Below are positions 1-64,000 of a DNA stretch of 64,000 nt, one piece after another (the first letter of the stretch is position 1; the number at the start of each line of letters is the position of its first letter). The notes beneath the pieces were generated by a model. It was given only the letters and a program-made list of their open reading frames with translations, was not told the DNA's origin and made no database searches. Source of the DNA: a virus (taxonomy: Duplodnaviria; Caudoviricetes); the IMG/VR virus record IMGVR_UViG_3300010163_000002, positions 64,001 through 128,000 of that record. One strand, written 5' to 3'. The position numbers were made by a program, and so were the translations under genes.

Positions 1-375
1 TTACAGCTTAATATTGCTTCTCATACATCCAGTAAAAAGATTGCTAAATGGGCAACAAGGTTTTCAGGAGAAGTAATATATTTCAACAAGAAAGTAAGTA
101 ATAACATTGCTGGAGTTAAAATTCCTGATATTTCTGAACTTGTTCCTATCATTAAAAGCGCTCTTCCACAATATACGCATGACGAAATTAAACAATTTTT
201 ATGTGTAGTTGTTAGGTCTATTGATAAGATAGACATCAATACACTTTACGGAATTTCTTATATTTATTCAATGATTTCGAATATTTATAAGTATAAATTC
301 TGTGCTATTAATGATGAGAAAGGAGAAAAGATCTTTGGGAATATCTCCAGGGTTATCGATGCGATTTTATCCTAA
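1..375 (+). CDS. 3' part of hypothetical protein (5'-truncated by window)
   Basis: Frame 1 is open from base 1 to TAA at 373-375 (LQLNIASH...VIDAILS*); the stop overlaps the AAGGAGG RBS of the next gene. Confidence 0.8.
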   Translation, partial: LQLNIASHTSSKKIAKWATRFSGEVIYFNKKVSNNIAGVKIPDISELVPIIKSALPQYTHDEIKQFLCVVVRSIDKIDINTLYGISYIYSMISNIYKYKFCAINDEKGEKIFGNISRVIDAILS

Positions 376-389
376 GGAGGTACAACACT

Positions 390-1388
390 ATGAGATCTCA
401 TATTATAAACGGGCATTATATGTTCGGCAATACGTTCATGCAGCCCGATATGCCTCATTATAACCATATTAAACATCATATTTTAGCACCAGTGCACAGG
501 CCAATGCCACCATATCCAGATTCAGGCGTTCCAGGATCTATTCAGGGTAAACCAGGGCAGTGTTTATGCTTCGAAACTGAGGGCGGGCAAAAAATTGATT
601 GCCCGTACGTAAATTCTGATGACGAGAATGCAGAAACCTCGTGCAATTGCGATTGCGAATTGTGCAAAGCTGGAATTATTCGAGATCCTCTGATGTTTAA
701 TGTAGTAAACATTGAAACTTCAATTGTAAAAACTCTTAAATTGACCCTTTACGGAACATCTTCAGATAAAGACAAAACTGTAGAGATGAAAGAGGGGAAC
801 AGATATGCTGTAACATATATCACTGAGAGAGGTATGGTTACATCTGTTGGCTATTTAGAATTAATTAGCGATAGTGTTCCTGATAAATGCACTAGATATA
901 TTGGCGGAGCAAACAGCATGGCTACGGTATCATCTGCATACATAGGAATGGATTGTTCTACTGAAGGGCATTCTGATAAAAGAAAAATCTATATAGCAAC
1001 AATCAGATTTGTTCAGGCTCTCGAAGAGGGTGAAACTCCAGATATCGAGGAAGTTAAAAGCATGAGGGAAAGATTACAGGAACTACTTGATGCTATTGAA
1101 AATGGAGAACTAGTATTCTGTGATAAAAAATCATGCTGCGATGACGGTATTGATGTACAGCCAATTGAACCTGAAAATCCGGTAGACCCAGATACTGGAA
1201 AATATGATGACTATACTGGCATAGATACTACATCTGTTGCAGCTAACTCGAAAAAGGTATATGATATAATGGATGAGATTGGTTCAATGATTCCAGAAAC
1301 AAAACAATCTGAAAAATTTATTCCTGATTCCAATATGGTGCTGGACGACACGAAAAATTTGGAACGTATGGATGTTAAACTTCTTTAA
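390..1388 (+). CDS. Hypothetical protein with His/Pro-rich N-terminus, Cys clusters and acidic C-terminus
   Basis: 332-aa ORF, AAGGAGG RBS; HYNHIKHH, CNCDCELC and CDKKSCC motifs. Confidence 0.8.
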   Translation: MRSHIINGHYMFGNTFMQPDMPHYNHIKHHILAPVHRPMPPYPDSGVPGSIQGKPGQCLCFETEGGQKIDCPYVNSDDENAETSCNCDCELCKAGIIRDPLMFNVVNIETSIVKTLKLTLYGTSSDKDKTVEMKEGNRYAVTYITERGMVTSVGYLELISDSVPDKCTRYIGGANSMATVSSAYIGMDCSTEGHSDKRKIYIATIRFVQALEEGETPDIEEVKSMRERLQELLDAIENGELVFCDKKSCCDDGIDVQPIEPENPVDPDTGKYDDYTGIDTTSVAANSKKVYDIMDEIGSMIPETKQSEKFIPDSNMVLDDTKNLERMDVKLL

Positions 1389-1404
1389 TACAAAATTTTA
1401 AAGT

Positions 1405-1430
1405 TCCAGTAGCCAATTAAGGCTACTGGA
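1405..1430. terminator. Intrinsic terminator hairpin
   Basis: tccagtagcc-aattaa-ggctactgga. Confidence 0.75.
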
Positions 1431-1440
1431 TAACTTTTCG

Positions 1441-1452
1441 AACTTTAATATA
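1441..1452 (+). promoter_or_regulatory. Putative late promoter (AACT-N6-TA)
   Basis: aact-ttaata-ta just upstream of the AAAGGAGG RBS; variant of the AR9-type AACA-N6-TA consensus. Confidence 0.55.
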
Positions 1453-1473
1453 ATAGTAAAGGAGGATAACGGC

Positions 1474-2187
1474 ATGGTTGAATTATTCTATAAAATTGAC
1501 AAAAACAAAGTTATTTTCAATGGCGAAGGCGAATTAATCTATTATGTACCAGAAAAATATTTTGAAATTAAAGCGGCTGAAATTATTGGAGAATTGACAA
1601 GAGTAATGGGAATGTTTATGTATGCGGTATTTGATAAAAACGGTAAACGTACAGTTTTTAAACAGTTTAAATGCCCATCAATGATTGAATGTAAACCATC
1701 TACTATTACTAAAGAAGCAAATTACCATTTAGAAGGAACCAAGGAACCCAAAGCATATAGGCTTATGCATTTTTCTAAAGGCGATCAATTATTCTGCACA
1801 AGTATACCGTCAGAATTTAGTACTTTGGAAAAATTTGTAGACTTATTTAAAGGCGGAAATCTGCCGGAAACAATACCATACGATGAAGTACAAAATTATA
1901 TCTTAAAAAATGCAGAATTATGTAACTTTGATTATAAAGTATCAAACCAGGCTATAGGAATTGTTATATCAGAAATTTACAGAAAAGAGGATGATTTATC
2001 TAAGCCATTCAGATTTAGCAAAACAGATGATATGCTTGCTTATAAAGCATTGCCTGTGGCTAAAATTCCAATGTATACATCGCCATTTACAGCAATAACA
2101 TCTGAAAATGCAGATGAAGCTATAGCTGCAGCAATGACTGTTGCTGGAGATAAAGACTCTCCATTGGAAAAAATATTTATGAATTAG
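1474..2187 (+). CDS. Probable virion RNA polymerase subunit, beta-prime C-terminal-like fragment
   Basis: C-terminus GIVISEIYR...SPFTAITSENADEAIAAAM...SPLEKIF resembles the beta' C-terminal HIEVIVRQM...SFISAASFQETTRVLTEAA...GLKENVI region; late-gene context. Confidence 0.55.
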   Translation: MVELFYKIDKNKVIFNGEGELIYYVPEKYFEIKAAEIIGELTRVMGMFMYAVFDKNGKRTVFKQFKCPSMIECKPSTITKEANYHLEGTKEPKAYRLMHFSKGDQLFCTSIPSEFSTLEKFVDLFKGGNLPETIPYDEVQNYILKNAELCNFDYKVSNQAIGIVISEIYRKEDDLSKPFRFSKTDDMLAYKALPVAKIPMYTSPFTAITSENADEAIAAAMTVAGDKDSPLEKIFMN

Positions 2188-2212
2188 TACAAGGCAACCT
2201 GCGCTATTTATA

Positions 2213-2224
2213 AACATATGAATA
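2213..2224 (+). promoter_or_regulatory. Late promoter AACA-N6-TA
   Basis: aaca-tatgaa-ta upstream of tail sheath; exact AR9 late consensus. Confidence 0.7.
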
Positions 2225-2283
2225 AAGCTTACTGCTTTAATTTATTTATAAATAAATTAAAAATAATCAAGGAGGTTAACAAT

Positions 2284-4149
2284 ATGAAGGGATATCCTAA
2301 GTCTCGATTTGATATCATCAATCAGACCCAAATTCAGGAAATCACAGTTGATACTATCAACTATCCGATTGCTTTGTTTATGCAGCCATACACAAGCGAT
2401 AAAGGAACTGAGAATTGGGAAGTGATTGGTGATTTTGAGAAATTCTCCAAAGAAAAAGGAGGAATCAGTTTCCTTAGGCATGGACAGGCACAGCTTACTG
2501 TAGCAGAAGTGCTTAGAAGTGGCGGCTATGTACTTGGTAAACGTATGCTATCTGACGATGCTGCCCTGGCAAACGTTACTGTCAAGGCAAGAGTAGTAAA
2601 AGTTGATTCTGTATCTTATGTATATTTCTATACTAAATCAGGAATCAATATTGCAGACTTTGAAGAAGCTTGCGATGTTGGTTATGGAGATTTTGATTCT
2701 ACTGCAACCCCTGCAGAGGGCGAAAACAGTATTGATATTCCGCTGTTTACTGTAACACCGATGGGTCGCGGCGCCAGCGGAATCTTCTTCAGAATCAGCC
2801 CGGAGTACGCTTCTTCCAGAAGCAAAAATACCACAAGTTACCTTAAGTATGCTTTTGATATTTTCGAAGATGGTAATGAGATTGAGAGCATTGTATTTAC
2901 AATGAATCCAGAAATTATCATCGATGATATCGCTCAGGCTATGAATCCGAAGATTAAATCTAATTCTGGCCAGGTTAGAGTTAAACTGTATGAAGACGGT
3001 ATGTTTAAACTTATTGATGAATTGGCTAAAACTGCTGTTGATGCTGCTGGAGAGCCTATTCCTGCCGCTGAACTTGTGAACCTTGACTTCATTAATGCTT
3101 GCGATCGTAAGGGAGAAAGCACTATTGGCGGAATCGTAACAATTAATCAGGCAGACGAAGAGCAGCTCAGCCAGTGGGAAGCAAACAAGCCAGCAGATAT
3201 TACAACTCCGTATGATCTTGCAGACGCTGTTGGTATTCCACTTACAAACGGTAGCTATGGCACAATGGGTGTTAGTCCTGTTACTAATACCACTGAATAC
3301 GAGAACATGCTTCTTTCTGTATTCGGTAAGAACACAGAATCTCCGCTGTTTAGTACCAAGATTTACGATCTTGATGCGTATAAAATTGATGCTATTTTTG
3401 ACTGTAATTTCCCGATGACAGTCAAAAATGCTATTGTTGATCTTGTGGATTTCCGTGGAGATATGGTCTACCTGTGTGATCTTGGAACAAAAGCAAATAC
3501 TCTTGCTAGAATCATTGATGAGGCTTCTAAGATTACTCTTTCCAAGTATACAGCTCTGTATCATAACTACATGAAAATCATCGATCCATTTACCAAGAAA
3601 GAGATTACAGTTACAATGCCGTATCTTCTTGTAAACAAGATGGTTAAGCATGTTGCTAAGGGCGTCGGTATTCCATTCGCTGGTATCGCAAATGACCTTA
3701 CGTTCAATACTATCATTGAAAACTCCATCAATTTCCTGCCTGTTGAAATTCCTGGAATTAATCAGAAGCAGGAACTTGTAGATATGAATATTAACTATCT
3801 TAATATTTATGACGGAGTTCCGGTAATGGAAACAATGTATACAAATGATGGAGAATACTCCCAGCTTTCATTCCTGCACAATATCATGGCCGTACAGGAA
3901 ATTATTAAAGTTATTAGAGCTCGTTGCCCGCAGACCAGATATACTTTCTTGGATGGTGATGATCTTGAGCAGTATATTGATGATGTTGAAGCTATTGTTA
4001 AGCAGTATTCAACAAACTTCAAATCTATCAGTGTTCAGTACATGGCCGACGAGAAGTATGAATCTAATAACATCTTCTATGCAGTGCTTAAGGTACAGTT
4101 CAAGAACTTCATTCAGGAAGAGTACTTTAAGATCATTGCTATTGCTTAA
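2284..4149 (+). CDS. Contractile tail sheath protein
   Basis: About 620 aa; start refined to the ATG after AAGGAGG; sheath-like C-terminal domain (RGDMVYLCD, QKQELVDMNINY, SQLSFLHNIMAV); precedes the tube gene. Confidence 0.8.
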   Translation: MKGYPKSRFDIINQTQIQEITVDTINYPIALFMQPYTSDKGTENWEVIGDFEKFSKEKGGISFLRHGQAQLTVAEVLRSGGYVLGKRMLSDDAALANVTVKARVVKVDSVSYVYFYTKSGINIADFEEACDVGYGDFDSTATPAEGENSIDIPLFTVTPMGRGASGIFFRISPEYASSRSKNTTSYLKYAFDIFEDGNEIESIVFTMNPEIIIDDIAQAMNPKIKSNSGQVRVKLYEDGMFKLIDELAKTAVDAAGEPIPAAELVNLDFINACDRKGESTIGGIVTINQADEEQLSQWEANKPADITTPYDLADAVGIPLTNGSYGTMGVSPVTNTTEYENMLLSVFGKNTESPLFSTKIYDLDAYKIDAIFDCNFPMTVKNAIVDLVDFRGDMVYLCDLGTKANTLARIIDEASKITLSKYTALYHNYMKIIDPFTKKEITVTMPYLLVNKMVKHVAKGVGIPFAGIANDLTFNTIIENSINFLPVEIPGINQKQELVDMNINYLNIYDGVPVMETMYTNDGEYSQLSFLHNIMAVQEIIKVIRARCPQTRYTFLDGDDLEQYIDDVEAIVKQYSTNFKSISVQYMADEKYESNNIFYAVLKVQFKNFIQEEYFKIIAIA

Positions 4150-4166
4150 AGAAGGAGGCGAATATA

Positions 4167-5153
4167 ATGGCAGTATATAAAAACCGTACAACCGATTCCT
4201 TCGCTGACTTTAAAGCAGCAGAGTGGGATGCTGGTGGTGACAAAAATAAAATGATTGGTAACCTTTTTACCAATACAAAGGATTTCAAAGATGTTACTAC
4301 GTATAGACTTATGCGAGGTGTTCCGGATTTTGGTTCACTTGTACAGTTTAATCCGTACGAAACAGGATATGCCGCATTTATTATTTGCCAGATGCCAAAG
4401 TTCATTGAACTGCTGGCAAAATATGATGCAGAGTACAATAAGCTGATCTCTAACTGGGCGCATATTATTGAATATGAGTTTAAGAGTTTTGAAGGTCTTG
4501 ATGCCATCAGTGCAGATACTATCACTCTTGGTGATGATCTGAACTCTATTAACGTTATTTCTAAGGTTAATATGCAGGGAGCGTCTGAGTTTACACTGAC
4601 TTATGACGAAAAATCTGGTTCTCCGCTTACCAAGTTTGCTAAACTGTATCTTACTGGTATTAAGGATGGACGTACTCAGGTTAAAACGTATCACGGCCTT
4701 ATTCATTCTGATAAAATGGAACCGGGCTTTGAGAATGAGGTATTCACATTCCTGTTTATCGCTACAGATAACACGATGAGATCTGTAGAGTCTGCTTATC
4801 TGTTGATTGGCTGCCAGCTTAACTCTGCAGATACAGATATGTATAACTTCACAAAGGGCGATATCGATAAGCGTGCAGTATCCGTTAAGTTTAATGGATA
4901 TCCAGTACAGTCTACCGATATCAACAAAGCAGCTCAGAGAATGCTTGACTTCTTGCTTAGTAAGGATGCTGGTGTACGTCAGATTATCGTTAACAGCGAT
5001 AACTATAACTATACTGGAACAGAGAGTATCGCTAAGACTCTTACTAGCTACGGTGCTGGTAGTACATATACCCAGGGTCTTGATCAGGATACTAAGACTT
5101 ACGATACGGCAAGCTTCTATAAAGCTTCCAATAGCCAGGCAGTTACTGTATAA
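4167..5153 (+). CDS. Tail tube protein
   Basis: Directly follows sheath; FNPYETGY and EFTLTYDEKSGSP motifs typical of phiKZ/AR9-like tube proteins. Confidence 0.7.
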   Translation: MAVYKNRTTDSFADFKAAEWDAGGDKNKMIGNLFTNTKDFKDVTTYRLMRGVPDFGSLVQFNPYETGYAAFIICQMPKFIELLAKYDAEYNKLISNWAHIIEYEFKSFEGLDAISADTITLGDDLNSINVISKVNMQGASEFTLTYDEKSGSPLTKFAKLYLTGIKDGRTQVKTYHGLIHSDKMEPGFENEVFTFLFIATDNTMRSVESAYLLIGCQLNSADTDMYNFTKGDIDKRAVSVKFNGYPVQSTDINKAAQRMLDFLLSKDAGVRQIIVNSDNYNYTGTESIAKTLTSYGAGSTYTQGLDQDTKTYDTASFYKASNSQAVTV

Positions 5154-5165
5154 TCAAACAATATG

Positions 5166-5195
5166 TATCCCTGTAGGAGCAATCCTACAGGGATA
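5166..5195. terminator. Bidirectional terminator between convergent tube and portal genes
   Basis: tatccctgtagga-gcaa-tcctacagggata, 13-bp stem. Confidence 0.85.
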
Positions 5196-5211
5196 TGTTT
5201 TGCTTTTATAT

Positions 5212-7647
5212 TTAAGATTCCATATTTTCAGCATCGCTGACTCTATCTTTAATCTCCCCTTGCCTTGCAGCATTTTCTATCTTCTTAATCATATCAATAT
5301 TAACATAAGATCCTAAGAAATAAATTTTAAGTTCCTTAGCAAATCTATTTCTTACATTGTCATTCTTTTCATCCGCCATAAAGATGTTTGCTAAATTTTC
5401 ACAATAATCATTAGTATTTGTAACTAACTGATTGGTATTGGTAACATTTATAAACAATGGTGGTGGTAATGTAACAGTAATACGATCATTTGAACTATAT
5501 TCCATATTATAAATCTTTGTACACAATGGATTTATAGTCTTTTGGAAATCTGATTGTCTTGCATAGACAAATCTTAAGAATTTAGAATTGCTCATTGTTA
5601 ATTGCAACGCATAATCCGGAGATTGTCTATTTTGAATAATTTCTATTGGAACTCCTGTAGGGTTGATTGCTGACTCTTCCAATAAATTAAGAAGATCTGT
5701 TTTAATCTCGATCTGTTGTCCTGGCATCACTTCAAAATCAATTGGTGATTGCCCGTCAGCACTTCTTGGTACAATATAATCATTATACCTTCCTGTGATA
5801 TTAAGAACAGAATTTATATTCTCAATCTGTCTTATACCGAAATTAGATTTCTTAATTTCATTAATAGTTTTTAATAGTGTTTTTGAGATATTTGATTCCA
5901 CTGATTGCTTCACATAATATACACGCTTATCATTACCGCGAGTCATAATACCTAAACAATTTGTAAGATATATAGCGACCCATAATTTAGCAGGAATTAA
6001 GCTAAGATTAAGATCACTAATACCACGTCCAGTATCTTCATCAAGTTCAAAATAAATATGATGAATATCCTCCGGAGGAATATAGCTTACACGTATATTA
6101 TTAGTGGAACCTGCAGCGGCATTAAATGAGTCATTATATTTAAGAATATAATAAATCTCTCTCTTAAGATCTTGATTGTTATTAACAAAGTTATTGTCGA
6201 TCTTCTCTGCAAGGCTAGCTGCTACACTTCTAAGCAACTCCTCTCGCCTCTGCATTGAATCAAATGCTTCTGATCTGCCATTGCTCCTCAATCCAGTAAT
6301 AGTGTTAACCATTCCGGTTGAGCTAAATCTTTCATCAAACAGTTCTGCCTGATTATCAAATTCAAAATAGTAATAGCCAAGGCAAATATCATTAAGAATA
6401 ATAGGAGTAACTCTTTCTCTTTTAAGTATTTTAACAATGCATCCATTCATTCCATTAAGATTGGAACTTTGCGATTTTTTGGTGTATAAACCGTCTGCTG
6501 TGGTATCATCTTGATTTGGCAATTCCATATCATCATGAAGAGTTTTATCAAACTTATGGTGCGTCGGAAGTTTAGCTCCCATTTCAAGATCTCCATTCAT
6601 AGAATTTCCAAATGTATAAGGCTTACCATCATTGGCAATAGAATCTATACCTTCATTAATTATATCTGGGTTATCTTGCTCCATAGCAAGTTCCATTAGA
6701 TACTGTTCTGTTAAAGATTGCTCTCTAACAAATTGTCTCTTATTTCTGGCATCTTGCTCTGCTTTAACAATAGATGAAATAATACCAGATTCTATATTGA
6801 TATCGATATTAAATTCACCAAGATCATATTTTGCAGCTCTTTGGTCCGATTTTATTAAATCATTATATTCCTGTATATATGCGGATGAATCAATATGTAT
6901 TGGTTCAAATTCCGATACCGAACTTTCTATCAATAAATCAGAAGATTCGGCATAATTAGTTCTAACCTGAATTGTTTTTGTATTATTGCTAAGTTTTCTA
7001 TCAAGTAATCTATTAATTGCTTTCTGATATGGCACACAATATACAAAAGTTTCGCCATATTTTGAGGTTTGTTCATAAATTTTGCTTATAAGTTTTTGCA
7101 TCTCGTATCTATTTTTCATATCCTCAATATTACGAGCATGCTGTTCTTTTGATTCTCTTGTAAGAGCAATATCAGAATCAAGATTTAGAAAATCTTTACT
7201 AAAACTATCTGCTGATAATACATTGTCTTTGATTGTATCCAGCGCCTCCTGAAGTTTAGGCATATACTTCAACACTTCATCTATTTCTGTATCTATAGCT
7301 TTAACCCATCTATTATCAAGATAAGAACTTGTTAGATTATTGATAAATTCATTATCGCCAAATATTCTTTCAAATTCCCTTATAGTCCCGTCGTCATTTT
7401 GGGAATTAAAGAGAAGACGCTCATATAATCTTGATATATTAGGTTCACCAATGTTGTCAACATTGGTATCCATAATATCTTTAATAGATGCAGTTATGTC
7501 AGTTTTTATCGCTTTAAGCTGTTGTTTGTTGCCAGGGTCTGATAAGTATGTCGATTTATACAGATCGTCCATATTGCCACGAACAAAGCCTGCCAACTTA
7601 TGCAATAAGCCAGTTTTTATTGGCTTGTTTTCATTATCTGAAGGCAT
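5212..7647 (-). CDS. Portal protein (jumbo-phage type)
   Basis: 811 aa; MPKLQEALDTIKDNVLSAD, KYGETFVY, PPEDIHHI and TGVPIEII motifs resemble portal family; preceded by a late promoter. Confidence 0.65.
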   Translation of the reverse strand: MPSDNENKPIKTGLLHKLAGFVRGNMDDLYKSTYLSDPGNKQQLKAIKTDITASIKDIMDTNVDNIGEPNISRLYERLLFNSQNDDGTIREFERIFGDNEFINNLTSSYLDNRWVKAIDTEIDEVLKYMPKLQEALDTIKDNVLSADSFSKDFLNLDSDIALTRESKEQHARNIEDMKNRYEMQKLISKIYEQTSKYGETFVYCVPYQKAINRLLDRKLSNNTKTIQVRTNYAESSDLLIESSVSEFEPIHIDSSAYIQEYNDLIKSDQRAAKYDLGEFNIDINIESGIISSIVKAEQDARNKRQFVREQSLTEQYLMELAMEQDNPDIINEGIDSIANDGKPYTFGNSMNGDLEMGAKLPTHHKFDKTLHDDMELPNQDDTTADGLYTKKSQSSNLNGMNGCIVKILKRERVTPIILNDICLGYYYFEFDNQAELFDERFSSTGMVNTITGLRSNGRSEAFDSMQRREELLRSVAASLAEKIDNNFVNNNQDLKREIYYILKYNDSFNAAAGSTNNIRVSYIPPEDIHHIYFELDEDTGRGISDLNLSLIPAKLWVAIYLTNCLGIMTRGNDKRVYYVKQSVESNISKTLLKTINEIKKSNFGIRQIENINSVLNITGRYNDYIVPRSADGQSPIDFEVMPGQQIEIKTDLLNLLEESAINPTGVPIEIIQNRQSPDYALQLTMSNSKFLRFVYARQSDFQKTINPLCTKIYNMEYSSNDRITVTLPPPLFINVTNTNQLVTNTNDYCENLANIFMADEKNDNVRNRFAKELKIYFLGSYVNIDMIKKIENAARQGEIKDRVSDAENMES

Positions 7648-7676
7648 ATGTTTTTATCCCCCTTTCTTATTGTACT

Positions 7677-7688
7677 TACTAAGATGTC
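7677..7688 (-). promoter_or_regulatory. Late promoter (GACA-N6-TA) of the portal gene
   Basis: Minus strand gaca-tcttag-ta; the spacer is identical to the promoter at 10289. Confidence 0.6.
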
Positions 7689-7698
7689 TGAAAATGGC

Positions 7699-8319
7699 TT
7701 AATTACCATGATATAAATCTATATAAGCTATATAAGTAATCATGTTAAATTTTTTCTTATCTATTCTAAATTTAACTACAAATATATTTTCATTGGGTTT
7801 GCTGTATAAAGTCATAAATAATTTATCCGCCTTGGTTATTGGAAGGATTGATGGAAATATTGTAATCAATTTTCCATTAAAATCTGTAATCAACCCGCCG
7901 CTAGATTTATTCATATTGTAAATTTTATCTCTTATTACATCAGACTGTACTTCCGGAGAACAATTATAAGTATCTATATTCTGTGCTATTTGTATTTTAT
8001 TCATCGCCAGTGATAATATAGAATGATCATATCCTATATTTAGTTCCCCTCCAGCAACTGTCTTTATAGTATCGCCAAGATTAAACTCAAATTCTGATTC
8101 TAATGATATAGTTTTCACAAATGCCGATAGCGCCCTCGTATTGATGAGAGCGCCAACAGCATAGCACTTTATAAAATTACTATCTAAAATGATATAAGAT
8201 AATACATCTTTTATATTATCTACTCCTATCATCATATTTTTAACTAGTATAAAGTCTTTACGTTTAAAAGCTTTTGCAGCTTCATTAAGATATACTAATT
8301 CAGCCGTTGTTAATTTCAT
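7699..8319 (-). CDS. Hypothetical protein coupled to DNA polymerase
   Basis: 206-aa ORF overlapping the polymerase 3' end by 20 nt. Confidence 0.75.
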   Translation of the reverse strand: MKLTTAELVYLNEAAKAFKRKDFILVKNMMIGVDNIKDVLSYIILDSNFIKCYAVGALINTRALSAFVKTISLESEFEFNLGDTIKTVAGGELNIGYDHSILSLAMNKIQIAQNIDTYNCSPEVQSDVIRDKIYNMNKSSGGLITDFNGKLITIFPSILPITKADKLFMTLYSKPNENIFVVKFRIDKKKFNMITYIAYIDLYHGN

Positions 8320-10219
8320 ATTTAGGCATCCTTTCTTGTATAATACACATATTTTTAAGTTGAGTATTATTTATTATGCTACACATTGTACGTTGTGAAT
8401 TCTGCGGAATAACATTACACATAATTCTAAGACCGCTAATTGGATCATAAGAATATAAACCTCTCGCTGGAGCTTTAACTTTAGTAAAGTAATGTATAAT
8501 ATCATTATACATATCTTCATATCCTGCAAGATTAAAATATCTTTCGCAGAAGTTAAGTCTATCACGACATACAAAATCTTCAATAAACCATACAGATCTA
8601 TCAAAATACGGATTATTAAATCTATTTTCTTTAAGATCAATAATTTCAGGAAATATTACTTTTCCTCTTTGAGTATTTGGAGCCATATTGTTTTCATCTA
8701 CTATGGAGGGGTACAATGCTTTGTAATCGAAATCGTCTAAATTATCGCATACTAAAATGGCTCTATCATTTATCTTTATTTTAGGTTTATCACTAACCAG
8801 CACAGGATCTGCTACAAATGCTCCGGCAAATCCTACTTTCTCGTTACTTTTGTTTATATTATTTCCAAGGACGTATCCATATTCCCCAAAGTCCTTTGAT
8901 CCACGATTAACAAGGTAAGTTGTTTGTCTATGAACTTTAGCATATCTTGTATTTGTATTCATTGACTTTGAATATACAAAATCTATATCTCCAACCTTAT
9001 GTTCTACACATAGCTGAACTATAGTATCCATTACGTTATAAAATACAAATACTAAATAATTTAAATATGGTAGTTTGGCAAGCTGAGTTGTTATATGTGA
9101 ATAATCAAGCTTTCTTACCCCTGCAAATAATCCGCCAATATAATCAAGTTTGAATGATGCTACCGCTCTTTGACCTTTACGACGAGATGCAAATGTAATC
9201 AACTGATCAAGATATACTGTATAACATGATGCTTGAGCGTAGTCTCCTCTTTCTTCAAATTTATCAGCTCTTTTATCAATATAATAATAGCACTCTTTAA
9301 CCTTAAAATCCGAATGGCAAATTATGTCTTTAGGATCGTATCCTAAATTAATTATTCTTTGAATTAAATATGGTAAGTCGAATGCGATGTTCCATGCTAT
9401 TGCGAAATCGGGTTTCACTGTATTAATTACATTGAATGCATCATGAATTAATTTTATTTCATCATCATAAAATATAATCTGATACTGAAATTCATGTAAA
9501 CCATATCTATGCTCATTCTTCCATCCACCAACATTTTCCTGAACAAACTTCTTTAATCTTTCAGGGATGCCGTTCATATGTTTGAATTCATCTATTAAGG
9601 GATTACTATCGTTCTCCAATAATAAAGTATAAATTCTTTTATTCGCTTCATCTACTAAAGTTATTGCATTTACTGGGCACTCTCCTGGCTCGGGGAAATC
9701 TCCTTTCATGTCAATAATGTCAGTCTCTATATCGAAATATAATTTTGTTGGTTTGAATTGTTCATTCCTATATAATCGCGCAAACTCTTTTCTATAATAA
9801 TCCTCAATATGCATATCTGCAGCAAATACAGATTTAATTTTAAACAATTCATCGTTTGCTCTTGCATTACCATTTCTAAGATTGTCAAAAAAGAATTCAA
9901 GGCAACCAGTTTTTTCAGCAATATCTTTCTTTAAATTATTATACTTACAAGTTACTGGATGAACATATTTTTTCTCTATGCATAATTGATTATATTCTGC
10001 AGGAACCCCTTCATTAAGCATATAATAAGTATATTCTGGCTCATCTATATGCTGAACTTTCTTTTCCATAGTATCCATATCTTTATATATAATATCAATA
10101 CTATCTTTACCATATTTCCCTGTTGCAAGATCTTTTTGTGGTTTATGATATATTACGTTTAGTAGCGAAATATTGTCTCCAATATTATAGCCTTTAATAA
10201 AGGACTTATCAGTATTCAT
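8300..10219 (-). CDS. Family B DNA polymerase, N-terminal subunit (3'-5' exonuclease plus motif A) of a split enzyme
   Basis: ExoI FDIETD, ExoII WNIAFDLPY, ExoIII YNVMD, motif A DFDYKALYPSI; no motif B/C; start refined to MNTDK after AAGGAGG. Confidence 0.85.
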   Translation of the reverse strand: MNTDKSFIKGYNIGDNISLLNVIYHKPQKDLATGKYGKDSIDIIYKDMDTMEKKVQHIDEPEYTYYMLNEGVPAEYNQLCIEKKYVHPVTCKYNNLKKDIAEKTGCLEFFFDNLRNGNARANDELFKIKSVFAADMHIEDYYRKEFARLYRNEQFKPTKLYFDIETDIIDMKGDFPEPGECPVNAITLVDEANKRIYTLLLENDSNPLIDEFKHMNGIPERLKKFVQENVGGWKNEHRYGLHEFQYQIIFYDDEIKLIHDAFNVINTVKPDFAIAWNIAFDLPYLIQRIINLGYDPKDIICHSDFKVKECYYYIDKRADKFEERGDYAQASCYTVYLDQLITFASRRKGQRAVASFKLDYIGGLFAGVRKLDYSHITTQLAKLPYLNYLVFVFYNVMDTIVQLCVEHKVGDIDFVYSKSMNTNTRYAKVHRQTTYLVNRGSKDFGEYGYVLGNNINKSNEKVGFAGAFVADPVLVSDKPKIKINDRAILVCDNLDDFDYKALYPSIVDENNMAPNTQRGKVIFPEIIDLKENRFNNPYFDRSVWFIEDFVCRDRLNFCERYFNLAGYEDMYNDIIHYFTKVKAPARGLYSYDPISGLRIMCNVIPQNSQRTMCSIINNTQLKNMCIIQERMPKYEINNG

Positions 10220-10288
10220 GCATTTTACCTCCTTTAACATTATTTCATTGTGCACTGCTTTATATAGTTTTACCAATCAACACAAATC

Positions 10289-10300
10289 AACATCTTAGTA
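10289..10300 (+). promoter_or_regulatory. Late promoter AACA-N6-TA with no downstream CDS
   Basis: aaca-tcttag-ta. Confidence 0.6.
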
Positions 10301-10506
10301 AATGACTAAATAGCGATACCCTATAAGATGTTTAGTCATTTAATGCCATCTTGTAAAACGAACTTTGTGTGTTGTGACTGTATGGCCTTCCGTTGTTTTA
10401 TTTCGCTGGTATGTTTTTCATTCTGTATCCTCCGATATAGATAGATGCTGTAAATGTACGTGACTCCCGGAGCTGTAGGGTGGCTCCGGGGGTATATTTT
10501 GTTTTT
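10300..10506 (+). ncRNA. Candidate ~200-nt late small RNA
   Basis: Late promoter, 12-bp 5' hairpin (10299-10342), pyrimidine-rich linker with CCTCC, GC-rich terminator 10463-10493 plus T tract. Confidence 0.5.
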
Positions 10507-10514
10507 AGACCTCA

Positions 10515-10526
10515 AACAAATATGTA
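10515..10526 (+). promoter_or_regulatory. Late promoter AACA-N6-TA
   Basis: aaca-aatatg-ta upstream of the 10573 gene. Confidence 0.65.
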
Positions 10527-10572
10527 ATTAATGATACATGTTAAAATTTTTATTTTAAGGAGGATTAAACGT

Positions 10573-11493
10573 ATGGCTCTTCTTAACATTAATAAATTTG
10601 TTAAAGGTTCTGATGATTATGTAGATCACAGCCTCGAACAAAATGCTACGCCTGTTGTTGAAACTATCGATGAAACAAAAAAGAAAAGAACAAGAAAAAA
10701 GAATGAAGTAGTTCCTAGCGCACCAGCTCCTGTTGTACCACAATCAAGCATGTCTTATATTCAGGAAAATATTCCTTATGCTGGAGCTTATGCAGAAACC
10801 ACAAAACAATTAGATGAGACAATTGCCCAACTTAATATATTAGGATCTGATATTGTAACAGACCTCAATATGGTTAGAGCCAATAAAACCATGCGTAATA
10901 AGTATGGTATTATTAATGATATGACTCAGACAGCAGCATCCATTTTGAATGGTAAAATTGCTGCGATTAAAGAAAAGAATTCGACCATTAATACAATTAA
11001 CAAACTCGAACTCGATAGAGTTAAGCAGCTTAAAATTAGTGCATCTGAAGAGGATGATAACACAAAAATTGCAAATCTATATAATGCATTTATTAACACC
11101 CCTGTTGGCGCTGGGCCAGGATTACTTGCTCCGCCAATGCAGGATATTATCGCAGCCGGCCCTTCAGGACCTAATATGCCTGTAGTGTCTCTCGGATCTG
11201 ATCAGCAAGCATGGGAGGCTAGTCTTGATCCCGCTCAGAATCGTATGGTTCTTGAGGCAAAAGGCGCTATAGAAACAATAGTTGTATATGATGAAGCAAC
11301 AGGAAACAGATGGTTTGATGTGGTTGATAAAATCACAAGACAATCTGTGCCAAATGTAGAAAAACCTGATAATTCTTATATCTATGATTTGGATATAAAT
11401 ATCAGGGGTGGATTCGCTAAGGATTCTAATCGTGGGGTAACATATCCATTAGTTGTAATTAATAATGGGGACCAGAGCATTATGCAATATTAA
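10573..11493 (+). CDS. Hypothetical late protein (helical N-domain, small beta C-domain)
   Basis: Start refined to MALLN after AAGGAGG; own promoter and terminator. Confidence 0.8.
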   Translation: MALLNINKFVKGSDDYVDHSLEQNATPVVETIDETKKKRTRKKNEVVPSAPAPVVPQSSMSYIQENIPYAGAYAETTKQLDETIAQLNILGSDIVTDLNMVRANKTMRNKYGIINDMTQTAASILNGKIAAIKEKNSTINTINKLELDRVKQLKISASEEDDNTKIANLYNAFINTPVGAGPGLLAPPMQDIIAAGPSGPNMPVVSLGSDQQAWEASLDPAQNRMVLEAKGAIETIVVYDEATGNRWFDVVDKITRQSVPNVEKPDNSYIYDLDINIRGGFAKDSNRGVTYPLVVINNGDQSIMQY

Positions 11494-11500
11494 AAGATTG

Positions 11501-11524
11501 CCCTGAGGGATTACTCCCTCAGGG
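11501..11524. terminator. Bidirectional terminator
   Basis: ccctgaggga-ttac-tccctcaggg. Confidence 0.8.
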
Positions 11525-11533
11525 ATACATTTG

Positions 11534-12163
11534 TTAATATACAAAATATCTACACTTTAATTCTGCATACATTCGTGAAGAATCTTCATATAAATCATTT
11601 ATAGAGTGAATTAATATGTAATCCAAAGTATCAATACTATCTATCATTGCAGCATCTAACTTACCAACAGCATAACTTCCTACACGGGTAGATGAAGTCC
11701 ATACGAAATAATAAAATAGATCATCCTTTCCCAGTATCATCATATCATTTGGTATATGGGAAAGATAAACAGCGCCATCTTTTTGTATTTCATATTTAAT
11801 TGAATTTACGTATGCTGCCCAACTAAGTTTTGGAGCTGTATCGCTAATAAGATAGCATTTGTGTATAGTCATATCATTTAGCATTTGTATAGCTATATCA
11901 GACACGCTTCTAATGAAATATGTATTTATTGGTATTCTATTTAATCTCTCTGTTTGATTAGGAATGCGTTCAAATTCAAACAAATCCAATATTGAATATT
12001 CATCTTTATTCGAATCATTATATAAAGAAAAATTTTTTAAATCCAATGTTGCCATAGATAATAATGTCATTATATCATATTCAGAATTATTTTGACAACG
12101 CGATAATGCGTATTCTAATAATCGTCTTGCACTATTGTCATTAAATTTTTCAAATTCTCCCAT
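11534..12163 (-). CDS. Hypothetical protein (possible paralog of 37487..38068)
   Basis: 209 aa; ILGKDDLFYYFVW...VGKL motif. Confidence 0.7.
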   Translation of the reverse strand: MGEFEKFNDNSARRLLEYALSRCQNNSEYDIMTLLSMATLDLKNFSLYNDSNKDEYSILDLFEFERIPNQTERLNRIPINTYFIRSVSDIAIQMLNDMTIHKCYLISDTAPKLSWAAYVNSIKYEIQKDGAVYLSHIPNDMMILGKDDLFYYFVWTSSTRVGSYAVGKLDAAMIDSIDTLDYILIHSINDLYEDSSRMYAELKCRYFVY

Positions 12164-12164
12164 C

Positions 12165-12536
12165 TTAAATTTTCCTTTCTTGTAAATTTGCTATTTGTCT
12201 TGCTATAATAGATGCCTCGTTGTACTGTTTGAGAAGTATATGAGTTCGAAAAGCATCATATAAACCATCTGCCATCAAATTCGCACATAAATTTTCCTCA
12301 TTATACCATTCTAATGGGCAATATATACATATGCCAGCGTACTTATGCGCCATAAATAGCGCATATTCGCAGCAAAAGCAGTGGTTATTTATTGGTTCGT
12401 CTAATTTTCTTATATTGGTCAGATATCTCATTTTAATCTCAACAGCAAATTCTGGCCTTATCTCTTCTATATTATCAGCAATCCAATTCCACATTTTTCT
12501 GTGTTCTTCGATAGCCTGTTCTCTGGTTAATTCCAT
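12165..12536 (-). CDS. Cys-rich hypothetical protein
   Basis: CFCCEY...CIYCPLEW...C; AAGGAGG RBS. Confidence 0.75.
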   Translation of the reverse strand: MELTREQAIEEHRKMWNWIADNIEEIRPEFAVEIKMRYLTNIRKLDEPINNHCFCCEYALFMAHKYAGICIYCPLEWYNEENLCANLMADGLYDAFRTHILLKQYNEASIIARQIANLQERKI

Positions 12537-12630
12537 ATTAATATTCCTCCTTTATTCTTTTGCAATCTTATCTAGCCACTCCATCTAGTAGAAAGTTTAC
12601 TAAACAGATTAACTGGCTTAATACAATAGT

Positions 12631-15324
12631 TTAAAATTTCCATATTATATTACCCCCATATACAGTATTAGCACCATCTTTTAAAATAATAAGATCTGCC
12701 ATTTCTGTAGTAAGCTCGCTGTTATGCGATATCATAAAGCATTGTTCACACTGTAAGATAGCCATAATCCTATCTATTAATGTTAGGAAGTAAGACCTAT
12801 TAAATGCGTCAAGAGATTCATCCATCTCATCAAGCGATATTATATTGTATTTAGTTGCAGATTGATGAAGAATTGCATATGACAATATCATACTTATCAT
12901 AGACTTCTGTGCTGTTGACATAGAACTTATATCATCATGCATTAATCCAGAACCCAAACAAGGAATTCTAAATTCTTGTTCATTTATAACAAATGGCTGC
13001 AATACAAATTCTCCGTCAAATAGTAAAGACAATAACTCATTTGCTGTAGATATTATCTTATTCATATATAATTGCATGTATAAAGTCTGAATACCTGTAG
13101 ATGATGAAGAATAGTATCGTATCTTTTCAATCTTAGTATATTTATCATTATACTCTGCTAATTCAACTTTATAATCAGCAAGTAATATTAATGAATGCTT
13201 TATTTTGTTTCTTTCTTCATTTAACGTATTAATATCGTTTTCAACAGCATTCATGTTAGTATTTAATTTGGCCAAATTATCCTCAAGTGTATTTAACTCA
13301 GAAGTGTTGTTCTCTAACGTTGTTTTTACCTTAGATAATTCAGCTTGTTTTTGCTCAGAAGGAATCAATGAGTCATTTATCTTAAGGTATAGATCCCTAA
13401 CTTTAGAAATGGTAGTTTCGAGTGATATTATAGATTTAGATGTTTCATCTATATCCATATTTGTAGATTCTATTTCTGATGACACAGAATCTATTTTTCC
13501 AGATATTTTGTTTATATCATCAATTATAGAATCTATTATTTCGCCCTGGGTTTCATATATTTTATACTCAATCTGATATGTATGAAGATGATCTATAGCA
13601 ATTTTATATTCTTCAATCATGTTTCCACAATCTACAAATTTATATAATTCATCTATATCATCAAAACTATCCATTTGAGTTATTCTATATAAAAACGTTT
13701 GAGCAAAATCTTTTCTTACTGGTAATTTATTTATAAATGCTATTTTAGAATTTAACTCTCTTTCTATATTTTTTATACAAGATAATATATCCCCATACAG
13801 CGTATATTTATCTATAGTACTATCTATACCACATATATCTGCATTATATTGTGATATCGCTTCTTCTAATTTACGCATTTCATCTTCTGGATATTGGGTA
13901 TTTGCTTTAATTGCAGACTCTATATAAGGGCAAGAATCTATAGTGCATCCCAATGGTCTATTAACTAATTCTGATGCTATCTCTCTCTTTGCTCTAAATA
14001 TATTATATCTTTCATTAAGAGCAATTTCTTCAGATCTAAGTCTAGATAACTCATCTTTCATAGATGGAATTAATCTTATCTTATCTACAACTGCATTTGT
14101 ATTATTGATTACTTCATTTATATCTTCTATAGAATATGAACTTAAAATGTTATAAGCCATATCTTTAAGATATTTCAACGATTCCATTGCTGAATCAAAT
14201 TCTGCCCTGGATATAATATTTATATTTGATAATCTCATTTGCTTAAACACCGCCTCGTGTTCAGCAATAGTATTACTAAGTTCAGCAATCATTCTTTTTA
14301 ATTCTGTAAAATCGTAATCAGACTGAAGAGAATTTAACTTGGCTTGCTTTGATTGCAATTCTTTAACATCATACTCCCTTTCAGATAATAATACAGGAAT
14401 CTTGGATTTTAACGAGTCTAATTTATTATTTAAAGATATTAGTTGTTGTTCTAATGAATCTAGAAATGGCTTAACGTATTCTACTCCATTAATGCCGTAT
14501 TTGTTCATTTGTCCATATACAGAATTTTTTAAAATTTTTACAGTACCGTTAACATCTTTAAGATCTGATACTATTTGGTCATAATTATTATCTCTCAATA
14601 TATTTATATAGTCAGATATTCTAACCTTTACTGCAGCTATTGCTTCTATAGTCTGATTTTTTTCTTCTTCAAGTTTCTTTAATCTAGATTCAATATTACC
14701 AAGTTTAGCGTTAAGCTGTACTTCATTTCCCAAATAATCAATCTTGTATGTAAGAGAGTTGATTAATGATTTAAAAGTAGATGCTTTTTTGGTAAGATTC
14801 TTATAAATGGCATTATAAGTTTCCAGATTATGTATTATTGAATTAACCAACTTCTTACGTTCTGCAGGTTTGGAATCAACCAAACCTTTATTTTCAGATG
14901 TAAGCTTAGACAATGACAAGTAATTAGAATCCAAATTAAATTCTTCAAATAAAATATCTCTACATGATGAAATATTACCATTCGGATTTAATTCTACTAA
15001 AGTACCATTTATTGTTTTGGATATATATCCCTTTGTTGTACCCCTACCGCTATTGGTTATGGGATGAATATACTTAATAACATAATCTATACCATTATTA
15101 CTTAAAACTACAGTTTTTCTTGCCTCTGCATTAGGAATAAAATTATCATTTGTATCTGGATTTGGACTTATGGCATTTAATAAAGTAGACTTACCAGATC
15201 CATTTTTACCTCTAATAATAACTTTATTTGTAACGCATTTTGTAAAATCTATATTAATCTGAGTTAATCCCATGCCATTATATATTCCGATATAATTACA
15301 CAATTCTATGGATTTATACCTCAT
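12631..15324 (-). CDS. sbcC: SbcC/Rad50-like SMC ATPase
   Basis: Walker A GKNGSGKST, long coiled coils, central CxxxxC hook (CTIDSC), signature MSTAQ, Walker B SLDEMD, ISH. Confidence 0.9.
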   Translation of the reverse strand: MRYKSIELCNYIGIYNGMGLTQINIDFTKCVTNKVIIRGKNGSGKSTLLNAISPNPDTNDNFIPNAEARKTVVLSNNGIDYVIKYIHPITNSGRGTTKGYISKTINGTLVELNPNGNISSCRDILFEEFNLDSNYLSLSKLTSENKGLVDSKPAERKKLVNSIIHNLETYNAIYKNLTKKASTFKSLINSLTYKIDYLGNEVQLNAKLGNIESRLKKLEEEKNQTIEAIAAVKVRISDYINILRDNNYDQIVSDLKDVNGTVKILKNSVYGQMNKYGINGVEYVKPFLDSLEQQLISLNNKLDSLKSKIPVLLSEREYDVKELQSKQAKLNSLQSDYDFTELKRMIAELSNTIAEHEAVFKQMRLSNINIISRAEFDSAMESLKYLKDMAYNILSSYSIEDINEVINNTNAVVDKIRLIPSMKDELSRLRSEEIALNERYNIFRAKREIASELVNRPLGCTIDSCPYIESAIKANTQYPEDEMRKLEEAISQYNADICGIDSTIDKYTLYGDILSCIKNIERELNSKIAFINKLPVRKDFAQTFLYRITQMDSFDDIDELYKFVDCGNMIEEYKIAIDHLHTYQIEYKIYETQGEIIDSIIDDINKISGKIDSVSSEIESTNMDIDETSKSIISLETTISKVRDLYLKINDSLIPSEQKQAELSKVKTTLENNTSELNTLEDNLAKLNTNMNAVENDINTLNEERNKIKHSLILLADYKVELAEYNDKYTKIEKIRYYSSSSTGIQTLYMQLYMNKIISTANELLSLLFDGEFVLQPFVINEQEFRIPCLGSGLMHDDISSMSTAQKSMISMILSYAILHQSATKYNIISLDEMDESLDAFNRSYFLTLIDRIMAILQCEQCFMISHNSELTTEMADLIILKDGANTVYGGNIIWKF

Positions 15325-15404
15325 AATATCACCTCATTAATTTATTATTCTTTATATCATTGTAAACTGTATTATATTATTGCAATATTTATAAGGCAGG
15401 AGAC

Positions 15405-15719
15405 TTAACTCCTGCCTTTGTTATTTTTGCTTAATCCATATCCAAACTGTTCTAATACTGCTTTATCAATTACAGGTATAGGGAAACCATTTCTCCAATC
15501 CATAATGAATTTTCTTCCACATCCCATACAAATCATATATTTTACTTCGTTTTGTAGTAATACATGTTTTATATCTCTTAACGAATGCCCGCTATCTATA
15601 AGGCCTTTATATCTTATACACGTATTGGAGTCATTTACAGCAAATGATAAAAGATCTCTACCACATTTCGGGCATATATATGGAGTAATTACAGTGCACA
15701 TTTCTTTCAATTCATTCAT
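15405..15719 (-). CDS. Zinc-ribbon protein
   Basis: CPKC...CMGC. Confidence 0.75.
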   Translation of the reverse strand: MNELKEMCTVITPYICPKCGRDLLSFAVNDSNTCIRYKGLIDSGHSLRDIKHVLLQNEVKYMICMGCGRKFIMDWRNGFPIPVIDKAVLEQFGYGLSKNNKGRS

Positions 15720-16548
15720 TTTTAGTTTCCATCCTGTTTATTTTAGCGCTGTTGTCTGTATACAGTGCGGTAATAATTTCAGAAAATAAAAGAGACTCTA
15801 TCCAATCATACACGCATTTCCATTCTTCTAATCCATCAGTATTGATAAACTGATAAATTTTAGCTAACTCTTCGTAAGTTATCATAATTGTTTGACGCTG
15901 TTCATAGCTATTAGGAATAAGTTGGATCGCGCCAAGCAAATATTTCTTTTCTAGCGTATTAAGATATTTCTTTCTGTAATAATTTAATAATTCAATGGTG
16001 TGTAATAGCATGTTATTAGAAGTTGTTTCAACACAATCTGTAAAAGTATTTCCCAAAATAATGGTTGCTTCATCGTCTATTAAATACTCATAACTAAAAT
16101 CTTTTAGCTCAAATTCCTTATTACGAATAATACGCTCTATGTTGCAAGGGCTAATAACTTTACCTACTTCATGTGCATTGAATTCATTCCACCAATATAA
16201 TGGCGCGGTAATATCTACATATACTACAATCATTTGTCTATATTTGTCGTATATGGATTTATCTTTAACTAACGATAGCATAAGATAATAATCGTTATAA
16301 CCAACCTTGAATGTTCTATCGAATTCATCCTTGCCACATGGTTTTATCCCATATCCATATTTTAAATCCATGTCTATCATTGCTTGATTTTTGGTTGGAT
16401 TTTTAAGAAGCGCGCAATGAGCGCACCCAATATGGTTGTCTCCTCCGCAATATCCACTATTTCCTTCATCCAAATTATTCATAGCGGTTCTTAATCCACG
16501 AATAGCATGCTCCCATCCAACTACTTCTGTATTTTCTAATTTAATCAT
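15712..16548 (-). CDS. Degenerate ThyX-like (thymidylate-synthase-complementing fold) phage protein
   Basis: GWEHAIRGLR, VYVDITAPLYWWNEF, PNSYEQRQT and LEEW match a common Firmicutes-phage ThyX-like family. Confidence 0.55.
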   Translation of the reverse strand: MIKLENTEVVGWEHAIRGLRTAMNNLDEGNSGYCGGDNHIGCAHCALLKNPTKNQAMIDMDLKYGYGIKPCGKDEFDRTFKVGYNDYYLMLSLVKDKSIYDKYRQMIVVYVDITAPLYWWNEFNAHEVGKVISPCNIERIIRNKEFELKDFSYEYLIDDEATIILGNTFTDCVETTSNNMLLHTIELLNYYRKKYLNTLEKKYLLGAIQLIPNSYEQRQTIMITYEELAKIYQFINTDGLEEWKCVYDWIESLLFSEIITALYTDNSAKINRMETKNE

Positions 16549-16559
16549 TTAAATACCTC

Positions 16560-17180
16560 TTATCGGATTCCGTATAATTGTAAGTCTATTCCTTTACTTA
16601 ATATTTCATTAATCGTATCAACACTCATATCGCTAACATCATTCTCATCAACGCGTTTAAACATATTGAGAATATGAATTGCTACTATAGCCTTATTCCA
16701 TCTTAGAGCATTCATTAATACACTACCCTGCAAAATGTTAGAGATATTGCATGTTGTCACATAAAATATTTCTACCAATTTCTTAATTGCATCATAATAT
16801 ACGGAATTACCCATCTGCCTGGCAAGTATAGATGCAGGATCATCTCCTTCAGGAACATTTTGTTTTATATTAAAATAATCTAAAAAGATTACGAATATAT
16901 CTGTGCCATTCATATGAATGAAATCATAAAATTCCAGCGTATCATTTCCAATACAATTAGTTGTAAATGTCACAATATATTCATCTTCTTTTAATATAAA
17001 ATCCAACTGTTTTGGTTTATTATTAGGATCAAATTTACATAAATTGTTCTGCAAAACTGAAATAATAATAGGGTCCATATCAGTGAATGCAGAATAATCA
17101 TTTTGTTTCTTCATTTTTAATGCAGATAAAAGATATCTATAAAAAGAGACTATCTCATTGTTTTCCATTTTAAGCATCAT
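16560..17180 (-). CDS. Hypothetical protein
   Basis: 206-aa ORF within the operon. Confidence 0.75.
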   Translation of the reverse strand: MMLKMENNEIVSFYRYLLSALKMKKQNDYSAFTDMDPIIISVLQNNLCKFDPNNKPKQLDFILKEDEYIVTFTTNCIGNDTLEFYDFIHMNGTDIFVIFLDYFNIKQNVPEGDDPASILARQMGNSVYYDAIKKLVEIFYVTTCNISNILQGSVLMNALRWNKAIVAIHILNMFKRVDENDVSDMSVDTINEILSKGIDLQLYGIR

Positions 17181-17488
17181 TATTCATCTACCTCCATTGG
17201 ATTTTTAATATTAGCATCACTCAGATGCTGTTCAAAATATTCTTCTCCATATAATATACTTCTTAATTTTGTTAGCGGAATGAAACCATACGCTGTAGGC
17301 ATCATTCTAAAAATTGCATTGCAATTATTGCATATTCCAAGAGCATCATGATTCATGATTTTATAAGCAATAACCTCACCGTCCATATTAGTTAGATAAT
17401 TAGTTGTTTGTATTTCATTTACAATAAATTGTTTATGACCACATATAGGGCACGAGCCTATTGGCACCATTCTGCACATTTCTTTCAA
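17180..17488 (-). CDS. Zinc-ribbon protein
   Basis: CPIC...CNNC; start refined to TTG at 17488 after GGAGGTGA. Confidence 0.7.
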   Translation of the reverse strand: MKEMCRMVPIGSCPICGHKQFIVNEIQTTNYLTNMDGEVIAYKIMNHDALGICNNCNAIFRMMPTAYGFIPLTKLRSILYGEEYFEQHLSDANIKNPMEVDE

Positions 17489-17542
17489 AAAATAATCACC
17501 TCCAATTAAATAAGAACGGAGGGAATTCCCTCCGTTCATAAT

Positions 17543-17779
17543 TTATTTCTTTTTGTGCGGCGTATGTCTGATCTTTCGTATATCACCCTTTACTAACAAA
17601 ATCGCATCTGACTTTGCTTCATCCATATTCAATACAATAGATGTATATTTTTTAGCAATCCCATTTACGACCACGTCACCAAGAGTAGCATTAATTCCAT
17701 GCGCTTTATGGAATAAATCTGCCTCCTGCTCAGAATATACGAAATATCTAAAATACATCGACGGAACTTTATTAGCCAT
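17543..17779 (-). CDS. Small hypothetical protein
   Basis: 78 aa, GGAGG RBS. Confidence 0.7.
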   Translation of the reverse strand: MANKVPSMYFRYFVYSEQEADLFHKAHGINATLGDVVVNGIAKKYTSIVLNMDEAKSDAILLVKGDIRKIRHTPHKKK

Positions 17780-17803
17780 AATTTATTTAGCCTCCCCTTT
17801 ATA

Positions 17804-19576
17804 TCATTCTTCCGTATAAAACATTAACCCATCTCCAAACAAATCTATCCCAGGAATAAACTGTTCTTGAGATTGAGTGTACAGCTCATAATCGATTAAA
17901 GTCTTAGCAATTTTTATGCAATCATTTAACCTATCATTATTACTTTGTTTTCCTGTAATTGAAGTTACTATACTGCACATTTCCTTCTTGGCGTTCATTT
18001 TTCTATATATATCAATAACCTTCGCAAGCTCGGATTCCCAGCTAGATGGTTCTTCATATTCTGTAAAATGCCCATCATGCAATTGTACTAACGGGCATAT
18101 AGTTCCGCTAATTCCCGGATCTGAATTTGACGAACTGTCAATATCAACTCTACCGAGATGCGACGGATGAATAGATCTATATGCATTCGATATTGCATTT
18201 GCTTTTTCGCCTATTCCAGATACACCTTTATAGGTATATTTAAGTGCAGTTATAGCATCAAGATCGTTTACACAATCTTTATAATTAACTAGCTGGCATT
18301 TTATTATTGCATTAATCAGATACATTGGCGGTATTCTTATAGCCTTTCTTATTGTTTCAAGATTAGCTTTATCACCCTTATCAGAAATACGATAAATACC
18401 AGTAGCCAATTTTGATGCATAGTATGAAGCTAAATACTCAGCCCATCTTACTTTTTTAGTTGATATATCAAGATTTTCTTTGCGTCTTAAGCTATTGAAT
18501 TCATACATCATCCATCTCAATACGCAATATACAGTATCTTTATTTTCTGGCTGAAGTTTAAGATCCTCCTTGGTCATAATATCATATATGAATTCCAAAG
18601 AGCCAAGTATGTTATAACCTTTTTCGTACATACTATCAAAATCTTTAACCGTAAACTCCGCTCCTAATGATTTAATCCATTCTCTACCATTGAATATATC
18701 GTTAAACCTCATATTACTGGTTTTAAACATAATATACATGGTATATACAAATGATTGAGCCACCTGTACAGAATCATATATCATTTTATTTATTACGATA
18801 TATATACTATCCCTTATGGGGAATATATAATTATCTTCTCTGCTATACCCATCTGCGTTATTAACTACAAAAATCCCCGTTATTCCAAGAAACTTCATAG
18901 CACCATAATAACCCATTTTAGCACCAATATATTTCATAAGAAGAAGAGACTTCTTAAACATATTGGCAATGAAATATGTGCATGGTATAGAATCTCCATT
19001 TATATCGGTGATGGTATTTGTGTATCTGTAAACCCTTATGGGCATGAATACAGTCTTAAATGTGATAGACTGTTTCTTTGCATTTTTAGATGCGCTATTA
19101 TTATAAGTACTAGCATCTACAATCTGGTACATCGCTGAGTACATATTTCCATTCAACCTGAAATAGAAATGGTTAACAATTCTTGGTATTGCGATATATA
19201 CTGTTATACGATCGCTAACTAAACCATTTTTCTTTTCAAATATTTGGATATAATAGTCCACTTTAATGATTTTCAAATCAGAGTCTCTTAAATTAATGAA
19301 CCCATAAGGATTATCTCTTGCCTTTTTCTCATTTGGCTTTTTGCCTTTATTGATTACGGATTCTTCATATTCCCAAAGTACATGATTAACGTCATCGTAA
19401 TCATCAATTACTTCAAAATTCTCGACCTTTATTGTAAAGGTCGAATCTCGTTCACACGAATAGATTACTTTTCTCAGTGCATCTATAAGATCTTCATCAT
19501 GCCTATTAAATAATTCATCATTAAACTTAGGCCTGAATTGATCATTATACATGTGTATTAATTCTCGTTGTTTCAT
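17804..19576 (-). CDS. Non-virion multisubunit RNA polymerase, beta N-terminal subunit
   Basis: YFRLNG; RSIHPSHLGRVDIDSSSNSDPGISG resembles beta [23 protein letters not shown]. Confidence 0.85.
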   Translation of the reverse strand: MKQRELIHMYNDQFRPKFNDELFNRHDEDLIDALRKVIYSCERDSTFTIKVENFEVIDDYDDVNHVLWEYEESVINKGKKPNEKKARDNPYGFINLRDSDLKIIKVDYYIQIFEKKNGLVSDRITVYIAIPRIVNHFYFRLNGNMYSAMYQIVDASTYNNSASKNAKKQSITFKTVFMPIRVYRYTNTITDINGDSIPCTYFIANMFKKSLLLMKYIGAKMGYYGAMKFLGITGIFVVNNADGYSREDNYIFPIRDSIYIVINKMIYDSVQVAQSFVYTMYIMFKTSNMRFNDIFNGREWIKSLGAEFTVKDFDSMYEKGYNILGSLEFIYDIMTKEDLKLQPENKDTVYCVLRWMMYEFNSLRRKENLDISTKKVRWAEYLASYYASKLATGIYRISDKGDKANLETIRKAIRIPPMYLINAIIKCQLVNYKDCVNDLDAITALKYTYKGVSGIGEKANAISNAYRSIHPSHLGRVDIDSSSNSDPGISGTICPLVQLHDGHFTEYEEPSSWESELAKVIDIYRKMNAKKEMCSIVTSITGKQSNNDRLNDCIKIAKTLIDYELYTQSQEQFIPGIDLFGDGLMFYTEE

Positions 19577-20193
19577 TTCTCAGGCCTCCCTTGAGTTAAA
19601 TCTATATTAAACTCCTGATGCATTGGATTAGGTACATTCTCGTCTTTATCCCTTATGGTTAAATCCACAGATAGATCAAATGCATTAGAAATACTAATCA
19701 ATTTACCAAGAGTAATAGAATTACCCTTAATAAGCCTCATATCATTTTGGAATTGATCAAAACGATCTTCGTATTGTTTTGGATCTATCCTCTTAAGATT
19801 AAGCGCATTTTTAAGAGCTTTCATTTCAGGAGTATCTTTTTCTCCAATCTTAAGCTGTAGTACATTTTCTGACGTAGTCATAATTTCATCCTGAATGTCT
19901 CTTATTAATTGTCTTTTCTGAAATATTTCGTCAATGCATTTTGCATTATCGAAATCTATAATTTTGTCTGCCGAATATTCTGCCTCATTATCCGGTTTAT
20001 TTACTATAGCCACCATAGCCCCTGGTTGATAATATATTCCTGGCCCAGATTCTGTACTTCTATTTCTTATAGGAAGCACTCTATCGCCCACCTGAATTGC
20101 TGTAAATTTTGGTGTATATAAATCTGGATTTTCTGTATACTGCTCCATTGTACATACGGAATACATTTTATCCTCTATATTTACTTTCTTCAT
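19573..20193 (-). CDS. Putative Xre-like HTH DNA-binding protein
   Basis: C-terminal SITLGKLISISNAFDLSV; coupled to RNAP beta. Confidence 0.5.
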   Translation of the reverse strand: MKKVNIEDKMYSVCTMEQYTENPDLYTPKFTAIQVGDRVLPIRNRSTESGPGIYYQPGAMVAIVNKPDNEAEYSADKIIDFDNAKCIDEIFQKRQLIRDIQDEIMTTSENVLQLKIGEKDTPEMKALKNALNLKRIDPKQYEDRFDQFQNDMRLIKGNSITLGKLISISNAFDLSVDLTIRDKDENVPNPMHQEFNIDLTQGRPEK

Positions 20194-20277
20194 ATTCTTA
20201 CCATGCCTTTCAAAAAATTAAAATGTCTGGTAAGAACCTAATCTTACCAGACATAGTAATCCCTGCATTATTTCGGT

Positions 20278-20988
20278 TTATTTATCAAGTACTGTATCAT
20301 CTTTGATGATAGCTTTCATATGACCGTCCGGAGTAATGGCAAATACCTTTTCTCCATCCTCTACAGACACAGACGCCATAAAGTATCCCGGCAGTTCAAT
20401 ATCAACTACCTCCCCGTCAATAGCTTCGCGATCAAGAATCTGAGTAAGTGTATCGATTACGATAAGACACGCATCGAAGATGTATGATTCATGCTCAAAC
20501 TGTACTCCTCCTACATCATAACCAACCTTGTTAAAGGTATATGTGAATTCTCTTCCGCTGCACAGGAGTTTCTTTACTGTCTTGCTCTTCTCAAGCATCT
20601 CGATATCTTTCTGATCGAATGTCATTACATAACTCCAGTTACCCGGCTCGTCAGGATTATCTTTATTGTCATGATACTCTACAATAGCTCCGAACTTGAA
20701 ATTACCCGCTGTATCGATAAGGCACAGGGCTACAGCCTCATCGTTCTTAGCAACTTTAACACCGGAAAGGTATGCTGATACAGAAGCGAAGAATGACTTA
20801 GTAAGTCTCTCAGGACGATCGTCATCGCCGAATGTATATCCCAGGCTATTTCCGTTTACAACGAACGCCTGATGCATTTCTGTTTCTTCCAGAGTCTTTT
20901 CTGCCTTAGGTGTTTTAAATACTCCGGCTACAATAGCCTTCTGGTTCAACAGCCTTTTAAAATCTGTTTGGTTAAATAAATTTCTCAT
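20278..20988 (-). CDS. Hypothetical early protein
   Basis: 236 aa; own early promoter, GGAGG RBS and terminator (20224-20253); raised GC suggests high expression. Confidence 0.8.
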   Translation of the reverse strand: MRNLFNQTDFKRLLNQKAIVAGVFKTPKAEKTLEETEMHQAFVVNGNSLGYTFGDDDRPERLTKSFFASVSAYLSGVKVAKNDEAVALCLIDTAGNFKFGAIVEYHDNKDNPDEPGNWSYVMTFDQKDIEMLEKSKTVKKLLCSGREFTYTFNKVGYDVGGVQFEHESYIFDACLIVIDTLTQILDREAIDGEVVDIELPGYFMASVSVEDGEKVFAITPDGHMKAIIKDDTVLDK

Positions 20989-21051
20989 GATTTCTTACCT
21001 CCGTAATTTTTAATATAATTTATAAAGTGCATACTACACTCTTTACCAGAA

Positions 21052-21060
21052 TATAGTATA
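21052..21060 (-). promoter_or_regulatory. Putative early promoter TATACTATA
   Basis: Motif YATAYTATA recurs upstream of about 10 minus-strand units; similar to phiKZ early TATATTAC. Confidence 0.6.
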
Positions 21061-21083
21061 CATTTATATTTAAGTTTGTAGGT

Positions 21084-23366
21084 TTATAAAGTTATATTAT
21101 TATGCTCTATAAACTGCTGTTTAGTGAATATAGGAATTCCTAAAGTTTTTGCCCTTGTTGCTTTGGATGAAGTTGTATTCAAATCATTAACAATTAAAGC
21201 CGTTGTATCTTTTGTAATGCCATACGTATCACTAGCATCAAATCCATGTTCTACAAGAAGCCTAATATATTCAGAATCTCTGAAACCTGATAATACAACT
21301 CTAGGCCCCGTTGGGGCTGTCCCTTTGCTATTAATGATATGAATATTATTAATAATACATGCTAAATCTTCAGCATATAACAATAACCCGTCAGCTATAG
21401 TACTAGCTGTTTTGGGGCCAATTTTAGGAATATCTTTAAGCCTATCATAATTGTCAATGGATAATAATTCTTCCAATGTGTATACATTAAAAATCACTTT
21501 CCATGTTTCATCAGCTATACCATCAAACCCCATAGCAGACATAATTCTATAATCCATATAATCTTCAGTTTTTAACCTATTTATACAGTTCAGTAGATTA
21601 GCGCTGTTTAATGGGCCAAGAATATCAGTTTGCTCATTGGTAAGATTTATAAGCTGATTGAATGATTTTAGCTTAAGAGTCCTAACAGTTTCTTCTGCAA
21701 AATCCTTAAACCCAAGCCTATCAAGCATATCAACCATCTTCATAGTCAATCTTTCAGGGCAATGAGTATTTGGACATTTAGCAGATTTGCCAGATTCTGA
21801 TATTTCTATAGGAGCACCGCAAAACGGGCAATTTGTAATAAATTGCAACGGTTCATTCTTATTATCCCTATTGTGTTGGTTATCTGGTTTAGTAATATAT
21901 GTGATTACTTCATTCACATAGTCAATATTGATTTCATCACCAATAGCAAGATTTAATTCCTTAAATCTTTTAAAGGAATGAATAGTTTGTTTTGTATGGA
22001 TACCTCCAATAAATTCACATGGTTTAAAATGCACCATTGGAATTATAGTACCAGTTTTACCAACTGAATACGTGTAACCCAAGAATATAGTTCTAGCACT
22101 CTTTGGATTAAATTTTATAGCCATAGAATATTTATTAACAGAGTTTTCTCTACCAAGCATTTGCTTCTTATTTGAATCTGTAAATGATATTACTACACCA
22201 TCTATCATATATGGTAAAATCTTTCTAACCTCTTCTGCAGACTCTGTAAATTGTTTAACCTGATATAAGATAGACTGATAATCCCCATAAAATGTACAGA
22301 ATCTATTATACTCTCCAGAATTATAATACTTATTCAGAAAATTTAATTCTGTAATTCTTGGCATATCCAATGATGTAGCAAGAGGTATTAGAGTTATATA
22401 ATCAATAAATCTATTACCATCACTAGCTCCTAATATTCCTATAATAGCATTTCTTGCATTCTTGTATGATTTTTGTCTGATTTGTGATAGCATATCAAGA
22501 TTGTAATACGTTATAACAGCCTCAAATTTAATACCAAATTTAATATCCTTTGGCACATCTTTGGCATTATAAAATTTATACCCGCCAAATATAGGAGTCA
22601 AATCTGTAGCTACATTTTCTGCAGTATCTCCTCTGCTTAATGCAGATATTATTGTGTCTCCACATACTTCTGCTTCTACAGATACTCCATCGTATTTGAG
22701 TTCTCCAACCATCTCAAATTTTTCCCCGGGATATATAGCTTGTTTTTCAAGACATTTATGAATAAAATCTCTCTCAAATACATTTACAGATGGAGTATTA
22801 AACGCATCGGCCTTAATAGCATCATTATTTAATACAAATTTACACTTATCAAGAGTACCAACAAGCTCCGGATATTTGTGCTCTGTATTAATCAGTCTTT
22901 TTGTAATTGGCCCATTATCTATAAAACACATATTCTTAGGTCTTACATTTGATAACGGGGTATGCTGTGACCATATATCTCTAATATACATTTTTGAATC
23001 CATGTCATCTAGAGCAACGCACATAACCTTTTCATCAATAATTTCATTTTGAGGCCTCTCCTCAAATATTACAGGAGGGGCCCCTACTTGATAGTTTTTA
23101 TCATATTTCTGATAAATAACTATTAATCTATCATAAACTCCATCATCTAGAGGGTTAATTGAACAACTAGTATTGTTATAAGCAATATTGCTTATTCTTA
23201 ATATTAAATCAGCAATCATAATTTGGTTCTTTGACCAATTTGGGTTCTCTATTAATTCTAATGCAGTATAACTTATACTTGCGCTAACCTTATAGTCATC
23301 TATAACACTAAGGTCTCCTGATTTGAGAGCTTTCAATATCATCCTCAGGTTTTCTATTGCCATCAT
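21084..23366 (-). CDS. ligA: NAD-dependent DNA ligase
   Basis: Ia domain LDDGVYDRL, ELKYDG adenylation motif, SRGD, IDGVV, Zn finger CPFC..CPNTHC, HhH, BRCT; exact start uncertain. Confidence 0.92.
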   Translation of the reverse strand: MMAIENLRMILKALKSGDLSVIDDYKVSASISYTALELIENPNWSKNQIMIADLILRISNIAYNNTSCSINPLDDGVYDRLIVIYQKYDKNYQVGAPPVIFEERPQNEIIDEKVMCVALDDMDSKMYIRDIWSQHTPLSNVRPKNMCFIDNGPITKRLINTEHKYPELVGTLDKCKFVLNNDAIKADAFNTPSVNVFERDFIHKCLEKQAIYPGEKFEMVGELKYDGVSVEAEVCGDTIISALSRGDTAENVATDLTPIFGGYKFYNAKDVPKDIKFGIKFEAVITYYNLDMLSQIRQKSYKNARNAIIGILGASDGNRFIDYITLIPLATSLDMPRITELNFLNKYYNSGEYNRFCTFYGDYQSILYQVKQFTESAEEVRKILPYMIDGVVISFTDSNKKQMLGRENSVNKYSMAIKFNPKSARTIFLGYTYSVGKTGTIIPMVHFKPCEFIGGIHTKQTIHSFKRFKELNLAIGDEINIDYVNEVITYITKPDNQHNRDNKNEPLQFITNCPFCGAPIEISESGKSAKCPNTHCPERLTMKMVDMLDRLGFKDFAEETVRTLKLKSFNQLINLTNEQTDILGPLNSANLLNCINRLKTEDYMDYRIMSAMGFDGIADETWKVIFNVYTLEELLSIDNYDRLKDIPKIGPKTASTIADGLLLYAEDLACIINNIHIINSKGTAPTGPRVVLSGFRDSEYIRLLVEHGFDASDTYGITKDTTALIVNDLNTTSSKATRAKTLGIPIFTKQQFIEHNNITL

Positions 23367-25569
23367 TTTCATCATCACCAACCTTTTTACACATTACTTT
23401 AAGGCATAATGGATTCTTGCTTTGACGTTCTGTCATTGCTGCATTATACATCATGGGAAGCTCGTCAAATCTACCCATGATATCCCTTATATTAGTTTTT
23501 GGCGCAAATCTGCTGGGCGGTACTACTTTAGCCATAACATTTAATACCATCTGTTTGCGTTTCTTTGGAATCTTATTGAATACCAATTCAAGACCCATTG
23601 TCTCCATCAATGCATTGATTATTTCGGCATTTCTGTTCTTTGACTGATGATCAAGCCTAATATCAATATTGTATGGATCTCCTGTTAATAGCTGTTCTGT
23701 TAGTCTTCTTCCCAATGGAGATGAAGAATATAACATAAGAAGCATTACAACGTACTGTACGCCTAAATGCATCATATCGCCAGCTTCCATAAATCCGAAC
23801 ATAATCGGAGTCTTTGTAAACTTGGCCTCATACATCTTATTAGCTTTAGAACGAGTATTAAGATTCTTAAGATTGGTAGCTGAAAGTGATGTTACAGAAA
23901 ACTTCTCTTCCGCATACTGCTTCAATCTATAATGATAAATCTTGCCTGCAGACATTGGTCTACGGGTTTGTACCATTCTTACATTACCATTAGAATCAAC
24001 CATTGGTACCTTGACCTTATACTGTTTAATCCATGAGAACTTTCTGTATATATCGCTTAAGGTATCAATATTAATTGTTGTGGTAAATGGCTGAATACTT
24101 AATATAATACCATCATCTTCAAAAAGACTATCAATAAATACTTTAGCCTCAAATTCATCATCGAAATTAACGTTCTCTTTGAAGAAGTTTGCTTGGGCTG
24201 GATCGACCATGTTAACAAAGTCATACCACATATAGCATTTCTCTGTAGCACTTAATACTTCAAGTTTAAAATAATCAAGTATCCTCATACCAATAAACGA
24301 TAAAGATTGCTCATTTAACTGGCCAATATTTTCTCTGTTTATACATGTAGATTGATTCTTAACTACCTCAACTCTTTTGCCATTATCAAGCATTGGCATC
24401 ATTTCATCAGGAAGAATCTGTGATACAACACCTTTACCACCATATCTATCAGACATCTTATCACCAGCGCACATTGGTAGTGCCTGAACCGTTGTTACTT
24501 CCATAATAACATGGTTAAACTGTTTGCTATCGAAATAGCCTTTGCCAAGTATTGCATCTCTACAGGTTCCATAAAGCTTCTTAAGCTCATACGATAGCAT
24601 ATGGCTTTCTGTCATTGCAAGTGGGCCTACTATATCATTGACTTGCCTACAGAAATTCATATATTGATTATAATAGAACAAAAGCTGTTCATTATATCTT
24701 GACCCGGTAAGAGCTTCCGGATTATTTGTAAATACGTTTATATCCGCTACAATACCATCCATTGTGATATTTCTATCTGATAGCATTGTATCTCTCAAAT
24801 TAGATTGAGACATTGTGAATAGAATATTATCATTTTCTATTCTTCTTATTGCACAGAATACACCATCCTTTACTTCTTCTCCAATATTAGGAAAGGTTTT
24901 ATAAATGCCATTACTTCCATATAAATCAAGAAGAATATCATTATCATTTATACTGATAGAATTATTCTTGACTAATACAGTTTCAAGTTTCTTAGCTGCT
25001 GTTTCTGATATTATAACAGAGTCCTCCATATTTTGAGCGCATGATAAATATAATGTAAGAAGATTAACACCATTCATCTTATTAGTATATTCATCAAATC
25101 CAATGGACGTTTTAATGACATCTTTATTATGCAGAATATCTCCAACTTTAAGATTATCAAGTCTTTCATTATTCCACCAGAAACCATATGACTCTGTATT
25201 ATAGTTATATGAAACTCTTTCTATCACATCATACATTCCAGTGTCTACATCCTGAACTATTAGATAGTAATGTTTATTTGTAAAATCGAATTTATTAATC
25301 TTAAATAAGATTTTAAGATTTTTATCATTTTCCACATACGAATTAGATTTTCTGCCAAATTCCGTTTCGTATCCGGTTTGAATAATTGGTACCTCAGCAT
25401 TATTAAGTACCATGTGCTGTTCTGTATGGATAGAATACATCAATGCTCGCGAACCAGAGTTAGCTGGTTTAAATGGCTGCATTAGCGTTCTACCCAAAGC
25501 ATAATTATAATCTGGTAGATCTTTTGTATATTCATCTACTTGTTGCATTATGTTAAGATCGTTACCCAT
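23308..25569 (-). CDS. Non-virion RNA polymerase, beta C-terminal subunit
   Basis: SRALM, NMEDSVII, GDKMSDRYGGKGVVS, YRLKQ and FGFME beta motifs. Confidence 0.9.
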   Translation of the reverse strand: MGNDLNIMQQVDEYTKDLPDYNYALGRTLMQPFKPANSGSRALMYSIHTEQHMVLNNAEVPIIQTGYETEFGRKSNSYVENDKNLKILFKINKFDFTNKHYYLIVQDVDTGMYDVIERVSYNYNTESYGFWWNNERLDNLKVGDILHNKDVIKTSIGFDEYTNKMNGVNLLTLYLSCAQNMEDSVIISETAAKKLETVLVKNNSISINDNDILLDLYGSNGIYKTFPNIGEEVKDGVFCAIRRIENDNILFTMSQSNLRDTMLSDRNITMDGIVADINVFTNNPEALTGSRYNEQLLFYYNQYMNFCRQVNDIVGPLAMTESHMLSYELKKLYGTCRDAILGKGYFDSKQFNHVIMEVTTVQALPMCAGDKMSDRYGGKGVVSQILPDEMMPMLDNGKRVEVVKNQSTCINRENIGQLNEQSLSFIGMRILDYFKLEVLSATEKCYMWYDFVNMVDPAQANFFKENVNFDDEFEAKVFIDSLFEDDGIILSIQPFTTTINIDTLSDIYRKFSWIKQYKVKVPMVDSNGNVRMVQTRRPMSAGKIYHYRLKQYAEEKFSVTSLSATNLKNLNTRSKANKMYEAKFTKTPIMFGFMEAGDMMHLGVQYVVMLLMLYSSSPLGRRLTEQLLTGDPYNIDIRLDHQSKNRNAEIINALMETMGLELVFNKIPKKRKQMVLNVMAKVVPPSRFAPKTNIRDIMGRFDELPMMYNAAMTERQSKNPLCLKVMCKKVGDDENDGNRKPEDDIESSQIRRP

Positions 25570-25627
25570 CTTACTTTCCTCCTTAATATTTTTATTAAGA
25601 GATGGGTTTATATCCCCATCTCTTAAA

Positions 25628-25636
25628 TATAATATA
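25628..25636 (-). promoter_or_regulatory. Putative early promoter TATATTATA
   Basis: Upstream of RNAP beta-C. Confidence 0.55.
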
Positions 25637-25642
25637 TTATCA

Positions 25643-25855
25643 TTAGATTATTTTGCACATAGTCTTTTTTCTTTCATCGCATTTTCTTCGAATGAAATTA
25701 TTAACACTTTCTCTAGGAATTTTCCATACAGTGCCAATCTTAAATGCATCTATGTCTCCACTATTCAACAAATCATATGCTGTATTCTTTCCAATACCAA
25801 GCATATTGCAGAGCCCATCTATTTCAATAAGTGCAGGCTGCTCTTTAATTGTCAT
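25643..25855 (-). CDS. Excisionase-like (HTH_17/MerR-type) DNA-binding protein
   Basis: LCNMLGIGKNTAYDLLNSGDIDAFKIGTVWKIP. Confidence 0.85.
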   Translation of the reverse strand: MTIKEQPALIEIDGLCNMLGIGKNTAYDLLNSGDIDAFKIGTVWKIPRESVNNFIRRKCDERKKTMCKII

Positions 25856-25876
25856 TCAATAATTCACCCCTTATCT

Positions 25877-27106
25877 TTAGTTAAACGTATTAAGTTGCTG
25901 TAATATTGCTTGATATGGGGACGCCATACCATTCATCATATCTTTTTCCATTTTCTTTTTTGCTTCTCTAGCTAGCATATCTTCTGTGAGTGCCTTAAAA
26001 CACACAGAAACAAACTGATTGTAGAAATCAGGATTGTTATATAGAGTATGTTTAAATGATTTTTGTGAAAATTTAATATCGCTACCAGGCAATCTTAAAT
26101 ATGCTCCAGCCCCTTCAAGAATATTATTCTCCTTAAGATAATAGTACAAACTTAAGTCAGGATCATATCCAGTATTCTGATCAAATACCAACGTGGCTGC
26201 TTTACCGGCCTTGTTAGTTCTAGATTTCACGATCTCTACACTTACAATAGAACCATCTATTCCAAATGCCTCAGACTCTTTAAGTTTAGATTTTTCGTCT
26301 AATCTAAAAATATTATTCTGAAGATATGTAGAAGTAGTTTTTCCTCCAGGTAATGATTCATCCTGTTTAAGATAAGCCAAATCAGATTTACTTGGTAAGA
26401 AACTTCCTATGCCTTTCTTTGTAATATGGTTAATTACAAGCATAATAATATTTGCTTCTCTACAAAGCGGAACTAATCTAAGGAAAATATCAGAATTAAT
26501 TCTCGCTGTTGTAGCTCCATTCATATTACTTCCTTCATCATCTGTTAAGTTCTTTGGGAGGATTGCTTTAAGCGAATCCAATATGTATACTGTTGGTTCG
26601 AACTTAATAATTGGCTTTCCATACTCATCAATAATTCCAGTGTCATATGCATACTCTTCCGGATTATCGACTTTGATATCATGGATAAGTTTAATTCTGT
26701 TATATACGCTTTCTGTTGTAATACCGGCGTCTCTTAAGATGAATCTATTTTTAAATTCATCCTGAGAAAATCCTGATAACTGAATGGCTCTACTGAGCAA
26801 GAAACCAGATTCAGCATTATCCATATAAACGCACGATGTAGGAAATGGCCTAATAATATTTGCCGCCCACTGAGCGCAAATAGTAGATTTACCAGCGCCA
26901 GATCTAGCAATTACAGCATTAATAGATCCATCAACAATTCCAACTTCAAAATGTTTTTTACCGTTGATTTCAAGAATTGTTCCATTAAGAAAATCTATAT
27001 TTAAAAAACCGGTGCTATATGCTATTGAATGCTGCTGTTCATTTATCATTGATATATCTTTTGTTTTCTTTACTTGTTCTCTAAACGCCGCACTAAGTAA
27101 TGTCAT
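25877..27106 (-). CDS. uvsX: RecA/UvsX-like recombinase
   Basis: STGFLNID, Walker A ARSGAGKST, Walker B YILDSL, INH, PGG, VKSR. Confidence 0.85.
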   Translation of the reverse strand: MTLLSAAFREQVKKTKDISMINEQQHSIAYSTGFLNIDFLNGTILEINGKKHFEVGIVDGSINAVIARSGAGKSTICAQWAANIIRPFPTSCVYMDNAESGFLLSRAIQLSGFSQDEFKNRFILRDAGITTESVYNRIKLIHDIKVDNPEEYAYDTGIIDEYGKPIIKFEPTVYILDSLKAILPKNLTDDEGSNMNGATTARINSDIFLRLVPLCREANIIMLVINHITKKGIGSFLPSKSDLAYLKQDESLPGGKTTSTYLQNNIFRLDEKSKLKESEAFGIDGSIVSVEIVKSRTNKAGKAATLVFDQNTGYDPDLSLYYYLKENNILEGAGAYLRLPGSDIKFSQKSFKHTLYNNPDFYNQFVSVCFKALTEDMLAREAKKKMEKDMMNGMASPYQAILQQLNTFN

Positions 27107-27132
27107 AATCTATACCTCCATAAATAATTCAT

Positions 27133-27144
27133 TACAAGAATGTA
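27133..27144 (-). promoter_or_regulatory. Late-type promoter TACA-N6-TA upstream of the recombinase
   Basis: Minus strand taca-ttcttg-ta. Confidence 0.45.
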
Positions 27145-27205
27145 ACACGCGAAATAATTTATTACAATTTAATATGGGAATAAAAAATAAACAGCACAAT
27201 ATGAT

Positions 27206-27231
27206 TGCAGTAGGGATTTCTCCCTACTGCA
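27206..27231. terminator. Terminator of the GTAGGG-ATTTCT-CCCTAC family
   Basis: tgcagtagggatttctccctactgca. Confidence 0.8.
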
Positions 27232-27234
27232 TAA

Positions 27235-28158
27235 TTATGGCACATATATACCTTCATACGTTTTTAATGCATATACAGCATCATTAATTCTGCTGTAATC
27301 GTCTGACAACCGCTGCATTGAAAATCTTATTTTCTTTTGATTATTAACCATGTCATAACCAGATGCATAATTAAGAAGTGTAGATCTAATCATAGCAGAT
27401 GGTAAATCATTAAGTATGTCAAGAATAACAAGAGATAGAGTAGAGTCAACTTCCTCTATCTCAGGGGTCACCCATCCATTCTCATTATCATCATATTCCG
27501 GTATAACGTCGAACATAACATATTGGAATATTTTAACCCAGTCTGCCATAATATTATAAAGGGTTCTAAATATTTCCATAATCATATCATGTGACATTAG
27601 TACCTTAGGTTGATTTATAATAGCAAAATCAACTCTTCTAACACAAATATTTAAATCCAAATCAGAGTATCTTGCTATTAAAAGTGAGTTAGCAAAAGTC
27701 CCACTTAATCCAAGCCCTAACAATCTTGGAAGTTGCCCTCTATTGATTATAGAACTTATCTTAAGCATTCTATCAGATACCATCTTATCCCTGTTAGATG
27801 GATTTAATGTAATATACTGATAGCATATCATATTGATTTTAACAATATGATCTTTTTCAAATGTCGGTATTGAAACTATTACATCTATAAAAGCTTCAAG
27901 AAATCTTACATCTGTAAAACACTGTACATAAACATTTACATCCTGAGACCCAAAGAAAATATTGTTAAGAATAACATGAATATTATTCCTTATAAAAGAT
28001 CTCAATTCGTCATTTCCCATATTTGGAACATCATAAATGCTTTTAAGTAAAATATTATTATTGAATCTTGGCGAATTTGCCGGAACGACTTTCACCATTT
28101 CTCTCAAATGAGTTCTATCGTACTCAGCTTTCTCTGCCCAATATTTTTCAAAAGCCAT
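27235..28158 (-). CDS. Hypothetical all-helical protein next to tubulin
   Basis: 307 aa; own early promoter (28187-28195) and AAGGAGG RBS. Confidence 0.8.
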   Translation of the reverse strand: MAFEKYWAEKAEYDRTHLREMVKVVPANSPRFNNNILLKSIYDVPNMGNDELRSFIRNNIHVILNNIFFGSQDVNVYVQCFTDVRFLEAFIDVIVSIPTFEKDHIVKINMICYQYITLNPSNRDKMVSDRMLKISSIINRGQLPRLLGLGLSGTFANSLLIARYSDLDLNICVRRVDFAIINQPKVLMSHDMIMEIFRTLYNIMADWVKIFQYVMFDVIPEYDDNENGWVTPEIEEVDSTLSLVILDILNDLPSAMIRSTLLNYASGYDMVNNQKKIRFSMQRLSDDYSRINDAVYALKTYEGIYVP

Positions 28159-28265
28159 CTTACTTACCTCCTTTGTTTATTACATATATAATATGCAACT
28201 AAATGTAATTTAATGAAAAAATAAAACAGCGGGCAGTCTTTATAACTACCCGCCGTATATAAATA

Positions 28266-29450
28266 TTAATACTGGCCAATAATGCTATCAGATCCACGTT
28301 TTACATTGTTGATTTTGATAGCTCTGCTCTTTGGGAACTGTTTCTTAAAATCTGCGACTACATCATTTGGATTTCTCATCTGTCTAACACTAGATTCCTC
28401 AAGTTCATCATCCAGATCAATGTTCCCGAAGATATCAGCAAGCTTCTTTGAATCTTTGTTGAGCTTCTCTTTAAGTGAAGCATACTTTTTGCCAATATTC
28501 AGAATTCCCTCTTCAGGGAACGGCAAGCCAGCTATAATGATATCAATGTACTCGTTATCTTCAGAATCATCGTTCTGAACATGACGATATACTTCAAGAG
28601 GTTCGCCAGTATACCTTTTTACTACAGTCAGCTCATTATCAACAACTGACTGCGTCTTTGGATTAGCGTTAACAATGACAGCTATTCTCTTGCAGCCAGC
28701 ATTATCATATTCGAACCCTTTCATCTCTTCAAAAGATTCCATAGTGGCTTTATTAGTGAGATCGTAATTCTTAGCCCCGCTAATATCTACATGTCTGATA
28801 TCCATATAACCAGGCGTAGTCACGACTTTATAATGGTCCGTATCATCAATATTCTGAGATGACGGAACCATTTTACTACCAATAAGGATTTCTACCTGAG
28901 ATGCAAACTCCTCATTAGCTTTCTGTTCTGCAACAGCATAATTCTTGGTATAATCCAAGAATTTTTGATTTTCGATTGTGTGGAGGATAACACCGTCAGG
29001 CAATTCTCTAAAGAACTTAAGAGAATTATTAAGCCCTCTAGTGTCTTCTCCAAACCCAATCAAAGCGAATACATGTACCGGCATATTCAATGCAGTAAAG
29101 TACTTGGCTACGATTGGAGTAGCGCCGCAACCTGTACCACCTTCGATGGACGTTACAAGAATCACCGCTTTTGTTGACGGATCAATCATGCTAGCAAGAT
29201 CAATCTCTTCATTAACAATTGCTTTATACATGGCATCGCATCCCTTATTAGGCTCTTTCCCGCAACCCCCTAACATTGCGGAGAATTTAATGGCAAGATC
29301 GCTCTTGCCCTCTTTATAAGCATCAGGGATATCCTTCAGAGTCGTATTAAGGAGTCTCACTCTACCCTCAGGCATAATTCTTCTTTGAAGAACCTCAATA
29401 GCAGCCTTATTACCAGCAGCCCCGATCCCGAACAAAAACATTTCCATCAT
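28266..29450 (-). CDS. phuZ: Tubulin/FtsZ-family GTPase (PhuZ/TubZ-like)
   Basis: GIGAAGN, GGCGK, tubulin signature EGGTGCG, T7 loop NIDDTD. Confidence 0.9.
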   Translation of the reverse strand: MMEMFLFGIGAAGNKAAIEVLQRRIMPEGRVRLLNTTLKDIPDAYKEGKSDLAIKFSAMLGGCGKEPNKGCDAMYKAIVNEEIDLASMIDPSTKAVILVTSIEGGTGCGATPIVAKYFTALNMPVHVFALIGFGEDTRGLNNSLKFFRELPDGVILHTIENQKFLDYTKNYAVAEQKANEEFASQVEILIGSKMVPSSQNIDDTDHYKVVTTPGYMDIRHVDISGAKNYDLTNKATMESFEEMKGFEYDNAGCKRIAVIVNANPKTQSVVDNELTVVKRYTGEPLEVYRHVQNDDSEDNEYIDIIIAGLPFPEEGILNIGKKYASLKEKLNKDSKKLADIFGNIDLDDELEESSVRQMRNPNDVVADFKKQFPKSRAIKINNVKRGSDSIIGQY

Positions 29451-29464
29451 AGTATTATCCTCCT

Positions 29465-30145
29465 CTATTCTATGATTATTTTATAGGCTTTATCCATCAT
29501 ACTAGTAATGGTTTCAGCCCATTTACTGAGATCTGTATTTTTATTAGATTCTACAATCTCAGATATAGAATGATAGCCATTTGAATAATAGCCATCATAA
29601 AAACAGTTAGCTATTGATTCTACATCAGCAGCAAACTGTTTATTAACATCCGTATTGTCAGACGTAAGAACTACATCATTTCTGTTGTAGCCCCACCCAT
29701 ACCTCAATGCTGTTGCCATAAGTATGAAGATAGGATCTAATCCATTAGAATTAGACGCCTGACAGAAAACACCCCCTTTCCCATTGAAGATGCTTTCATT
29801 ATTTTCGCAGTGGGATAAATAGTAGTCGATGATTTTATTCATATCATCTTCCGTAATATCCATCCTATTTAATAAATCCATATCAGAATTAAATTCTCCA
29901 TTATACGGAGATGCATCTGACACTTTCTTTGCAACGCCTACCACATTGTATGTAGTGAACATTGCTGGCTCGAAAGTTGGTTCTGTTTCTGTAGCCGCGT
30001 GTACCTCTGGAGACACAGCTTCCACAGGCGTCGCCGAGGTTAAACAGCACTTTAGTGTTGTAATGCCCATAATGACTGACGCTATGATAATAGCGCAATC
30101 CATCATATCAAATCTTTCAAATAGTTTCTTAAATCCCTTATTCAT
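29465..30145 (-). CDS. Membrane-anchored glucosaminidase/lysozyme-like protein, probably inactive
   Basis: N-terminal hydrophobic segment; FCQASNSNGLDPIFILMATALRYGWG resembles GH73 motif ...LESGWG with Glu replaced. Confidence 0.55.
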   Translation of the reverse strand: MNKGFKKLFERFDMMDCAIIIASVIMGITTLKCCLTSATPVEAVSPEVHAATETEPTFEPAMFTTYNVVGVAKKVSDASPYNGEFNSDMDLLNRMDITEDDMNKIIDYYLSHCENNESIFNGKGGVFCQASNSNGLDPIFILMATALRYGWGYNRNDVVLTSDNTDVNKQFAADVESIANCFYDGYYSNGYHSISEIVESNKNTDLSKWAETITSMMDKAYKIIIE

Positions 30146-30190
30146 TAGTACTCCCTTCTCTCGCTCCCCAGCGAGGATCATAGACGTTTT

Positions 30191-30218
30191 TACCCATGTG
30201 CAATTAAGCACATGGGTA
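30191..30218. terminator. Hairpin terminator
   Basis: tacccatgtgc-aattaa-gcacatgggta. Confidence 0.75.
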
Positions 30219-30230
30219 TTTTAGTGTTTT

Positions 30231-30353
30231 TTATTCTTTATCTTTGTTTTCGTCATCCTGACGATTAACCTTCTGGTTATCTTCCTCGGACAACATTACA
30301 GGGACCATATATTCTCCCTGTTCTCTGATAATCCCATACTCTTTATCAGTCAT
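30231..30353 (-). CDS. 40-aa acidic microprotein (not in ORF track)
   Basis: AAGGAGGTGA RBS, MTDKEYGIIREQGEYMVPVMLSEEDNQKVNRQDDENKDKE*; promoter motifs upstream, hairpin downstream. Confidence 0.65.
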   Translation of the reverse strand: MTDKEYGIIREQGEYMVPVMLSEEDNQKVNRQDDENKDKE

Positions 30354-30449
30354 AATATCACCTCCTTAATGTTTTTTATTATAATAATGTATTAGGGATC
30401 ATCTTTACCTAAATATAGTATACAATTTATAAATTAGATTATGACAATA

Positions 30450-30553
30450 CACAACCCAGATGGATTTAACCATCTGGGCAATGTAGGGGTAAGTAAGAAC
30501 TTCAAAAGAAAGTTATAATGGGTTTTAATATATAAAGGCAGATTTATATATTA
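30450..30553 (-). ncRNA. Candidate ~100-nt late small RNA
   Basis: Late promoter aact-attaag-ta (30563-30552), 11-bp 5' hairpin 30526-30553, pyrimidine-rich linker, terminator cccagatgg/ccatctggg at 30455-30478. Confidence 0.5.
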
Positions 30554-30573
30554 CTTAATAGTTCTATTATATA

Positions 30574-30807
30574 TTATTTATATACAGATTTTAAAGCTCC
30601 ATGTAAAGGATTAACTGTATAATGCGTTACAGTATCTTTAGGTTTAGGATAAAATGATGTATCAAGATCTTCTATAAAATCTTCATAATCACCACTTGAC
30701 GGTATAATATCAGCTTCCTGACATGCTGTATGAATTTCTACATATGGATCGTTTATGACAGCATCGCTGCTGTTAAACAAATCTGACAATGATTTTATTC
30801 CATTCAT
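30574..30807 (-). CDS. Small hypothetical protein
   Basis: 77 aa, AAGGAGG RBS. Confidence 0.7.
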   Translation of the reverse strand: MNGIKSLSDLFNSSDAVINDPYVEIHTACQEADIIPSSGDYEDFIEDLDTSFYPKPKDTVTHYTVNPLHGALKSVYK

Positions 30808-30819
30808 TAGTTTTCCTCC

Positions 30820-31701
30820 TTAATTTATAATAGTGCACATATCTCTACCATATTTAGTATCAGCACATCTATACTGGCTGTTAGAAAAATATGGTATTAA
30901 ACCATATCTAATAGGATTATTAGCTGTAGGTTTAACCGGATAATATGTAACGATTGATGTATCTATTTCAAAATTTAAACCCGATCTTCTATAGAATAGA
31001 TTATATTGAGGAACTTGCCCGCTAGTATATTTATGTGTAGCATAATCGTTGTGTGGATAATATTCTCCATTTTTTAAACTATTTGAATACTTGGATATAT
31101 CGCTATCAGGGAATTTTTTCATTTTAACATATCCTGGAGCATATATTCTTTTCCATGGTTCTATATTTCTTTGCCTATCGTATAAATCAATTATATATGG
31201 CATATGGTCATATAAATATTCGTCAGTATATCCCTGAATATGCGGCAAATCCGCTAAAAAATACTCAAAACACAACCATCTGTCACATACTATAGTCCCA
31301 AGAGCCCCAATATATGGGAATGTGCTACATCCGGGATTATAGCATGCGCGAATCATATCTTTCCACATCATCCATGCTTTAGGATTATCATCTCTCGATG
31401 CTCTGCCCATATACGAAGTATCATAATCCAAATTTGGTATGTACCATTTTAAGTTGCCTTTTATAATGCTATCGTATGTAATAATAGAATCAGATGCTAA
31501 TAAAATAAATTCGCGATTGTATATATCCACCCTAAATAATGGGCATTTACATTCCCCAATTTCTGGATCTAATATTCTCTGGTCTCTTCTAGATATTTCT
31601 TTAATATGTACAATATATCTCTTACCAGAATAATAAATTTGATTTAGTTGTATCGGATCTCCTAATTTAATCTTGATTGGTTCAATAATAATGTTTTTCA
31701 T
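30820..31701 (-). CDS. Protein with degenerate HNH-homing-endonuclease-like domain
   Basis: WKDMIRACY...YIGALGTIVCDRWLCFEYFLADL; the IDRID/HNH catalytic segment is not intact. Confidence 0.6.
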   Translation of the reverse strand: MKNIIIEPIKIKLGDPIQLNQIYYSGKRYIVHIKEISRRDQRILDPEIGECKCPLFRVDIYNREFILLASDSIITYDSIIKGNLKWYIPNLDYDTSYMGRASRDDNPKAWMMWKDMIRACYNPGCSTFPYIGALGTIVCDRWLCFEYFLADLPHIQGYTDEYLYDHMPYIIDLYDRQRNIEPWKRIYAPGYVKMKKFPDSDISKYSNSLKNGEYYPHNDYATHKYTSGQVPQYNLFYRRSGLNFEIDTSIVTYYPVKPTANNPIRYGLIPYFSNSQYRCADTKYGRDMCTIIN

Positions 31702-31955
31702 AATGCATATCCTTTCTTCTTTATCCCCTGATATTGCCTAATATTAATTAGTCTTTATGCTTTAGTAATTTTGTTTTTACATGAATCTTTTTTATTTGTT
31801 TTACTTATCTTTCTACTATTTAAATCAGTATGAGCGTAAGCGGAACCTTTTTGCTTTGTTTTTATGTGAATCTTTCTTATTGGTTTTTATTTATCTTTTA
31901 TTTCTTATTTATCTAAATTATTTGAATCTACTATCTGCGGAGAGACCGCGGTCTT

Positions 31956-31967
31956 TACAATTCTGTT
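31956..31967 (-). promoter_or_regulatory. Late promoter AACA-N6-TA driving a ~255-nt A-rich leader
   Basis: Minus strand aaca-gaattg-ta. Confidence 0.5.
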
Positions 31968-32022
31968 TAGGCCTGTGTATTTTTTTACACAAGCTGATTT
32001 CAATCAACAATTACTATACCTT

Positions 32023-32034
32023 AACAAATAATTA
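32023..32034 (+). promoter_or_regulatory. Late promoter AACA-N6-TA
   Basis: aaca-aataat-ta upstream of the vRNAP subunit. Confidence 0.65.
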
Positions 32035-32080
32035 ATATGGAAAATACCAGTGAAATTAATATAAGAAAGGAGATATTAAA

Positions 32081-32809
32081 TTGAATAAACAAAGATTAGA
32101 AGCAGAAAGATTAATTTATAAAGTTATGGATATATTAGACCCAAGTGGAAAAAATAAAGAATACTGGGTAGAAGAATTTAGTAATATGACAGACGAACAG
32201 TTTAAGAAATATATTTCAAAGCATTACCCATTTTATTTCCAAACTGGAGCATTTAAAGAACCAAGAATCAATCAAATAGAAAAAGCATTTAAAGCAATAA
32301 ATGTACCGTTATTAGAAAGGGTATATTTACCATATAAATATAAAGACCCAAAGACTGGTAAACCTATAAAAAGTAAACCTTGTTTAGTAGTATACATTCA
32401 TATTAAGAGAATGAAACAGCTATTAACCAAAAAGAATGGTATGCAAATATCTGCAGATACTAGAGATATGAAAACTGGATTGCTTACAGGAATAGATAAA
32501 AATGGTAAAGAGTCGGATAGGGAATTCGAATCTTTAGCAGTATCTGGATTAGATTATACAGCAAAAGAAATGAGTAGACCAAGAGCAGATGCAATGGATG
32601 ATAAAGATGTAATGAATAACACTATTAAAACTTTAGGGCAAGTATCATTGTCGGAATTACCAGAGGATATAGCAGATCCCCTATCAAAGAATCTATTGAA
32701 TGCTTATTTTATTGGAGCTCAATTGTACACAAATATTATCAGTAAAGATGATTATATGCTTCCATATACTCTCAAAGATAAAAATAAAAAATTAGAAAGA
32801 TTGGATTAA
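32081..32809 (+). CDS. Virion RNA polymerase beta C-terminal subunit (phiKZ gp149-like)
   Basis: ERVYLP...VYIHIKRMKQLLTKK...RDMKTG...ESDRE resembles beta C-terminal YMLKL..HMV.DK...TQQ...FGEME; late context; TTG start. Confidence 0.7.
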   Translation: MNKQRLEAERLIYKVMDILDPSGKNKEYWVEEFSNMTDEQFKKYISKHYPFYFQTGAFKEPRINQIEKAFKAINVPLLERVYLPYKYKDPKTGKPIKSKPCLVVYIHIKRMKQLLTKKNGMQISADTRDMKTGLLTGIDKNGKESDREFESLAVSGLDYTAKEMSRPRADAMDDKDVMNNTIKTLGQVSLSELPEDIADPLSKNLLNAYFIGAQLYTNIISKDDYMLPYTLKDKNKKLERLD

Positions 32810-32815
32810 AATACA

Positions 32816-32842
32816 TAGGGTGGAGAGAACCTCTCCACCCTA
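32816..32842. terminator. Bidirectional terminator
   Basis: tagggtggagag-aac-ctctccacccta. Confidence 0.8.
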
Positions 32843-32846
32843 TACA

Positions 32847-33041
32847 TTATTTTCTTATATGATCATCTATATTTGCCAGCACAAATATGATAATCCACAT
32901 CTGTGCTGCAGCCCATAAAATATACTCAAATCCTAATACCAAATCTGGCAGCCAAACTACAGCTATCGAAAACAGAAAGTTTATAAATAATGCTACCAGT
33001 GTAATACTGATAACAATTCTCTTTTTTGTTTTATTATTCAT
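32847..33041 (-). CDS. Small two-TM membrane protein
   Basis: 64 aa, two hydrophobic segments, AAGGAGG RBS. Confidence 0.7.
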   Translation of the reverse strand: MNNKTKKRIVISITLVALFINFLFSIAVVWLPDLVLGFEYILWAAAQMWIIIFVLANIDDHIRK

Positions 33042-33060
33042 TTAATTTTCCTCCTTAGTA

Positions 33061-33480
33061 TTAGTGAACTCCTAGTAATGCTCTTTTCTGTAGCTCTCTT
33101 ACCAACTTACAAATAAACTGAGCTTCCTGCGAGTTATCCCTTTTACAGTTATTAATATATGCCAGTTCCTCCTGAGTGAATCTAGAACCATCCAAGAATC
33201 TATACTGGGATTCATTCTGCTTAAATTTATTAAGCATATTCCCTCCAGTATAAATTTTCGTCAATGATGACATCTCAGGATTCTGGCTGATAACGACGAA
33301 TATATTTTCATCGCTATCATATATAATGGCTACTCCATCTCTAATATAGCCTGTTCCAGTAGACTGAGACACAATGTCTCTAATTTCCTGAATATTAAAA
33401 TATTCTGTAAGCCTTATTACTAATTCGAAAATCGGTAACTTAGCCACAGTTATCTGTTTTTGAGGTTTAACGTATTTCAT
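33061..33480 (-). CDS. Hypothetical protein
   Basis: Start refined to MKYVK after GGAGGTG. Confidence 0.7.
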   Translation of the reverse strand: MKYVKPQKQITVAKLPIFELVIRLTEYFNIQEIRDIVSQSTGTGYIRDGVAIIYDSDENIFVVISQNPEMSSLTKIYTGGNMLNKFKQNESQYRFLDGSRFTQEELAYINNCKRDNSQEAQFICKLVRELQKRALLGVH

Positions 33481-33983
33481 AACATTGCACCTCCATTTGT
33501 AAGTCTGGCTGTAACCTTTTTGTAGCAATCTTTACGTACTATATCTTTAAACCAAAAAGATGATTCTTCATGCTCATGGTTTGAGATACTATACGAAATT
33601 TCCTTATTTCCATCGGCATCTTCTTCTGTCTGTTCAATAATATAAAAACCGTCAGGCAAAAACATTAGCGCCATATCTACAGTTACAGCACTAGCTAATC
33701 TGTATCCATCGCTGGTAATAAGAGTTGCTTCCATACAACGCTTTCCGAACATTCCGTTGAATACGGATGCGCGACTAGACCAATATTTATCATTGGCTTC
33801 ATCATACATACTATATCCGACGAAATCACCAATCTGTCCATATAAATATTGTACGCCGTCCTCTTCAAGTATAGTATTCATTGGAATCTTGTCCATTTCT
33901 TTATAAGATTCCTTAAGGTACACTTCAAGTTTGATCATGTTGTTGCCATCGGTGAACAACTTTGTTTCTAAAATGTGCATCAT
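33477..33983 (-). CDS. Hypothetical early protein
   Basis: Start refined to MMHIL after AGGAGG; early motif at 34028-34036. Confidence 0.7.
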   Translation of the reverse strand: MMHILETKLFTDGNNMIKLEVYLKESYKEMDKIPMNTILEEDGVQYLYGQIGDFVGYSMYDEANDKYWSSRASVFNGMFGKRCMEATLITSDGYRLASAVTVDMALMFLPDGFYIIEQTEEDADGNKEISYSISNHEHEESSFWFKDIVRKDCYKKVTARLTNGGAML

Positions 33984-34178
33984 TTCATTCCCTCCTGTGT
34001 GGTTTAATATTTCATTTGTATCACGGTTATAGTATATTATCAAATATATCATAATTTACAAATAAATATATTACCAAATATTGAAATACGTTAGATTAGA
34101 GCGACGTGAGTATTATTAAGCGAAATATCAAATCTTTTGACATTAAATTAACTGGATAAAAATAAGGGGGCTAGAACA

Positions 34179-35345
34179 ATGAAAGATACAACAGCCATAT
34201 TGAAAGAAGCTTACCCGGCAATAGAAAATGCTATGAAAAAGAATCTTAATAGCTATAAAAAGTATCTGTCTAATTTCATTAATAATAATTCAGATATTTT
34301 ATATTCAAATATGCCGTCAAAACAATTATATTTTTCACAGAATGATTGTGATGAGTTATTTAAAGCGATTAATGTAAACCCTAGTATTATTACTAGCGCT
34401 ATTGGCCATACATATTATGCAGAAATTGCAAACTTTAATCCAAGATATGCTAAAGATGAAACTACAGTAACATTGATTTGTATTATAAGATATTTTCTGC
34501 TTCATAATATGAAAAAAGAATTAGATTTGGCATTGGTTAATACCGTGTGTAGCGGTAAATATTATCCTAGCATCTGGTATTCATCATTCCCTAAAGCCGC
34601 ACCGAATGAATATGTAATGGATTATGTAATTACTCATATGACCACAAATAAATTTGATATTGTACGTCAGGGTAATGTAATTGGAGCGCTTAAGAGTATT
34701 GCTACAACATGGGTGGAATCTTATAAAGATAGATTTAAGGATTTTCATGATGAAGACGTACAGTACGTAATTCAGCAGTTGCATAATAGAATTAAATCAT
34801 TTATGAATAATATTGCTGAATTATATTATGATGCCAATAAAAATAAAAATGCTTATATTACATATGATTCAGATGATGTATCTGAAGATAATTATCATCT
34901 TGCTAATTCTGATTCCATTATGGTTGATAGATATGCAAGTACAACTATAAATTATATAAATTCTCATGGAATAAACTATAAAGTTTGTAAACTTGCATCA
35001 AATGATCTTGTTAAATTTGATGAGCTTAAGGGAATTATAGATATGCTCTTAAGCGATAAAGATAATATTCCAATGATAAAAGAGTACATTACTCTTATGC
35101 TTGCTTGTTATTATATGGATACTAGAAAGAAGAATATAAATGATATTGAATTTGTATCATATTGTATTACCCCAAAACCAAATAGCAAGAATCAATATCA
35201 TTTGAGAATGAAAGAATTATCAGAAAAAATGCTTATTAATAATGCCGCTAATTTTGCCAGAAGACGTTCCAGAGGTGCTACAGAATCAGCATATTTTAGG
35301 GCATTTAATGCCTATTTCGCCTTACTAATCCAGCAAGCAAATTAA
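34179..35345 (+). CDS. Hypothetical late protein
   Basis: 388 aa; late promoter gaca-ttaaat-ta at 34139-34150; terminator 35357-35382. Confidence 0.8.
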   Translation: MKDTTAILKEAYPAIENAMKKNLNSYKKYLSNFINNNSDILYSNMPSKQLYFSQNDCDELFKAINVNPSIITSAIGHTYYAEIANFNPRYAKDETTVTLICIIRYFLLHNMKKELDLALVNTVCSGKYYPSIWYSSFPKAAPNEYVMDYVITHMTTNKFDIVRQGNVIGALKSIATTWVESYKDRFKDFHDEDVQYVIQQLHNRIKSFMNNIAELYYDANKNKNAYITYDSDDVSEDNYHLANSDSIMVDRYASTTINYINSHGINYKVCKLASNDLVKFDELKGIIDMLLSDKDNIPMIKEYITLMLACYYMDTRKKNINDIEFVSYCITPKPNSKNQYHLRMKELSEKMLINNAANFARRRSRGATESAYFRAFNAYFALLIQQAN

Positions 35346-35356
35346 AAAAAAAATAT

Positions 35357-35382
35357 ACCGCTAGGCAATTATGCCTAGCGGT
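35357..35382. terminator. Bidirectional terminator
   Basis: accgctaggca-atta-tgcctagcggt with upstream A tract. Confidence 0.8.
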
Positions 35383-35408
35383 GTTAATATTTAGTTTTAT
35401 TATAATTA

Positions 35409-36080
35409 TTATTCTTTGTTTTTGATCATTACTAAGTTGCCAAGATATTTAGGATCTGATTCATCATCAAAATCCCATGTTTCTTCTTGCATTTCTGTTG
35501 TTATTATAGGAAATGCTTCAACCAACTGCTTAAATTGATGCTCAGATTTTACTGTAGGAAATTTACTTCCTAAGTCTTCTCTGAATTCATCATATGTCAT
35601 TTCGCTTATATCTACAGCATGATATTCAAAATTTTCATTTCTAGATAATATTCCGGAATTTAACCTGTAATGCTCTTGAAATTCTAAGCCATACTCGTAT
35701 GACCATATTTCTATATCAAGTTGTAATCTTTGCGATTCTCTAATTATATGGGAACCAAAGCTATTATTCCCATATGATTTTTGAAAATCATTGAAATATG
35801 TTAATGGTCCAGGAAACATACATACCCATATAGACCATGCAACTTCAAGATCTATTTCAGCATATTTAATTAACCCATGAAGCCATTGCTTTTTTATAAC
35901 TTCCGCTTTAAATACTCTAAAGAAATGCGGTGGATGTGATACATATGGCGCTCCCTGAGTTGCATCTATGTTATTTAAACAACTCATATAATTATAATCC
36001 CCTTGAAGAATTGCTATAAGCTCATCCACATTAGGGGCATAACCTCTTACCCTTAAAGTACCAGTACATATATTAGGCAT
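35409..36080 (-). CDS. YubB/DUF1281-like ferredoxin-fold protein
   Basis: MPNICTGTLRVRG start, EVAWS, IEIWSYEYGLEF. Confidence 0.55.
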   Translation of the reverse strand: MPNICTGTLRVRGYAPNVDELIAILQGDYNYMSCLNNIDATQGAPYVSHPPHFFRVFKAEVIKKQWLHGLIKYAEIDLEVAWSIWVCMFPGPLTYFNDFQKSYGNNSFGSHIIRESQRLQLDIEIWSYEYGLEFQEHYRLNSGILSRNENFEYHAVDISEMTYDEFREDLGSKFPTVKSEHQFKQLVEAFPIITTEMQEETWDFDDESDPKYLGNLVMIKNKE

Positions 36081-36096
36081 AATATTACTATCCTTT

Positions 36097-36543
36097 CTAT
36101 TTATAACATACTACAATTTCTACGTCATATGGGCCAAATATATCTCTTATAATTTCTTTTACTCTACTCCATTCAAGTTTATCCAACCCGCATCCTATGC
36201 GTGGCATAGCGAGATATTTAATATTGTTTTTGTTTACATAATCAGCCAATGCCTCTAATGATAATAAGAAGTCATTATAAGTAGGCTTGTTCCAATAATT
36301 AAGTTTTGTTACCATATTAAGAACCCTATCACATGGCAATACTAAAACATTATTTTTACCAGGATTTGATATCCATTGTTCTATGACATCTCCATACTTA
36401 AGAAGTTTATTTCTCACATTAAATCTTCTATTAAATTCTACAGCTATACCTTTGCCCATTGCTAAATCGGCGCTAATACACTGTACAAAGTAGTATTTTT
36501 CCGGCATATCAAATAAATCCATTTTTCTCTCTTCAAACATCAT
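36097..36543 (-). CDS. Macrodomain ADP-ribose glycohydrolase (TARG1/Poa1p/DarG-like)
   Basis: DLF, CISADLAMGKGIA, NMVTK, AMPRIGCGLDKLEW. Confidence 0.88.
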   Translation of the reverse strand: MMFEERKMDLFDMPEKYYFVQCISADLAMGKGIAVEFNRRFNVRNKLLKYGDVIEQWISNPGKNNVLVLPCDRVLNMVTKLNYWNKPTYNDFLLSLEALADYVNKNNIKYLAMPRIGCGLDKLEWSRVKEIIRDIFGPYDVEIVVCYK

Positions 36544-36661
36544 AATTTTACCCTCCTATAGTGTAAATTTTTATTACTTACACGTATATAGTATATTATT
36601 ATTTAATTAATTATAAAAAATAATTAACTTATGATTAAATTATATTATTGGAGGTGATATA

Positions 36662-36913
36662 ATGAATAAAATAGATATGATTAAAGATATTATAACTAAT
36701 GAATATAATAGTATTATGAGAAAAATGCCAGACGATATTAGAGATTTAACTAGTAATGTGCATAAATTGTATAGCGCTTGCGAAGTTACCAGAATAGAAT
36801 TTAATTCTATTTATAATTTCATCGTTGAAGAAATAGATTCTAATAAAGCTATTGTCACCGTAATGGATTATAATGGTAGTAAATTTGGGGAGTTTGAATT
36901 CTATTTACAATAA
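36662..36913 (+). CDS. Small hypothetical late protein
   Basis: 83 aa; aact-tatgat-ta at 36626-36637; GGAGGTGA RBS; terminator 36933-36956. Confidence 0.7.
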   Translation: MNKIDMIKDIITNEYNSIMRKMPDDIRDLTSNVHKLYSACEVTRIEFNSIYNFIVEEIDSNKAIVTVMDYNGSKFGEFEFYLQ

Positions 36914-36932
36914 AAAAATAAATATGAGAATG

Positions 36933-36956
36933 CCGGTAGGGATTTCTCCCTACCGG
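36933..36956. terminator. Terminator of the GTAGGG-ATTTCT-CCCTAC family
   Basis: ccggtagggatttctccctaccgg. Confidence 0.8.
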
Positions 36957-37038
36957 GTATATATTGGTTCGGCAGATCTATATTTTTAATATAGTCCGCC
37001 TTTCATATAATTAGTGTTTTTCATAGGATATTTATGAC

Positions 37039-37305
37039 TTAGCCTACTAATATTTCTTCAGTACGTACTTTTATTCCGCAAACATCTTTGTATGTTTGCG
37101 CCATATGGTATGTATAACCATATTTTTCATAATACATATGTATGTACATATAAGTAGACTGTAGGTCTTCTATGGATTCATCATAAGTCGAATAACTTTC
37201 ACCGTTCATAAGATGCTTATGAAGATTACGATCATTCGTGCTTATACCCATATAAGGGCCAAACCCATACAAAGCTCCAGATGGTTCTTTGATGACCTTA
37301 GTCAT
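37039..37305 (-). CDS. Small hypothetical protein
   Basis: 88 aa, GGAGGTGG RBS. Confidence 0.7.
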   Translation of the reverse strand: MTKVIKEPSGALYGFGPYMGISTNDRNLHKHLMNGESYSTYDESIEDLQSTYMYIHMYYEKYGYTYHMAQTYKDVCGIKVRTEEILVG

Positions 37306-37448
37306 AATGCCACCTCCCTTCTGGAAAATATTTGAAAGATAATATTTCTATCTTTCAAATATATATTATACAATAATTTTGCATAATATAACCAGAAGGT
37401 TAAGTGTGGCATGTCAATATTTATTAAATCAAAAAAATAAATTAAATT

Positions 37449-37474
37449 ACCCGTAGGGATTTCTCCCTACGGGT
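37449..37474. terminator. Terminator of the GTAGGG-ATTTCT-CCCTAC family
   Basis: acccgtagggatttctccctacgggt. Confidence 0.8.
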
Positions 37475-37486
37475 TTTATATTTGTT

Positions 37487-38068
37487 TTATAATGTAATCC
37501 ATCCTTTAAAGAAATCTACTGGAATTTGTTTAATAAATTCGTTTTCATTTTCATCATTATACGAATCAAAGCACCCGACTTCAATAATAAGTTTTTTAAA
37601 GTCTTTTTTAACATCATCTAATGGATAGTTGTCAGTGCTAATTTTACCAATGCAACAATCGCTACAATCTTTATCTGACCAAAAGTAATAATAGTAATTT
37701 CCACATTTTCCTAGCACATGAATATCATCAAATTTAGCAGAAATCCCCAAATTAGTATGAGGTTTTCCTCCGGCATCTATAAGAGAGCAGCTATCTTCCC
37801 AACATAAATAATTTTCACCACGAACTTCAGGATTATAATTTATACGCAAGCTCTTATATCTTCGTGCCATATAAGCGTCAATGATATCTACGTAATTAAT
37901 AAAACCATTTATATATGTGCTAGATACATATGAATATACTACACCTTCTGTTGGTCCTTCCATTAAATCATCATGGTCGGGATAATCAATCCACTCCATT
38001 TCATTTAATTTTTTTGCCTTATAAATACAACCCATGGGTACATTTTCATCTCTAATTATTTTGGCCAT
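37487..38068 (-). CDS. Hypothetical protein
   Basis: 193 aa; VLGKCGNYYYYFW..DCSDCCIGKI. Confidence 0.75.
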   Translation of the reverse strand: MAKIIRDENVPMGCIYKAKKLNEMEWIDYPDHDDLMEGPTEGVVYSYVSSTYINGFINYVDIIDAYMARRYKSLRINYNPEVRGENYLCWEDSCSLIDAGGKPHTNLGISAKFDDIHVLGKCGNYYYYFWSDKDCSDCCIGKISTDNYPLDDVKKDFKKLIIEVGCFDSYNDENENEFIKQIPVDFFKGWITL

Positions 38069-38082
38069 ATTTAACCTCCGCT

Positions 38083-40443
38083 TTATTTTCTTATAAGTTC
38101 CGCTTTAATTACTCCATCCTTACAAAGTTTTACACCCTGGCTAAGACTAGAACCAAGCGGTATTGAATCTGTTTCGATTTCTAATACTTCATCTAATCGT
38201 ATTATGCGAATAGTATTATTACATGAGCACGTAAATACATTTTTAATGTAATCGCCTTTAGTAAGTTTGATTATTTTACTACCGGCTTTATTTCTATCGC
38301 TTTGTGGGAATGCTCCTTGACTAATACGATTAAATCTTCCTTTAGCTGTAACAACTACAATATCTTTAGTATCAGACGTAATTACAGAAATTCCATCTAT
38401 AGGCTCGTTAGTTTTCATTGCCTGATTACCAATGGTTGCTCTCTTAAGATATGGTATCTGTTCTATAGGCATTCTCAATGCTTTAGATTTGGTATATACT
38501 ACAATATCAGATTTCTGATTTGCAATTAATATATCACAAATCATATCATTAGGATTAAGTTTAGAATAGATAATACCAGATGGTGTAGCGTTTATTACAT
38601 CGTTTATATCCATTCTTTTAATTAATCCATTTTTACTTATAGTAACCACAAAGTATTTAGATGACTTATTCATCAAATGTTCGGCTATAGGCACATACAT
38701 CACAGTGATAATATTGCTCGTAAGCTTTTTGAGAATTAACCTGATGTCAAACCCAGGACTATTCTTGTCTGTGAATGATATTTTATGAATTGGCATTCTA
38801 AATACTTTTCCCATTTGATCAAATAGTAATATATCTTTACTATTATCACCAACTATAACGCATTTAGCATTATCGCCTTTAAATGTTCTAATTGGCTCTG
38901 CAACCTGAAGCTTCTTAATAAAGTTCTGCTCTGTGATTACAATCTTGAATTCGCCTTCTGGGATATTAGATGCCTGAGATTCTGATATGATTTTAGCCTG
39001 TCTTGGCTTACCATATTTTACTTTTATATCAAGAAGCTCTTGCTCTATCTCCTTATCTATTAAGCTCTGATTTGTAATTATATTAACAAATTCATTAACC
39101 TTATCAAGAAGCATTTTCTGTTCTTCTTTATACTTATTAAGATGGCCCTTAGACAATTTTCTAATTTCAGTGTGCAATACAAATTTAGCCTGTAAATCTG
39201 TTATATTAAGTTTCTTCATTAGCCAATTTATCAAATAGTTTTCATCCATAGATGATTGATTACGAATCATATGAATGATATTTTCCACATCGCCAGATTC
39301 AAGAATCTTAATATAAGTATCAATCTGATGTAATCTTGTCTCTGCTTTCTGAAGCCTGAAATTATATAATCTGAATTTTACCGATCTTCTAAATTCAATA
39401 AAGTTTGCTATATACGCTTTATAGCTTATACGGCCGATTTCAGTTCCATCTATAACAAGCATATTAACCCGCTTGGTATCCTGAAGACCTGCGTTTTTAT
39501 ATAATACCTGCTTTACATATTCTGGATCTGAATGTTTTTTAAGTATAATATGAATATCTAATTGCTCATCAGTAGAATGATCCTGAATGTCAGCAATCTG
39601 AACAAGCTTCTTTTCTTTAATCAAGTCCTCTATCTTTGCTGCTACATTATCATAGAATACTAAATCCGGAGTAGACAGAATATGAAGAATATCAGTATCG
39701 GTTTTAGCATTATGCTCAATTTCGATTTTGCCTCTTTCGGTATAATAGCCAAATCCTGAATTACTTATCTTCTTCCAGTCTGTATCTACTATCTCTGATT
39801 TTTGGCATGGATCTGGTACTAATACTACTTTAGCATTAGGATCGCGCAATACAGCTATAGTGGCATCGATAACCTCACCAAGATTATGTTTTGGAATTTC
39901 AATCTTATCGCCAATTGCAATACCAAAACATCCATTAACCAGAAGCAACGGTACTTTAACCGGTAAATATTCAGGTTGAATAGTGTGATTATCAAATGTA
40001 TTTTCCCAGTCTACAACCTCTCTAAATTCCTGCAGCTCTCCGATTACACATTCCATAGCGAATTTAGATAAATATGATTCTGTATATCTCATCGCTGCCT
40101 GTGGGCCGCCCTGTAAGGAACCGGAGTTTGAATCATAATTAACCAACGGTATTTTAATCTCAAACCAGTTTGTTAATGTTTTCATAGCTCCATATATTGC
40201 ATCATTTCCATGCGGATGATAACTACCCATGACTTGCCCTACAGTACCAGCAGATTTTCTTTTAGATGATATATCTACCGCTTTAATATTATTCCACATT
40301 GTATAAAGTATAGCTCTTTGTACAGGCTTTAATCCATCTTTAATATCTGGAGTAAATCTGTCATATAATATATAGATTGAATATCTTTGCATATTGTCCA
40401 TATATGCTTTCCTTGAATCTATTTTTATAATATTATCTTTCAT
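38083..40443 (-). CDS. gyrA: Type IIA topoisomerase subunit A (GyrA/ParC-like)
   Basis: DGLKPVQR, YHPHG, catalytic AMRYTE, C-terminal beta-pinwheel repeats; early motif at 40468-40476. Confidence 0.92.
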   Translation of the reverse strand: MKDNIIKIDSRKAYMDNMQRYSIYILYDRFTPDIKDGLKPVQRAILYTMWNNIKAVDISSKRKSAGTVGQVMGSYHPHGNDAIYGAMKTLTNWFEIKIPLVNYDSNSGSLQGGPQAAMRYTESYLSKFAMECVIGELQEFREVVDWENTFDNHTIQPEYLPVKVPLLLVNGCFGIAIGDKIEIPKHNLGEVIDATIAVLRDPNAKVVLVPDPCQKSEIVDTDWKKISNSGFGYYTERGKIEIEHNAKTDTDILHILSTPDLVFYDNVAAKIEDLIKEKKLVQIADIQDHSTDEQLDIHIILKKHSDPEYVKQVLYKNAGLQDTKRVNMLVIDGTEIGRISYKAYIANFIEFRRSVKFRLYNFRLQKAETRLHQIDTYIKILESGDVENIIHMIRNQSSMDENYLINWLMKKLNITDLQAKFVLHTEIRKLSKGHLNKYKEEQKMLLDKVNEFVNIITNQSLIDKEIEQELLDIKVKYGKPRQAKIISESQASNIPEGEFKIVITEQNFIKKLQVAEPIRTFKGDNAKCVIVGDNSKDILLFDQMGKVFRMPIHKISFTDKNSPGFDIRLILKKLTSNIITVMYVPIAEHLMNKSSKYFVVTISKNGLIKRMDINDVINATPSGIIYSKLNPNDMICDILIANQKSDIVVYTKSKALRMPIEQIPYLKRATIGNQAMKTNEPIDGISVITSDTKDIVVVTAKGRFNRISQGAFPQSDRNKAGSKIIKLTKGDYIKNVFTCSCNNTIRIIRLDEVLEIETDSIPLGSSLSQGVKLCKDGVIKAELIRK

Positions 40444-40556
40444 TATACTTTACCTCCTTATATTATATATAATATGCGATTATAAACCCATTTTATCAAG
40501 AGGTATCCAGGTAGACCTAAGCCTACCTGGATTAATACGATGGTTATTGTCTTTTA

Positions 40557-41186
40557 TTAATCAACCTCTTCGGCATCGTACCCATCAATCGGCATACGTT
40601 CTTCGCATGATTCAGCATCACATTCTTCTGTACATGCGTCTACAGGGGCGCCATTCGGCTCTGCACAACCGCGAGTTTCATCAGATGCACTACAGTCGCA
40701 TGCTTCACAGTCACATGAATCGGCATCGCAACTGCACGATTCACCATTGCAATCACATTCCTCAACCTCGTCTTCATCGTATGGAAGGATATTGAACTTA
40801 GTGATTGTTCCGAGTTTACCGCCGTATACAGTACAGATAAGTTCAACACACAGATCGCCGAGATCTTTGATGACATCGCGTACTTTGCTGAAGAGGATGA
40901 TTGTAAATTCCTGCTTTTCAGCATTGTAGTTTTTAACATATCCTGCTGTACAGATGCGGGTATCTTCCTGATTTTCCGGTTCAAGAATGTATCTATATGT
41001 ACCAACCGGTACAGAAATTTTGTTGAATTTCATTTCTGCCAGTACATCAAGAATCTCTTCGATCACGTTGTCGGACAGTGTGCCGTCGAAGATAAGTTTA
41101 GCCTTTACTTCATTCGGATTAGTTTTAGGCTGGGTGTTATGCTTCGGGAATGTGCTGCGTACTTTTGCTTTTTTGTTTTTGTTCAT
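40557..41186 (-). CDS. Hypothetical protein with Cys/acidic metallothionein-like tail
   Basis: Start refined to MNKNK after GGAGG; tail ECDCNGESCSCDADSCDCEACDC... Confidence 0.75.
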   Translation of the reverse strand: MNKNKKAKVRSTFPKHNTQPKTNPNEVKAKLIFDGTLSDNVIEEILDVLAEMKFNKISVPVGTYRYILEPENQEDTRICTAGYVKNYNAEKQEFTIILFSKVRDVIKDLGDLCVELICTVYGGKLGTITKFNILPYDEDEVEECDCNGESCSCDADSCDCEACDCSASDETRGCAEPNGAPVDACTEECDAESCEERMPIDGYDAEEVD

Positions 41187-41335
41187 GGTGGTTAACCTCC
41201 TGCTTAAGATATGGATTTTAGTTAATTGGTTTAGCATTAAGTAGTTTTCTCATGCTAGTAATTTTATGTACATGATTTCGTTATTTATAAATATTTACAT
41301 TTAATTAAATATTAATGGTAGTGGAGGTGGATAAA

Positions 41336-41833
41336 TTGGCAACATATGGTAGTAAATACCCACAAATTATAACCGATCCAAATGGCAATACCGCCAATTC
41401 AGATACACAAATTATAAGAATGACAGCAGAAATGTTATATGACATCATGCATCATACACATGCTGCTAAAGACATTGAAGGTTATGTCCAGGGTGGTGTT
41501 GATGAAAGTATGAGGCAAACCATAGAAGAACTCAATACCAAAGTTAACAAGCAAGATCAAACTATATCTGAATTAAAAAATACAATAAATTTGCAAGATC
41601 AAGCTATCAAAAAAATGGTTGATGCAATAAAATTACAACAACAAACAATAGACAAGCAGCAAGAAACAATAGAAACATATAAAGGAAGCATCGATAATAT
41701 ATCAAGCGATATTGAATCCATGCAGGATAATAGCGTAAAAATTTCTGATTGGGATGCTACAACTCCTGGCATTCAGGATATAGATGGAAATACAATATCA
41801 GATGGAGAACCGGTGCATGGTACTGAAATTTGA
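41336..41833 (+). CDS. Coiled-coil late protein
   Basis: TTG start after GGAGGTGG; heptad Q-x-x-T/A-I repeats; taca-tttaat-ta promoter at 41296-41307. Confidence 0.7.
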   Translation: MATYGSKYPQIITDPNGNTANSDTQIIRMTAEMLYDIMHHTHAAKDIEGYVQGGVDESMRQTIEELNTKVNKQDQTISELKNTINLQDQAIKKMVDAIKLQQQTIDKQQETIETYKGSIDNISSDIESMQDNSVKISDWDATTPGIQDIDGNTISDGEPVHGTEI

Positions 41834-41852
41834 TAAAAAATAAATATGAATA

Positions 41853-41877
41853 CCGGTAGGGGAAAAATCCCTACCGG
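41853..41877. terminator. Bidirectional terminator (same family)
   Basis: ccggtagggg-aaaaa-tccctaccgg. Confidence 0.8.
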
Positions 41878-41889
41878 ATTCTATTTGCT

Positions 41890-44193
41890 TTATATAATAT
41901 CTTCTTTACGAACTTTAATACCTCTGAAAAATACAGATTTATCAGACTGTAATTCAGTAATATATTTAAGTTCAGCTTTACAATCTTCTATTGTATATTG
42001 TTTAAGAGTTCTTCCAAGTCCTGGAATTATAGTTGACTTGCCCAACATCTTAGGGTCCATCTCGCCCAAACCCTTATAACGCGTTAGATTAGAAGGTTCA
42101 AACTCACTAAATAGATTCATCAATCCCAATAAGCTTGTTTGCGCGCCATTTACAACGTAGAATCTATCAGAATTATAAATCATATCTACCAATTCCTTAC
42201 AATCATTTAACATCTGAGCTGTACAGAACATTGTCTGATATTTAAAACCTACCAATCCTCTTATGGTTGTTATACCATTTTCTTTTGTTACTTTAGTAAA
42301 TTTAAACTGTTTCTCTACAACAGATTTAAATTTATTTGCGGATAGTTCTTTATTATATAAAACAAATTCTAGCAAAACAGGATCAATCGCATATGTTAAT
42401 GATACATGATTTATAAATTTTACATAATCAATATTATCATATAATATTTTTGTTATCTCCTGTTTTGTATATTTTCTACCGGTTAAGCTCTTTACTTCGT
42501 TCTCTGCACAAAATATATCCTGTACATATTTAACATAATCTATTTTGTTTTCAAAGAATTTCATTTTGTTCTTATTCAAAGATATTCCGTACAACGGCGG
42601 AGTTGCAGCATATAATTTACCCTGCTCAATAACAAACGGTAAATATCTTAAGAATAAACCAAATACTAAGCATTGAATATGCGCGCCATCTGCATCTGAA
42701 TCTGTTGCTATGATTACTTTAGATGGTCTAAACGCATCCGGATCAAATTTTCTTTGATATCCAGTATAACCACATATTTTGAAAATAGAAGCAACTTCCT
42801 CGTTCTCAAAATACTTTTTAGTCGGTGTAGTGAATGCGTTTATCATTTTACCCCTAATAGGCATAATGCCTTGAGTTGCCTTATCTCTATTATTTTCCAT
42901 GCCAGATGCGGCACTATCGCCCTCTGTTATGATAAGCTCAAATGCCCCTTTATGGTTGGGCTTCTTATACTTAGCCGGCATTCCTGACACTACAGATGAT
43001 GTATATTTGTCAGACATTTTGATTTTTTCACCGTCTGTTTTGATTCTTATTTCGCATACTTCTTTTAAATATTTAGAAATTCTCTGTAAATCTCCAGGAT
43101 TTAATTTTGCCCATTCGTTAAGAGCTCTAAGAGTAACATCATATACGAATGGTTTCATATCTTCCTTAGAAAAGATTTCCTTAGATTGGCCGGTAAACAT
43201 TGGACTAATATGAAAAGCTGACACTACAGCTCTTAGTCCCGTTCTAATATCCTGTGCATTAACTTGAAGTTTTTTGTTATTCGCTAAGTATATTTTGTTC
43301 ATATAATCACGAAAATACTTAACGATAGCATCCAAGAGTCCGTCGATATGTGTACCTGCCGAAGTCGGGCACATATTCGCAAAGCCCAATATATTTGGGT
43401 CGTCCATATTGGCTACGTCGTATGAAAATAATACTTCTATCTTCATCGTACCATTGTCTTCAGAAAAATGTATAGGATTAAAGACCTTCTTTTCGCATAT
43501 GTTATCCATAAGTTCATAAAGGCCATTCTTATTTTCTAATATTTCTTTTCCGGCTCTACCAAATGAATCAATATGATTAAATGTAACAATTGTCCCAATA
43601 ACACAAGTATGAACAATTAACCATATTAAGTTTCTTACTTCATTTACAGAAACCGTAATATCTCCCATCATACCAGACGGGGCAAATGTTGTAATAAGAC
43701 CATGCGACTTAGCATGTTTTCCAATATTCTGTAATCCTTTATTATCTATTACTCCTTCATTAAATACTACTTTAGCAGCCGAACCATCTTCTCTGTATGA
43801 CTCTACAATAAAGAATTTTGATAAATAGTTTGTAATAGTAGCTCCCATACCATTCTTACCAGAACTGTACTCTCCACTACCTTCTTTCTTATCATAATTT
43901 GACGATGAATGCAATATTGAAAATACAGGAACCAAATCATTAAGTTCAATTCCTGGGCCGTTATCTTCAATAATGCACACATGAGACCTTTCATCATATG
44001 ACATGTTAATTTTTTTATCTAACGTCCATCCTTTATTAATGGCATCAGTTGAGTTCTGTAATATTTCTCTGATCATATTAATGAATCCAGCATTACCCAG
44101 AGCACCAATATATACATCAGGCAATTTTCTTACAGCTTCAAGATCGCTTTTAAGGTATTCAATTTTCTTTTGTTTTTTGACTGAATCTGCCAT
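41890..44193 (-). CDS. gyrB: Type IIA topoisomerase subunit B (GyrB/ParE-like)
   Basis: EILQNSTD, DNGPG, GKNGMG, EGDSA, PIRGK, DSDADG, RYKGLGEM. Confidence 0.93.
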   Translation of the reverse strand: MADSVKKQKKIEYLKSDLEAVRKLPDVYIGALGNAGFINMIREILQNSTDAINKGWTLDKKINMSYDERSHVCIIEDNGPGIELNDLVPVFSILHSSSNYDKKEGSGEYSSGKNGMGATITNYLSKFFIVESYREDGSAAKVVFNEGVIDNKGLQNIGKHAKSHGLITTFAPSGMMGDITVSVNEVRNLIWLIVHTCVIGTIVTFNHIDSFGRAGKEILENKNGLYELMDNICEKKVFNPIHFSEDNGTMKIEVLFSYDVANMDDPNILGFANMCPTSAGTHIDGLLDAIVKYFRDYMNKIYLANNKKLQVNAQDIRTGLRAVVSAFHISPMFTGQSKEIFSKEDMKPFVYDVTLRALNEWAKLNPGDLQRISKYLKEVCEIRIKTDGEKIKMSDKYTSSVVSGMPAKYKKPNHKGAFELIITEGDSAASGMENNRDKATQGIMPIRGKMINAFTTPTKKYFENEEVASIFKICGYTGYQRKFDPDAFRPSKVIIATDSDADGAHIQCLVFGLFLRYLPFVIEQGKLYAATPPLYGISLNKNKMKFFENKIDYVKYVQDIFCAENEVKSLTGRKYTKQEITKILYDNIDYVKFINHVSLTYAIDPVLLEFVLYNKELSANKFKSVVEKQFKFTKVTKENGITTIRGLVGFKYQTMFCTAQMLNDCKELVDMIYNSDRFYVVNGAQTSLLGLMNLFSEFEPSNLTRYKGLGEMDPKMLGKSTIIPGLGRTLKQYTIEDCKAELKYITELQSDKSVFFRGIKVRKEDII

Positions 44194-44270
44194 TTATAAC
44201 ACTCCTTTCTTTAATTGTTTATTTTAAGGTTTATCGCGTTATAAAAAACAACTTGTTACAATATAATTGA

Positions 44271-44292
44271 GCGGAGGGAGTTATCCCTCCGC
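44271..44292. terminator. Terminator hairpin
   Basis: gcggaggga-gtta-tccctccgc. Confidence 0.75.
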
Positions 44293-44324
44293 CCTACTTT
44301 CTTGTTAAGTCATTATTGTAGATA

Positions 44325-45335
44325 TTAAAGTTCAATCTTCTTTTCAGACTTAACAGTCCCATCAGCCTGCTGTGTTACAGTTGAACCGTTAGGAGTTGTT
44401 CCTCCATTTACCGGCTGCTGCTGCGCAGGTCCATTCATAGGCTGCTGGGGAGTTCCAAATACAGGATTATTCATTGTCTGCTGATTTCCCATTGGGTTCA
44501 TCTGCTGTACATAATATCCCTGCTGGGGCTGACTGTATACAGATCCTCCCATCATATTGTTTGCCTGCTGTACAAACTGCTGATTCGGAGCCATAGGATT
44601 CACACCATATGGAACGCCCTGAGGAGCCTGCATAGGATTTACCATCGGATTAGCAGGCTGCATTGGCTGCTGCTGATACATATTCATTGCCGGATTCATA
44701 GGCTGTGCATAATACCCCTGCTGAGGATAATACTGCTGCGCGTAATACCCCTGAGACGGGCCATATGCCCCACCACCGAACAGACTGTTGTATGCGCTAT
44801 AAACGCCGGCATCATTAGCGTTGAATACTCCATTAGCATGATAATACTTGTTGAAGTTATTCATCGCATACTCATGAATATCCGGATACTTCTGCAACAG
44901 TGGGATCATATTAAACAGATCTCTTGTGAGCTCTGTTGGCAGATCGCCAAGCCATTTTGCATTCTGCATCTGATCCAGAAGCTGATCAACAATATCAATG
45001 ATCTCTTCTTTGGATTTCATTTCCGGTTTCCATCTTACTTGACAGATCGGACAATATACGTCGCCGCTACCATCATTAATCGGCTGCACAACATCTCTAT
45101 GGTTTTCGTCCTTATGTGTACAAATGGACCGGATAACATCGTTCCTGTCTACCGTCAGATTGATCTGTGAAGCATTTGGTCTGCTATTCCTAAGAATCTG
45201 CATTTCCTCTGATGTAAGAGCATTCTGATTAACCGGTGTCGGAATGTTAGCATAACCCATCGGATTATATCCGTACATATACGTGTTAGGGTCATACTGC
45301 TGTGCGTTTGGCTGGTAATAATTCATTACTTCCAT
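44325..45335 (-). CDS. Zn-binding protein (CTH...CPIC) flanked by Q/N/P/Y/M-rich low-complexity regions
   Basis: 336 aa; composition seen directly; AGGAGG RBS. Confidence 0.8.
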   Translation of the reverse strand: MEVMNYYQPNAQQYDPNTYMYGYNPMGYANIPTPVNQNALTSEEMQILRNSRPNASQINLTVDRNDVIRSICTHKDENHRDVVQPINDGSGDVYCPICQVRWKPEMKSKEEIIDIVDQLLDQMQNAKWLGDLPTELTRDLFNMIPLLQKYPDIHEYAMNNFNKYYHANGVFNANDAGVYSAYNSLFGGGAYGPSQGYYAQQYYPQQGYYAQPMNPAMNMYQQQPMQPANPMVNPMQAPQGVPYGVNPMAPNQQFVQQANNMMGGSVYSQPQQGYYVQQMNPMGNQQTMNNPVFGTPQQPMNGPAQQQPVNGGTTPNGSTVTQQADGTVKSEKKIEL

Positions 45336-45462
45336 TTTAATTCCTCCTATGTTTTAGATTTTTTATAATGAATATCATAACAGGTATAGAGCATTAACTC
45401 TATACCCAGCTATGATATACAATTACTTCTTTGTTTGCTAATTGATATTTTATCATTTTTAT

Positions 45463-46020
45463 TTACGAATTAGTTTTAGATTCTTCATCCTTAAGTGAGT
45501 TTATATATTTATTACGTTCCCTGACAGATAATGTTTCTTTAAATGGCTCAGTAAATTTACCTTCATAATAGCTGTCATCATCATTGATGGATTTATGACC
45601 ATCAATAATCCCCATCATCTTATTAATATCTGTAGGATACATATTTACACGATTAGGATCAAGAGCTTCTGTAAACATACTGATTATATGCTCTTTATAT
45701 TGAGCACTAATGCATCCGAGCGAATCTATTGATTCTCCCAGCAAGCTAAGTGGTAGTCTTGCTATTTCCATGCCTTGAATACATTCGTAATCATAGGCAA
45801 AGCACGTAAGTTCTCCTTCTGAGTTTTGAGGAGATTGCATTAGTTGAGGGCTGAGTAAGCGATATACATATATGATACCGTTATCATCATCCCATTTTGT
45901 GAATTGTAACTTATTAGTCTCGTCTATAACTCCATTATTATTATCGAGGAATACTCGTACAGGTATATTTTTTCCTGCCTTAAGAGCTGTTCTCATTTTA
46001 ATGAGTTTATCTTTTTCCAT
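45463..46020 (-). CDS. Hypothetical protein
   Basis: 185 aa, AAGGAGG RBS. Confidence 0.75.
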   Translation of the reverse strand: MEKDKLIKMRTALKAGKNIPVRVFLDNNNGVIDETNKLQFTKWDDDNGIIYVYRLLSPQLMQSPQNSEGELTCFAYDYECIQGMEIARLPLSLLGESIDSLGCISAQYKEHIISMFTEALDPNRVNMYPTDINKMMGIIDGHKSINDDDSYYEGKFTEPFKETLSVRERNKYINSLKDEESKTNS

Positions 46021-46097
46021 GTTATTAACCTCCTTAATGAGATAATAAACCTAGGGTTAAATAGCCCTAGGTTAAATCTGTCGCTTTACCAAAATGT

Positions 46098-46562
46098 TTA
46101 AAGGGCTGAAATCTCCCTGCTATCTATCATTTTGATATTCATTAATGTTATCTCTGGCTCACAGCCCATGCTTACATTTGTAAACATGCTAAGGATAGCC
46201 CCCCAATTCTTACTTCTTGCATTTTGAACAATCTGTTGCTGAGATGCAAATACTCTTTCCTGAATAATGTCCATAGATGGAAACATTTTGACATTTTTAT
46301 TCAGCGCCTCGTTAATATAGAAGTTTAACGAATTTGAAAGTATTGTTGCCTGCACATAATTATCTTGTGCCTCTGCAATACAAGCCTGCAGTACCTGAGG
46401 GTTACGAAAATAATTATAATCCTGAGGCTGAATTAAATCGTATCTTATATCTTTAATGATACGTTTAACATTTCTACGAATGTCATCAATTGCTACTCGA
46501 TTGAAGAAGTTGGGATCATTATTCTGCCCCCTCTTCTCTGTAAAATAACTTGGTCTGGCCAT
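46098..46562 (-). CDS. Hypothetical protein
   Basis: 154 aa, AGGAGG RBS. Confidence 0.75.
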   Translation of the reverse strand: MARPSYFTEKRGQNNDPNFFNRVAIDDIRRNVKRIIKDIRYDLIQPQDYNYFRNPQVLQACIAEAQDNYVQATILSNSLNFYINEALNKNVKMFPSMDIIQERVFASQQQIVQNARSKNWGAILSMFTNVSMGCEPEITLMNIKMIDSREISAL

Positions 46563-46580
46563 TTACTTATCCTCCTCTAA

Positions 46581-46946
46581 TTATTCCACCTTACCATATC
46601 TAATTGGCGTATCGTCGCAACATAAAGTAACATTTGGAACCACAGTATAACCTTCTGGTTCGATTCCATTTTGTGCAGCAAACTCATTAGCTTGTTTTTC
46701 AGATTCAAACTCTATGGTTTGTAATGCATCTCCATTACTATACAGCAAATATCCATCAGATATTATATTTTTTATGCAATATAATGTAATATTTTCTATT
46801 GAATCAAAAATATCATCTTCAACTAGTTTTTCTTTGCCGCATTTTGGGCAATAGCCGTAATTCATTCCAGTGAATGAATTTTTCATATCTGGAAGTATAA
46901 AACCACCACAGTTTTTATGGCGTTTTACGATTCTTTTATTTTCCAT
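46581..46946 (-). CDS. Zinc-ribbon protein
   Basis: HKNC...CPKC. Confidence 0.7.
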   Translation of the reverse strand: MENKRIVKRHKNCGGFILPDMKNSFTGMNYGYCPKCGKEKLVEDDIFDSIENITLYCIKNIISDGYLLYSNGDALQTIEFESEKQANEFAAQNGIEPEGYTVVPNVTLCCDDTPIRYGKVE

Positions 46947-46960
46947 TCACTTATCCTCCT

Positions 46961-47377
46961 CTATTTTAACTCATTCATTGATATATTACCATCCATGAAT
47001 GATTCCATACCGACTTTAGCTGAATTATCTACTTCTAAACTAATATCGTTAATACGTTTAAATTCTTCCTCATCCCAATCACCTTTGATATATTCATCAA
47101 TATCAAAGCCATCATCATAGAAGTCTCCCACATATTTCATAAACGCATAAATTGATTTACGCTCATTCAATTTGCAGCTTTCTACAAGAATAAAACTACG
47201 TTCGAAATTTACACTTTCGAAAATGAGACAATCCTTAATCAGCTCGTATGCTGCCGTTCTACCTGTAACAATGTCCCATAAATCTGCAGCATCATTTAAT
47301 GCCAAGCATATTAAGTACTGTTTTAACTCAGGATTTTTCTGAGTATTATCAATAATTCTTACCATTTCTTTACCCAT
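46961..47377 (-). CDS. Hypothetical early protein
   Basis: 138 aa; early motif at 47425-47433. Confidence 0.75.
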   Translation of the reverse strand: MGKEMVRIIDNTQKNPELKQYLICLALNDAADLWDIVTGRTAAYELIKDCLIFESVNFERSFILVESCKLNERKSIYAFMKYVGDFYDDGFDIDEYIKGDWDEEEFKRINDISLEVDNSAKVGMESFMDGNISMNELK

Positions 47378-47448
47378 TATAAATTCCTCCTTTTTATTTA
47401 AACATTATTGTTTTCTTATATCGTTATAATATACTACTAAAACGTATT

Positions 47449-48651
47449 TTACGCTTTTACGTATATTAATGCGGTATCTGCTCTAGATGCACCTACAAGA
47501 TTTAATGCATTTTGGCTAGTTCTTGAGCAATGTTCTTCTATATAAACGACTTTACCCCATTGCCCTCCTTGGCTTAGGTATGTCGTTATGGCATAAGCGA
47601 ATTCAAATAAGTTACCTTTAGTATATTTATTATTTTTTATTGTGTTTCTTATAGTATAATCTGAAGTAATGTATTTATAGTTGCATCTGGAATTAAAGAA
47701 TATAGCGTTTGGAGCCATTTCAGGAGCAAATGTCATACTAAATAATTCCCCATCATAAGATGAAACATCTGGATTCGTTAATACTTTACATATTAATCCA
47801 TTTGTTAGATTTATTTCTGTACCATTGCTTAATGACACCCCTTCAAGCCAATTATTTGATCTAGATACTACTTTTTCTCCAAATTGAGGTAATTCTGATG
47901 TATATCCTTTAAGTGAACGTACACGAGCATTTAATTCATCTCTTGTTTTATTAGTACCGCATATTATTATATCGGCCCATAACAACATATCGTCAGTTAA
48001 TTGATTTCTGTTAATTACCAGGCTATTACCATAATAACCATTTGGTATGCCGTATCCTTGACCAACGCATGTGGCTATATAATTGATATCATCCTTACCA
48101 ATTTGTCTCATGCATTTTGTTAATCTTAGTATTTTGCCACCATTAAGAAATGCTGGTTCGTCTCCTATAGGTGGTAACTGATGTTCGTCACCACATACAA
48201 GAATTTTTATACCAAACTCTTTAATACATTCGCCTATACTTGCTGGCAAGCAATATCCTTCATCTATAACTATAAGTTCTATTTTATCATCAAGCTTATA
48301 ACGTTTACAAAACTTTTGTACCATAATTGGTACATTAAGAAGATTATCGTACATTATATGCCCGTATTTATCTCTCATTGGTTCTCCCACAACATTAAAT
48401 ACCCATGAATGGGCTGTCTTTGCTGTAGGAAAACCTTTCATACGCATTACTAAAGATGCTGTTCCTGTAAAGCTCATAGGCGCAACTTCAGTGTTTAAAT
48501 CTAATCCTAAGGTTTTAACTATTTCCATTAGCACTACAGATTTTCCTGCTCCTGGCACTCCAGCATATTGAAATACTTGATCGCCGCTAAGATGAAACCA
48601 TTTTACAGCTTCTCTCACTATAGTTTTCTGTTCATCATTTAATGTAAACAT
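47449..48651 (-). CDS. SF1B helicase (Dda/RecD-like)
   Basis: GVPGAGKS, SFTGTAS, IDEG, GDEHQLPP, MRQ, YAITTYLSQG. Confidence 0.88.
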   Translation of the reverse strand: MFTLNDEQKTIVREAVKWFHLSGDQVFQYAGVPGAGKSVVLMEIVKTLGLDLNTEVAPMSFTGTASLVMRMKGFPTAKTAHSWVFNVVGEPMRDKYGHIMYDNLLNVPIMVQKFCKRYKLDDKIELIVIDEGYCLPASIGECIKEFGIKILVCGDEHQLPPIGDEPAFLNGGKILRLTKCMRQIGKDDINYIATCVGQGYGIPNGYYGNSLVINRNQLTDDMLLWADIIICGTNKTRDELNARVRSLKGYTSELPQFGEKVVSRSNNWLEGVSLSNGTEINLTNGLICKVLTNPDVSSYDGELFSMTFAPEMAPNAIFFNSRCNYKYITSDYTIRNTIKNNKYTKGNLFEFAYAITTYLSQGGQWGKVVYIEEHCSRTSQNALNLVGASRADTALIYVKA

Positions 48652-48974
48652 ATCAACTCATACCCTTCAGTATTACAGTATTTTTCTATGTCGCATTTAC
48701 GTGCTATGATTACGTCGCCATTTATATTTTTTACCATTATTAGCTCATTAGGATTATTTTTTATTTTATTTGCATCTTTGTTAAATTTGTTGACTACTTT
48801 ATACTTGCCAGGTTTATTAATCAATATAAAATCATCAACTAATTTCTTATGCATACATACTGCATAATTAGTATATTTATATTCTGATTTTTTGCCAAGT
48901 AATTTTTGTATGAAATTTGGTTTTACTAAATTTCTTTCTAGTATTTCATAATATATAATACCATCTTTAGACAT
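48639..48974 (-). CDS. Hypothetical protein
   Basis: Start refined to MSKDG after AAGGAGG. Confidence 0.65.
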   Translation of the reverse strand: MSKDGIIYYEILERNLVKPNFIQKLLGKKSEYKYTNYAVCMHKKLVDDFILINKPGKYKVVNKFNKDANKIKNNPNELIMVKNINGDVIIARKCDIEKYCNTEGYELICLH

Positions 48975-48994
48975 TATCATCCTCCTTAATGAGA

Positions 48995-49495
48995 TTATTT
49001 TCTTGATTTTGTGGGAGGTTGTACATCCCATGCGTTAAAATCATATAAATGCTCGGTCTTATTAATTTTACAAATAAGATTGAGTATTCTTAATGATTCG
49101 TTAGTAAATGCTTTTGATTGCATTTGTAATGTTTTGTCGCCTTTAATATAAGACATAACAAAATGCCCTTTATCGCTTCCTGGAATTGGAGATTGATCCA
49201 TTGCTACTATTTCATTGGCAATATGATTTTTAAGATATCTAAATGCAAGTATCTCTGTCAATCGTGGATTTTCAATAAGATTAAAATCAATCTCATTGTG
49301 CTCAAGCACTGGATATTCATAATCGCAATACTTGATAAATTTTTCTTTTATTTGAATAATACTTTGTTCTTCCATGTCATAGATATGATCGTTATCGTCT
49401 ATATCTAATCCTGTCTCTCGCATGAATGCATCATTGAACGCGAGTTTAATATTAAAGAATTCTTTTTCTTTTTTAGTCATTTGTTTACCCTCCAT
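48995..49495 (-). CDS. Hypothetical protein
   Basis: 166 aa; early motif at 49528-49536. Confidence 0.75.
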   Translation of the reverse strand: MEGKQMTKKEKEFFNIKLAFNDAFMRETGLDIDDNDHIYDMEEQSIIQIKEKFIKYCDYEYPVLEHNEIDFNLIENPRLTEILAFRYLKNHIANEIVAMDQSPIPGSDKGHFVMSYIKGDKTLQMQSKAFTNESLRILNLICKINKTEHLYDFNAWDVQPPTKSRK

Positions 49496-49574
49496 TTTAT
49501 ATTAATCGTTATTTGCTTTGACATTGTTATAATATATGATTTCTATTTATTTTAAAGTACGGAGGCGTATAAAA

Positions 49575-49934
49575 ATGAGCAACTCTAAATATCAGACTGA
49601 AATAGGAATAATTCAGAAAAAAATTTTAGCATTTAAACCATGTTATGCTAAATTGAAAATACCGGCTTTCTTTGGGATGGACGATGAAACTACAGTGGAT
49701 ATTGTAATGCCATTGCATATATCCATAACATATGGTGATGTAGTAATTCCAAAGGGAACCAAAGTAATTATTCAGGCTGTACAAGGAAATTACAATGATT
49801 TAAAAATTATAGGATTTTATGATAAACCAAAAAATTATGACTTCATAAATATGCTTTCTAAATATTTAATTGGAGATCCGCCAGAACCGCATTTACCAAA
49901 AGATTATGGGGTATACCCATATGATGAAGTATAA
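49575..49934 (+). CDS. Late protein, possibly baseplate-associated
   Basis: Start refined to MSNSK after GGAGG; late promoter 49520-49531; precedes the wedge-like gene. Confidence 0.55.
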   Translation: MSNSKYQTEIGIIQKKILAFKPCYAKLKIPAFFGMDDETTVDIVMPLHISITYGDVVIPKGTKVIIQAVQGNYNDLKIIGFYDKPKNYDFINMLSKYLIGDPPEPHLPKDYGVYPYDEV

Positions 49935-49955
49935 TAAATTTGGAGGTGTAATATT

Positions 49956-50429
49956 ATGGATGCTAGATATGCATATCAAAAACCAGAAAATACATATACT
50001 CTAGATCAATTTATAGCATGTCAATCAGATGAATCATTCTGTTATGCAAATACATCATTCATAGACCAAATTGATAATATTAAATATTGTGCGTATAATG
50101 TGGCATCTGATTATATTGATGAACTGAGAGATGAATACTGCGTTAATGTGGCACTTTCTGAAAATGACGTTATTAGATATAAATATAGACCTAAATTATT
50201 AGCCTATGATGTATATGGCAATCAAGAATTATATTTCTTGATATTAATTATAAATGATATTTGCTCTACCAAAGATTTTACTATGACAAATTTAAAATTG
50301 CCAAATAAAGAAAATATGAAAAATATTTGCACTGCAATTTTTAATGCTAATAGAAAAGATATATTGCTATATAATGATGGCAATATAAGAACAAGTCAGC
50401 AGATAAAAGAAGAGCTAAAAAACATTTAA
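49956..50429 (+). CDS. Baseplate wedge protein (T4 gp53/LysM-like)
   Basis: YRPKLLAYDVYGNQELYFLILIIN. Confidence 0.7.
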   Translation: MDARYAYQKPENTYTLDQFIACQSDESFCYANTSFIDQIDNIKYCAYNVASDYIDELRDEYCVNVALSENDVIRYKYRPKLLAYDVYGNQELYFLILIINDICSTKDFTMTNLKLPNKENMKNICTAIFNANRKDILLYNDGNIRTSQQIKEELKNI

Positions 50430-50442
50430 TTTTGAATTTATA

Positions 50443-50469
50443 ATCCCCATAGCCAATGGCTATGGGGAT
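50443..50469. terminator. Bidirectional terminator
   Basis: atccccatagcc-aat-ggctatggggat. Confidence 0.8.
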
Positions 50470-50473
50470 GTAT

Positions 50474-52204
50474 TTATGCATTTACTATTCTACACATATT
50501 ACCTTTATAGTACTTGTAATGAATATTCTGATTATTATGCATAATCATATACATATTCATAGCAGCAAATGCCGCTGCATTAGCAAACATATTTGTCTCG
50601 CTTTCAGGGAATTTAACATCATTAAATTCTACTATGCGGCCAACTGTGCCATTATTTGTACCCATTCCAGGCAATTCTATGCCTTCACGCATTGTTGTCT
50701 TATGCACAGGCAAAGTTGAGTAGATATCTTCAACAAATTTAATAGTGTTCTTAATATACGGCATATAGCATGTATATAGATCGTTATTAATATAATACCT
50801 ACTTTTAACCCTTTGCATTCCAAGAAATTTATTACCTTCTTTATCATACTCTGGTGCAATAAGACAAATCCAATCACTATTTTCAAGAATAAGGTTAGAT
50901 TCGCCGACATTAGATCTACCAATCAATCTTACCAGATCTGCCTTATTCTTTATACGTGCTTCATCAACAGAATTTGTTGCCACTCTATTAAGCTGAGACG
51001 CAGTAATAACTGGTATGTTTTTAAGTGTAGCAAATGTCTTAAATTCATTAACTACAGCTCCAAGTTGTACTCTTAGATCTCCTCCAAATGTACCCTCAAC
51101 AGATCTGATACGTTTGAGATAGTCCTGCAGTACACATATGACCTCATAGCCTTCATCTTCGAGATCTTCTGTCATTGTATATAAATATGATGTATCTACA
51201 GATAAATTAGGCTTGAATTTTATTATGATATCTATAGGATCATTAGAAGATAAGTGTAAATTACCTTTATTAACAAGTGCGTCCATAATTTCATCTTCGG
51301 AATAATTAAGCATCCCTTCACCAACGCACATGCTAAACAATCTTTCTACTGTTTCTTTAACTCCATTTTCCATTACTAAGAGTACTACGCAAGGCCTTTT
51401 AGTTGGATCTGCGCATTTGTATTCTCTATTATAACGTTTAAGTTGAATGGCCATATCAAGTAGAGTACTAGATTTACCTTCACCGGGTAATCCTAATATT
51501 GTATATACCCTTCCCGATTCAACGCCACCACCAGTCATAAGATTCAAAGCTTGAGTACCAAATTTAAGTTTGTTAGACGGAGAAGATAATTGTTTATACG
51601 TGCTTATCATAGCTTCAACATATCTATCTCCGGATAATGAGAAAGTAATATCTTCCGCTGCTTCTGCTCTGGCTCTTCTGAATTTAACTTGCATGGAGTT
51701 TATCCAGTTTTCAACTTCTCTTAATATTGGCCCTCTGTTAATATAATCAGTAGATTTAAATTTAGTTAATAATGACAAACCTAAATCAATATCATTATAT
51801 ACTATTGCATCTTTAAGTATTTGAGATACAGATTGGTTTACCCAATTAACCTCGTTATTATCCAATTCTGAAAAATCATCCAAAACATTTATACCTAAAC
51901 CACCGGTAATTTGTCTTAAAATCATCTTTCTATTAGTTAGATTATATTTTAATCTTGCTTCTATACCTTTATTGATAAAGTCTATTCTAGCAAGTCTTTC
52001 TTGATCATTATTATAAACATTCATATCTATGGTGAGGAATAAATTACGCAAATTAATCACATTTCCTCTACGAATGTTACGATTTTCAGAAAGTATATAT
52101 GAACACATCAAATCTAATTCTGTGATATCGAAATTTACATCTATTTTAAAATTTTGATTTTTTATTGGTGAATTAGGTTGATACCTCTGCCTTCTATCTT
52201 CCAT
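50474..52204 (-). CDS. dnaB: DnaB-like replicative helicase
   Basis: GLPGEGKS, VMEN, QDYL, TASQLNR, VKSR; start refined to MEDRR. Confidence 0.88.
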   Translation of the reverse strand: MEDRRQRYQPNSPIKNQNFKIDVNFDITELDLMCSYILSENRNIRRGNVINLRNLFLTIDMNVYNNDQERLARIDFINKGIEARLKYNLTNRKMILRQITGGLGINVLDDFSELDNNEVNWVNQSVSQILKDAIVYNDIDLGLSLLTKFKSTDYINRGPILREVENWINSMQVKFRRARAEAAEDITFSLSGDRYVEAMISTYKQLSSPSNKLKFGTQALNLMTGGGVESGRVYTILGLPGEGKSSTLLDMAIQLKRYNREYKCADPTKRPCVVLLVMENGVKETVERLFSMCVGEGMLNYSEDEIMDALVNKGNLHLSSNDPIDIIIKFKPNLSVDTSYLYTMTEDLEDEGYEVICVLQDYLKRIRSVEGTFGGDLRVQLGAVVNEFKTFATLKNIPVITASQLNRVATNSVDEARIKNKADLVRLIGRSNVGESNLILENSDWICLIAPEYDKEGNKFLGMQRVKSRYYINNDLYTCYMPYIKNTIKFVEDIYSTLPVHKTTMREGIELPGMGTNNGTVGRIVEFNDVKFPESETNMFANAAAFAAMNMYMIMHNNQNIHYKYYKGNMCRIVNA

Positions 52205-52280
52205 TCTCTTACCACTCCTTACCCGGACACTAGTATCTTCATGTCCGGGCATATCATAATATCTAAATTAATTTACTTTA

Positions 52281-52718
52281 TTACTTTTTATCCTTAAATG
52301 CCAATCCAATTTTTCCGCATTCCTCTTTAATTATTTTATCCCTTACCCAATCGTCGCTTTTAACAAAAACCTCGCAATTGTAAAGTATACTTAAAATAAC
52401 ATCGGCTTTAAATTCTATTGCCTTGGATACAAAGTTATTTTTGATGCTGGCTGAGAATCCGCATATAGAAAGGAATATTATTACACATGCTACTATTATT
52501 CCTATATTAAATATCGCATCAGTATTTATTTTTGAAAAGCTTAACAATAGTACTGCCATGCCAATTATGCATGCTATTCTGACTACAAAATCTAATATGC
52601 CATATAATGTATTTATAGAAAATGTGGCCATTATATCAAAATACCTTGATAATCTCACTATTTCATCATCAGCTTCTTCAAGAGTTGTGAATAAGTATTT
52701 CTTTTCATTATCTCCCAT
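52281..52718 (-). CDS. Two-TM membrane protein
   Basis: Two hydrophobic segments. Confidence 0.7.
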   Translation of the reverse strand: MGDNEKKYLFTTLEEADDEIVRLSRYFDIMATFSINTLYGILDFVVRIACIIGMAVLLLSFSKINTDAIFNIGIIVACVIIFLSICGFSASIKNNFVSKAIEFKADVILSILYNCEVFVKSDDWVRDKIIKEECGKIGLAFKDKK

Positions 52719-52720
52719 TT

Positions 52721-53836
52721 TTAGATATCTCCTTCTAATAATTTAATTAATTCGTCTGTTGATATAAAATCATAACCTTCGTTTTGATTTATATACATAA
52801 CAAATTTATCATAATCAGATATTCCATTATCCAAAATATAAGAATATTGTGTATTCTGCTCTAAAATGGTTTGGTCTATCTGTTGCATTTGCTTATCCTT
52901 TTTATCAAGTTCTTGTAACTTAACACTACTAGAGTTTCTAAAGTAATTCCTTACTATAGACATATTCTCTCCAGCATTATTGAATTGCACCCTGATGAAA
53001 TCGATATGCTGTTCTTCTTTAATCATCTTTATATATTCTATAATCTCTCTAGGATCAGAATTAATAAGATGGTTTATATTGATAGTATTGTAAATGTAAC
53101 TATCAATAGGAATTAGTTCAGTATAATGCATTCTTGTTGTTGGATTAAATGCAGTGATTAAGAATCCTTTATCCTGCTCTTCTCCAAATCTGAATCTTAA
53201 TGGGCTACCGTTATAATATGCATATTGCTCATAACATCCTGCAATATGATAATGCCCCATTAGTATTGGGCCTCTGCAATTGCAGAAATTGTTTAATGAA
53301 AATATTGGAGCGTGATTGTTGTTTAAAGTGGCAATTTCTGAACCTTTATAAGATCCTCTAAATGTACCGTGCAGTAAGCATAGATCATATGCTCCAGATT
53401 CAAATAAAAAGCGATTGTATTCTGTCTCTGGTATACCGTATCGTTCCGGTATACATAATATATTCAATCCTTTTATATTTTCAAATTGTATTTGTTCTAC
53501 GATCCTTACGTCTACGTAGGGATTTTGCATATAATGATAGAACAATGATAATTGTCCGCTATCATGGCTTTGAGTACCGTCTATAATAACTAGCGTTGCT
53601 TGTTTGGCAGCGCATAAGTTTACTATATCATCTACTAAATGTAAAGTGTGCGATATTATAGGATTATTGCTCATATATCTAGAATCAAATATATCTCCGC
53701 ATATTGCTAATATATCGAAGTTTATATTTATCAATCTATCTATAAATTGTCTTCTTAATTCGGTATACATATATAGGGGGTCTAACACCCCCATATGTAT
53801 ATCCGCTATAGATACTACAGTAAATGATTCTTTCAT
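52721..53836 (-). CDS. sbcD: SbcD/Mre11-like metallophosphoesterase nuclease
   Basis: ADIH, GDIFD, GTQSHD, LHG, GHYH. Confidence 0.88.
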   Translation of the reverse strand: MKESFTVVSIADIHMGVLDPLYMYTELRRQFIDRLININFDILAICGDIFDSRYMSNNPIISHTLHLVDDIVNLCAAKQATLVIIDGTQSHDSGQLSLFYHYMQNPYVDVRIVEQIQFENIKGLNILCIPERYGIPETEYNRFLFESGAYDLCLLHGTFRGSYKGSEIATLNNNHAPIFSLNNFCNCRGPILMGHYHIAGCYEQYAYYNGSPLRFRFGEEQDKGFLITAFNPTTRMHYTELIPIDSYIYNTININHLINSDPREIIEYIKMIKEEQHIDFIRVQFNNAGENMSIVRNYFRNSSSVKLQELDKKDKQMQQIDQTILEQNTQYSYILDNGISDYDKFVMYINQNEGYDFISTDELIKLLEGDI

Positions 53837-53839
53837 TGT

Positions 53840-54511
53840 TTAAACCTCATATATCTTTTTTCTTGTAGTTGTAATAGCATAATCAAATAAAGAGCATACC
53901 AAATCCCCGACTTCATCCTCGGTTTTATTATCAGTACGTATCAATGTATTTGTAGGTCTATTTGGATACCATATATTCGACTCAAATGCTTCGCATATCG
54001 TTGAATAAAAATTATAAGTTTCAACATCGTATTTATTTTTCTCATGATCATCGTTTTTCACCCTCTTTATACATGTGCTAGGAGCACATGTTAATACAGC
54101 CTCATAAGCTTTATTTTGAAAATCTTTAATTTGTTCAGTTATGTATTCTATTAATGATTTTGTCAATGTTGCATCTGATCCCCCAACCACGTATTGATAT
54201 ATCATCATTGATGTAATGAATCTATCTAATATTACTACTTTACCCTGATTAAGGGCTGGTATAATATTATTATGTATCATAAGATTTTTACATGAAGAGA
54301 ATAATAATAACTCTGTATTTACATCCATTGTACTATACAGAATGATATTTCTTATTTTTTCTGCTATATGATCTGTCCCTGGGTCTCTTATATATTGAAC
54401 TCCATACCCATCATTATTTAGATAATTTACTAACTTTTTTGCCGCTGTGGTTTTACCTACACCATCAGGCCCCTCAATAATAAAAAGCATTCCTCCGTCA
54501 ATTAATTTCAT
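53840..54511 (-). CDS. tmk: Thymidylate kinase-like dNMP kinase
   Basis: IEGPDGVGKTT, RDPG, ELLLF, LDRF..S..YQ. Confidence 0.9.
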   Translation of the reverse strand: MKLIDGGMLFIIEGPDGVGKTTAAKKLVNYLNNDGYGVQYIRDPGTDHIAEKIRNIILYSTMDVNTELLLFSSCKNLMIHNNIIPALNQGKVVILDRFITSMMIYQYVVGGSDATLTKSLIEYITEQIKDFQNKAYEAVLTCAPSTCIKRVKNDDHEKNKYDVETYNFYSTICEAFESNIWYPNRPTNTLIRTDNKTEDEVGDLVCSLFDYAITTTRKKIYEV

Positions 54512-54568
54512 ATTAATTTCCTCCTTTGGTTTATTACTTTTATAATATATGATTAAATTATATTATAC

Positions 54569-54592
54569 CCCGAGAGGTTAATTCCTCTCGGG
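54569..54592. terminator. Terminator hairpin
   Basis: cccgagagg-ttaatt-cctctcggg. Confidence 0.75.
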
Positions 54593-54598
54593 ATTATT

Positions 54599-55102
54599 TT
54601 AAAATCTTTTGTTTTTATAGTAGTATTCGACCAGCTCTGCAACTCCGCTCATTAGACATGATGTAATGAATAGGAATTTTTCCTGGTCGTATATATCCTT
54701 AAATTTATATTCCCCGTCTACAAATGATATATATTCTTTTTCTGATTTAATATGTTGGCCTTTGCGATCAATTTCAATGTTAATTTTTCTTTCATCTTTC
54801 AACATAACAAATCCTATGGCAAATTTATCAGTATCTTTGTAGAATATACTGCATGCATTAAGTTTTGTATAATTTTTGGGCATAGTGCCAAGAAATAGAT
54901 GAAATTGATCATTATTACCATACAGATATGACTCTCTGAGAATATCAATAAATTCTGCTATAGAACACATCTGATTGAATGTCGGGCTAAGAGTTCTGCA
55001 CTTTTTCATTACTTTTCTATATTCTATCCAAGCTTTAAAATCATGCTTTCTTTTCTTTATAATTATAGGCATGGCAAATTCATTTATTATATTTTTATTC
55101 AT
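54599..55102 (-). CDS. Hypothetical protein
   Basis: 167 aa, AGGAGGTGA RBS. Confidence 0.75.
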   Translation of the reverse strand: MNKNIINEFAMPIIIKKRKHDFKAWIEYRKVMKKCRTLSPTFNQMCSIAEFIDILRESYLYGNNDQFHLFLGTMPKNYTKLNACSIFYKDTDKFAIGFVMLKDERKINIEIDRKGQHIKSEKEYISFVDGEYKFKDIYDQEKFLFITSCLMSGVAELVEYYYKNKRF

Positions 55103-55117
55103 CAGTGAATCACCTCC

Positions 55118-55570
55118 TTACGTCATACTTATGTAATTGACATCTGGATCATTGGCCATTTTAATAATGGATGTGAAAAAACTTATTTTAATTAATTCAG
55201 TTATGCATTCCCATTCAACTGAATTAACGCGAGCTACATTTGTATTTTTTAATACGGTATATGATTTATATGGTTTAGAAATCTCAAATTTATTATGCCT
55301 TATTACATAGTAAACATTCGTAGAATTATTTAGTTTGAATCTTATGTAATAGTCATTACATTCTGTTATTGATGAATCTAGGTTTTGGTAGCCTTTGGTT
55401 ACAAATATGAAATTAGACGCCATATCAAATACATCTAAATCATAGAACAATTTCTTGCATTGCCTAAACTTTATTATAGATTTGCGCTTTTTGATAAATC
55501 TCCATATAGGAGTATTATTCATAATAACAGCAGATCTATATAGATTAAGCATCGTCTCTATTGTATTCAT
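55118..55570 (-). CDS. Hypothetical protein
   Basis: 150 aa, GGAGG RBS. Confidence 0.7.
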   Translation of the reverse strand: MNTIETMLNLYRSAVIMNNTPIWRFIKKRKSIIKFRQCKKLFYDLDVFDMASNFIFVTKGYQNLDSSITECNDYYIRFKLNNSTNVYYVIRHNKFEISKPYKSYTVLKNTNVARVNSVEWECITELIKISFFTSIIKMANDPDVNYISMT

Positions 55571-56294
55571 CTAATTTCCTCCATGTTATAGATTTAAATT
55601 CATTTTCTATTTTAGAAATATTATAGTACGAAAAAACTAGAGATAAAAATGCCATCTCACAATCATTTATAAACACCAAATGATCTGGTATATTGAAATT
55701 TAATACGTATTCATTGTACGATATTGCTGATTTAGATAACTGAAGCACTATACAACCATCGACCTCAATTCCTAATACTACTCTAAGCATATATCTATAT
55801 GCTGCAAGCTGCAAAAAATAATTAAATGTAATATGATTACTTGTTTTATAGTCCACCAGATATATTTTACCATTTATACGATAGAGGCCGTCTAATGTTC
55901 CGCCGAAGTACTTACATATCAAAGTCTTTTCATGGAAAATTACCTCAACAGCGTTACCAATTTTCAAAGTATTGAACCATTTTACAAATGAATTAAATGC
56001 AAATTGAGATTCTACTGGTAATGAGCCATTTATTTTATGGCTATCATCTTCAATATACATATCTATATTATTATGACAATGAGATCCTATATTTGCTGAT
56101 GCATTTAATGTTCTTTTGTATGACATATGTTTGAAACCAAGAGAATTGGCCCAGTACATTAAAGAATCTGAATGAATACATCTTTGTATTATTTTTGTGA
56201 CTCTTGGTACCTTAATACCATTATATTCATAATCAGAATCAGTAGTATGTATTGGTTCTATAGTATCTAGCATTGCTATCATTTTATTATTCAT
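55545..56294 (-). CDS. PD-(D/E)xK exonuclease (Cas4/RecB-like phage nuclease)
   Basis: PRVTKII, GSHCH, HEK, GTLDG, VDYKTS, LQLAAY. Confidence 0.85.
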   Translation of the reverse strand: MNNKMIAMLDTIEPIHTTDSDYEYNGIKVPRVTKIIQRCIHSDSLMYWANSLGFKHMSYKRTLNASANIGSHCHNNIDMYIEDDSHKINGSLPVESQFAFNSFVKWFNTLKIGNAVEVIFHEKTLICKYFGGTLDGLYRINGKIYLVDYKTSNHITFNYFLQLAAYRYMLRVVLGIEVDGCIVLQLSKSAISYNEYVLNFNIPDHLVFINDCEMAFLSLVFSYYNISKIENEFKSITWRKLDEYNRDDA

Positions 56295-56821
56295 TTATTA
56301 TCACTAACCTTTTCTTTTATTTCTCTCTCGTACTCTTCGAATCCTTCCTTGCCAATAGCATCTAAGTTTGTGTACGGAACGAACCAAATGTTTAAGATAA
56401 TCTTTTTAAGGTTATCATTTAGTAGTTTGTCATTTAATGGGTTGTTGCACATATCCACTATTTCATTTAATTTTGCATCAAAATCGTCAGGAAACATCGC
56501 GCTGCATGTCAATAATGATAAAAGTATGTGTTTAACTATCTTTTTTACGAAATCCGTATTTTCGTTGGTGTAAACATACAAAGCCCCGGCAATGACTTGG
56601 CAGCATTCTACAATGTGACGAGACTCAAATATCATTAATGTCATATCTTTAATGGATGGTTTATCCATATATTTATTTAAAACATCGTCGATATTGTGCG
56701 ATAATAATAAATACATTCCGGCAACGGCGTTCATGCTAATACCAAAATCCATTGTATGTACAGGGCAACCGCATTTAATTTGATTCATAAACTCATTATA
56801 ACTCATCTGATTATTATTCAT
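56291..56821 (-). CDS. Hypothetical protein
   Basis: Start refined to MNNNQ after GGAGG. Confidence 0.7.
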   Translation of the reverse strand: MNNNQMSYNEFMNQIKCGCPVHTMDFGISMNAVAGMYLLLSHNIDDVLNKYMDKPSIKDMTLMIFESRHIVECCQVIAGALYVYTNENTDFVKKIVKHILLSLLTCSAMFPDDFDAKLNEIVDMCNNPLNDKLLNDNLKKIILNIWFVPYTNLDAIGKEGFEEYEREIKEKVSDNK

Positions 56822-56897
56822 ACCCAAAACCTCCGTTATAATCATTTTTATTAAATGTCGTACTTAAGATAGATTCCTAATATTAGCGTATCCCTGA

Positions 56898-56909
56898 AAC
56901 ATGATAATA
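56898..56909 (+). promoter_or_regulatory. Late promoter AACA-N6-TA
   Basis: aaca-tgataa-ta. Confidence 0.65.
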
Positions 56910-56934
56910 AAATCAATAAGGAGGTGTGTTTACA

Positions 56935-57873
56935 ATGGCTAAAACATATTCCCAAACGTACTTATTTCGTCAGTATAATGAATATGAAAAGAAAATATAT
57001 GAATTCATTGTGAACTCTGAACGAATTTATACAAAGAGCGCAGAATTTGATGATATACTTTATGATATTAAACGCAGAAGAATTAGTGATCATCTTGCAA
57101 AGATTGTTACATCTGAAAATGTGGTACTTGGTTCTTATCCTGGCAAGAGTTTACCTAAGGCGTTTAAAGTATTTGTTGCAGCAGATGTTAAAGACAGTAA
57201 TAAAGTTAAAGCATTCATTGATGTAAGCGATTGTGTCGTGTATAAGAATGGAGTCTATGTATGTAATAAACTTGATTGGTTAATCAGTTATATTATTAAT
57301 GCAATGACAACGTTTATTTATGTTAAAGCTGAGAATAAGTTGCTAGGCAATGCATCTATCTTAAAGGATGGTTGCGATGCATGGACTAGATGTTTTTCTT
57401 ATATCGTAGATAGAATGTATAAGATTACAACTGTTCCACAGATTAAACGTAGAGTAGATTACTTGTCAGCAATTTATTATCAGGTAAATATAATGTGCAA
57501 AGATTTTGAACATTATGAAGATTCCATCAAGGCTAATGCAATTAGAACATCGGGCATTGACGCAAGAGATGCTAGAGTTGTTGACATTTCTATTGAAGAT
57601 CATGATTTCGATAATATTAATACATTTGTAAATGCATTAGGCAGAATTATGCAGTTTAAGGATATCAAAACAGGTAATATTGTTTCATATTGGATGAATG
57701 CATTTGGACCTGGAACGGTATTCGCTCTTGAATATTTCCCAGCATTTTCTGCTATGATGACTAATACATATGTAGGTGCTTACTTAGATCAGCAGATGAC
57801 AATTGAAAAGGTTGCAGGACAGTCAATGGTTATGTTTACGAAGACTATACTTCAGATAGGAGCGAGCGTGTAA
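56935..57873 (+). CDS. Putative virion structural protein
   Basis: Start MAKTYSQTYLF after AAGGAGG; late promoter. Confidence 0.6.
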   Translation: MAKTYSQTYLFRQYNEYEKKIYEFIVNSERIYTKSAEFDDILYDIKRRRISDHLAKIVTSENVVLGSYPGKSLPKAFKVFVAADVKDSNKVKAFIDVSDCVVYKNGVYVCNKLDWLISYIINAMTTFIYVKAENKLLGNASILKDGCDAWTRCFSYIVDRMYKITTVPQIKRRVDYLSAIYYQVNIMCKDFEHYEDSIKANAIRTSGIDARDARVVDISIEDHDFDNINTFVNALGRIMQFKDIKTGNIVSYWMNAFGPGTVFALEYFPAFSAMMTNTYVGAYLDQQMTIEKVAGQSMVMFTKTILQIGASV

Positions 57874-57874
57874 T

Positions 57875-60800
57875 ATGAAAGATTTGAGCAAAGAAATTGT
57901 GAAAAAGCTCAAAAGTAGCACGTTTAACTCCATATATTTAAACACATTGGCTAAGTTACCTATCGTTGTTACTGAAGAAGGAGCTTTTATCAAAAATGTA
58001 AGTATATCTGGAGGATTAATTACTGAAGTAGATGAAGATACGCATTTGGATCTTCCGGAAAATATAGAACAATGGAGTCATAAGCTTCTCAATGCAGGAT
58101 ACGATCCGGATTCTATAAAGCTGTTGAAAACAACTGTAGAACAACGATTGACTAAGAAATGCAAATTAACAAGTGTCAAAAAGTTCCATTACGATGACGC
58201 TTGGTATTCTTATAGATTTTCATCAGATTATCCAGAAGAAACATTTGGTATTCTTAGATTAGATAACATGCCATTTAGATCTTTTGATAAATTAGAGAAT
58301 AAAAAATCTTTTATTTGTCGTATGGATCAGCTTATGTTTAACGGTCTAATGGAACCATTTATGTTGTTCGTAAACAGAAAATTTGTAAACTGGAATGCAA
58401 TTGATGTGGTATTCGATTGTGATGATGTTTATCTATTATTGCATGGGAAGCAATATAATAACTATAATCTTGATCATTCTGAATTTCATATGGTGATTCT
58501 GCCGTTTAAATGTGAATTTTTGGGATATGAAGACGACGATCTTTGGGATAGGAATCTAGAAGTGTTCACTATGTTTATGCAAGATAGTTTAATTGTAAAT
58601 GATGCTGGTAAAATTCAAATCAAAGTTCCTACAATGTATTCTATCTATAAGTATAAAGGTATGATATATAATGTAGGGGCATGGATGTATAACCAGCATA
58701 GAAAGATTTACATGGGATTACTGTCTGAATCCAGGATTGCCAAACTTAAAAAAATTATTCTTAATAAATACACATATGATGAATCTGGAAATATTATCAA
58801 TATATTCAGTACAAAGTTTAATGCTCTTGATAGAGATAGCTATAATAAGGAAATGTACGATTCCATTTGCCATTGTTCAAAGGAATACCTTGAAGAAAAT
58901 GCTTTATTTAGGTTTAATTCAGATGGTGTTCTTGATATGGAAAATGGCGAAAATATATTAGCTATATTAGACGAGAGCATGACAACTAAAACTGAGTATA
59001 TTGACGGATTTAATGCTGTGCTTGATGAATCATCTATTCGTGAAGCATTATATAGAGAGAACTTCCTTACGTTTAAAGATGGATTATTTAATCCTGAAAC
59101 TAATATAGAAATACATCATAAGAATATAATTACTGTAGATGGTGCTGGGTCGCAGCAAGTTGTTGTTAAGATTTTCATACCTGACGATTTAGAAAAATAT
59201 GTTTGTATTGATGATCCATTTGTACATGAATACATTTCTAAAAGAATGATGGCATACGTAATTGCAAAAAGAGACGGTACAAGACTTTCTGCAATTCTTA
59301 AGAATGGTGATATTATAACAAATATAGATGTCGATAATCTTAAATCTGATGATATGAGAGAAATATTTGCAATCTGCACAGATGGCAAAATATTAAGAAG
59401 CACTGATGATGATGTATTTATAGATATATCTGAAGAATATATACATATGCTTACAAGTTGTGGTGAATGTTTAAATTATTCATATTTTGATAAATTATTA
59501 TATCAGGATAACTACAACCATGCATTCAATAAAACAATGAATTTTAATCCGCTGCTATTTAATGATTTAACAAAAACTACAATAAAATCTACTGTAGTAA
59601 GTGGCAAGACAGCTAATGAATCATTATATTTTGTAGTGGGTAATGAGAATCGTAAAGGACTTAAAATACCAAGATATAGATATAAAGACCATGAGACTTA
59701 TGTTATGGTTTTCCATAATGGCGAGCTAATCGAGACATATAGTAATATGTACGTGGCTCCTAATTATTTCTTTTTACCAGTTGAGAAGGAATTTAATCCT
59801 GGAGATACAATAGAATTTTTATTCTTTACATATTGCGATAATAATGAAATACACTTTACAATGACTGATAATATGATAAGTAAGCTCAAATCAACTCCAG
59901 ACCCTGTATTTCTTAGATCTGATTTACTAGAAGAGTATATTAGATTAGAGGATATGAAGATATTTGCAAAATATCCTGAGGAGATTATGTTTTATAAAGA
60001 GCTTATAGAAGAACGCGACGATATAGCATTTAACGTATCATATAGAGACTCAAAAAATAATTTATTAATATTCAAAGAGGTTGTGATCCCACCATCTAAT
60101 TCTCAAAGTTTATCTAATGAAAAACTTGACGAAGTTGTGGGGGTTGCTCCATTTGATCAAAAGGTTCCAAAGTTAGCAATACATGAGGAGCAATCTGGTA
60201 AAGTTACGCGTGCTGAACTTGAAACATATAATAGAATCATTGAAAATATAGATACAGAAAAAGAAATTAATGCAACTCTTCCTAGAGTTAATCAATTTAC
60301 CGCTGTATCGTCAAAGAAATTCATATACCAAAGAATATATGTGGATCAAAAAGCATATAGACTTAAACTTGATGAAAGATTTAGATACTGCGATAATCAG
60401 AAGCAATATCTATTTTTTATTAATGGTAGAAGAGCTGACGATGATTCATTTCTTATAACTATACCGAAATATAGTAGACCATTTTGGGGAATGTATTTAT
60501 ATACCGTAACATTTGTTAAGCCTACAGACAGAATAGAAGTATTCTATGTTCCCGAGGAATTGGTTAATATTAACACGGAAGAAACTCCTGTAAATATGTA
60601 TGAGAATGGTTATATAGAAACAGAAAAAACTCAACTTGAAGTTCCGTATGTGAGTGATTTTTATTTATTCTTCTTGAATGGTAAAAAGATACCGTCTACC
60701 GACCTTATTACAGTTGACACTCATACATTTAGATTGAAATCTGATCCTAGAACATTTCTTAGATTAAGAGTCAATCCAATATATACATCTACAGATTCAA

Positions 60801-62359
60801 GAATTACTGATTACATGAAGGCTGAGAAGCTTTCTAAATACGATGAATTAATTAAATATATAAAAGACAGCGACAATCTTGGATATGATGAGCTTGATAG
60901 ATTATTCGGAGTTTTTATTAAATTATCAGATAGTGAAAACGATAAGCTTAGATGGAATGTTGCTCGTATAGCAATTATAAATGAAATAGTAAGAGACTTC
61001 TGGGTTACAAGTGGTTATCAATATAATGAAAATCCATTTGTATATGACTATGCTCTTGATGAATATATTATCAAGGATAAGAATGGTAATTACATTTTAC
61101 CTGCACTTGATGCTACTCCTGTAATTAATATATTAAAAAATTATATCAGACTGTTATACTTCCGTACAGAACCTGAAAGCACATCATTCGAAATAGGTAG
61201 TTCTGTATCAAATATAAAATTCTTTTGGGATTTCTCATACCCTATAGGCCAAGCAACTATTCAGCTTGTTAGTCAGTATGTAAATGATAAAGAGATGAAT
61301 ATTAATGCTAGAACCTATAATACCGGTAGCGATGAAATTTCTGAGAATACATCATACCATTTTGTATTTAATACAATGCAAAATACTATTGAAAGAACAG
61401 TTGATATTAAATTCTGTAATGGTATCTATTATGGTACGGTTGATGAAGATATATTACAGCATTATAATACTCAAAGAGTTAAGTTTAATCTTGATGAACT
61501 TATAGCTGTTATTCCTAAAGATAAAATAATACCATCATCAGCAGAGCAGGCTGCTGAAAACGAGAAACTAAGTATTGTACTTAGAGAAAATGATATTATA
61601 AGAAATATCAGTACTCTAGAAGAACTTCTTAATCATAAACCTGATAAATTCGAATGGCCGCCGTGGTTAGTAAATGTAGACGATGAAGAATTATTTGCCA
61701 TCTGTACGGATGGTAGAATTCTTAGAAATTTACGTGTTGATCTTGAAAGTGGTACTGGCGAAGGTGAAGTTGTAGATGAAGCAGGGCTTGCTAAAATACT
61801 ACTTGGTCTTAATGTGGTATATCAAGATGAGGTTGGATTGGATTTCAATACTTATAAGATAGGAAGTAATAACTATTTTGTTTATGCTTGCCCGTCAAGA
61901 TTAGCGTTTGATAGCAAGACTGGAAAATCGGCAATAAAATTCATTATGCCTGATTTGAATGATCCCGATCTTATAGCATATGGTAAGGATGATCATACTA
62001 CACCTGTATATACGGATGGCACATTCGATGATCAGAACTTGCTTGTAAAATTGGAATATTGCAAGATGATTTACCTTGGCGAAATCAATTTTACCAATAG
62101 ATCGGGCTATACAGAACCATATATGATTTGGAGATCTAATGGTTTCTTTACAAGAAAATATGATGACTATAATTTTAAGATGCAAATCTTAAGCGTGAAA
62201 GATTTTGAAAAAACTGATTCTGACAATATTGTCATTGATGAAGATAAACCTAAAGCTGTTGCTAAGAAGACCGGTACCATTAGGTTGGTTAATACATCTT
62301 CCCCTAAACCTACAGATATAAATGATAATATTGTAATGATTGATACTCTTCTTTTCTAA
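57875..62359 (+). CDS. Large putative virion (baseplate/tail-associated) protein
   Basis: 1494 aa; repeated (L/V)F(V/I/L/H)NG beta modules; late operon. Confidence 0.6.
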   Translation: MKDLSKEIVKKLKSSTFNSIYLNTLAKLPIVVTEEGAFIKNVSISGGLITEVDEDTHLDLPENIEQWSHKLLNAGYDPDSIKLLKTTVEQRLTKKCKLTSVKKFHYDDAWYSYRFSSDYPEETFGILRLDNMPFRSFDKLENKKSFICRMDQLMFNGLMEPFMLFVNRKFVNWNAIDVVFDCDDVYLLLHGKQYNNYNLDHSEFHMVILPFKCEFLGYEDDDLWDRNLEVFTMFMQDSLIVNDAGKIQIKVPTMYSIYKYKGMIYNVGAWMYNQHRKIYMGLLSESRIAKLKKIILNKYTYDESGNIINIFSTKFNALDRDSYNKEMYDSICHCSKEYLEENALFRFNSDGVLDMENGENILAILDESMTTKTEYIDGFNAVLDESSIREALYRENFLTFKDGLFNPETNIEIHHKNIITVDGAGSQQVVVKIFIPDDLEKYVCIDDPFVHEYISKRMMAYVIAKRDGTRLSAILKNGDIITNIDVDNLKSDDMREIFAICTDGKILRSTDDDVFIDISEEYIHMLTSCGECLNYSYFDKLLYQDNYNHAFNKTMNFNPLLFNDLTKTTIKSTVVSGKTANESLYFVVGNENRKGLKIPRYRYKDHETYVMVFHNGELIETYSNMYVAPNYFFLPVEKEFNPGDTIEFLFFTYCDNNEIHFTMTDNMISKLKSTPDPVFLRSDLLEEYIRLEDMKIFAKYPEEIMFYKELIEERDDIAFNVSYRDSKNNLLIFKEVVIPPSNSQSLSNEKLDEVVGVAPFDQKVPKLAIHEEQSGKVTRAELETYNRIIENIDTEKEINATLPRVNQFTAVSSKKFIYQRIYVDQKAYRLKLDERFRYCDNQKQYLFFINGRRADDDSFLITIPKYSRPFWGMYLYTVTFVKPTDRIEVFYVPEELVNINTEETPVNMYENGYIETEKTQLEVPYVSDFYLFFLNGKKIPSTDLITVDTHTFRLKSDPRTFLRLRVNPIYTSTDSRITDYMKAEKLSKYDELIKYIKDSDNLGYDELDRLFGVFIKLSDSENDKLRWNVARIAIINEIVRDFWVTSGYQYNENPFVYDYALDEYIIKDKNGNYILPALDATPVINILKNYIRLLYFRTEPESTSFEIGSSVSNIKFFWDFSYPIGQATIQLVSQYVNDKEMNINARTYNTGSDEISENTSYHFVFNTMQNTIERTVDIKFCNGIYYGTVDEDILQHYNTQRVKFNLDELIAVIPKDKIIPSSAEQAAENEKLSIVLRENDIIRNISTLEELLNHKPDKFEWPPWLVNVDDEELFAICTDGRILRNLRVDLESGTGEGEVVDEAGLAKILLGLNVVYQDEVGLDFNTYKIGSNNYFVYACPSRLAFDSKTGKSAIKFIMPDLNDPDLIAYGKDDHTTPVYTDGTFDDQNLLVKLEYCKMIYLGEINFTNRSGYTEPYMIWRSNGFFTRKYDDYNFKMQILSVKDFEKTDSDNIVIDEDKPKAVAKKTGTIRLVNTSSPKPTDINDNIVMIDTLLF

Positions 62360-62373
62360 AAAATAAAAAGAAC

Positions 62374-62399
62374 AACCAGAGGGATTACTCCCTCTGGTT
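62374..62399. terminator. Bidirectional terminator
   Basis: aaccagaggga-ttac-tccctctggtt; contains the stop of the convergent gene. Confidence 0.8.
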
Positions 62400-63086
62400 T
62401 AATCTTGATATTTTTTCAGCGTTAATATCTAATATTCTGTCTATTGTACTCTGGCTTGTATAAACCATTTGCATAGCAGGATATAAATCATCATTATACA
62501 TTGGCGGAAGCTGCTTCACCCATTCTAATAAATTTATATATTTAGTTTTACTGTCAGCATATAACTCTATATGCTGCTTATCTGTTAATTTAAAACCAGT
62601 ATTCTGAAAATCTGGCTCAATAAGCGATAAATTTTCACGGATTACAAATATTCCACATTCAGCTTCTTCTTCATATATTAACCATTCTGTTGGTAGTGGA
62701 TTTCTATCTAATATACTTTTATCATAGCTGATTAAAAAGTATATATAACCTGGCGCATAGTAGTATAAATTGTCCTCAATATCATACTCTACATGACCTT
62801 CACAGCAATATACTGTAAAATATCCCTTCTTATTAAGTATTTCTATTGCTTCAGCTATGTTATAATCTATTACTATCATTTTAGTATGCGAACTGCATTC
62901 TTCGCATTGCATATAGTACTCAACATTGGTATCAATATTTTTGTTTGATATAGTTATGCAGTTATTAATATCTGCATAGTGCATTTTAAGACACTTGGGA
63001 CACATAAGTCCAATTTTTCCTTTTTCTTTTGTTCTTAAGCTTTTATTATTTTTAAGTACTCTAATATCTCTAGTTATTTTATCCAT
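62385..63086 (-). CDS. Zinc-ribbon protein with T-x-x-CCEGH motif
   Basis: CPKC...CEEC, IEILNKKGYFTVYCCEGH. Confidence 0.7.
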   Translation of the reverse strand: MDKITRDIRVLKNNKSLRTKEKGKIGLMCPKCLKMHYADINNCITISNKNIDTNVEYYMQCEECSSHTKMIVIDYNIAEAIEILNKKGYFTVYCCEGHVEYDIEDNLYYYAPGYIYFLISYDKSILDRNPLPTEWLIYEEEAECGIFVIRENLSLIEPDFQNTGFKLTDKQHIELYADSKTKYINLLEWVKQLPPMYNDDLYPAMQMVYTSQSTIDRILDINAEKISRLNQRE

Positions 63087-63091
63087 TATTT

Positions 63092-63706
63092 TTATCCCCT
63101 TTCTAATGCTACTATATTAAATCTGTATATTTTGGTGAGCATTTGATTATGTTGCGAGCTAAACAATATTCTTAATTGATATATAACCATATTATTACCT
63201 ATTCTTATATCATTTATGCCATAATAATCAACATGTTGAGATATATAATATTTTTTATAAAATAGCGCAAATTTACCAGAGAAATTTTGTAAATATAGCA
63301 ATGCTTTCATTCTGGTATCAAATATTTTTAGCGATTTGCTTTTACTTTCAATCACATCTATTCCATCCATTAGCATAATATCTACAACTACTTGGAAACA
63401 ATAGCATTTCGCTTTTTGTCCAATAACATGCCTTGGTATAATATACTCGTCATAGTTATATTTTATTATGATATTATAACTATTTTTCCAAGCTTCTTTT
63501 TTGATTACCGCATCAATAGGTTCTGATTTAAAGTTATGAGTGGATGCTATTTTACCTTCCATTTTGTCTGAAAACATCATGCCATCCAATGCAGATAACA
63601 TACTTTTAGTTATTAGTACATCCATAAAATCATCTACTTTAAGTACAAATCGTGCCATATAACCAAGCGGCGGCAATACATTGCACGCTTCTACTCTGTA
63701 TTTCAT
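63092..63706 (-). CDS. Hypothetical protein
   Basis: 204 aa, GGAGG RBS. Confidence 0.7.
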   Translation of the reverse strand: MKYRVEACNVLPPLGYMARFVLKVDDFMDVLITKSMLSALDGMMFSDKMEGKIASTHNFKSEPIDAVIKKEAWKNSYNIIIKYNYDEYIIPRHVIGQKAKCYCFQVVVDIMLMDGIDVIESKSKSLKIFDTRMKALLYLQNFSGKFALFYKKYYISQHVDYYGINDIRIGNNMVIYQLRILFSSQHNQMLTKIYRFNIVALERG

Positions 63707-63726
63707 GATACTTATCCTCCGTCTAA

Positions 63727-64000
63727 TTAATTTACTACAATTAACTCTTTAATATATAATGTGTAAGTTAATGAATGTGTTTTATTTCTATCTTCATTGC
63801 CTGTATACTTTATTGTGTGATAAACCAGTATATTACTATCTATATCATCTGCTGATTTATTAACCTCGCAATCCAATACAATGCCAAATCCTTTTAATTG
63901 ATACTCTTTATTTAATAATGCATGTATAGTATCCATAAATTCTTTTGCTTCATCATATTTCTTAAATGCTTTTAAGGCACTATTAGTTTTTCTACCAATT
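63727..64000 (-). CDS. 3' part of hypothetical protein (start outside window)
   Basis: Frame stays open upstream of the ORF-track ATG to the window edge (IGRKTNSALKAF...). Confidence 0.7.
   Translation of the reverse strand, partial: IGRKTNSALKAFKKYDEAKEFMDTIHALLNKEYQLKGFGIVLDCEVNKSADDIDSNILVYHTIKYTGNEDRNKTHSLTYTLYIKELIVVN

Follow-up and report, generated by a model that had tools for sequence, protein, structure and literature searches.

The sliding clamp gp45 of bacteriophage T4 binds the tails of gp43, ligase, gp33 and gp55, and in T4 and RB69 the replication and late-transcription proteins have one common motif, carried as a short peptide on flexible termini of polymerase, ligase and transcription proteins. 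Peptides of 5–8 residues, at the N-terminus, the C-terminus or in a linker, are likewise found on the clients of PCNA (PIP box, APIM) and of the bacterial beta clamp (QL[SD]LF), where one pocket reads many clients. The herpesvirus proteins UL42 and UL44 have the PCNA fold, need no clamp loader and bind a family B polymerase by its extreme C-terminal tail; they serve essentially the polymerase alone, and we know of no proteome-wide tag in their case. In the Chimalliviridae, the RNase H-clamp protein Rhc (Goslar gp190, phiKZ gp155) serves both replication and late transcription: its clamp-derived domain binds the split polymerase, contacting the DNAP-C thumb via a folded surface, and pulls down subunits of the non-virion RNA polymerase (nvRNAP), and the paper reporting this describes no common linear tag (bioRxiv 10.64898/2026.10.01.755736).

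The window analysed here, a stretch of 64,000 nucleotides (positions 64,001 to 128,000 of IMG/VR record IMGVR_UViG_3300010163_000002), belongs to a 249-kb uncultured phage that resembles the phages with Rhc in being a jumbo phage whose PolB is split (DNAP-N, DNAP-C) and in encoding a divergent DnaB as well as an nvRNAP. A preliminary description had claimed that about 11 unrelated replication and transcription proteins in the window share a short linear motif. All of its peptides were found on the minus strand at the codons given (Table 1). A PSSM scan gave 14 matches in 11 proteins in the window, in agreement with the earlier figure, and 28 matches in 24 proteins in the complete genome as compared to about 2 in shuffles. 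The consensus is K-K-x-M-C-x-I-V-[DN], and a wider form is [KR]-[KR/x]-x-M-[C>V>A]-x-[IV]-[IV], mostly with D, N, P or K as the next residue. Basic residues flank a hydrophobic core, as is the case for many PIP-like motifs, but the Gln anchor and the aromatic pair of the PIP-box, APIM and QL[SD]LF peptides are lacking, as is the aromatic LDFLF-type core of T4/RB69, and there is no aromatic residue in the consensus at all; it matches none of the known clamp-binding consensus sequences compared (PIP box, QL[SD]LF, LDFLF type). We found no paper in the literature describing this tag system.

That the tag is present, enriched, placed at termini and conserved is a matter of direct observation. Over the 253 genes called in the complete genome (248,905 bp), [KR].M[CV].[IV][IV] has 11 matches, where per-protein shuffles give 0.4 on average and none of 200 reaches 11; MC.[IVLM][IV] has 16, as compared to 1.3 in shuffles. 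In three genomes, 27 of 38 copies of MC.[IV][IV] lie no more than 20 residues from an end (13% expected, p = 3e-16), and a search for terminal patterns without prior bias ranked MC.I, MC..V and K.MC at the top. The other terminal motifs from that search represent paralogue families, e.g. MELTREQAIEEHRKMWNWI, which would suit a tag without function, due to chance, to shared ancestry of the tails (paralogy, mobile cassettes) or to a DNA or RNA signal at gene ends. We consider this the least probable of all explanations, and it is already largely refuted by the shuffled controls, by the reading frame of the copies and by codons that vary while the residues are kept. The carriers, moreover, come from Pfam and PHROG families with no relation to one another and share nothing beyond 7–9 residues. 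Matches to the DNA pattern ATGTGY NNN RTN RTN lie almost wholly in the sense coding frame (16 of 18, the others being one in another frame and one antisense, with none intergenic), and the tag is therefore a protein-level and not a DNA motif, as had been proposed together with its position in loose terminal extensions.

The 24 carriers include both halves of the split PolB, DnaB, an SF2 helicase, ligase, HNH nucleases, four nvRNAP subunits and small Zn-ribbon and HTH proteins. The tags lie in extensions past the AR9-homologous cores, several of them 28–58 residues from the end or within linkers. Gyrase A and B, UvsX, primase, SbcC, a PIF1-like helicase, a Cas4-like nuclease, tubulin and one virion RNAP subunit of the same genome carry no tag. 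The preliminary description saw no copy in the late virion proteins of the plus strand; proteins encoded on that strand are free of the tag within the window but not elsewhere in the genome, where six of them are carriers.

Table 1. Tag copies in the window, their carriers and the candidate receptor
Feature	Position	Strand	Carrier and remarks
206-aa PCNA/gp45-fold protein, candidate receptor	7699..8319	-	start overlaps polymerase gene end by 20 nt
PolB exonuclease-half gene	8300-10219	-	triple tag past AR9 g132-homologous region
Three tandem tags RIMCNVI, RTMCSII, KNMCIIQ	8336..8428	-	C-terminal tail of PolB exonuclease half; 12 residues apart
Tag KEMCTVI	15687..15707	-	N-terminal; 104-aa Zn-ribbon protein (15405-15719)
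Tag KEMCRMV	17465..17485	-	N-terminal; 102-aa Zn-ribbon protein (17180-17488, TTG start)
Tag KEMCSIV	17966..17986	-	C-terminal extension of nvRNAP beta N-part (17804-19576; AR9 g105 homologue)
Weak tags KVMCVAL, KNMCFID	22917..23030	-	N-terminal linker of NAD-dependent ligase (21084-23375)
Tag KVMCKKV	23380..23400	-	tail of nvRNAP beta C-part (23308-25569; AR9 g089 homologue)
Weaker copy NVMAKVV	~23521-23541	-	tail of nvRNAP beta C-part
Tag KTMCKII	25646..25666	-	exact C-end of 70-aa HTH_17 protein (25643-25855)
Weaker tag REMVKVV	28084..28104	-	residue 21 of 307-aa protein (27235-28158)
Tag RDMCTII	30826..30846	-	near C-end of 293-aa nuclease-like protein (30820-31701)
Tag KEMVRII	47351..47371	-	N-terminal; 138-aa protein (46961-47377)
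Tag GNMCRIV	50483..50503	-	7 residues from C-end of divergent DnaB helicase (50474-52204)

Related phages keep the tag or carry an equivalent tail. The triple repeat of the polymerase is kept (alignment A3), and DnaB retains K-K-x-M-C-x-I-V in three relatives while its linker diverges (alignment A1). The ligase copies, situated upstream of the adenylation domain, and KQMVLNV in the nvRNAP beta C-part had been listed alongside the others; they are present, though weak in this genome, and the ligase orthologues have better copies at the equivalent place (PVNMCFLV, KKVMCTVV). Orthologues of the 102-aa Zn-ribbon protein have MIEMVNIV or, in the relative G004, QLAIKRI, and residues 1–12 of the 104-aa Zn-ribbon protein have pLDDT < 50 and are without secondary structure in an AF2 model of low confidence. 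The tag of the 307-aa protein is kept at the same position in its G001 orthologue (LVEMVKIVPA, missed by a stricter regular expression) and is absent in G002.

In orthologue comparisons, identity of the tag core was 86/120 as compared to 258/480 for the 20-aa flank next to it, and at 29 identical residues the codons differ, a pattern of purifying selection on the tag at the protein level. Met is most often followed by Cys (in all 38 copies of the seed set, which was built on this pattern), and this Cys is invariant in the Zn-ribbon family (alignment A6), as might be expected if it acted as a redox switch, bound a metal or were covalently modified, the first two of which roles had been suggested before. 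We regard such chemistry as highly improbable, since orthologous tags have V or A instead (MVRII, MVKIV, MARIV) and whole lineages have T, G/A/V or F/Y, or A/V/I at this position; the residue therefore serves as a small, apolar side chain.

A 266-kb relative (G004), with orthologues that are 55–70% identical, has [LIV]-[AV]-I-K-R-V in place of the tag at the same termini. There, [AVC]IKR[VI] occurs 8 times as compared to 0.4 in shuffles, with no excess of MCxIV, and IKR-type termini are found on DnaB, beta'C, betaC, the gp226-like subunit and Zn ribbons. In other lineages with the clamp gene described below, which G004 also has, the triple repeat of the polymerase tail reads M-C-x-K-V, M-T-x-x-V, M-[GAV]-x-K-[IV] or, in one sister lineage, L-[FY]-x-x-[VI]. 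Because the tag changes together on all carriers, there is most likely one shared phage partner, and this concerted change argues for a single co-evolving phage receptor and not for a host hub. The single hub postulated in the preliminary description accords with this behaviour, the tag appearing to be read by one phage-encoded partner.

The same switch bears on a further proposal, that the tag, as a degron or adaptor signal, hands the carriers over to a host protease (ClpXP, ClpCP, Lon) or to one of the phage for timed removal. The terminal position and the order of basic and then hydrophobic residues are indeed reminiscent of C-motif 2 and the N-motifs of ClpX, which are built in this way, and one carrier has a weak metallopeptidase-like match. 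However, a conserved host machine would not force a concerted switch between phages this closely related, and a degron signal should be stable across them, whereas the tag is rewritten (MCxIV, IKRV, MCxKV). The tags far from the ends or in linkers, and the triple copies on an essential polymerase, are equally hard to account for, and we think a degron improbable.

Four local proteins had been named as possible hubs. Three are without supporting evidence, one of them being the 307-aa protein that is itself a weak carrier, while the fourth, the 206-aa protein encoded directly after the tagged polymerase gene, has a sliding-clamp fold. Its AF2 model (pLDDT 89.7) gave 49 Foldseek matches at E <= 0.001, those listed being sliding clamps (PCNA, 9-1-1, the ASFV clamp and the E. 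coli beta clamp), with VIA Z values of 9–10.6 over 174–193 of the 206 residues, T4 gp45 among them (9.5 to 6drt_A and 3u61_F). The fold takes up all of the protein, which is predicted from this model to be a two-domain PCNA/9-1-1/gp45-type protein, similar in this and in being phage-encoded to T4/RB69 gp45 (~200–230 aa); it has neither a Pfam nor a PHROG match, and its family comprises 316 representatives.

The clamp gene co-occurs with tagged polymerase tails. It is situated directly downstream of PolB in 19 of 29 PolB-related loci, and every tail read beside it is tagged, with two or three tandem copies (17 of those 19 loci and four further clamp loci; at two split-polymerase loci the fragment read did not include the tail piece), whereas all 10 PolB-related loci without the clamp gene lack tags. 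The clamp family is absent from AR9, G007 and other cultured relatives, and so is the tag. The tagged proteins also match the clients expected of a clamp, i.e. polymerase, ligase, helicases, nucleases and transcription factors. We therefore favour, at about even chances, a short docking tag read by one co-evolving phage receptor that is most likely this PCNA-fold candidate.

A different phage hub, such as a scaffold, an adaptor of a replication factory or compartment, an SSB-like protein or an import factor, is a possible but clearly less likely receptor; the clamp beside the polymerase would then be just one more part of the replisome. The concerted switch requires a co-evolving phage receptor without naming it, and about 51 other, untagged core proteins have the same presence/absence profile as the clamp, so that clamp and tag may be linked phyletically through one evolutionary event. 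Nor do two further comparisons single out the clamp: it is not specially accelerated on the branch of the tag switch (rank 68 of 132 by the G004-to-G002 similarity ratio), and no column of its alignment tracks the tag class. Four separately translated nvRNAP subunits are each tagged, as if delivered singly by a targeting signal, and a tubulin homologue is encoded. On the other hand, tandem tags adjoin the clamp gene at every clamp locus where the tail was read, and AR9-like phages are without chimallin homologues according to a 2026 review (PMC13282480). A signal for import or a compartment, suggested earlier, fits poorly because it should mark all proteins of a DNA compartment, whereas gyrase, UvsX, primase and SbcC, together with the PIF1-like helicase and the Cas4-like nuclease, are untagged.

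If the clamp is the receptor, the tags on flexible N- and C-terminal extensions of replication, repair and late-transcription proteins would be docking peptides, all recognised by this one protein co-evolving with them. The clamp, presumably a ring on the DNA, would act as a toolbelt that holds the split PolB via two or three tandem tags, binds DnaB, the SF2 helicase, ligase and HNH nucleases, and also holds the nvRNAP, several subunits of which are tagged themselves, and the small Zn-ribbon and HTH factors. Late transcription would thereby be coupled to replication.

Such a receptor would be phage-encoded and lineage-specific, unlike PCNA and the beta clamp, which are conserved cellular hubs, although a single pocket reading many clients may be common to all. 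As with Rhc, whose PCNA/9-1-1-like module binds the polymerase and is recovered together with nvRNAP subunits, a clamp module would serve both processes, but here the clamp-fold protein stands alone, without the N-terminal RNase HI domain. A profile of 57 clamp-family members found no match at E <= 10 in the phiKZ and Goslar genomes, and a remote, fold-level homology to Rhc is possible.

Unlike in T4/RB69, a loader of the gp44/62 type was not found: PF13177 has no match in the genome, and the sole match to PF00004 is a thymidylate kinase. A divergent clamp loader, or action without a loader as in UL42, is possible, and a viral PCNA-fold protein that may bind the C-terminal polymerase tail would resemble UL42/UL44, from which the many carriers distinguish it. 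T4/RB69 differ further in that about 24 putative clients are found here, including a helicase and several subunits of a phage multisubunit RNAP, in that the polymerase has tandem copies, and in that the tag of the presumed clamp–tag pair has been rewritten between close lineages.

The short peptide found at the ends of many replication and transcription proteins of this phage (approximately [KR]-x-M-[CV]-x-[IV]-[IV], here called the tag) is real and most probably a previously undescribed docking peptide that is distributed proteome-wide. The peptides named in the preliminary description are all encoded on the minus strand with the codons it gave, and the motif is indeed enriched over shuffled controls: among the 253 genes of the 248,905-bp genome, predicted by a simple caller from codon usage and Shine-Dalgarno signals, [KR].M[CV].[IV][IV] occurs 11 times versus 0.4 in per-protein shuffles, with 0 of 200 shuffles reaching 11, and the broader MC.[IVLM][IV] 16 times versus 1.3. 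A position-specific matrix built from the tag copies gave 28 matches in 24 proteins of the whole proteome, compared with about 2 in shuffles; 14 of these, in 11 proteins, fall within the window, in keeping with the “about 11” tagged proteins originally counted. The consensus is K-[KR]-[VEDI]-M-C-[RKST]-I-V-[DN]-[KN]. Two MV-type matches, located mid-protein and lacking a basic flank, were not counted as tags.

The supposed preference for protein ends is pronounced, as 27 of 38 copies in three genomes lie within 20 residues of a terminus, where 13% would be expected (p = 3e-16). In an unbiased count of terminal patterns, MC.I, MC..V and K.MC rank first, the remaining top patterns being plain paralogue families. 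A promoter or terminator at gene ends can be excluded as a DNA-level explanation, because of 18 occurrences of the pattern ATGTGY-NNN-RTN-RTN, 16 are in the sense frame, one is in another frame and one is antisense, and intergenic DNA has none.

Three relatives were obtained by a DnaB search, two genomes (G001, 259 kb; G002, 236 kb) and one fragment. Both genomes show the same tag excess (18 matches versus 4 and 1 for the reversed control), and the orthologues, which the preliminary description had proposed to check for an equivalent tail, retain the tag at the corresponding end in about 20 families. On these alignments the tag is under selection at the protein level: identical residues make up 86 of 120 comparisons in the tag core versus 258 of 480 for the 20 residues next to it, and 29 identical core residues are specified by different codons. 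At the C-terminus of DnaB, K-K-x-M-C-x-I-V is retained although the preceding linker has diverged, and apparent losses in the orthologue table are mostly degenerate copies (KNLMCKKV at a C-terminus, MIEMVNIV and MQGKVMARIV at N-termini). The earlier suggestion of a redox or metal switch is disfavoured, as the cysteine can be replaced by V or A and is thus a small apolar residue, neither ligand nor nucleophile. The AF2 model of a Zn-ribbon carrier is poor overall (pLDDT 57), and so only weakly suggests that its N-terminal tag is unstructured.

The window spans positions 64,001 to 128,000 of the IMG/VR record, which carries direct terminal repeats. The phage is distantly related to Bacillus phage AR9/PBS1, with AR9 homologues for 52 of its proteins and about 30% identity between its PolB exonuclease half and AR9 g132; no near relative was found among cultured phages. 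Apart from both halves of the family B polymerase, tags occur on a divergent DnaB, an SF2 helicase homologous to AR9 g156, the NAD-dependent ligase (in its N-terminal linker), the homologues of the AR9 non-virion RNA polymerase (nvRNAP) subunits g105 (beta N), g089 (beta C) and g154 (beta' C), a gp226-like subunit (phrog_25005) that adjoins a g227 homologue, two HNH-type nucleases, an HTH protein, Zn-ribbon proteins and several unknowns. In carriers with an AR9 homologue, the tag lies in an extension beyond the aligned core. No tag was found on gyrase A, gyrase B, UvsX, primase, SbcC, the PIF1-like helicase, the Cas4-like nuclease, tubulin, GroEL or the N-terminal part of virion RNAP beta'. 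The tag is also of practical use in annotation: a small unknown protein that carries it can be flagged as belonging to the replication and transcription machinery. The polymerase itself is split as in AR9 (g132/g152) and in Chimalliviridae (DNAP-N/DNAP-C); in G002 and in a further relative, G004, the exonuclease half is split once more, so that the tagged tail belongs to a small protein of its own (about 149 aa); the catalytic half, too, is shortened in G004 and in part in G002.

Coordinates of the features discussed (window coordinates unless a genome is named; G000, the whole 248,905-bp genome; G007, a clamp-less relative)
Feature	Position	Strand	Remark
PolB exonuclease half	8300-10219	-	three tandem tags, 12 residues apart
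PolB catalytic half	G000 51312-53444	+	one internal tag
Candidate clamp	7699-8319	-	206 aa
Virion-like protein	5212-7647	-	811 aa; phrog_3004, E 1e-20
SbcC/SMC-like ATPase, UvsX/RecA-like protein, gyrase A and B, PIF1-like helicase, Cas4-like nuclease	12631-15324, 25877-27106, 38083-44193, 47449-48651, 55545-56294	-	untagged
Two other 206-aa proteins	16560-17180, 19573-20193		
MV-type matches	20002-20022; G000 178217-178237		not counted as tags
Tubulin/FtsZ-like protein	28266-29450	-	394 aa; PF00091, E 1.7e-6, below curated cut-off; untagged
Neighbour of tubulin/FtsZ-like gene	27235-28158		307 aa; weakly tagged
Small paralogue	12165-12536	-	
Four further small paralogues	G000 12862-13221, 50872-51249, 53551-53973, 53903-54637		
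Thymidylate kinase	53840-54511	-	PF02223, E 1.4e-26
Thymidylate-synthase family protein	G000 180806-181663	-	PF00303, E 1.9e-59
DnaB and two other proteins of G007	G007 25384-27027, 33315-34436, 98458-99600		acidic tails

In the 266-kb relative G004, whose orthologues are 55-70% identical, the MCxIV excess is absent and a different peptide, [AVC]IKR[VI], sits at the corresponding ends of these proteins (8 copies versus 0.4 in shuffles); IKRV was also the top pattern in an unbiased search of its termini. The tag reads ...NVIAIKRVAG in DnaB, ...KKVLAIKRVDNS in beta' C, ...PIVIKRVKKDD in beta C, MIVIKRVKK... in the gp226-like subunit, and MIEVCRKIV and QLAIKRI in Zn-ribbon proteins. In the triple repeat of the polymerase tail, other lineages have M-C-x-K-V, M-T-x-x-V, M-[GAV]-x-K-[IV] or L-[FY]-x-x-[VI], these further variants having been read on contigs that encode diverged members of the candidate clamp's family. 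If one common reader, encoded by the phage and co-evolving with the tag, served all carriers, such a rewrite in concert on at least 10 unrelated proteins would be expected; it speaks against a conserved host hub or protease. We favour a single phage-encoded receptor, which we consider very probable.

As to its identity, the preliminary description had listed, among other hub candidates, the protein encoded immediately behind the PolB exonuclease half, in a gene with a 20-nt overlap across the polymerase stop codon, and had named a sliding clamp as one possible hub. This protein has no Pfam, PHROG or cultured-phage match, but its AF2 model (pLDDT 89.7, with 13 homologues as input) has the predicted fold of a sliding clamp: all 49 Foldseek matches with E <= 0.001, among those listed, are clamps (PCNA, 9-1-1, the ASFV clamp, E. 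coli beta clamp), and VIA-align gave Z 9-10.6 across 174-193 of 206 residues, with T4 gp45 (structures 6drt and 3u61) among the matches. Pfam and PHROGs gave nothing useful for the other candidates. A heterotrimeric clamp formed with two other proteins of 206 aa was rejected, since hhalign found no similarity.

The family comprises 316 cluster representatives in metagenomes (E <= 1e-3). Among 29 PolB-related viral loci, collected with a polymerase alignment, the clamp gene is directly downstream of the polymerase at 19, and every polymerase tail read beside it carries two or three tags (17 of the 19 loci and four further clamp loci; at two loci with a split polymerase only a fragment was read, not the tail piece, and these are outside the count). 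The other 10 loci, with PolB identities of at most 38%, have no clamp gene and untagged tails. A profile of the family found no match in phiKZ, Goslar, AR9, Staphylococcus phage SA1 or G007; an MCxIV-type excess is absent from AR9 and four other cultured relatives, and G007 has neither an MCxIV nor an IKRV excess. The gene that directly follows the clamp gene, whose product matches a virion structural protein family, is found at this position in distant relatives too (loci L046-L048), placing a virion gene within the replication block.

We give an even chance to the PCNA-fold protein being the tag receptor, an assignment based on its adjacency to the polymerase, its co-occurrence with tagged tails, the clamp-like list of clients, and precedent. 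No clamp loader was found in the genome. In a rate-shift test the clamp was no outlier on the branch of the tag switch (rank 68 of 132), no column of 15 clamp sequences qualified as covarying with tag class, and phyletic profiling returned 60 proteins sharing the clamp's profile, too many for discrimination.

In T4, gp45 binds to short tails on the polymerase, on the ligase and on gp33 and gp55, which act in late transcription. For its own late transcription, phage Mu employs the clamp of its host (PMC12867686). Jumbo phages with a divergent split PolB have been reported to lack a classical sliding clamp (PMC7824862, Iyer et al.; bioRxiv 10.64898/2026.10.01.755736), and Chimalliviridae an identifiable clamp; there, the clamp-derived domain of the RNase H-clamp protein Rhc (Goslar gp190, phiKZ gp155) binds to the split polymerase and, besides co-purifying with subunits of the nvRNAP, is required for replication and late transcription (bioRxiv 10.64898/2026.10.01.755736). 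No linear tag is described in that paper, and our literature search found no description of the tag or the clamp family. The tag system would be a new form of the clamp-client principle, set apart by the tag sequence and by the number and kind of clients, in particular several subunits of a phage multisubunit RNA polymerase; tandem tags on the polymerase, the apparent absence of a loader and lineage-specific rewriting are further unusual features. In this phage an unannotated clamp-fold family, without a Pfam or PHROG model, lies beside a polymerase type reported to be clamp-less, and a proteome-wide tag points to its likely clients.

As a tentative proposal, whose correctness we regard as rather doubtful, AR9-like jumbo phages of one large uncultured branch would have a loader-less PCNA-like hub that organises the replisome together with the multisubunit late RNA polymerase encoded by the phage, by means of a private, fast-evolving address code that each lineage rewrites on about 20 clients at once. 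Under such a code late transcription and replication would be coupled, as they are in T4, and when related phages co-infect a cell, their machineries, like those of their homing nucleases, would stay orthogonal. If the link between clamp and tag is true, it explains the processivity of these phages, suggests tethering of their non-virion RNA polymerase to DNA that is being replicated, and offers natural orthogonal peptide-receptor pairs (MCxIV, IKRV, MCxKV, L[FY]xx[VI]) for the co-evolution of a hub with about 20 clients.

Some neighbouring genes deserve mention. The tubulin/FtsZ-like gene is PhuZ/TubZ-like, in an AR9-like phage. Five small proteins share a near-identical N-terminus (MELTREQAIEEHRKMWNWI...) and most have a similar C-terminus (...ARQIANL), which is true paralogy and not a linear tag. 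With a thymidylate kinase and a thymidylate-synthase family protein present, the DNA may contain T or a modified pyrimidine, not uracil as in AR9. In G007 (L094-L106), DnaB and two further proteins have acidic tails that contain D-L-F or L-F-D-F (e.g. ...EDSSLFDFSSSLTK), which may represent a different, T4- or SSB-like tail system.

Follow-up and report, generated by a model that had tools for sequence, protein, structure and literature searches.

What does a late-type phage promoter transcribe when no coding sequence lies behind it? This question is raised by a 218-nt stretch (positions 10289-10506) of a 64,000-nucleotide DNA sequence, referred to here as the window, which corresponds to bases 64001-128000 of a single viral contig of 248.9 kb and 33% G+C. 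The contig carries genes for an RNA polymerase beta-like subunit, a gyrase, a DnaB-like helicase, an NAD ligase and the N-terminal half of a family-B DNA polymerase (polB), indicating a jumbo phage that brings its own transcription machinery. The stretch sits in a 353-bp gap between two divergent genes: the polB N-half, on the minus strand, with its ATG at 10219-10217 and AGGAGG upstream, and g2 (306 aa), on the plus strand, with its ATG at 10573 and AAGGAGG upstream. Searches of Pfam, PHROG, PDB and Atlas gave no lead to the annotation of g2, and the GenBank phage collection contained no match to either the DNA or the g2 protein. Comparison with metagenomic relatives indicates that positions 10289-10506 are the gene for a real, new structured phage RNA, non-coding and ~200 nt long. 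Its fold, its strand, the pairing between its loops and the conservation of a segment complementary to start regions come from that comparison, and we infer from them its expression, late timing, action in trans, target and mechanism. Such an RNA would probably damp translation, most likely that of the neighboring g2.

A late-type promoter, a 5' hairpin and a terminator bound a unit without a coding sequence

The original prediction, made from the window alone, held that a late promoter with no coding sequence behind it, a 12-bp stem at the predicted start and a GC terminator with a T tract define a small RNA at this position, and that the next gene has a promoter of its own; all of these elements were found. 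Late promoters of Bacillus phage AR9 have the consensus AACA-(6N)-TA/G, the final base of which is the start of transcription (PMC5312081). The sequence AACA-TCTTAG-TA (AACATCTTAGTA, 10289-10300, plus strand) conforms to this consensus and is followed by an ORF-less unit on the same strand; we refer to it as the distal, late-type (AR9-like nvRNAP) promoter. By the AR9 rule the RNA would start at A10300, the first base of the 5' hairpin. Because the bare motif occurs approximately once per kb per strand in this genome, its presence alone proves nothing. Sites located 24-60 nt upstream of start codons yielded an extended consensus, roughly CCnnAAACATnnnAGTAA, and a position matrix trained on 23 gene-proximal sites, with the RNA-element locus left out, placed the distal promoter at rank 20 of 2652 AACA sites genome-wide. 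The genes behind the best-scoring sites include those for two virion structural proteins and a holin, so that the promoter fits the late class and the RNA would be made late. The promoter of the next gene is AACA-AATATG-TA (AACAAATATGTA, 10515-10526, plus strand), a late-type site proximal to g2 that ranks 16 of 2652; a proximal AACA-N6-TA precedes g2 in most relatives as well.

The stem at the predicted start (10299-10310/10331-10342) is exact, and RNAfold lengthens it to 13-14 pairs. Counted from +1, the 5'-terminal hairpin spans 10300-10341 on the plus strand, with a 13-bp stem and a 16-nt apical region, and its local minimum free energy (MFE) is -11.8 kcal/mol, whereas 25 late mRNAs of the same genome have a median of -3.5 over their first 44 nt, which makes a +1 hairpin unusual among the late transcripts of this phage. 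At the other end of the unit, a 14-pair GC hairpin (10463-10493, plus strand) is followed by ATATTTTGTTTTT; the arrangement of a GC-rich hairpin and then a U-tract on the transcribed strand is that of an intrinsic terminator, with a U-tract that is interrupted. The U-rich tail, AUAUUUUGUUUUU (10494-10506, plus strand), contains the predicted RNA end, giving an RNA of ~199-207 nt. Since such tracts are interrupted, and weak in some of the homologs described below, read-through may be substantial. Over its whole length the 218-nt stretch folds better than all of 200 shuffled versions (z = -3.2). Elsewhere in the window (29498-29523, minus strand), a separate late-type promoter carries a strong 10-bp +1 hairpin of its own, ACCCAUGUGC...GCACAUGGGU (-18.7 kcal/mol), in front of an ORF at 29465-30211.

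The unit recurs between polB and g2 in divergent relatives

Searches of IMG/VR and of metagenome contigs with g2 and polB found many loci at which the two genes are arranged divergently. The RNA unit lies between them in at least 17 distinct metagenomic relatives, whose g2 identity reaches down to ~48% and whose sequences can otherwise hardly be aligned. What the 17 homologs have in common is an architecture: a distal promoter kept as AACAT-N5-TA (17/17), a hairpin near the start, a U-rich linker of 45-182 nt, and a GC hairpin with a T-rich tail. MAFFT and RNAalifold, applied to whole elements or to the 5' hairpins, failed to align stems that share no sequence, and our support for the 5' hairpin is therefore per-sequence folding, by which most of the 17 homologs form a hairpin that begins within a few bases of the start and whose stem sequence is unrelated from one homolog to the next, and by which L001 and L027 have a local MFE structure without the +1 hairpin fold.

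Loci without the complete unit were also found. Two of them (L005 and L006) have only the distal promoter and the hairpin, which run straight into g2 with no terminator; at L017 nothing of the RNA element is present; and relatives at ~34% g2 identity are without it. The element is likewise absent from L007/L035, where the polB-g2 gap holds a 1.1-kb insert; this insert (L007:2860-4001, on the same contig as L035) contains at least five copies of a CCACCAA(T/A)(A/C)ATCGCCG-like repeat. One homolog that retains the unit, L030, has an additional minus-strand ORF of ~95 aa (L030:1150-1480; ~350 nt) between the terminator and g2, and both the unit and its complementarity to g2 (see below) persist despite this intervening gene. 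The terminator of L030 would also face the 3' end of the inserted gene.

The element is single-copy in the window's genome. A scan of the genome for a promoter followed by a hairpin and a GC hairpin with complementary loops returned only the locus at 10289-10506. A site previously listed as a second candidate late small RNA (window 30450-30563, minus strand) likewise combines a promoter-like site with a +1 hairpin and a terminator; because its loops are not complementary, we rejected it as a paralog.

The terminator helix and a contact between the two terminal loops co-vary

The original prediction proposed covariation across related phages as a check on the RNA, and the homologs provide it for both the terminator helix and a pairing between loops. 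In the terminator helix, 97.9% of cells are paired, compensatory changes occur in 8/9 pairs, and the covariation score is 0.666, compared with 0.175 in shuffles (0/500 reach the observed value) and ~0.09 in slid controls. The strand on which this selection acts can be read from the kinds of pairs that were retained. Read on the plus strand, the two hairpins have 35 G.U pairs, compared with 6 on the minus strand. A U.G pair closing the terminator loop is kept in 12/17 homologs, the plus strand folds better than the minus strand in 13/17 elements, and the T-rich tail follows the terminator hairpin on the plus strand only, in 17/17. Together with the position of the promoter, the G.U asymmetry and the T-tails indicate that the functional RNA is made from the plus strand.

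The co-varying pairing of the 5' hairpin loop with the terminator loop, which the original prediction had missed, is on this comparative evidence our main new result. In the window, UACCCUAUA in the apical loop of the 5' hairpin (10317-10325, plus strand) is complementary to UGUAGGGUG in the terminator loop (10474-10482, plus strand), with a Watson-Crick core of 6 bp (ACCCUA/UAGGGU). Watson-Crick runs of 4-7 nt between the two loops are present in 17/17 homologs (mean 5.5, sum 94), and the 5' kissing segment falls within the unpaired apical loop of the local MFE fold in 16/17. When the 5' apical regions were shuffled, a run of at least 5 nt arose in ~6% of trials and the sum of 94 was reached in 0/2000; the homologs are related, so these shuffle counts overstate independence, though the distinct compensatory switches are many. 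The statistics were obtained with a custom script operating on per-sequence folds, with no structure-based alignment.

The loops comprise 12 distinct strings forming about 10 pair types. Besides the core found in the window, these include ACCCCA/UGGGGU, ACUCCA/UGGAGU, ACCUG(U)/(A)CAGGU, GCCUG/CAGGC, ACCCG/CGGGU, GUCUGG/CCAGAC, GUCAGG/CCUGAC, UCUCG/CGAGA and UCCGGA/UCCGGA. Several can be ordered into stepwise series, from ACCCUA/UAGGGU through ACCCCA/UGGGGU to ACUCCA/UGGAGU, from ACCUG/CAGGU to either GCCUG/CAGGC or ACCCG/CGGGU, and from GUCUGG/CCAGAC to GUCAGG/CCUGAC. Because several of these switches are single compensatory double substitutions, they argue that the two loops truly contact each other as RNA, whether in a single molecule or between two.

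The linker displays the complement of a translation initiation region

Between the two hairpins, positions 10413-10433 are, as had been predicted and as we verified, the exact reverse complement of GGAGGATACAGAATGAAAAAC. The core of this anti-start-region segment (10419-10433, plus strand) consists of CAU at 10419-10421, a 7-nt spacer and CCUCC at 10429-10433, and the CUCC at 10430-10433 forms the predicted loop of a small 8-bp hairpin (10422-10429/10434-10441) with a probability of being unpaired of 1.0. The feature is shared by the family. An anti-Shine-Dalgarno (anti-SD) 4-mer (CUCC, UCCU or CCUC) occurs in 16/17 homologs (shuffle mean 6.8, maximum 12) and is mostly unpaired in the predicted ensembles, CAT-N3-12-antiSD occurs in 12/17 (shuffle mean 1.8, maximum 6), and the plus-strand linkers of all homologs together contain 40 anti-SD 4-mers versus 2 SD-like ones. 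Read from the opposite strand, the same segment is a ribosome binding site (RBS): in the window, the mini-ORF MKNIPAK* (10398-10421, minus strand) lies behind GGAGG-N7-ATG as the mirror image of the anti-start segment. Were this seven-codon ORF translated, the original prediction noted, it would account for the RBS complement in another way. That explanation is weakened by the relatives, in which the minus-strand ORFs range from 1 to 64 codons and share nothing beyond MK, and in four of which there is none; we retain it as a rival below. The linker of the window also contains a GU-rich tract, UUUGUGUGUUGUG (10365-10377, plus strand), and by eye UGUGUG-type tracts are present in the linkers of L001, L026, L028, L016, L038 and L068 as well.

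Across the family, the linker fits its own g2 start region better than those of other phages

The original prediction envisaged a trans-acting antisense RNA that would silence a phage or host mRNA and suggested a search for start regions resembling the 21-nt complement. That search found no partner elsewhere in the phage genome. What stands of the proposal is an ORF-less unit whose promoter, +1 hairpin, exposed anti-RBS segment and terminator are under selection; what does not stand is a dedicated partner for the exact 21-nt complement, and the best partial matches are ordinary, since any genuine start-region query has a median best score as high as theirs, 25-26. The homologous guide of a relative whose genome is 96% complete likewise had no exact or near-exact target there. 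The best duplex in the genome joins 14 contiguous bases of the guide (10423-10436), plus 5 more after a 2-nt bulge, to the start region of a 368-aa gene. This gene encodes an acidic protein, is located at genome position 63270, just before the window, and has the start region CGGAGGAUAUAGAA...AUGA (L070:440-495; genome 63240-63295). We rejected it as a conserved target, as the energy of the duplex lies within the range of shuffled seeds and the start regions of its orthologs in four relatives mismatch their own RNAs.

A different pattern, also missed by the original prediction, emerged when the linkers were compared with the genes beside them: in the relatives, sequence comparison indicates that the anti-RBS segment follows the sequence of the neighboring g2 start region. 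AT-rich noise made a longest-run test uninformative for the start regions of g2 and polB, and we used local alignment and permutation in its place. The reverse-complemented linker aligned better with the g2 start region of its own phage (-18 to +16) than with those of other phages, with a self-pairing score of 276 versus 237 for the null, a value reached by 24 of 20000 permutations and, when the close relative L026 was omitted, by 66 of 20000. The sense-strand control gave p = 0.32, and the polB start region was borderline as a target (p = 0.058), with two polB starts mis-called. In six homologs (L001, L026, L034, L052, L011 and L030) the match spans the SD, the spacer and the AUG in a single register, as in AACCUAUG in L011 and AAAUAU(U/C)UAUG in L034, and between L001 and L026, the linker and its g2 partner both differ at one and the same spacer position. 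When hypothetical read-through RNAs were folded, the SD and AUG of g2 paired with the anti-SD and anti-AUG with probabilities of 0.6-1.0 in L001, L034, L011, L052 and L030.

In the window itself, the candidate target is AAGGAGGAU-N7-AUG (10557-10575, plus strand), and the complementarity is limited to the 7-nt GGAGGAU/AUCCUCC plus AUG/CAU. Among 397 start regions g2 comes 111th with this match of 7+3 nt, and the read-through fold shows weak predicted pairing. Self-pairing across the family, set against this short match in the window's copy, makes g2 the best-supported target of the family and a candidate, not a demonstrated target, in the window's phage. A TATAATATATAAT-like box is located 15-35 nt upstream of the g2 SD in L030, L032, L036, L038, L068 and L017, and is absent from the window.

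A model for the RNA and the alternatives to it

The unit has its own predicted promoter and terminator and no conserved ORF on the plus strand, as expected of a trans-acting small RNA (sRNA). In the model that we prefer, the phage's own multisubunit RNA polymerase would transcribe the RNA from the late-type promoter, from A10300 to the hairpin with its U-tail at 10463-10506. Through its apical loop, the 5' hairpin would then kiss the terminator loop, joining the two ends and leaving the U-rich linker as a large exposed loop. In that loop the linker would present an unpaired mimic of the 16S anti-SD (CCUCC/CUCCUU), usually with a CAU at start-codon distance upstream, the two together forming the complement of a translation initiation region, and the terminated RNA would act as a base-pairing repressor of translation for which the g2 start region is the best-supported target in the family. 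By analogy with Firmicute RNA biology, the +1 hairpin may protect the 5' end against 5' exonucleases. We give an even chance to this model in full, that is, to a terminated, stable late sRNA with ends tied by the loop-loop contact, a 5' end guarded by the +1 hairpin, and a linker that represses translation by pairing with the SD and AUG, primarily those of g2.

Several observations could instead reflect a leader or attenuator acting in cis on g2, in which the kissing contact tunes termination as in guanidine-IV riboswitches and the anti-start segment silences read-through g2 mRNA, so that only transcripts from the proximal promoter are translated. The element is co-oriented with g2 and directly upstream of it in 16/17 homologs, in L005 and L006 the distal promoter and hairpin survive simply as a leader of g2, the predicted pairing of the g2 SD and AUG in cis is strong in five lineages, and hindrance of terminator completion by a kissing loop is an established mechanism (PMC11611296). 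However, with linkers of 45-182 nt a steric conflict of the guanidine-IV type is not obvious, the loops vary too freely for a conserved ligand pocket, most homologs provide g2 with a separate promoter beyond the terminator, and the cis pairing predicted for the window's copy is weak. The arrangement in L030, where a 350-nt gene on the opposite strand separates the terminator from g2 and the complementarity nevertheless persists, favors an independent trans-acting RNA. A cis leader is the main rival reading, though an unlikely one, and it is not mutually exclusive with the sRNA model. Another possibility is that selection acts on the minus strand, on an RBS with a short ORF that serves as a leader peptide, a ribosome-loading site upstream of polB, or a type I toxin, to which the plus-strand RNA would be the cis-antisense partner. 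SD-N3-10-ATG(AAA) is present in 12/17 homologs, some of the ORFs extend to 21-64 codons and have hydrophobic tails, and the spacer varies freely in both length and sequence, as a true initiation site would allow, for which reason we keep this reading as a rival on sequence. It must contend with ORF lengths of 1, 1, 2, 7, 7, 11, 12 and so on up to 64 codons, with the four homologs that have no ORF, with the absence of a minus-strand late-type promoter upstream and with a conserved promoter-like motif that polB has for itself between the element and its start; the G.U pairs, the U.G closing pair and the T-tail, moreover, fit the plus strand only. We consider it highly improbable.

It is also conceivable, if improbable, that the RNA acts by its shape, either as a protein-binding or decoy RNA that mimics the 3' end of 16S rRNA or as a multimer held together by intermolecular loop pairing in the manner of the phi29 pRNA. 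Loop complementarity would serve intermolecular pairing equally well, the GU-rich tracts recur in linkers, CUCCUUU matches the 3' end of Firmicute 16S rRNA, and neither the window's genome nor the 96%-complete relative offers a unique target. A shape-based function would not account for linkers that track their own g2 start regions, and there is neither an identified partner protein nor similarity to pRNA or any other Rfam family. Finally, the hairpins could be DNA-level or insulating elements of a divergent promoter region (an origin, protein-binding sites or an invertible segment) with no dedicated RNA function. The intergenic region is divergent and lies beside replication genes, and on either side of the terminator and proximal promoter lie the two arms of an imperfect inverted repeat, the anti-start segment and the g2 start region. 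That repeat, however, is only 7 bp in the window's phage and gapped in others, the stems retain G.U pairs, which read as A.C on the opposite strand (35 versus 6), and two helices and the loop-loop pair show compensatory changes. A function of this kind has in our estimation only a very small chance of being correct, and we rejected the invertible-segment and origin versions of it on the G.U asymmetry and the shortness of the repeat.

Relationship to known regulatory RNAs

Rfam contained no match to the window at E <= 10 and none at the gathering threshold to 16 homolog loci, and literature searches on small RNAs and kissing loops of jumbo phages and on phage-encoded anti-SD small RNAs yielded nothing comparable. 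To our knowledge, hardly any regulatory RNAs have been described from jumbo phages with their own RNA polymerases. Its functional parallels include the c4 RNA of phages P1 and P7 (immI: c4-icd-ant) and the leader-encoded CI RNA of P4, small phage antisense RNAs directed at the RBS of a downstream gene. As in those systems, the RNA described here is encoded upstream of its putative target, on the same strand, and exposes segments that could pair with the downstream RBS. Unlike c4, which is cut from a longer transcript and serves temperate-phage immunity, it has a separate promoter and terminator and kissing end hairpins, and belongs to a jumbo phage with its own RNA polymerase; it has no sequence or Rfam similarity to c4, so that the resemblance is functional only and does not make it a member of the C4 family.

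The exposed segment itself recalls the C/CU-rich anti-SD sRNAs of Firmicutes, such as the hairpins of S. aureus RNAIII and RsaE/RoxS, in which unpaired or loop-displayed CUCC/UCCC pairs with the SD and in which a 5' hairpin and an intrinsic terminator provide stability. The phage RNA shares the exposed CUCC motif, the 5' hairpin and the intrinsic terminator with them. Those RNAs, however, are encoded by the host, carry several C-rich motifs and do not kiss between their 5' and 3' ends, whereas this one has a single motif coupled to an anti-AUG. The kissing geometry has a precedent in the guanidine-IV (mepA motif) riboswitch, in which an upstream hairpin and the terminator hairpin pair through their loops (PMC11611296). 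The same kind of pairing occurs here. The riboswitch loops are conserved and close together, they bind guanidinium, and their kissing blocks completion of the terminator, while the phage elements have 12 loop strings, linkers of 45-182 nt, a phage gene context and no Rfam match.

A phage-encoded structured RNA with two loops whose complementarity co-varies among relatives is also known from phi29, the pRNA of which is ~120-174 nt long. Despite this likeness, pRNA pairs intermolecularly into a ring on the packaging motor of a small podovirus, and the window gave no match to it in Rfam. The combination of terminator-loop kissing with start-region pairing is found in par (RNA I/Fst and RNA II) of Enterococcus, a type I toxin-antitoxin system composed of two convergent RNAs and encoding a conserved hydrophobic peptide. 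No such peptide is conserved here, the minus-strand ORFs of 1-64 codons being unrelated and four homologs lacking one. As for the transcription unit, late units of AR9 end at hairpin terminators, and internal and antisense late promoters are described in the available part of that report (PMC5312081). The phage unit is like them in its promoter type, AACA-(6N)-TA/G, and in its predicted end at a hairpin, and unlike them in that it would form a stand-alone structured RNA, for which that part of the AR9 report mentions nothing comparable (PMC5312081).

Taken together, these comparisons indicate that the RNA is probably a base-pairing regulatory RNA with a new architecture, representing a new family outside the c4/P4 CI, Firmicute C-rich sRNA and guanidine-IV families. 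The family comes from uncultured phages and is defined by covariation, through two helices (the 5' one by per-sequence folds) and a long-range loop-loop contact. Its readable functional element, the complement of an RBS, and the plausible target next to it make a testable case for late post-transcriptional control in jumbo-phage infection, and the RNA is in addition a compact natural scaffold for the display of antisense guides. Kissing between a 5' hairpin and a terminator loop is a structural principle that is absent from Rfam and may recur widely in phage leaders and small RNAs. Going further, and as a doubtful but possible generalization, phage transcription units may generally use the pairing of a +1 hairpin loop with a terminator loop as a device that needs no protein and that closes the RNA on itself and either sets termination efficiency or makes a nuclease-resistant, pre-organized antisense "lasso". 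If so, the present family would be the first example to operate through a jumbo-phage multisubunit RNA polymerase and to be coupled to a complete guide against an initiation region.

Other features of the locus

The polB side of the gap has features of its own. A two-part motif, approximately TATAA(A/C)-N7-(C/T)ACA-N2-AAATAAT, is located at 10236-10265 on the minus strand, 15-20 nt upstream of the polB SD, and is conserved at the equivalent position in L001, L011, L016, L026, L027, L028 and L052; it may be an early or middle promoter of polB, placed back to back with that of the RNA. The polB gene looks split (7699-10219, minus strand) into a 639-aa N-terminal part with an exonuclease domain and an overlapping 206-aa ORF at 7699-8319. 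ARAGORN found no tRNA, and none lies in the window; in the closest relative, two tRNA genes are located ~4.5 kb downstream of g2 (L001:8447-8821).
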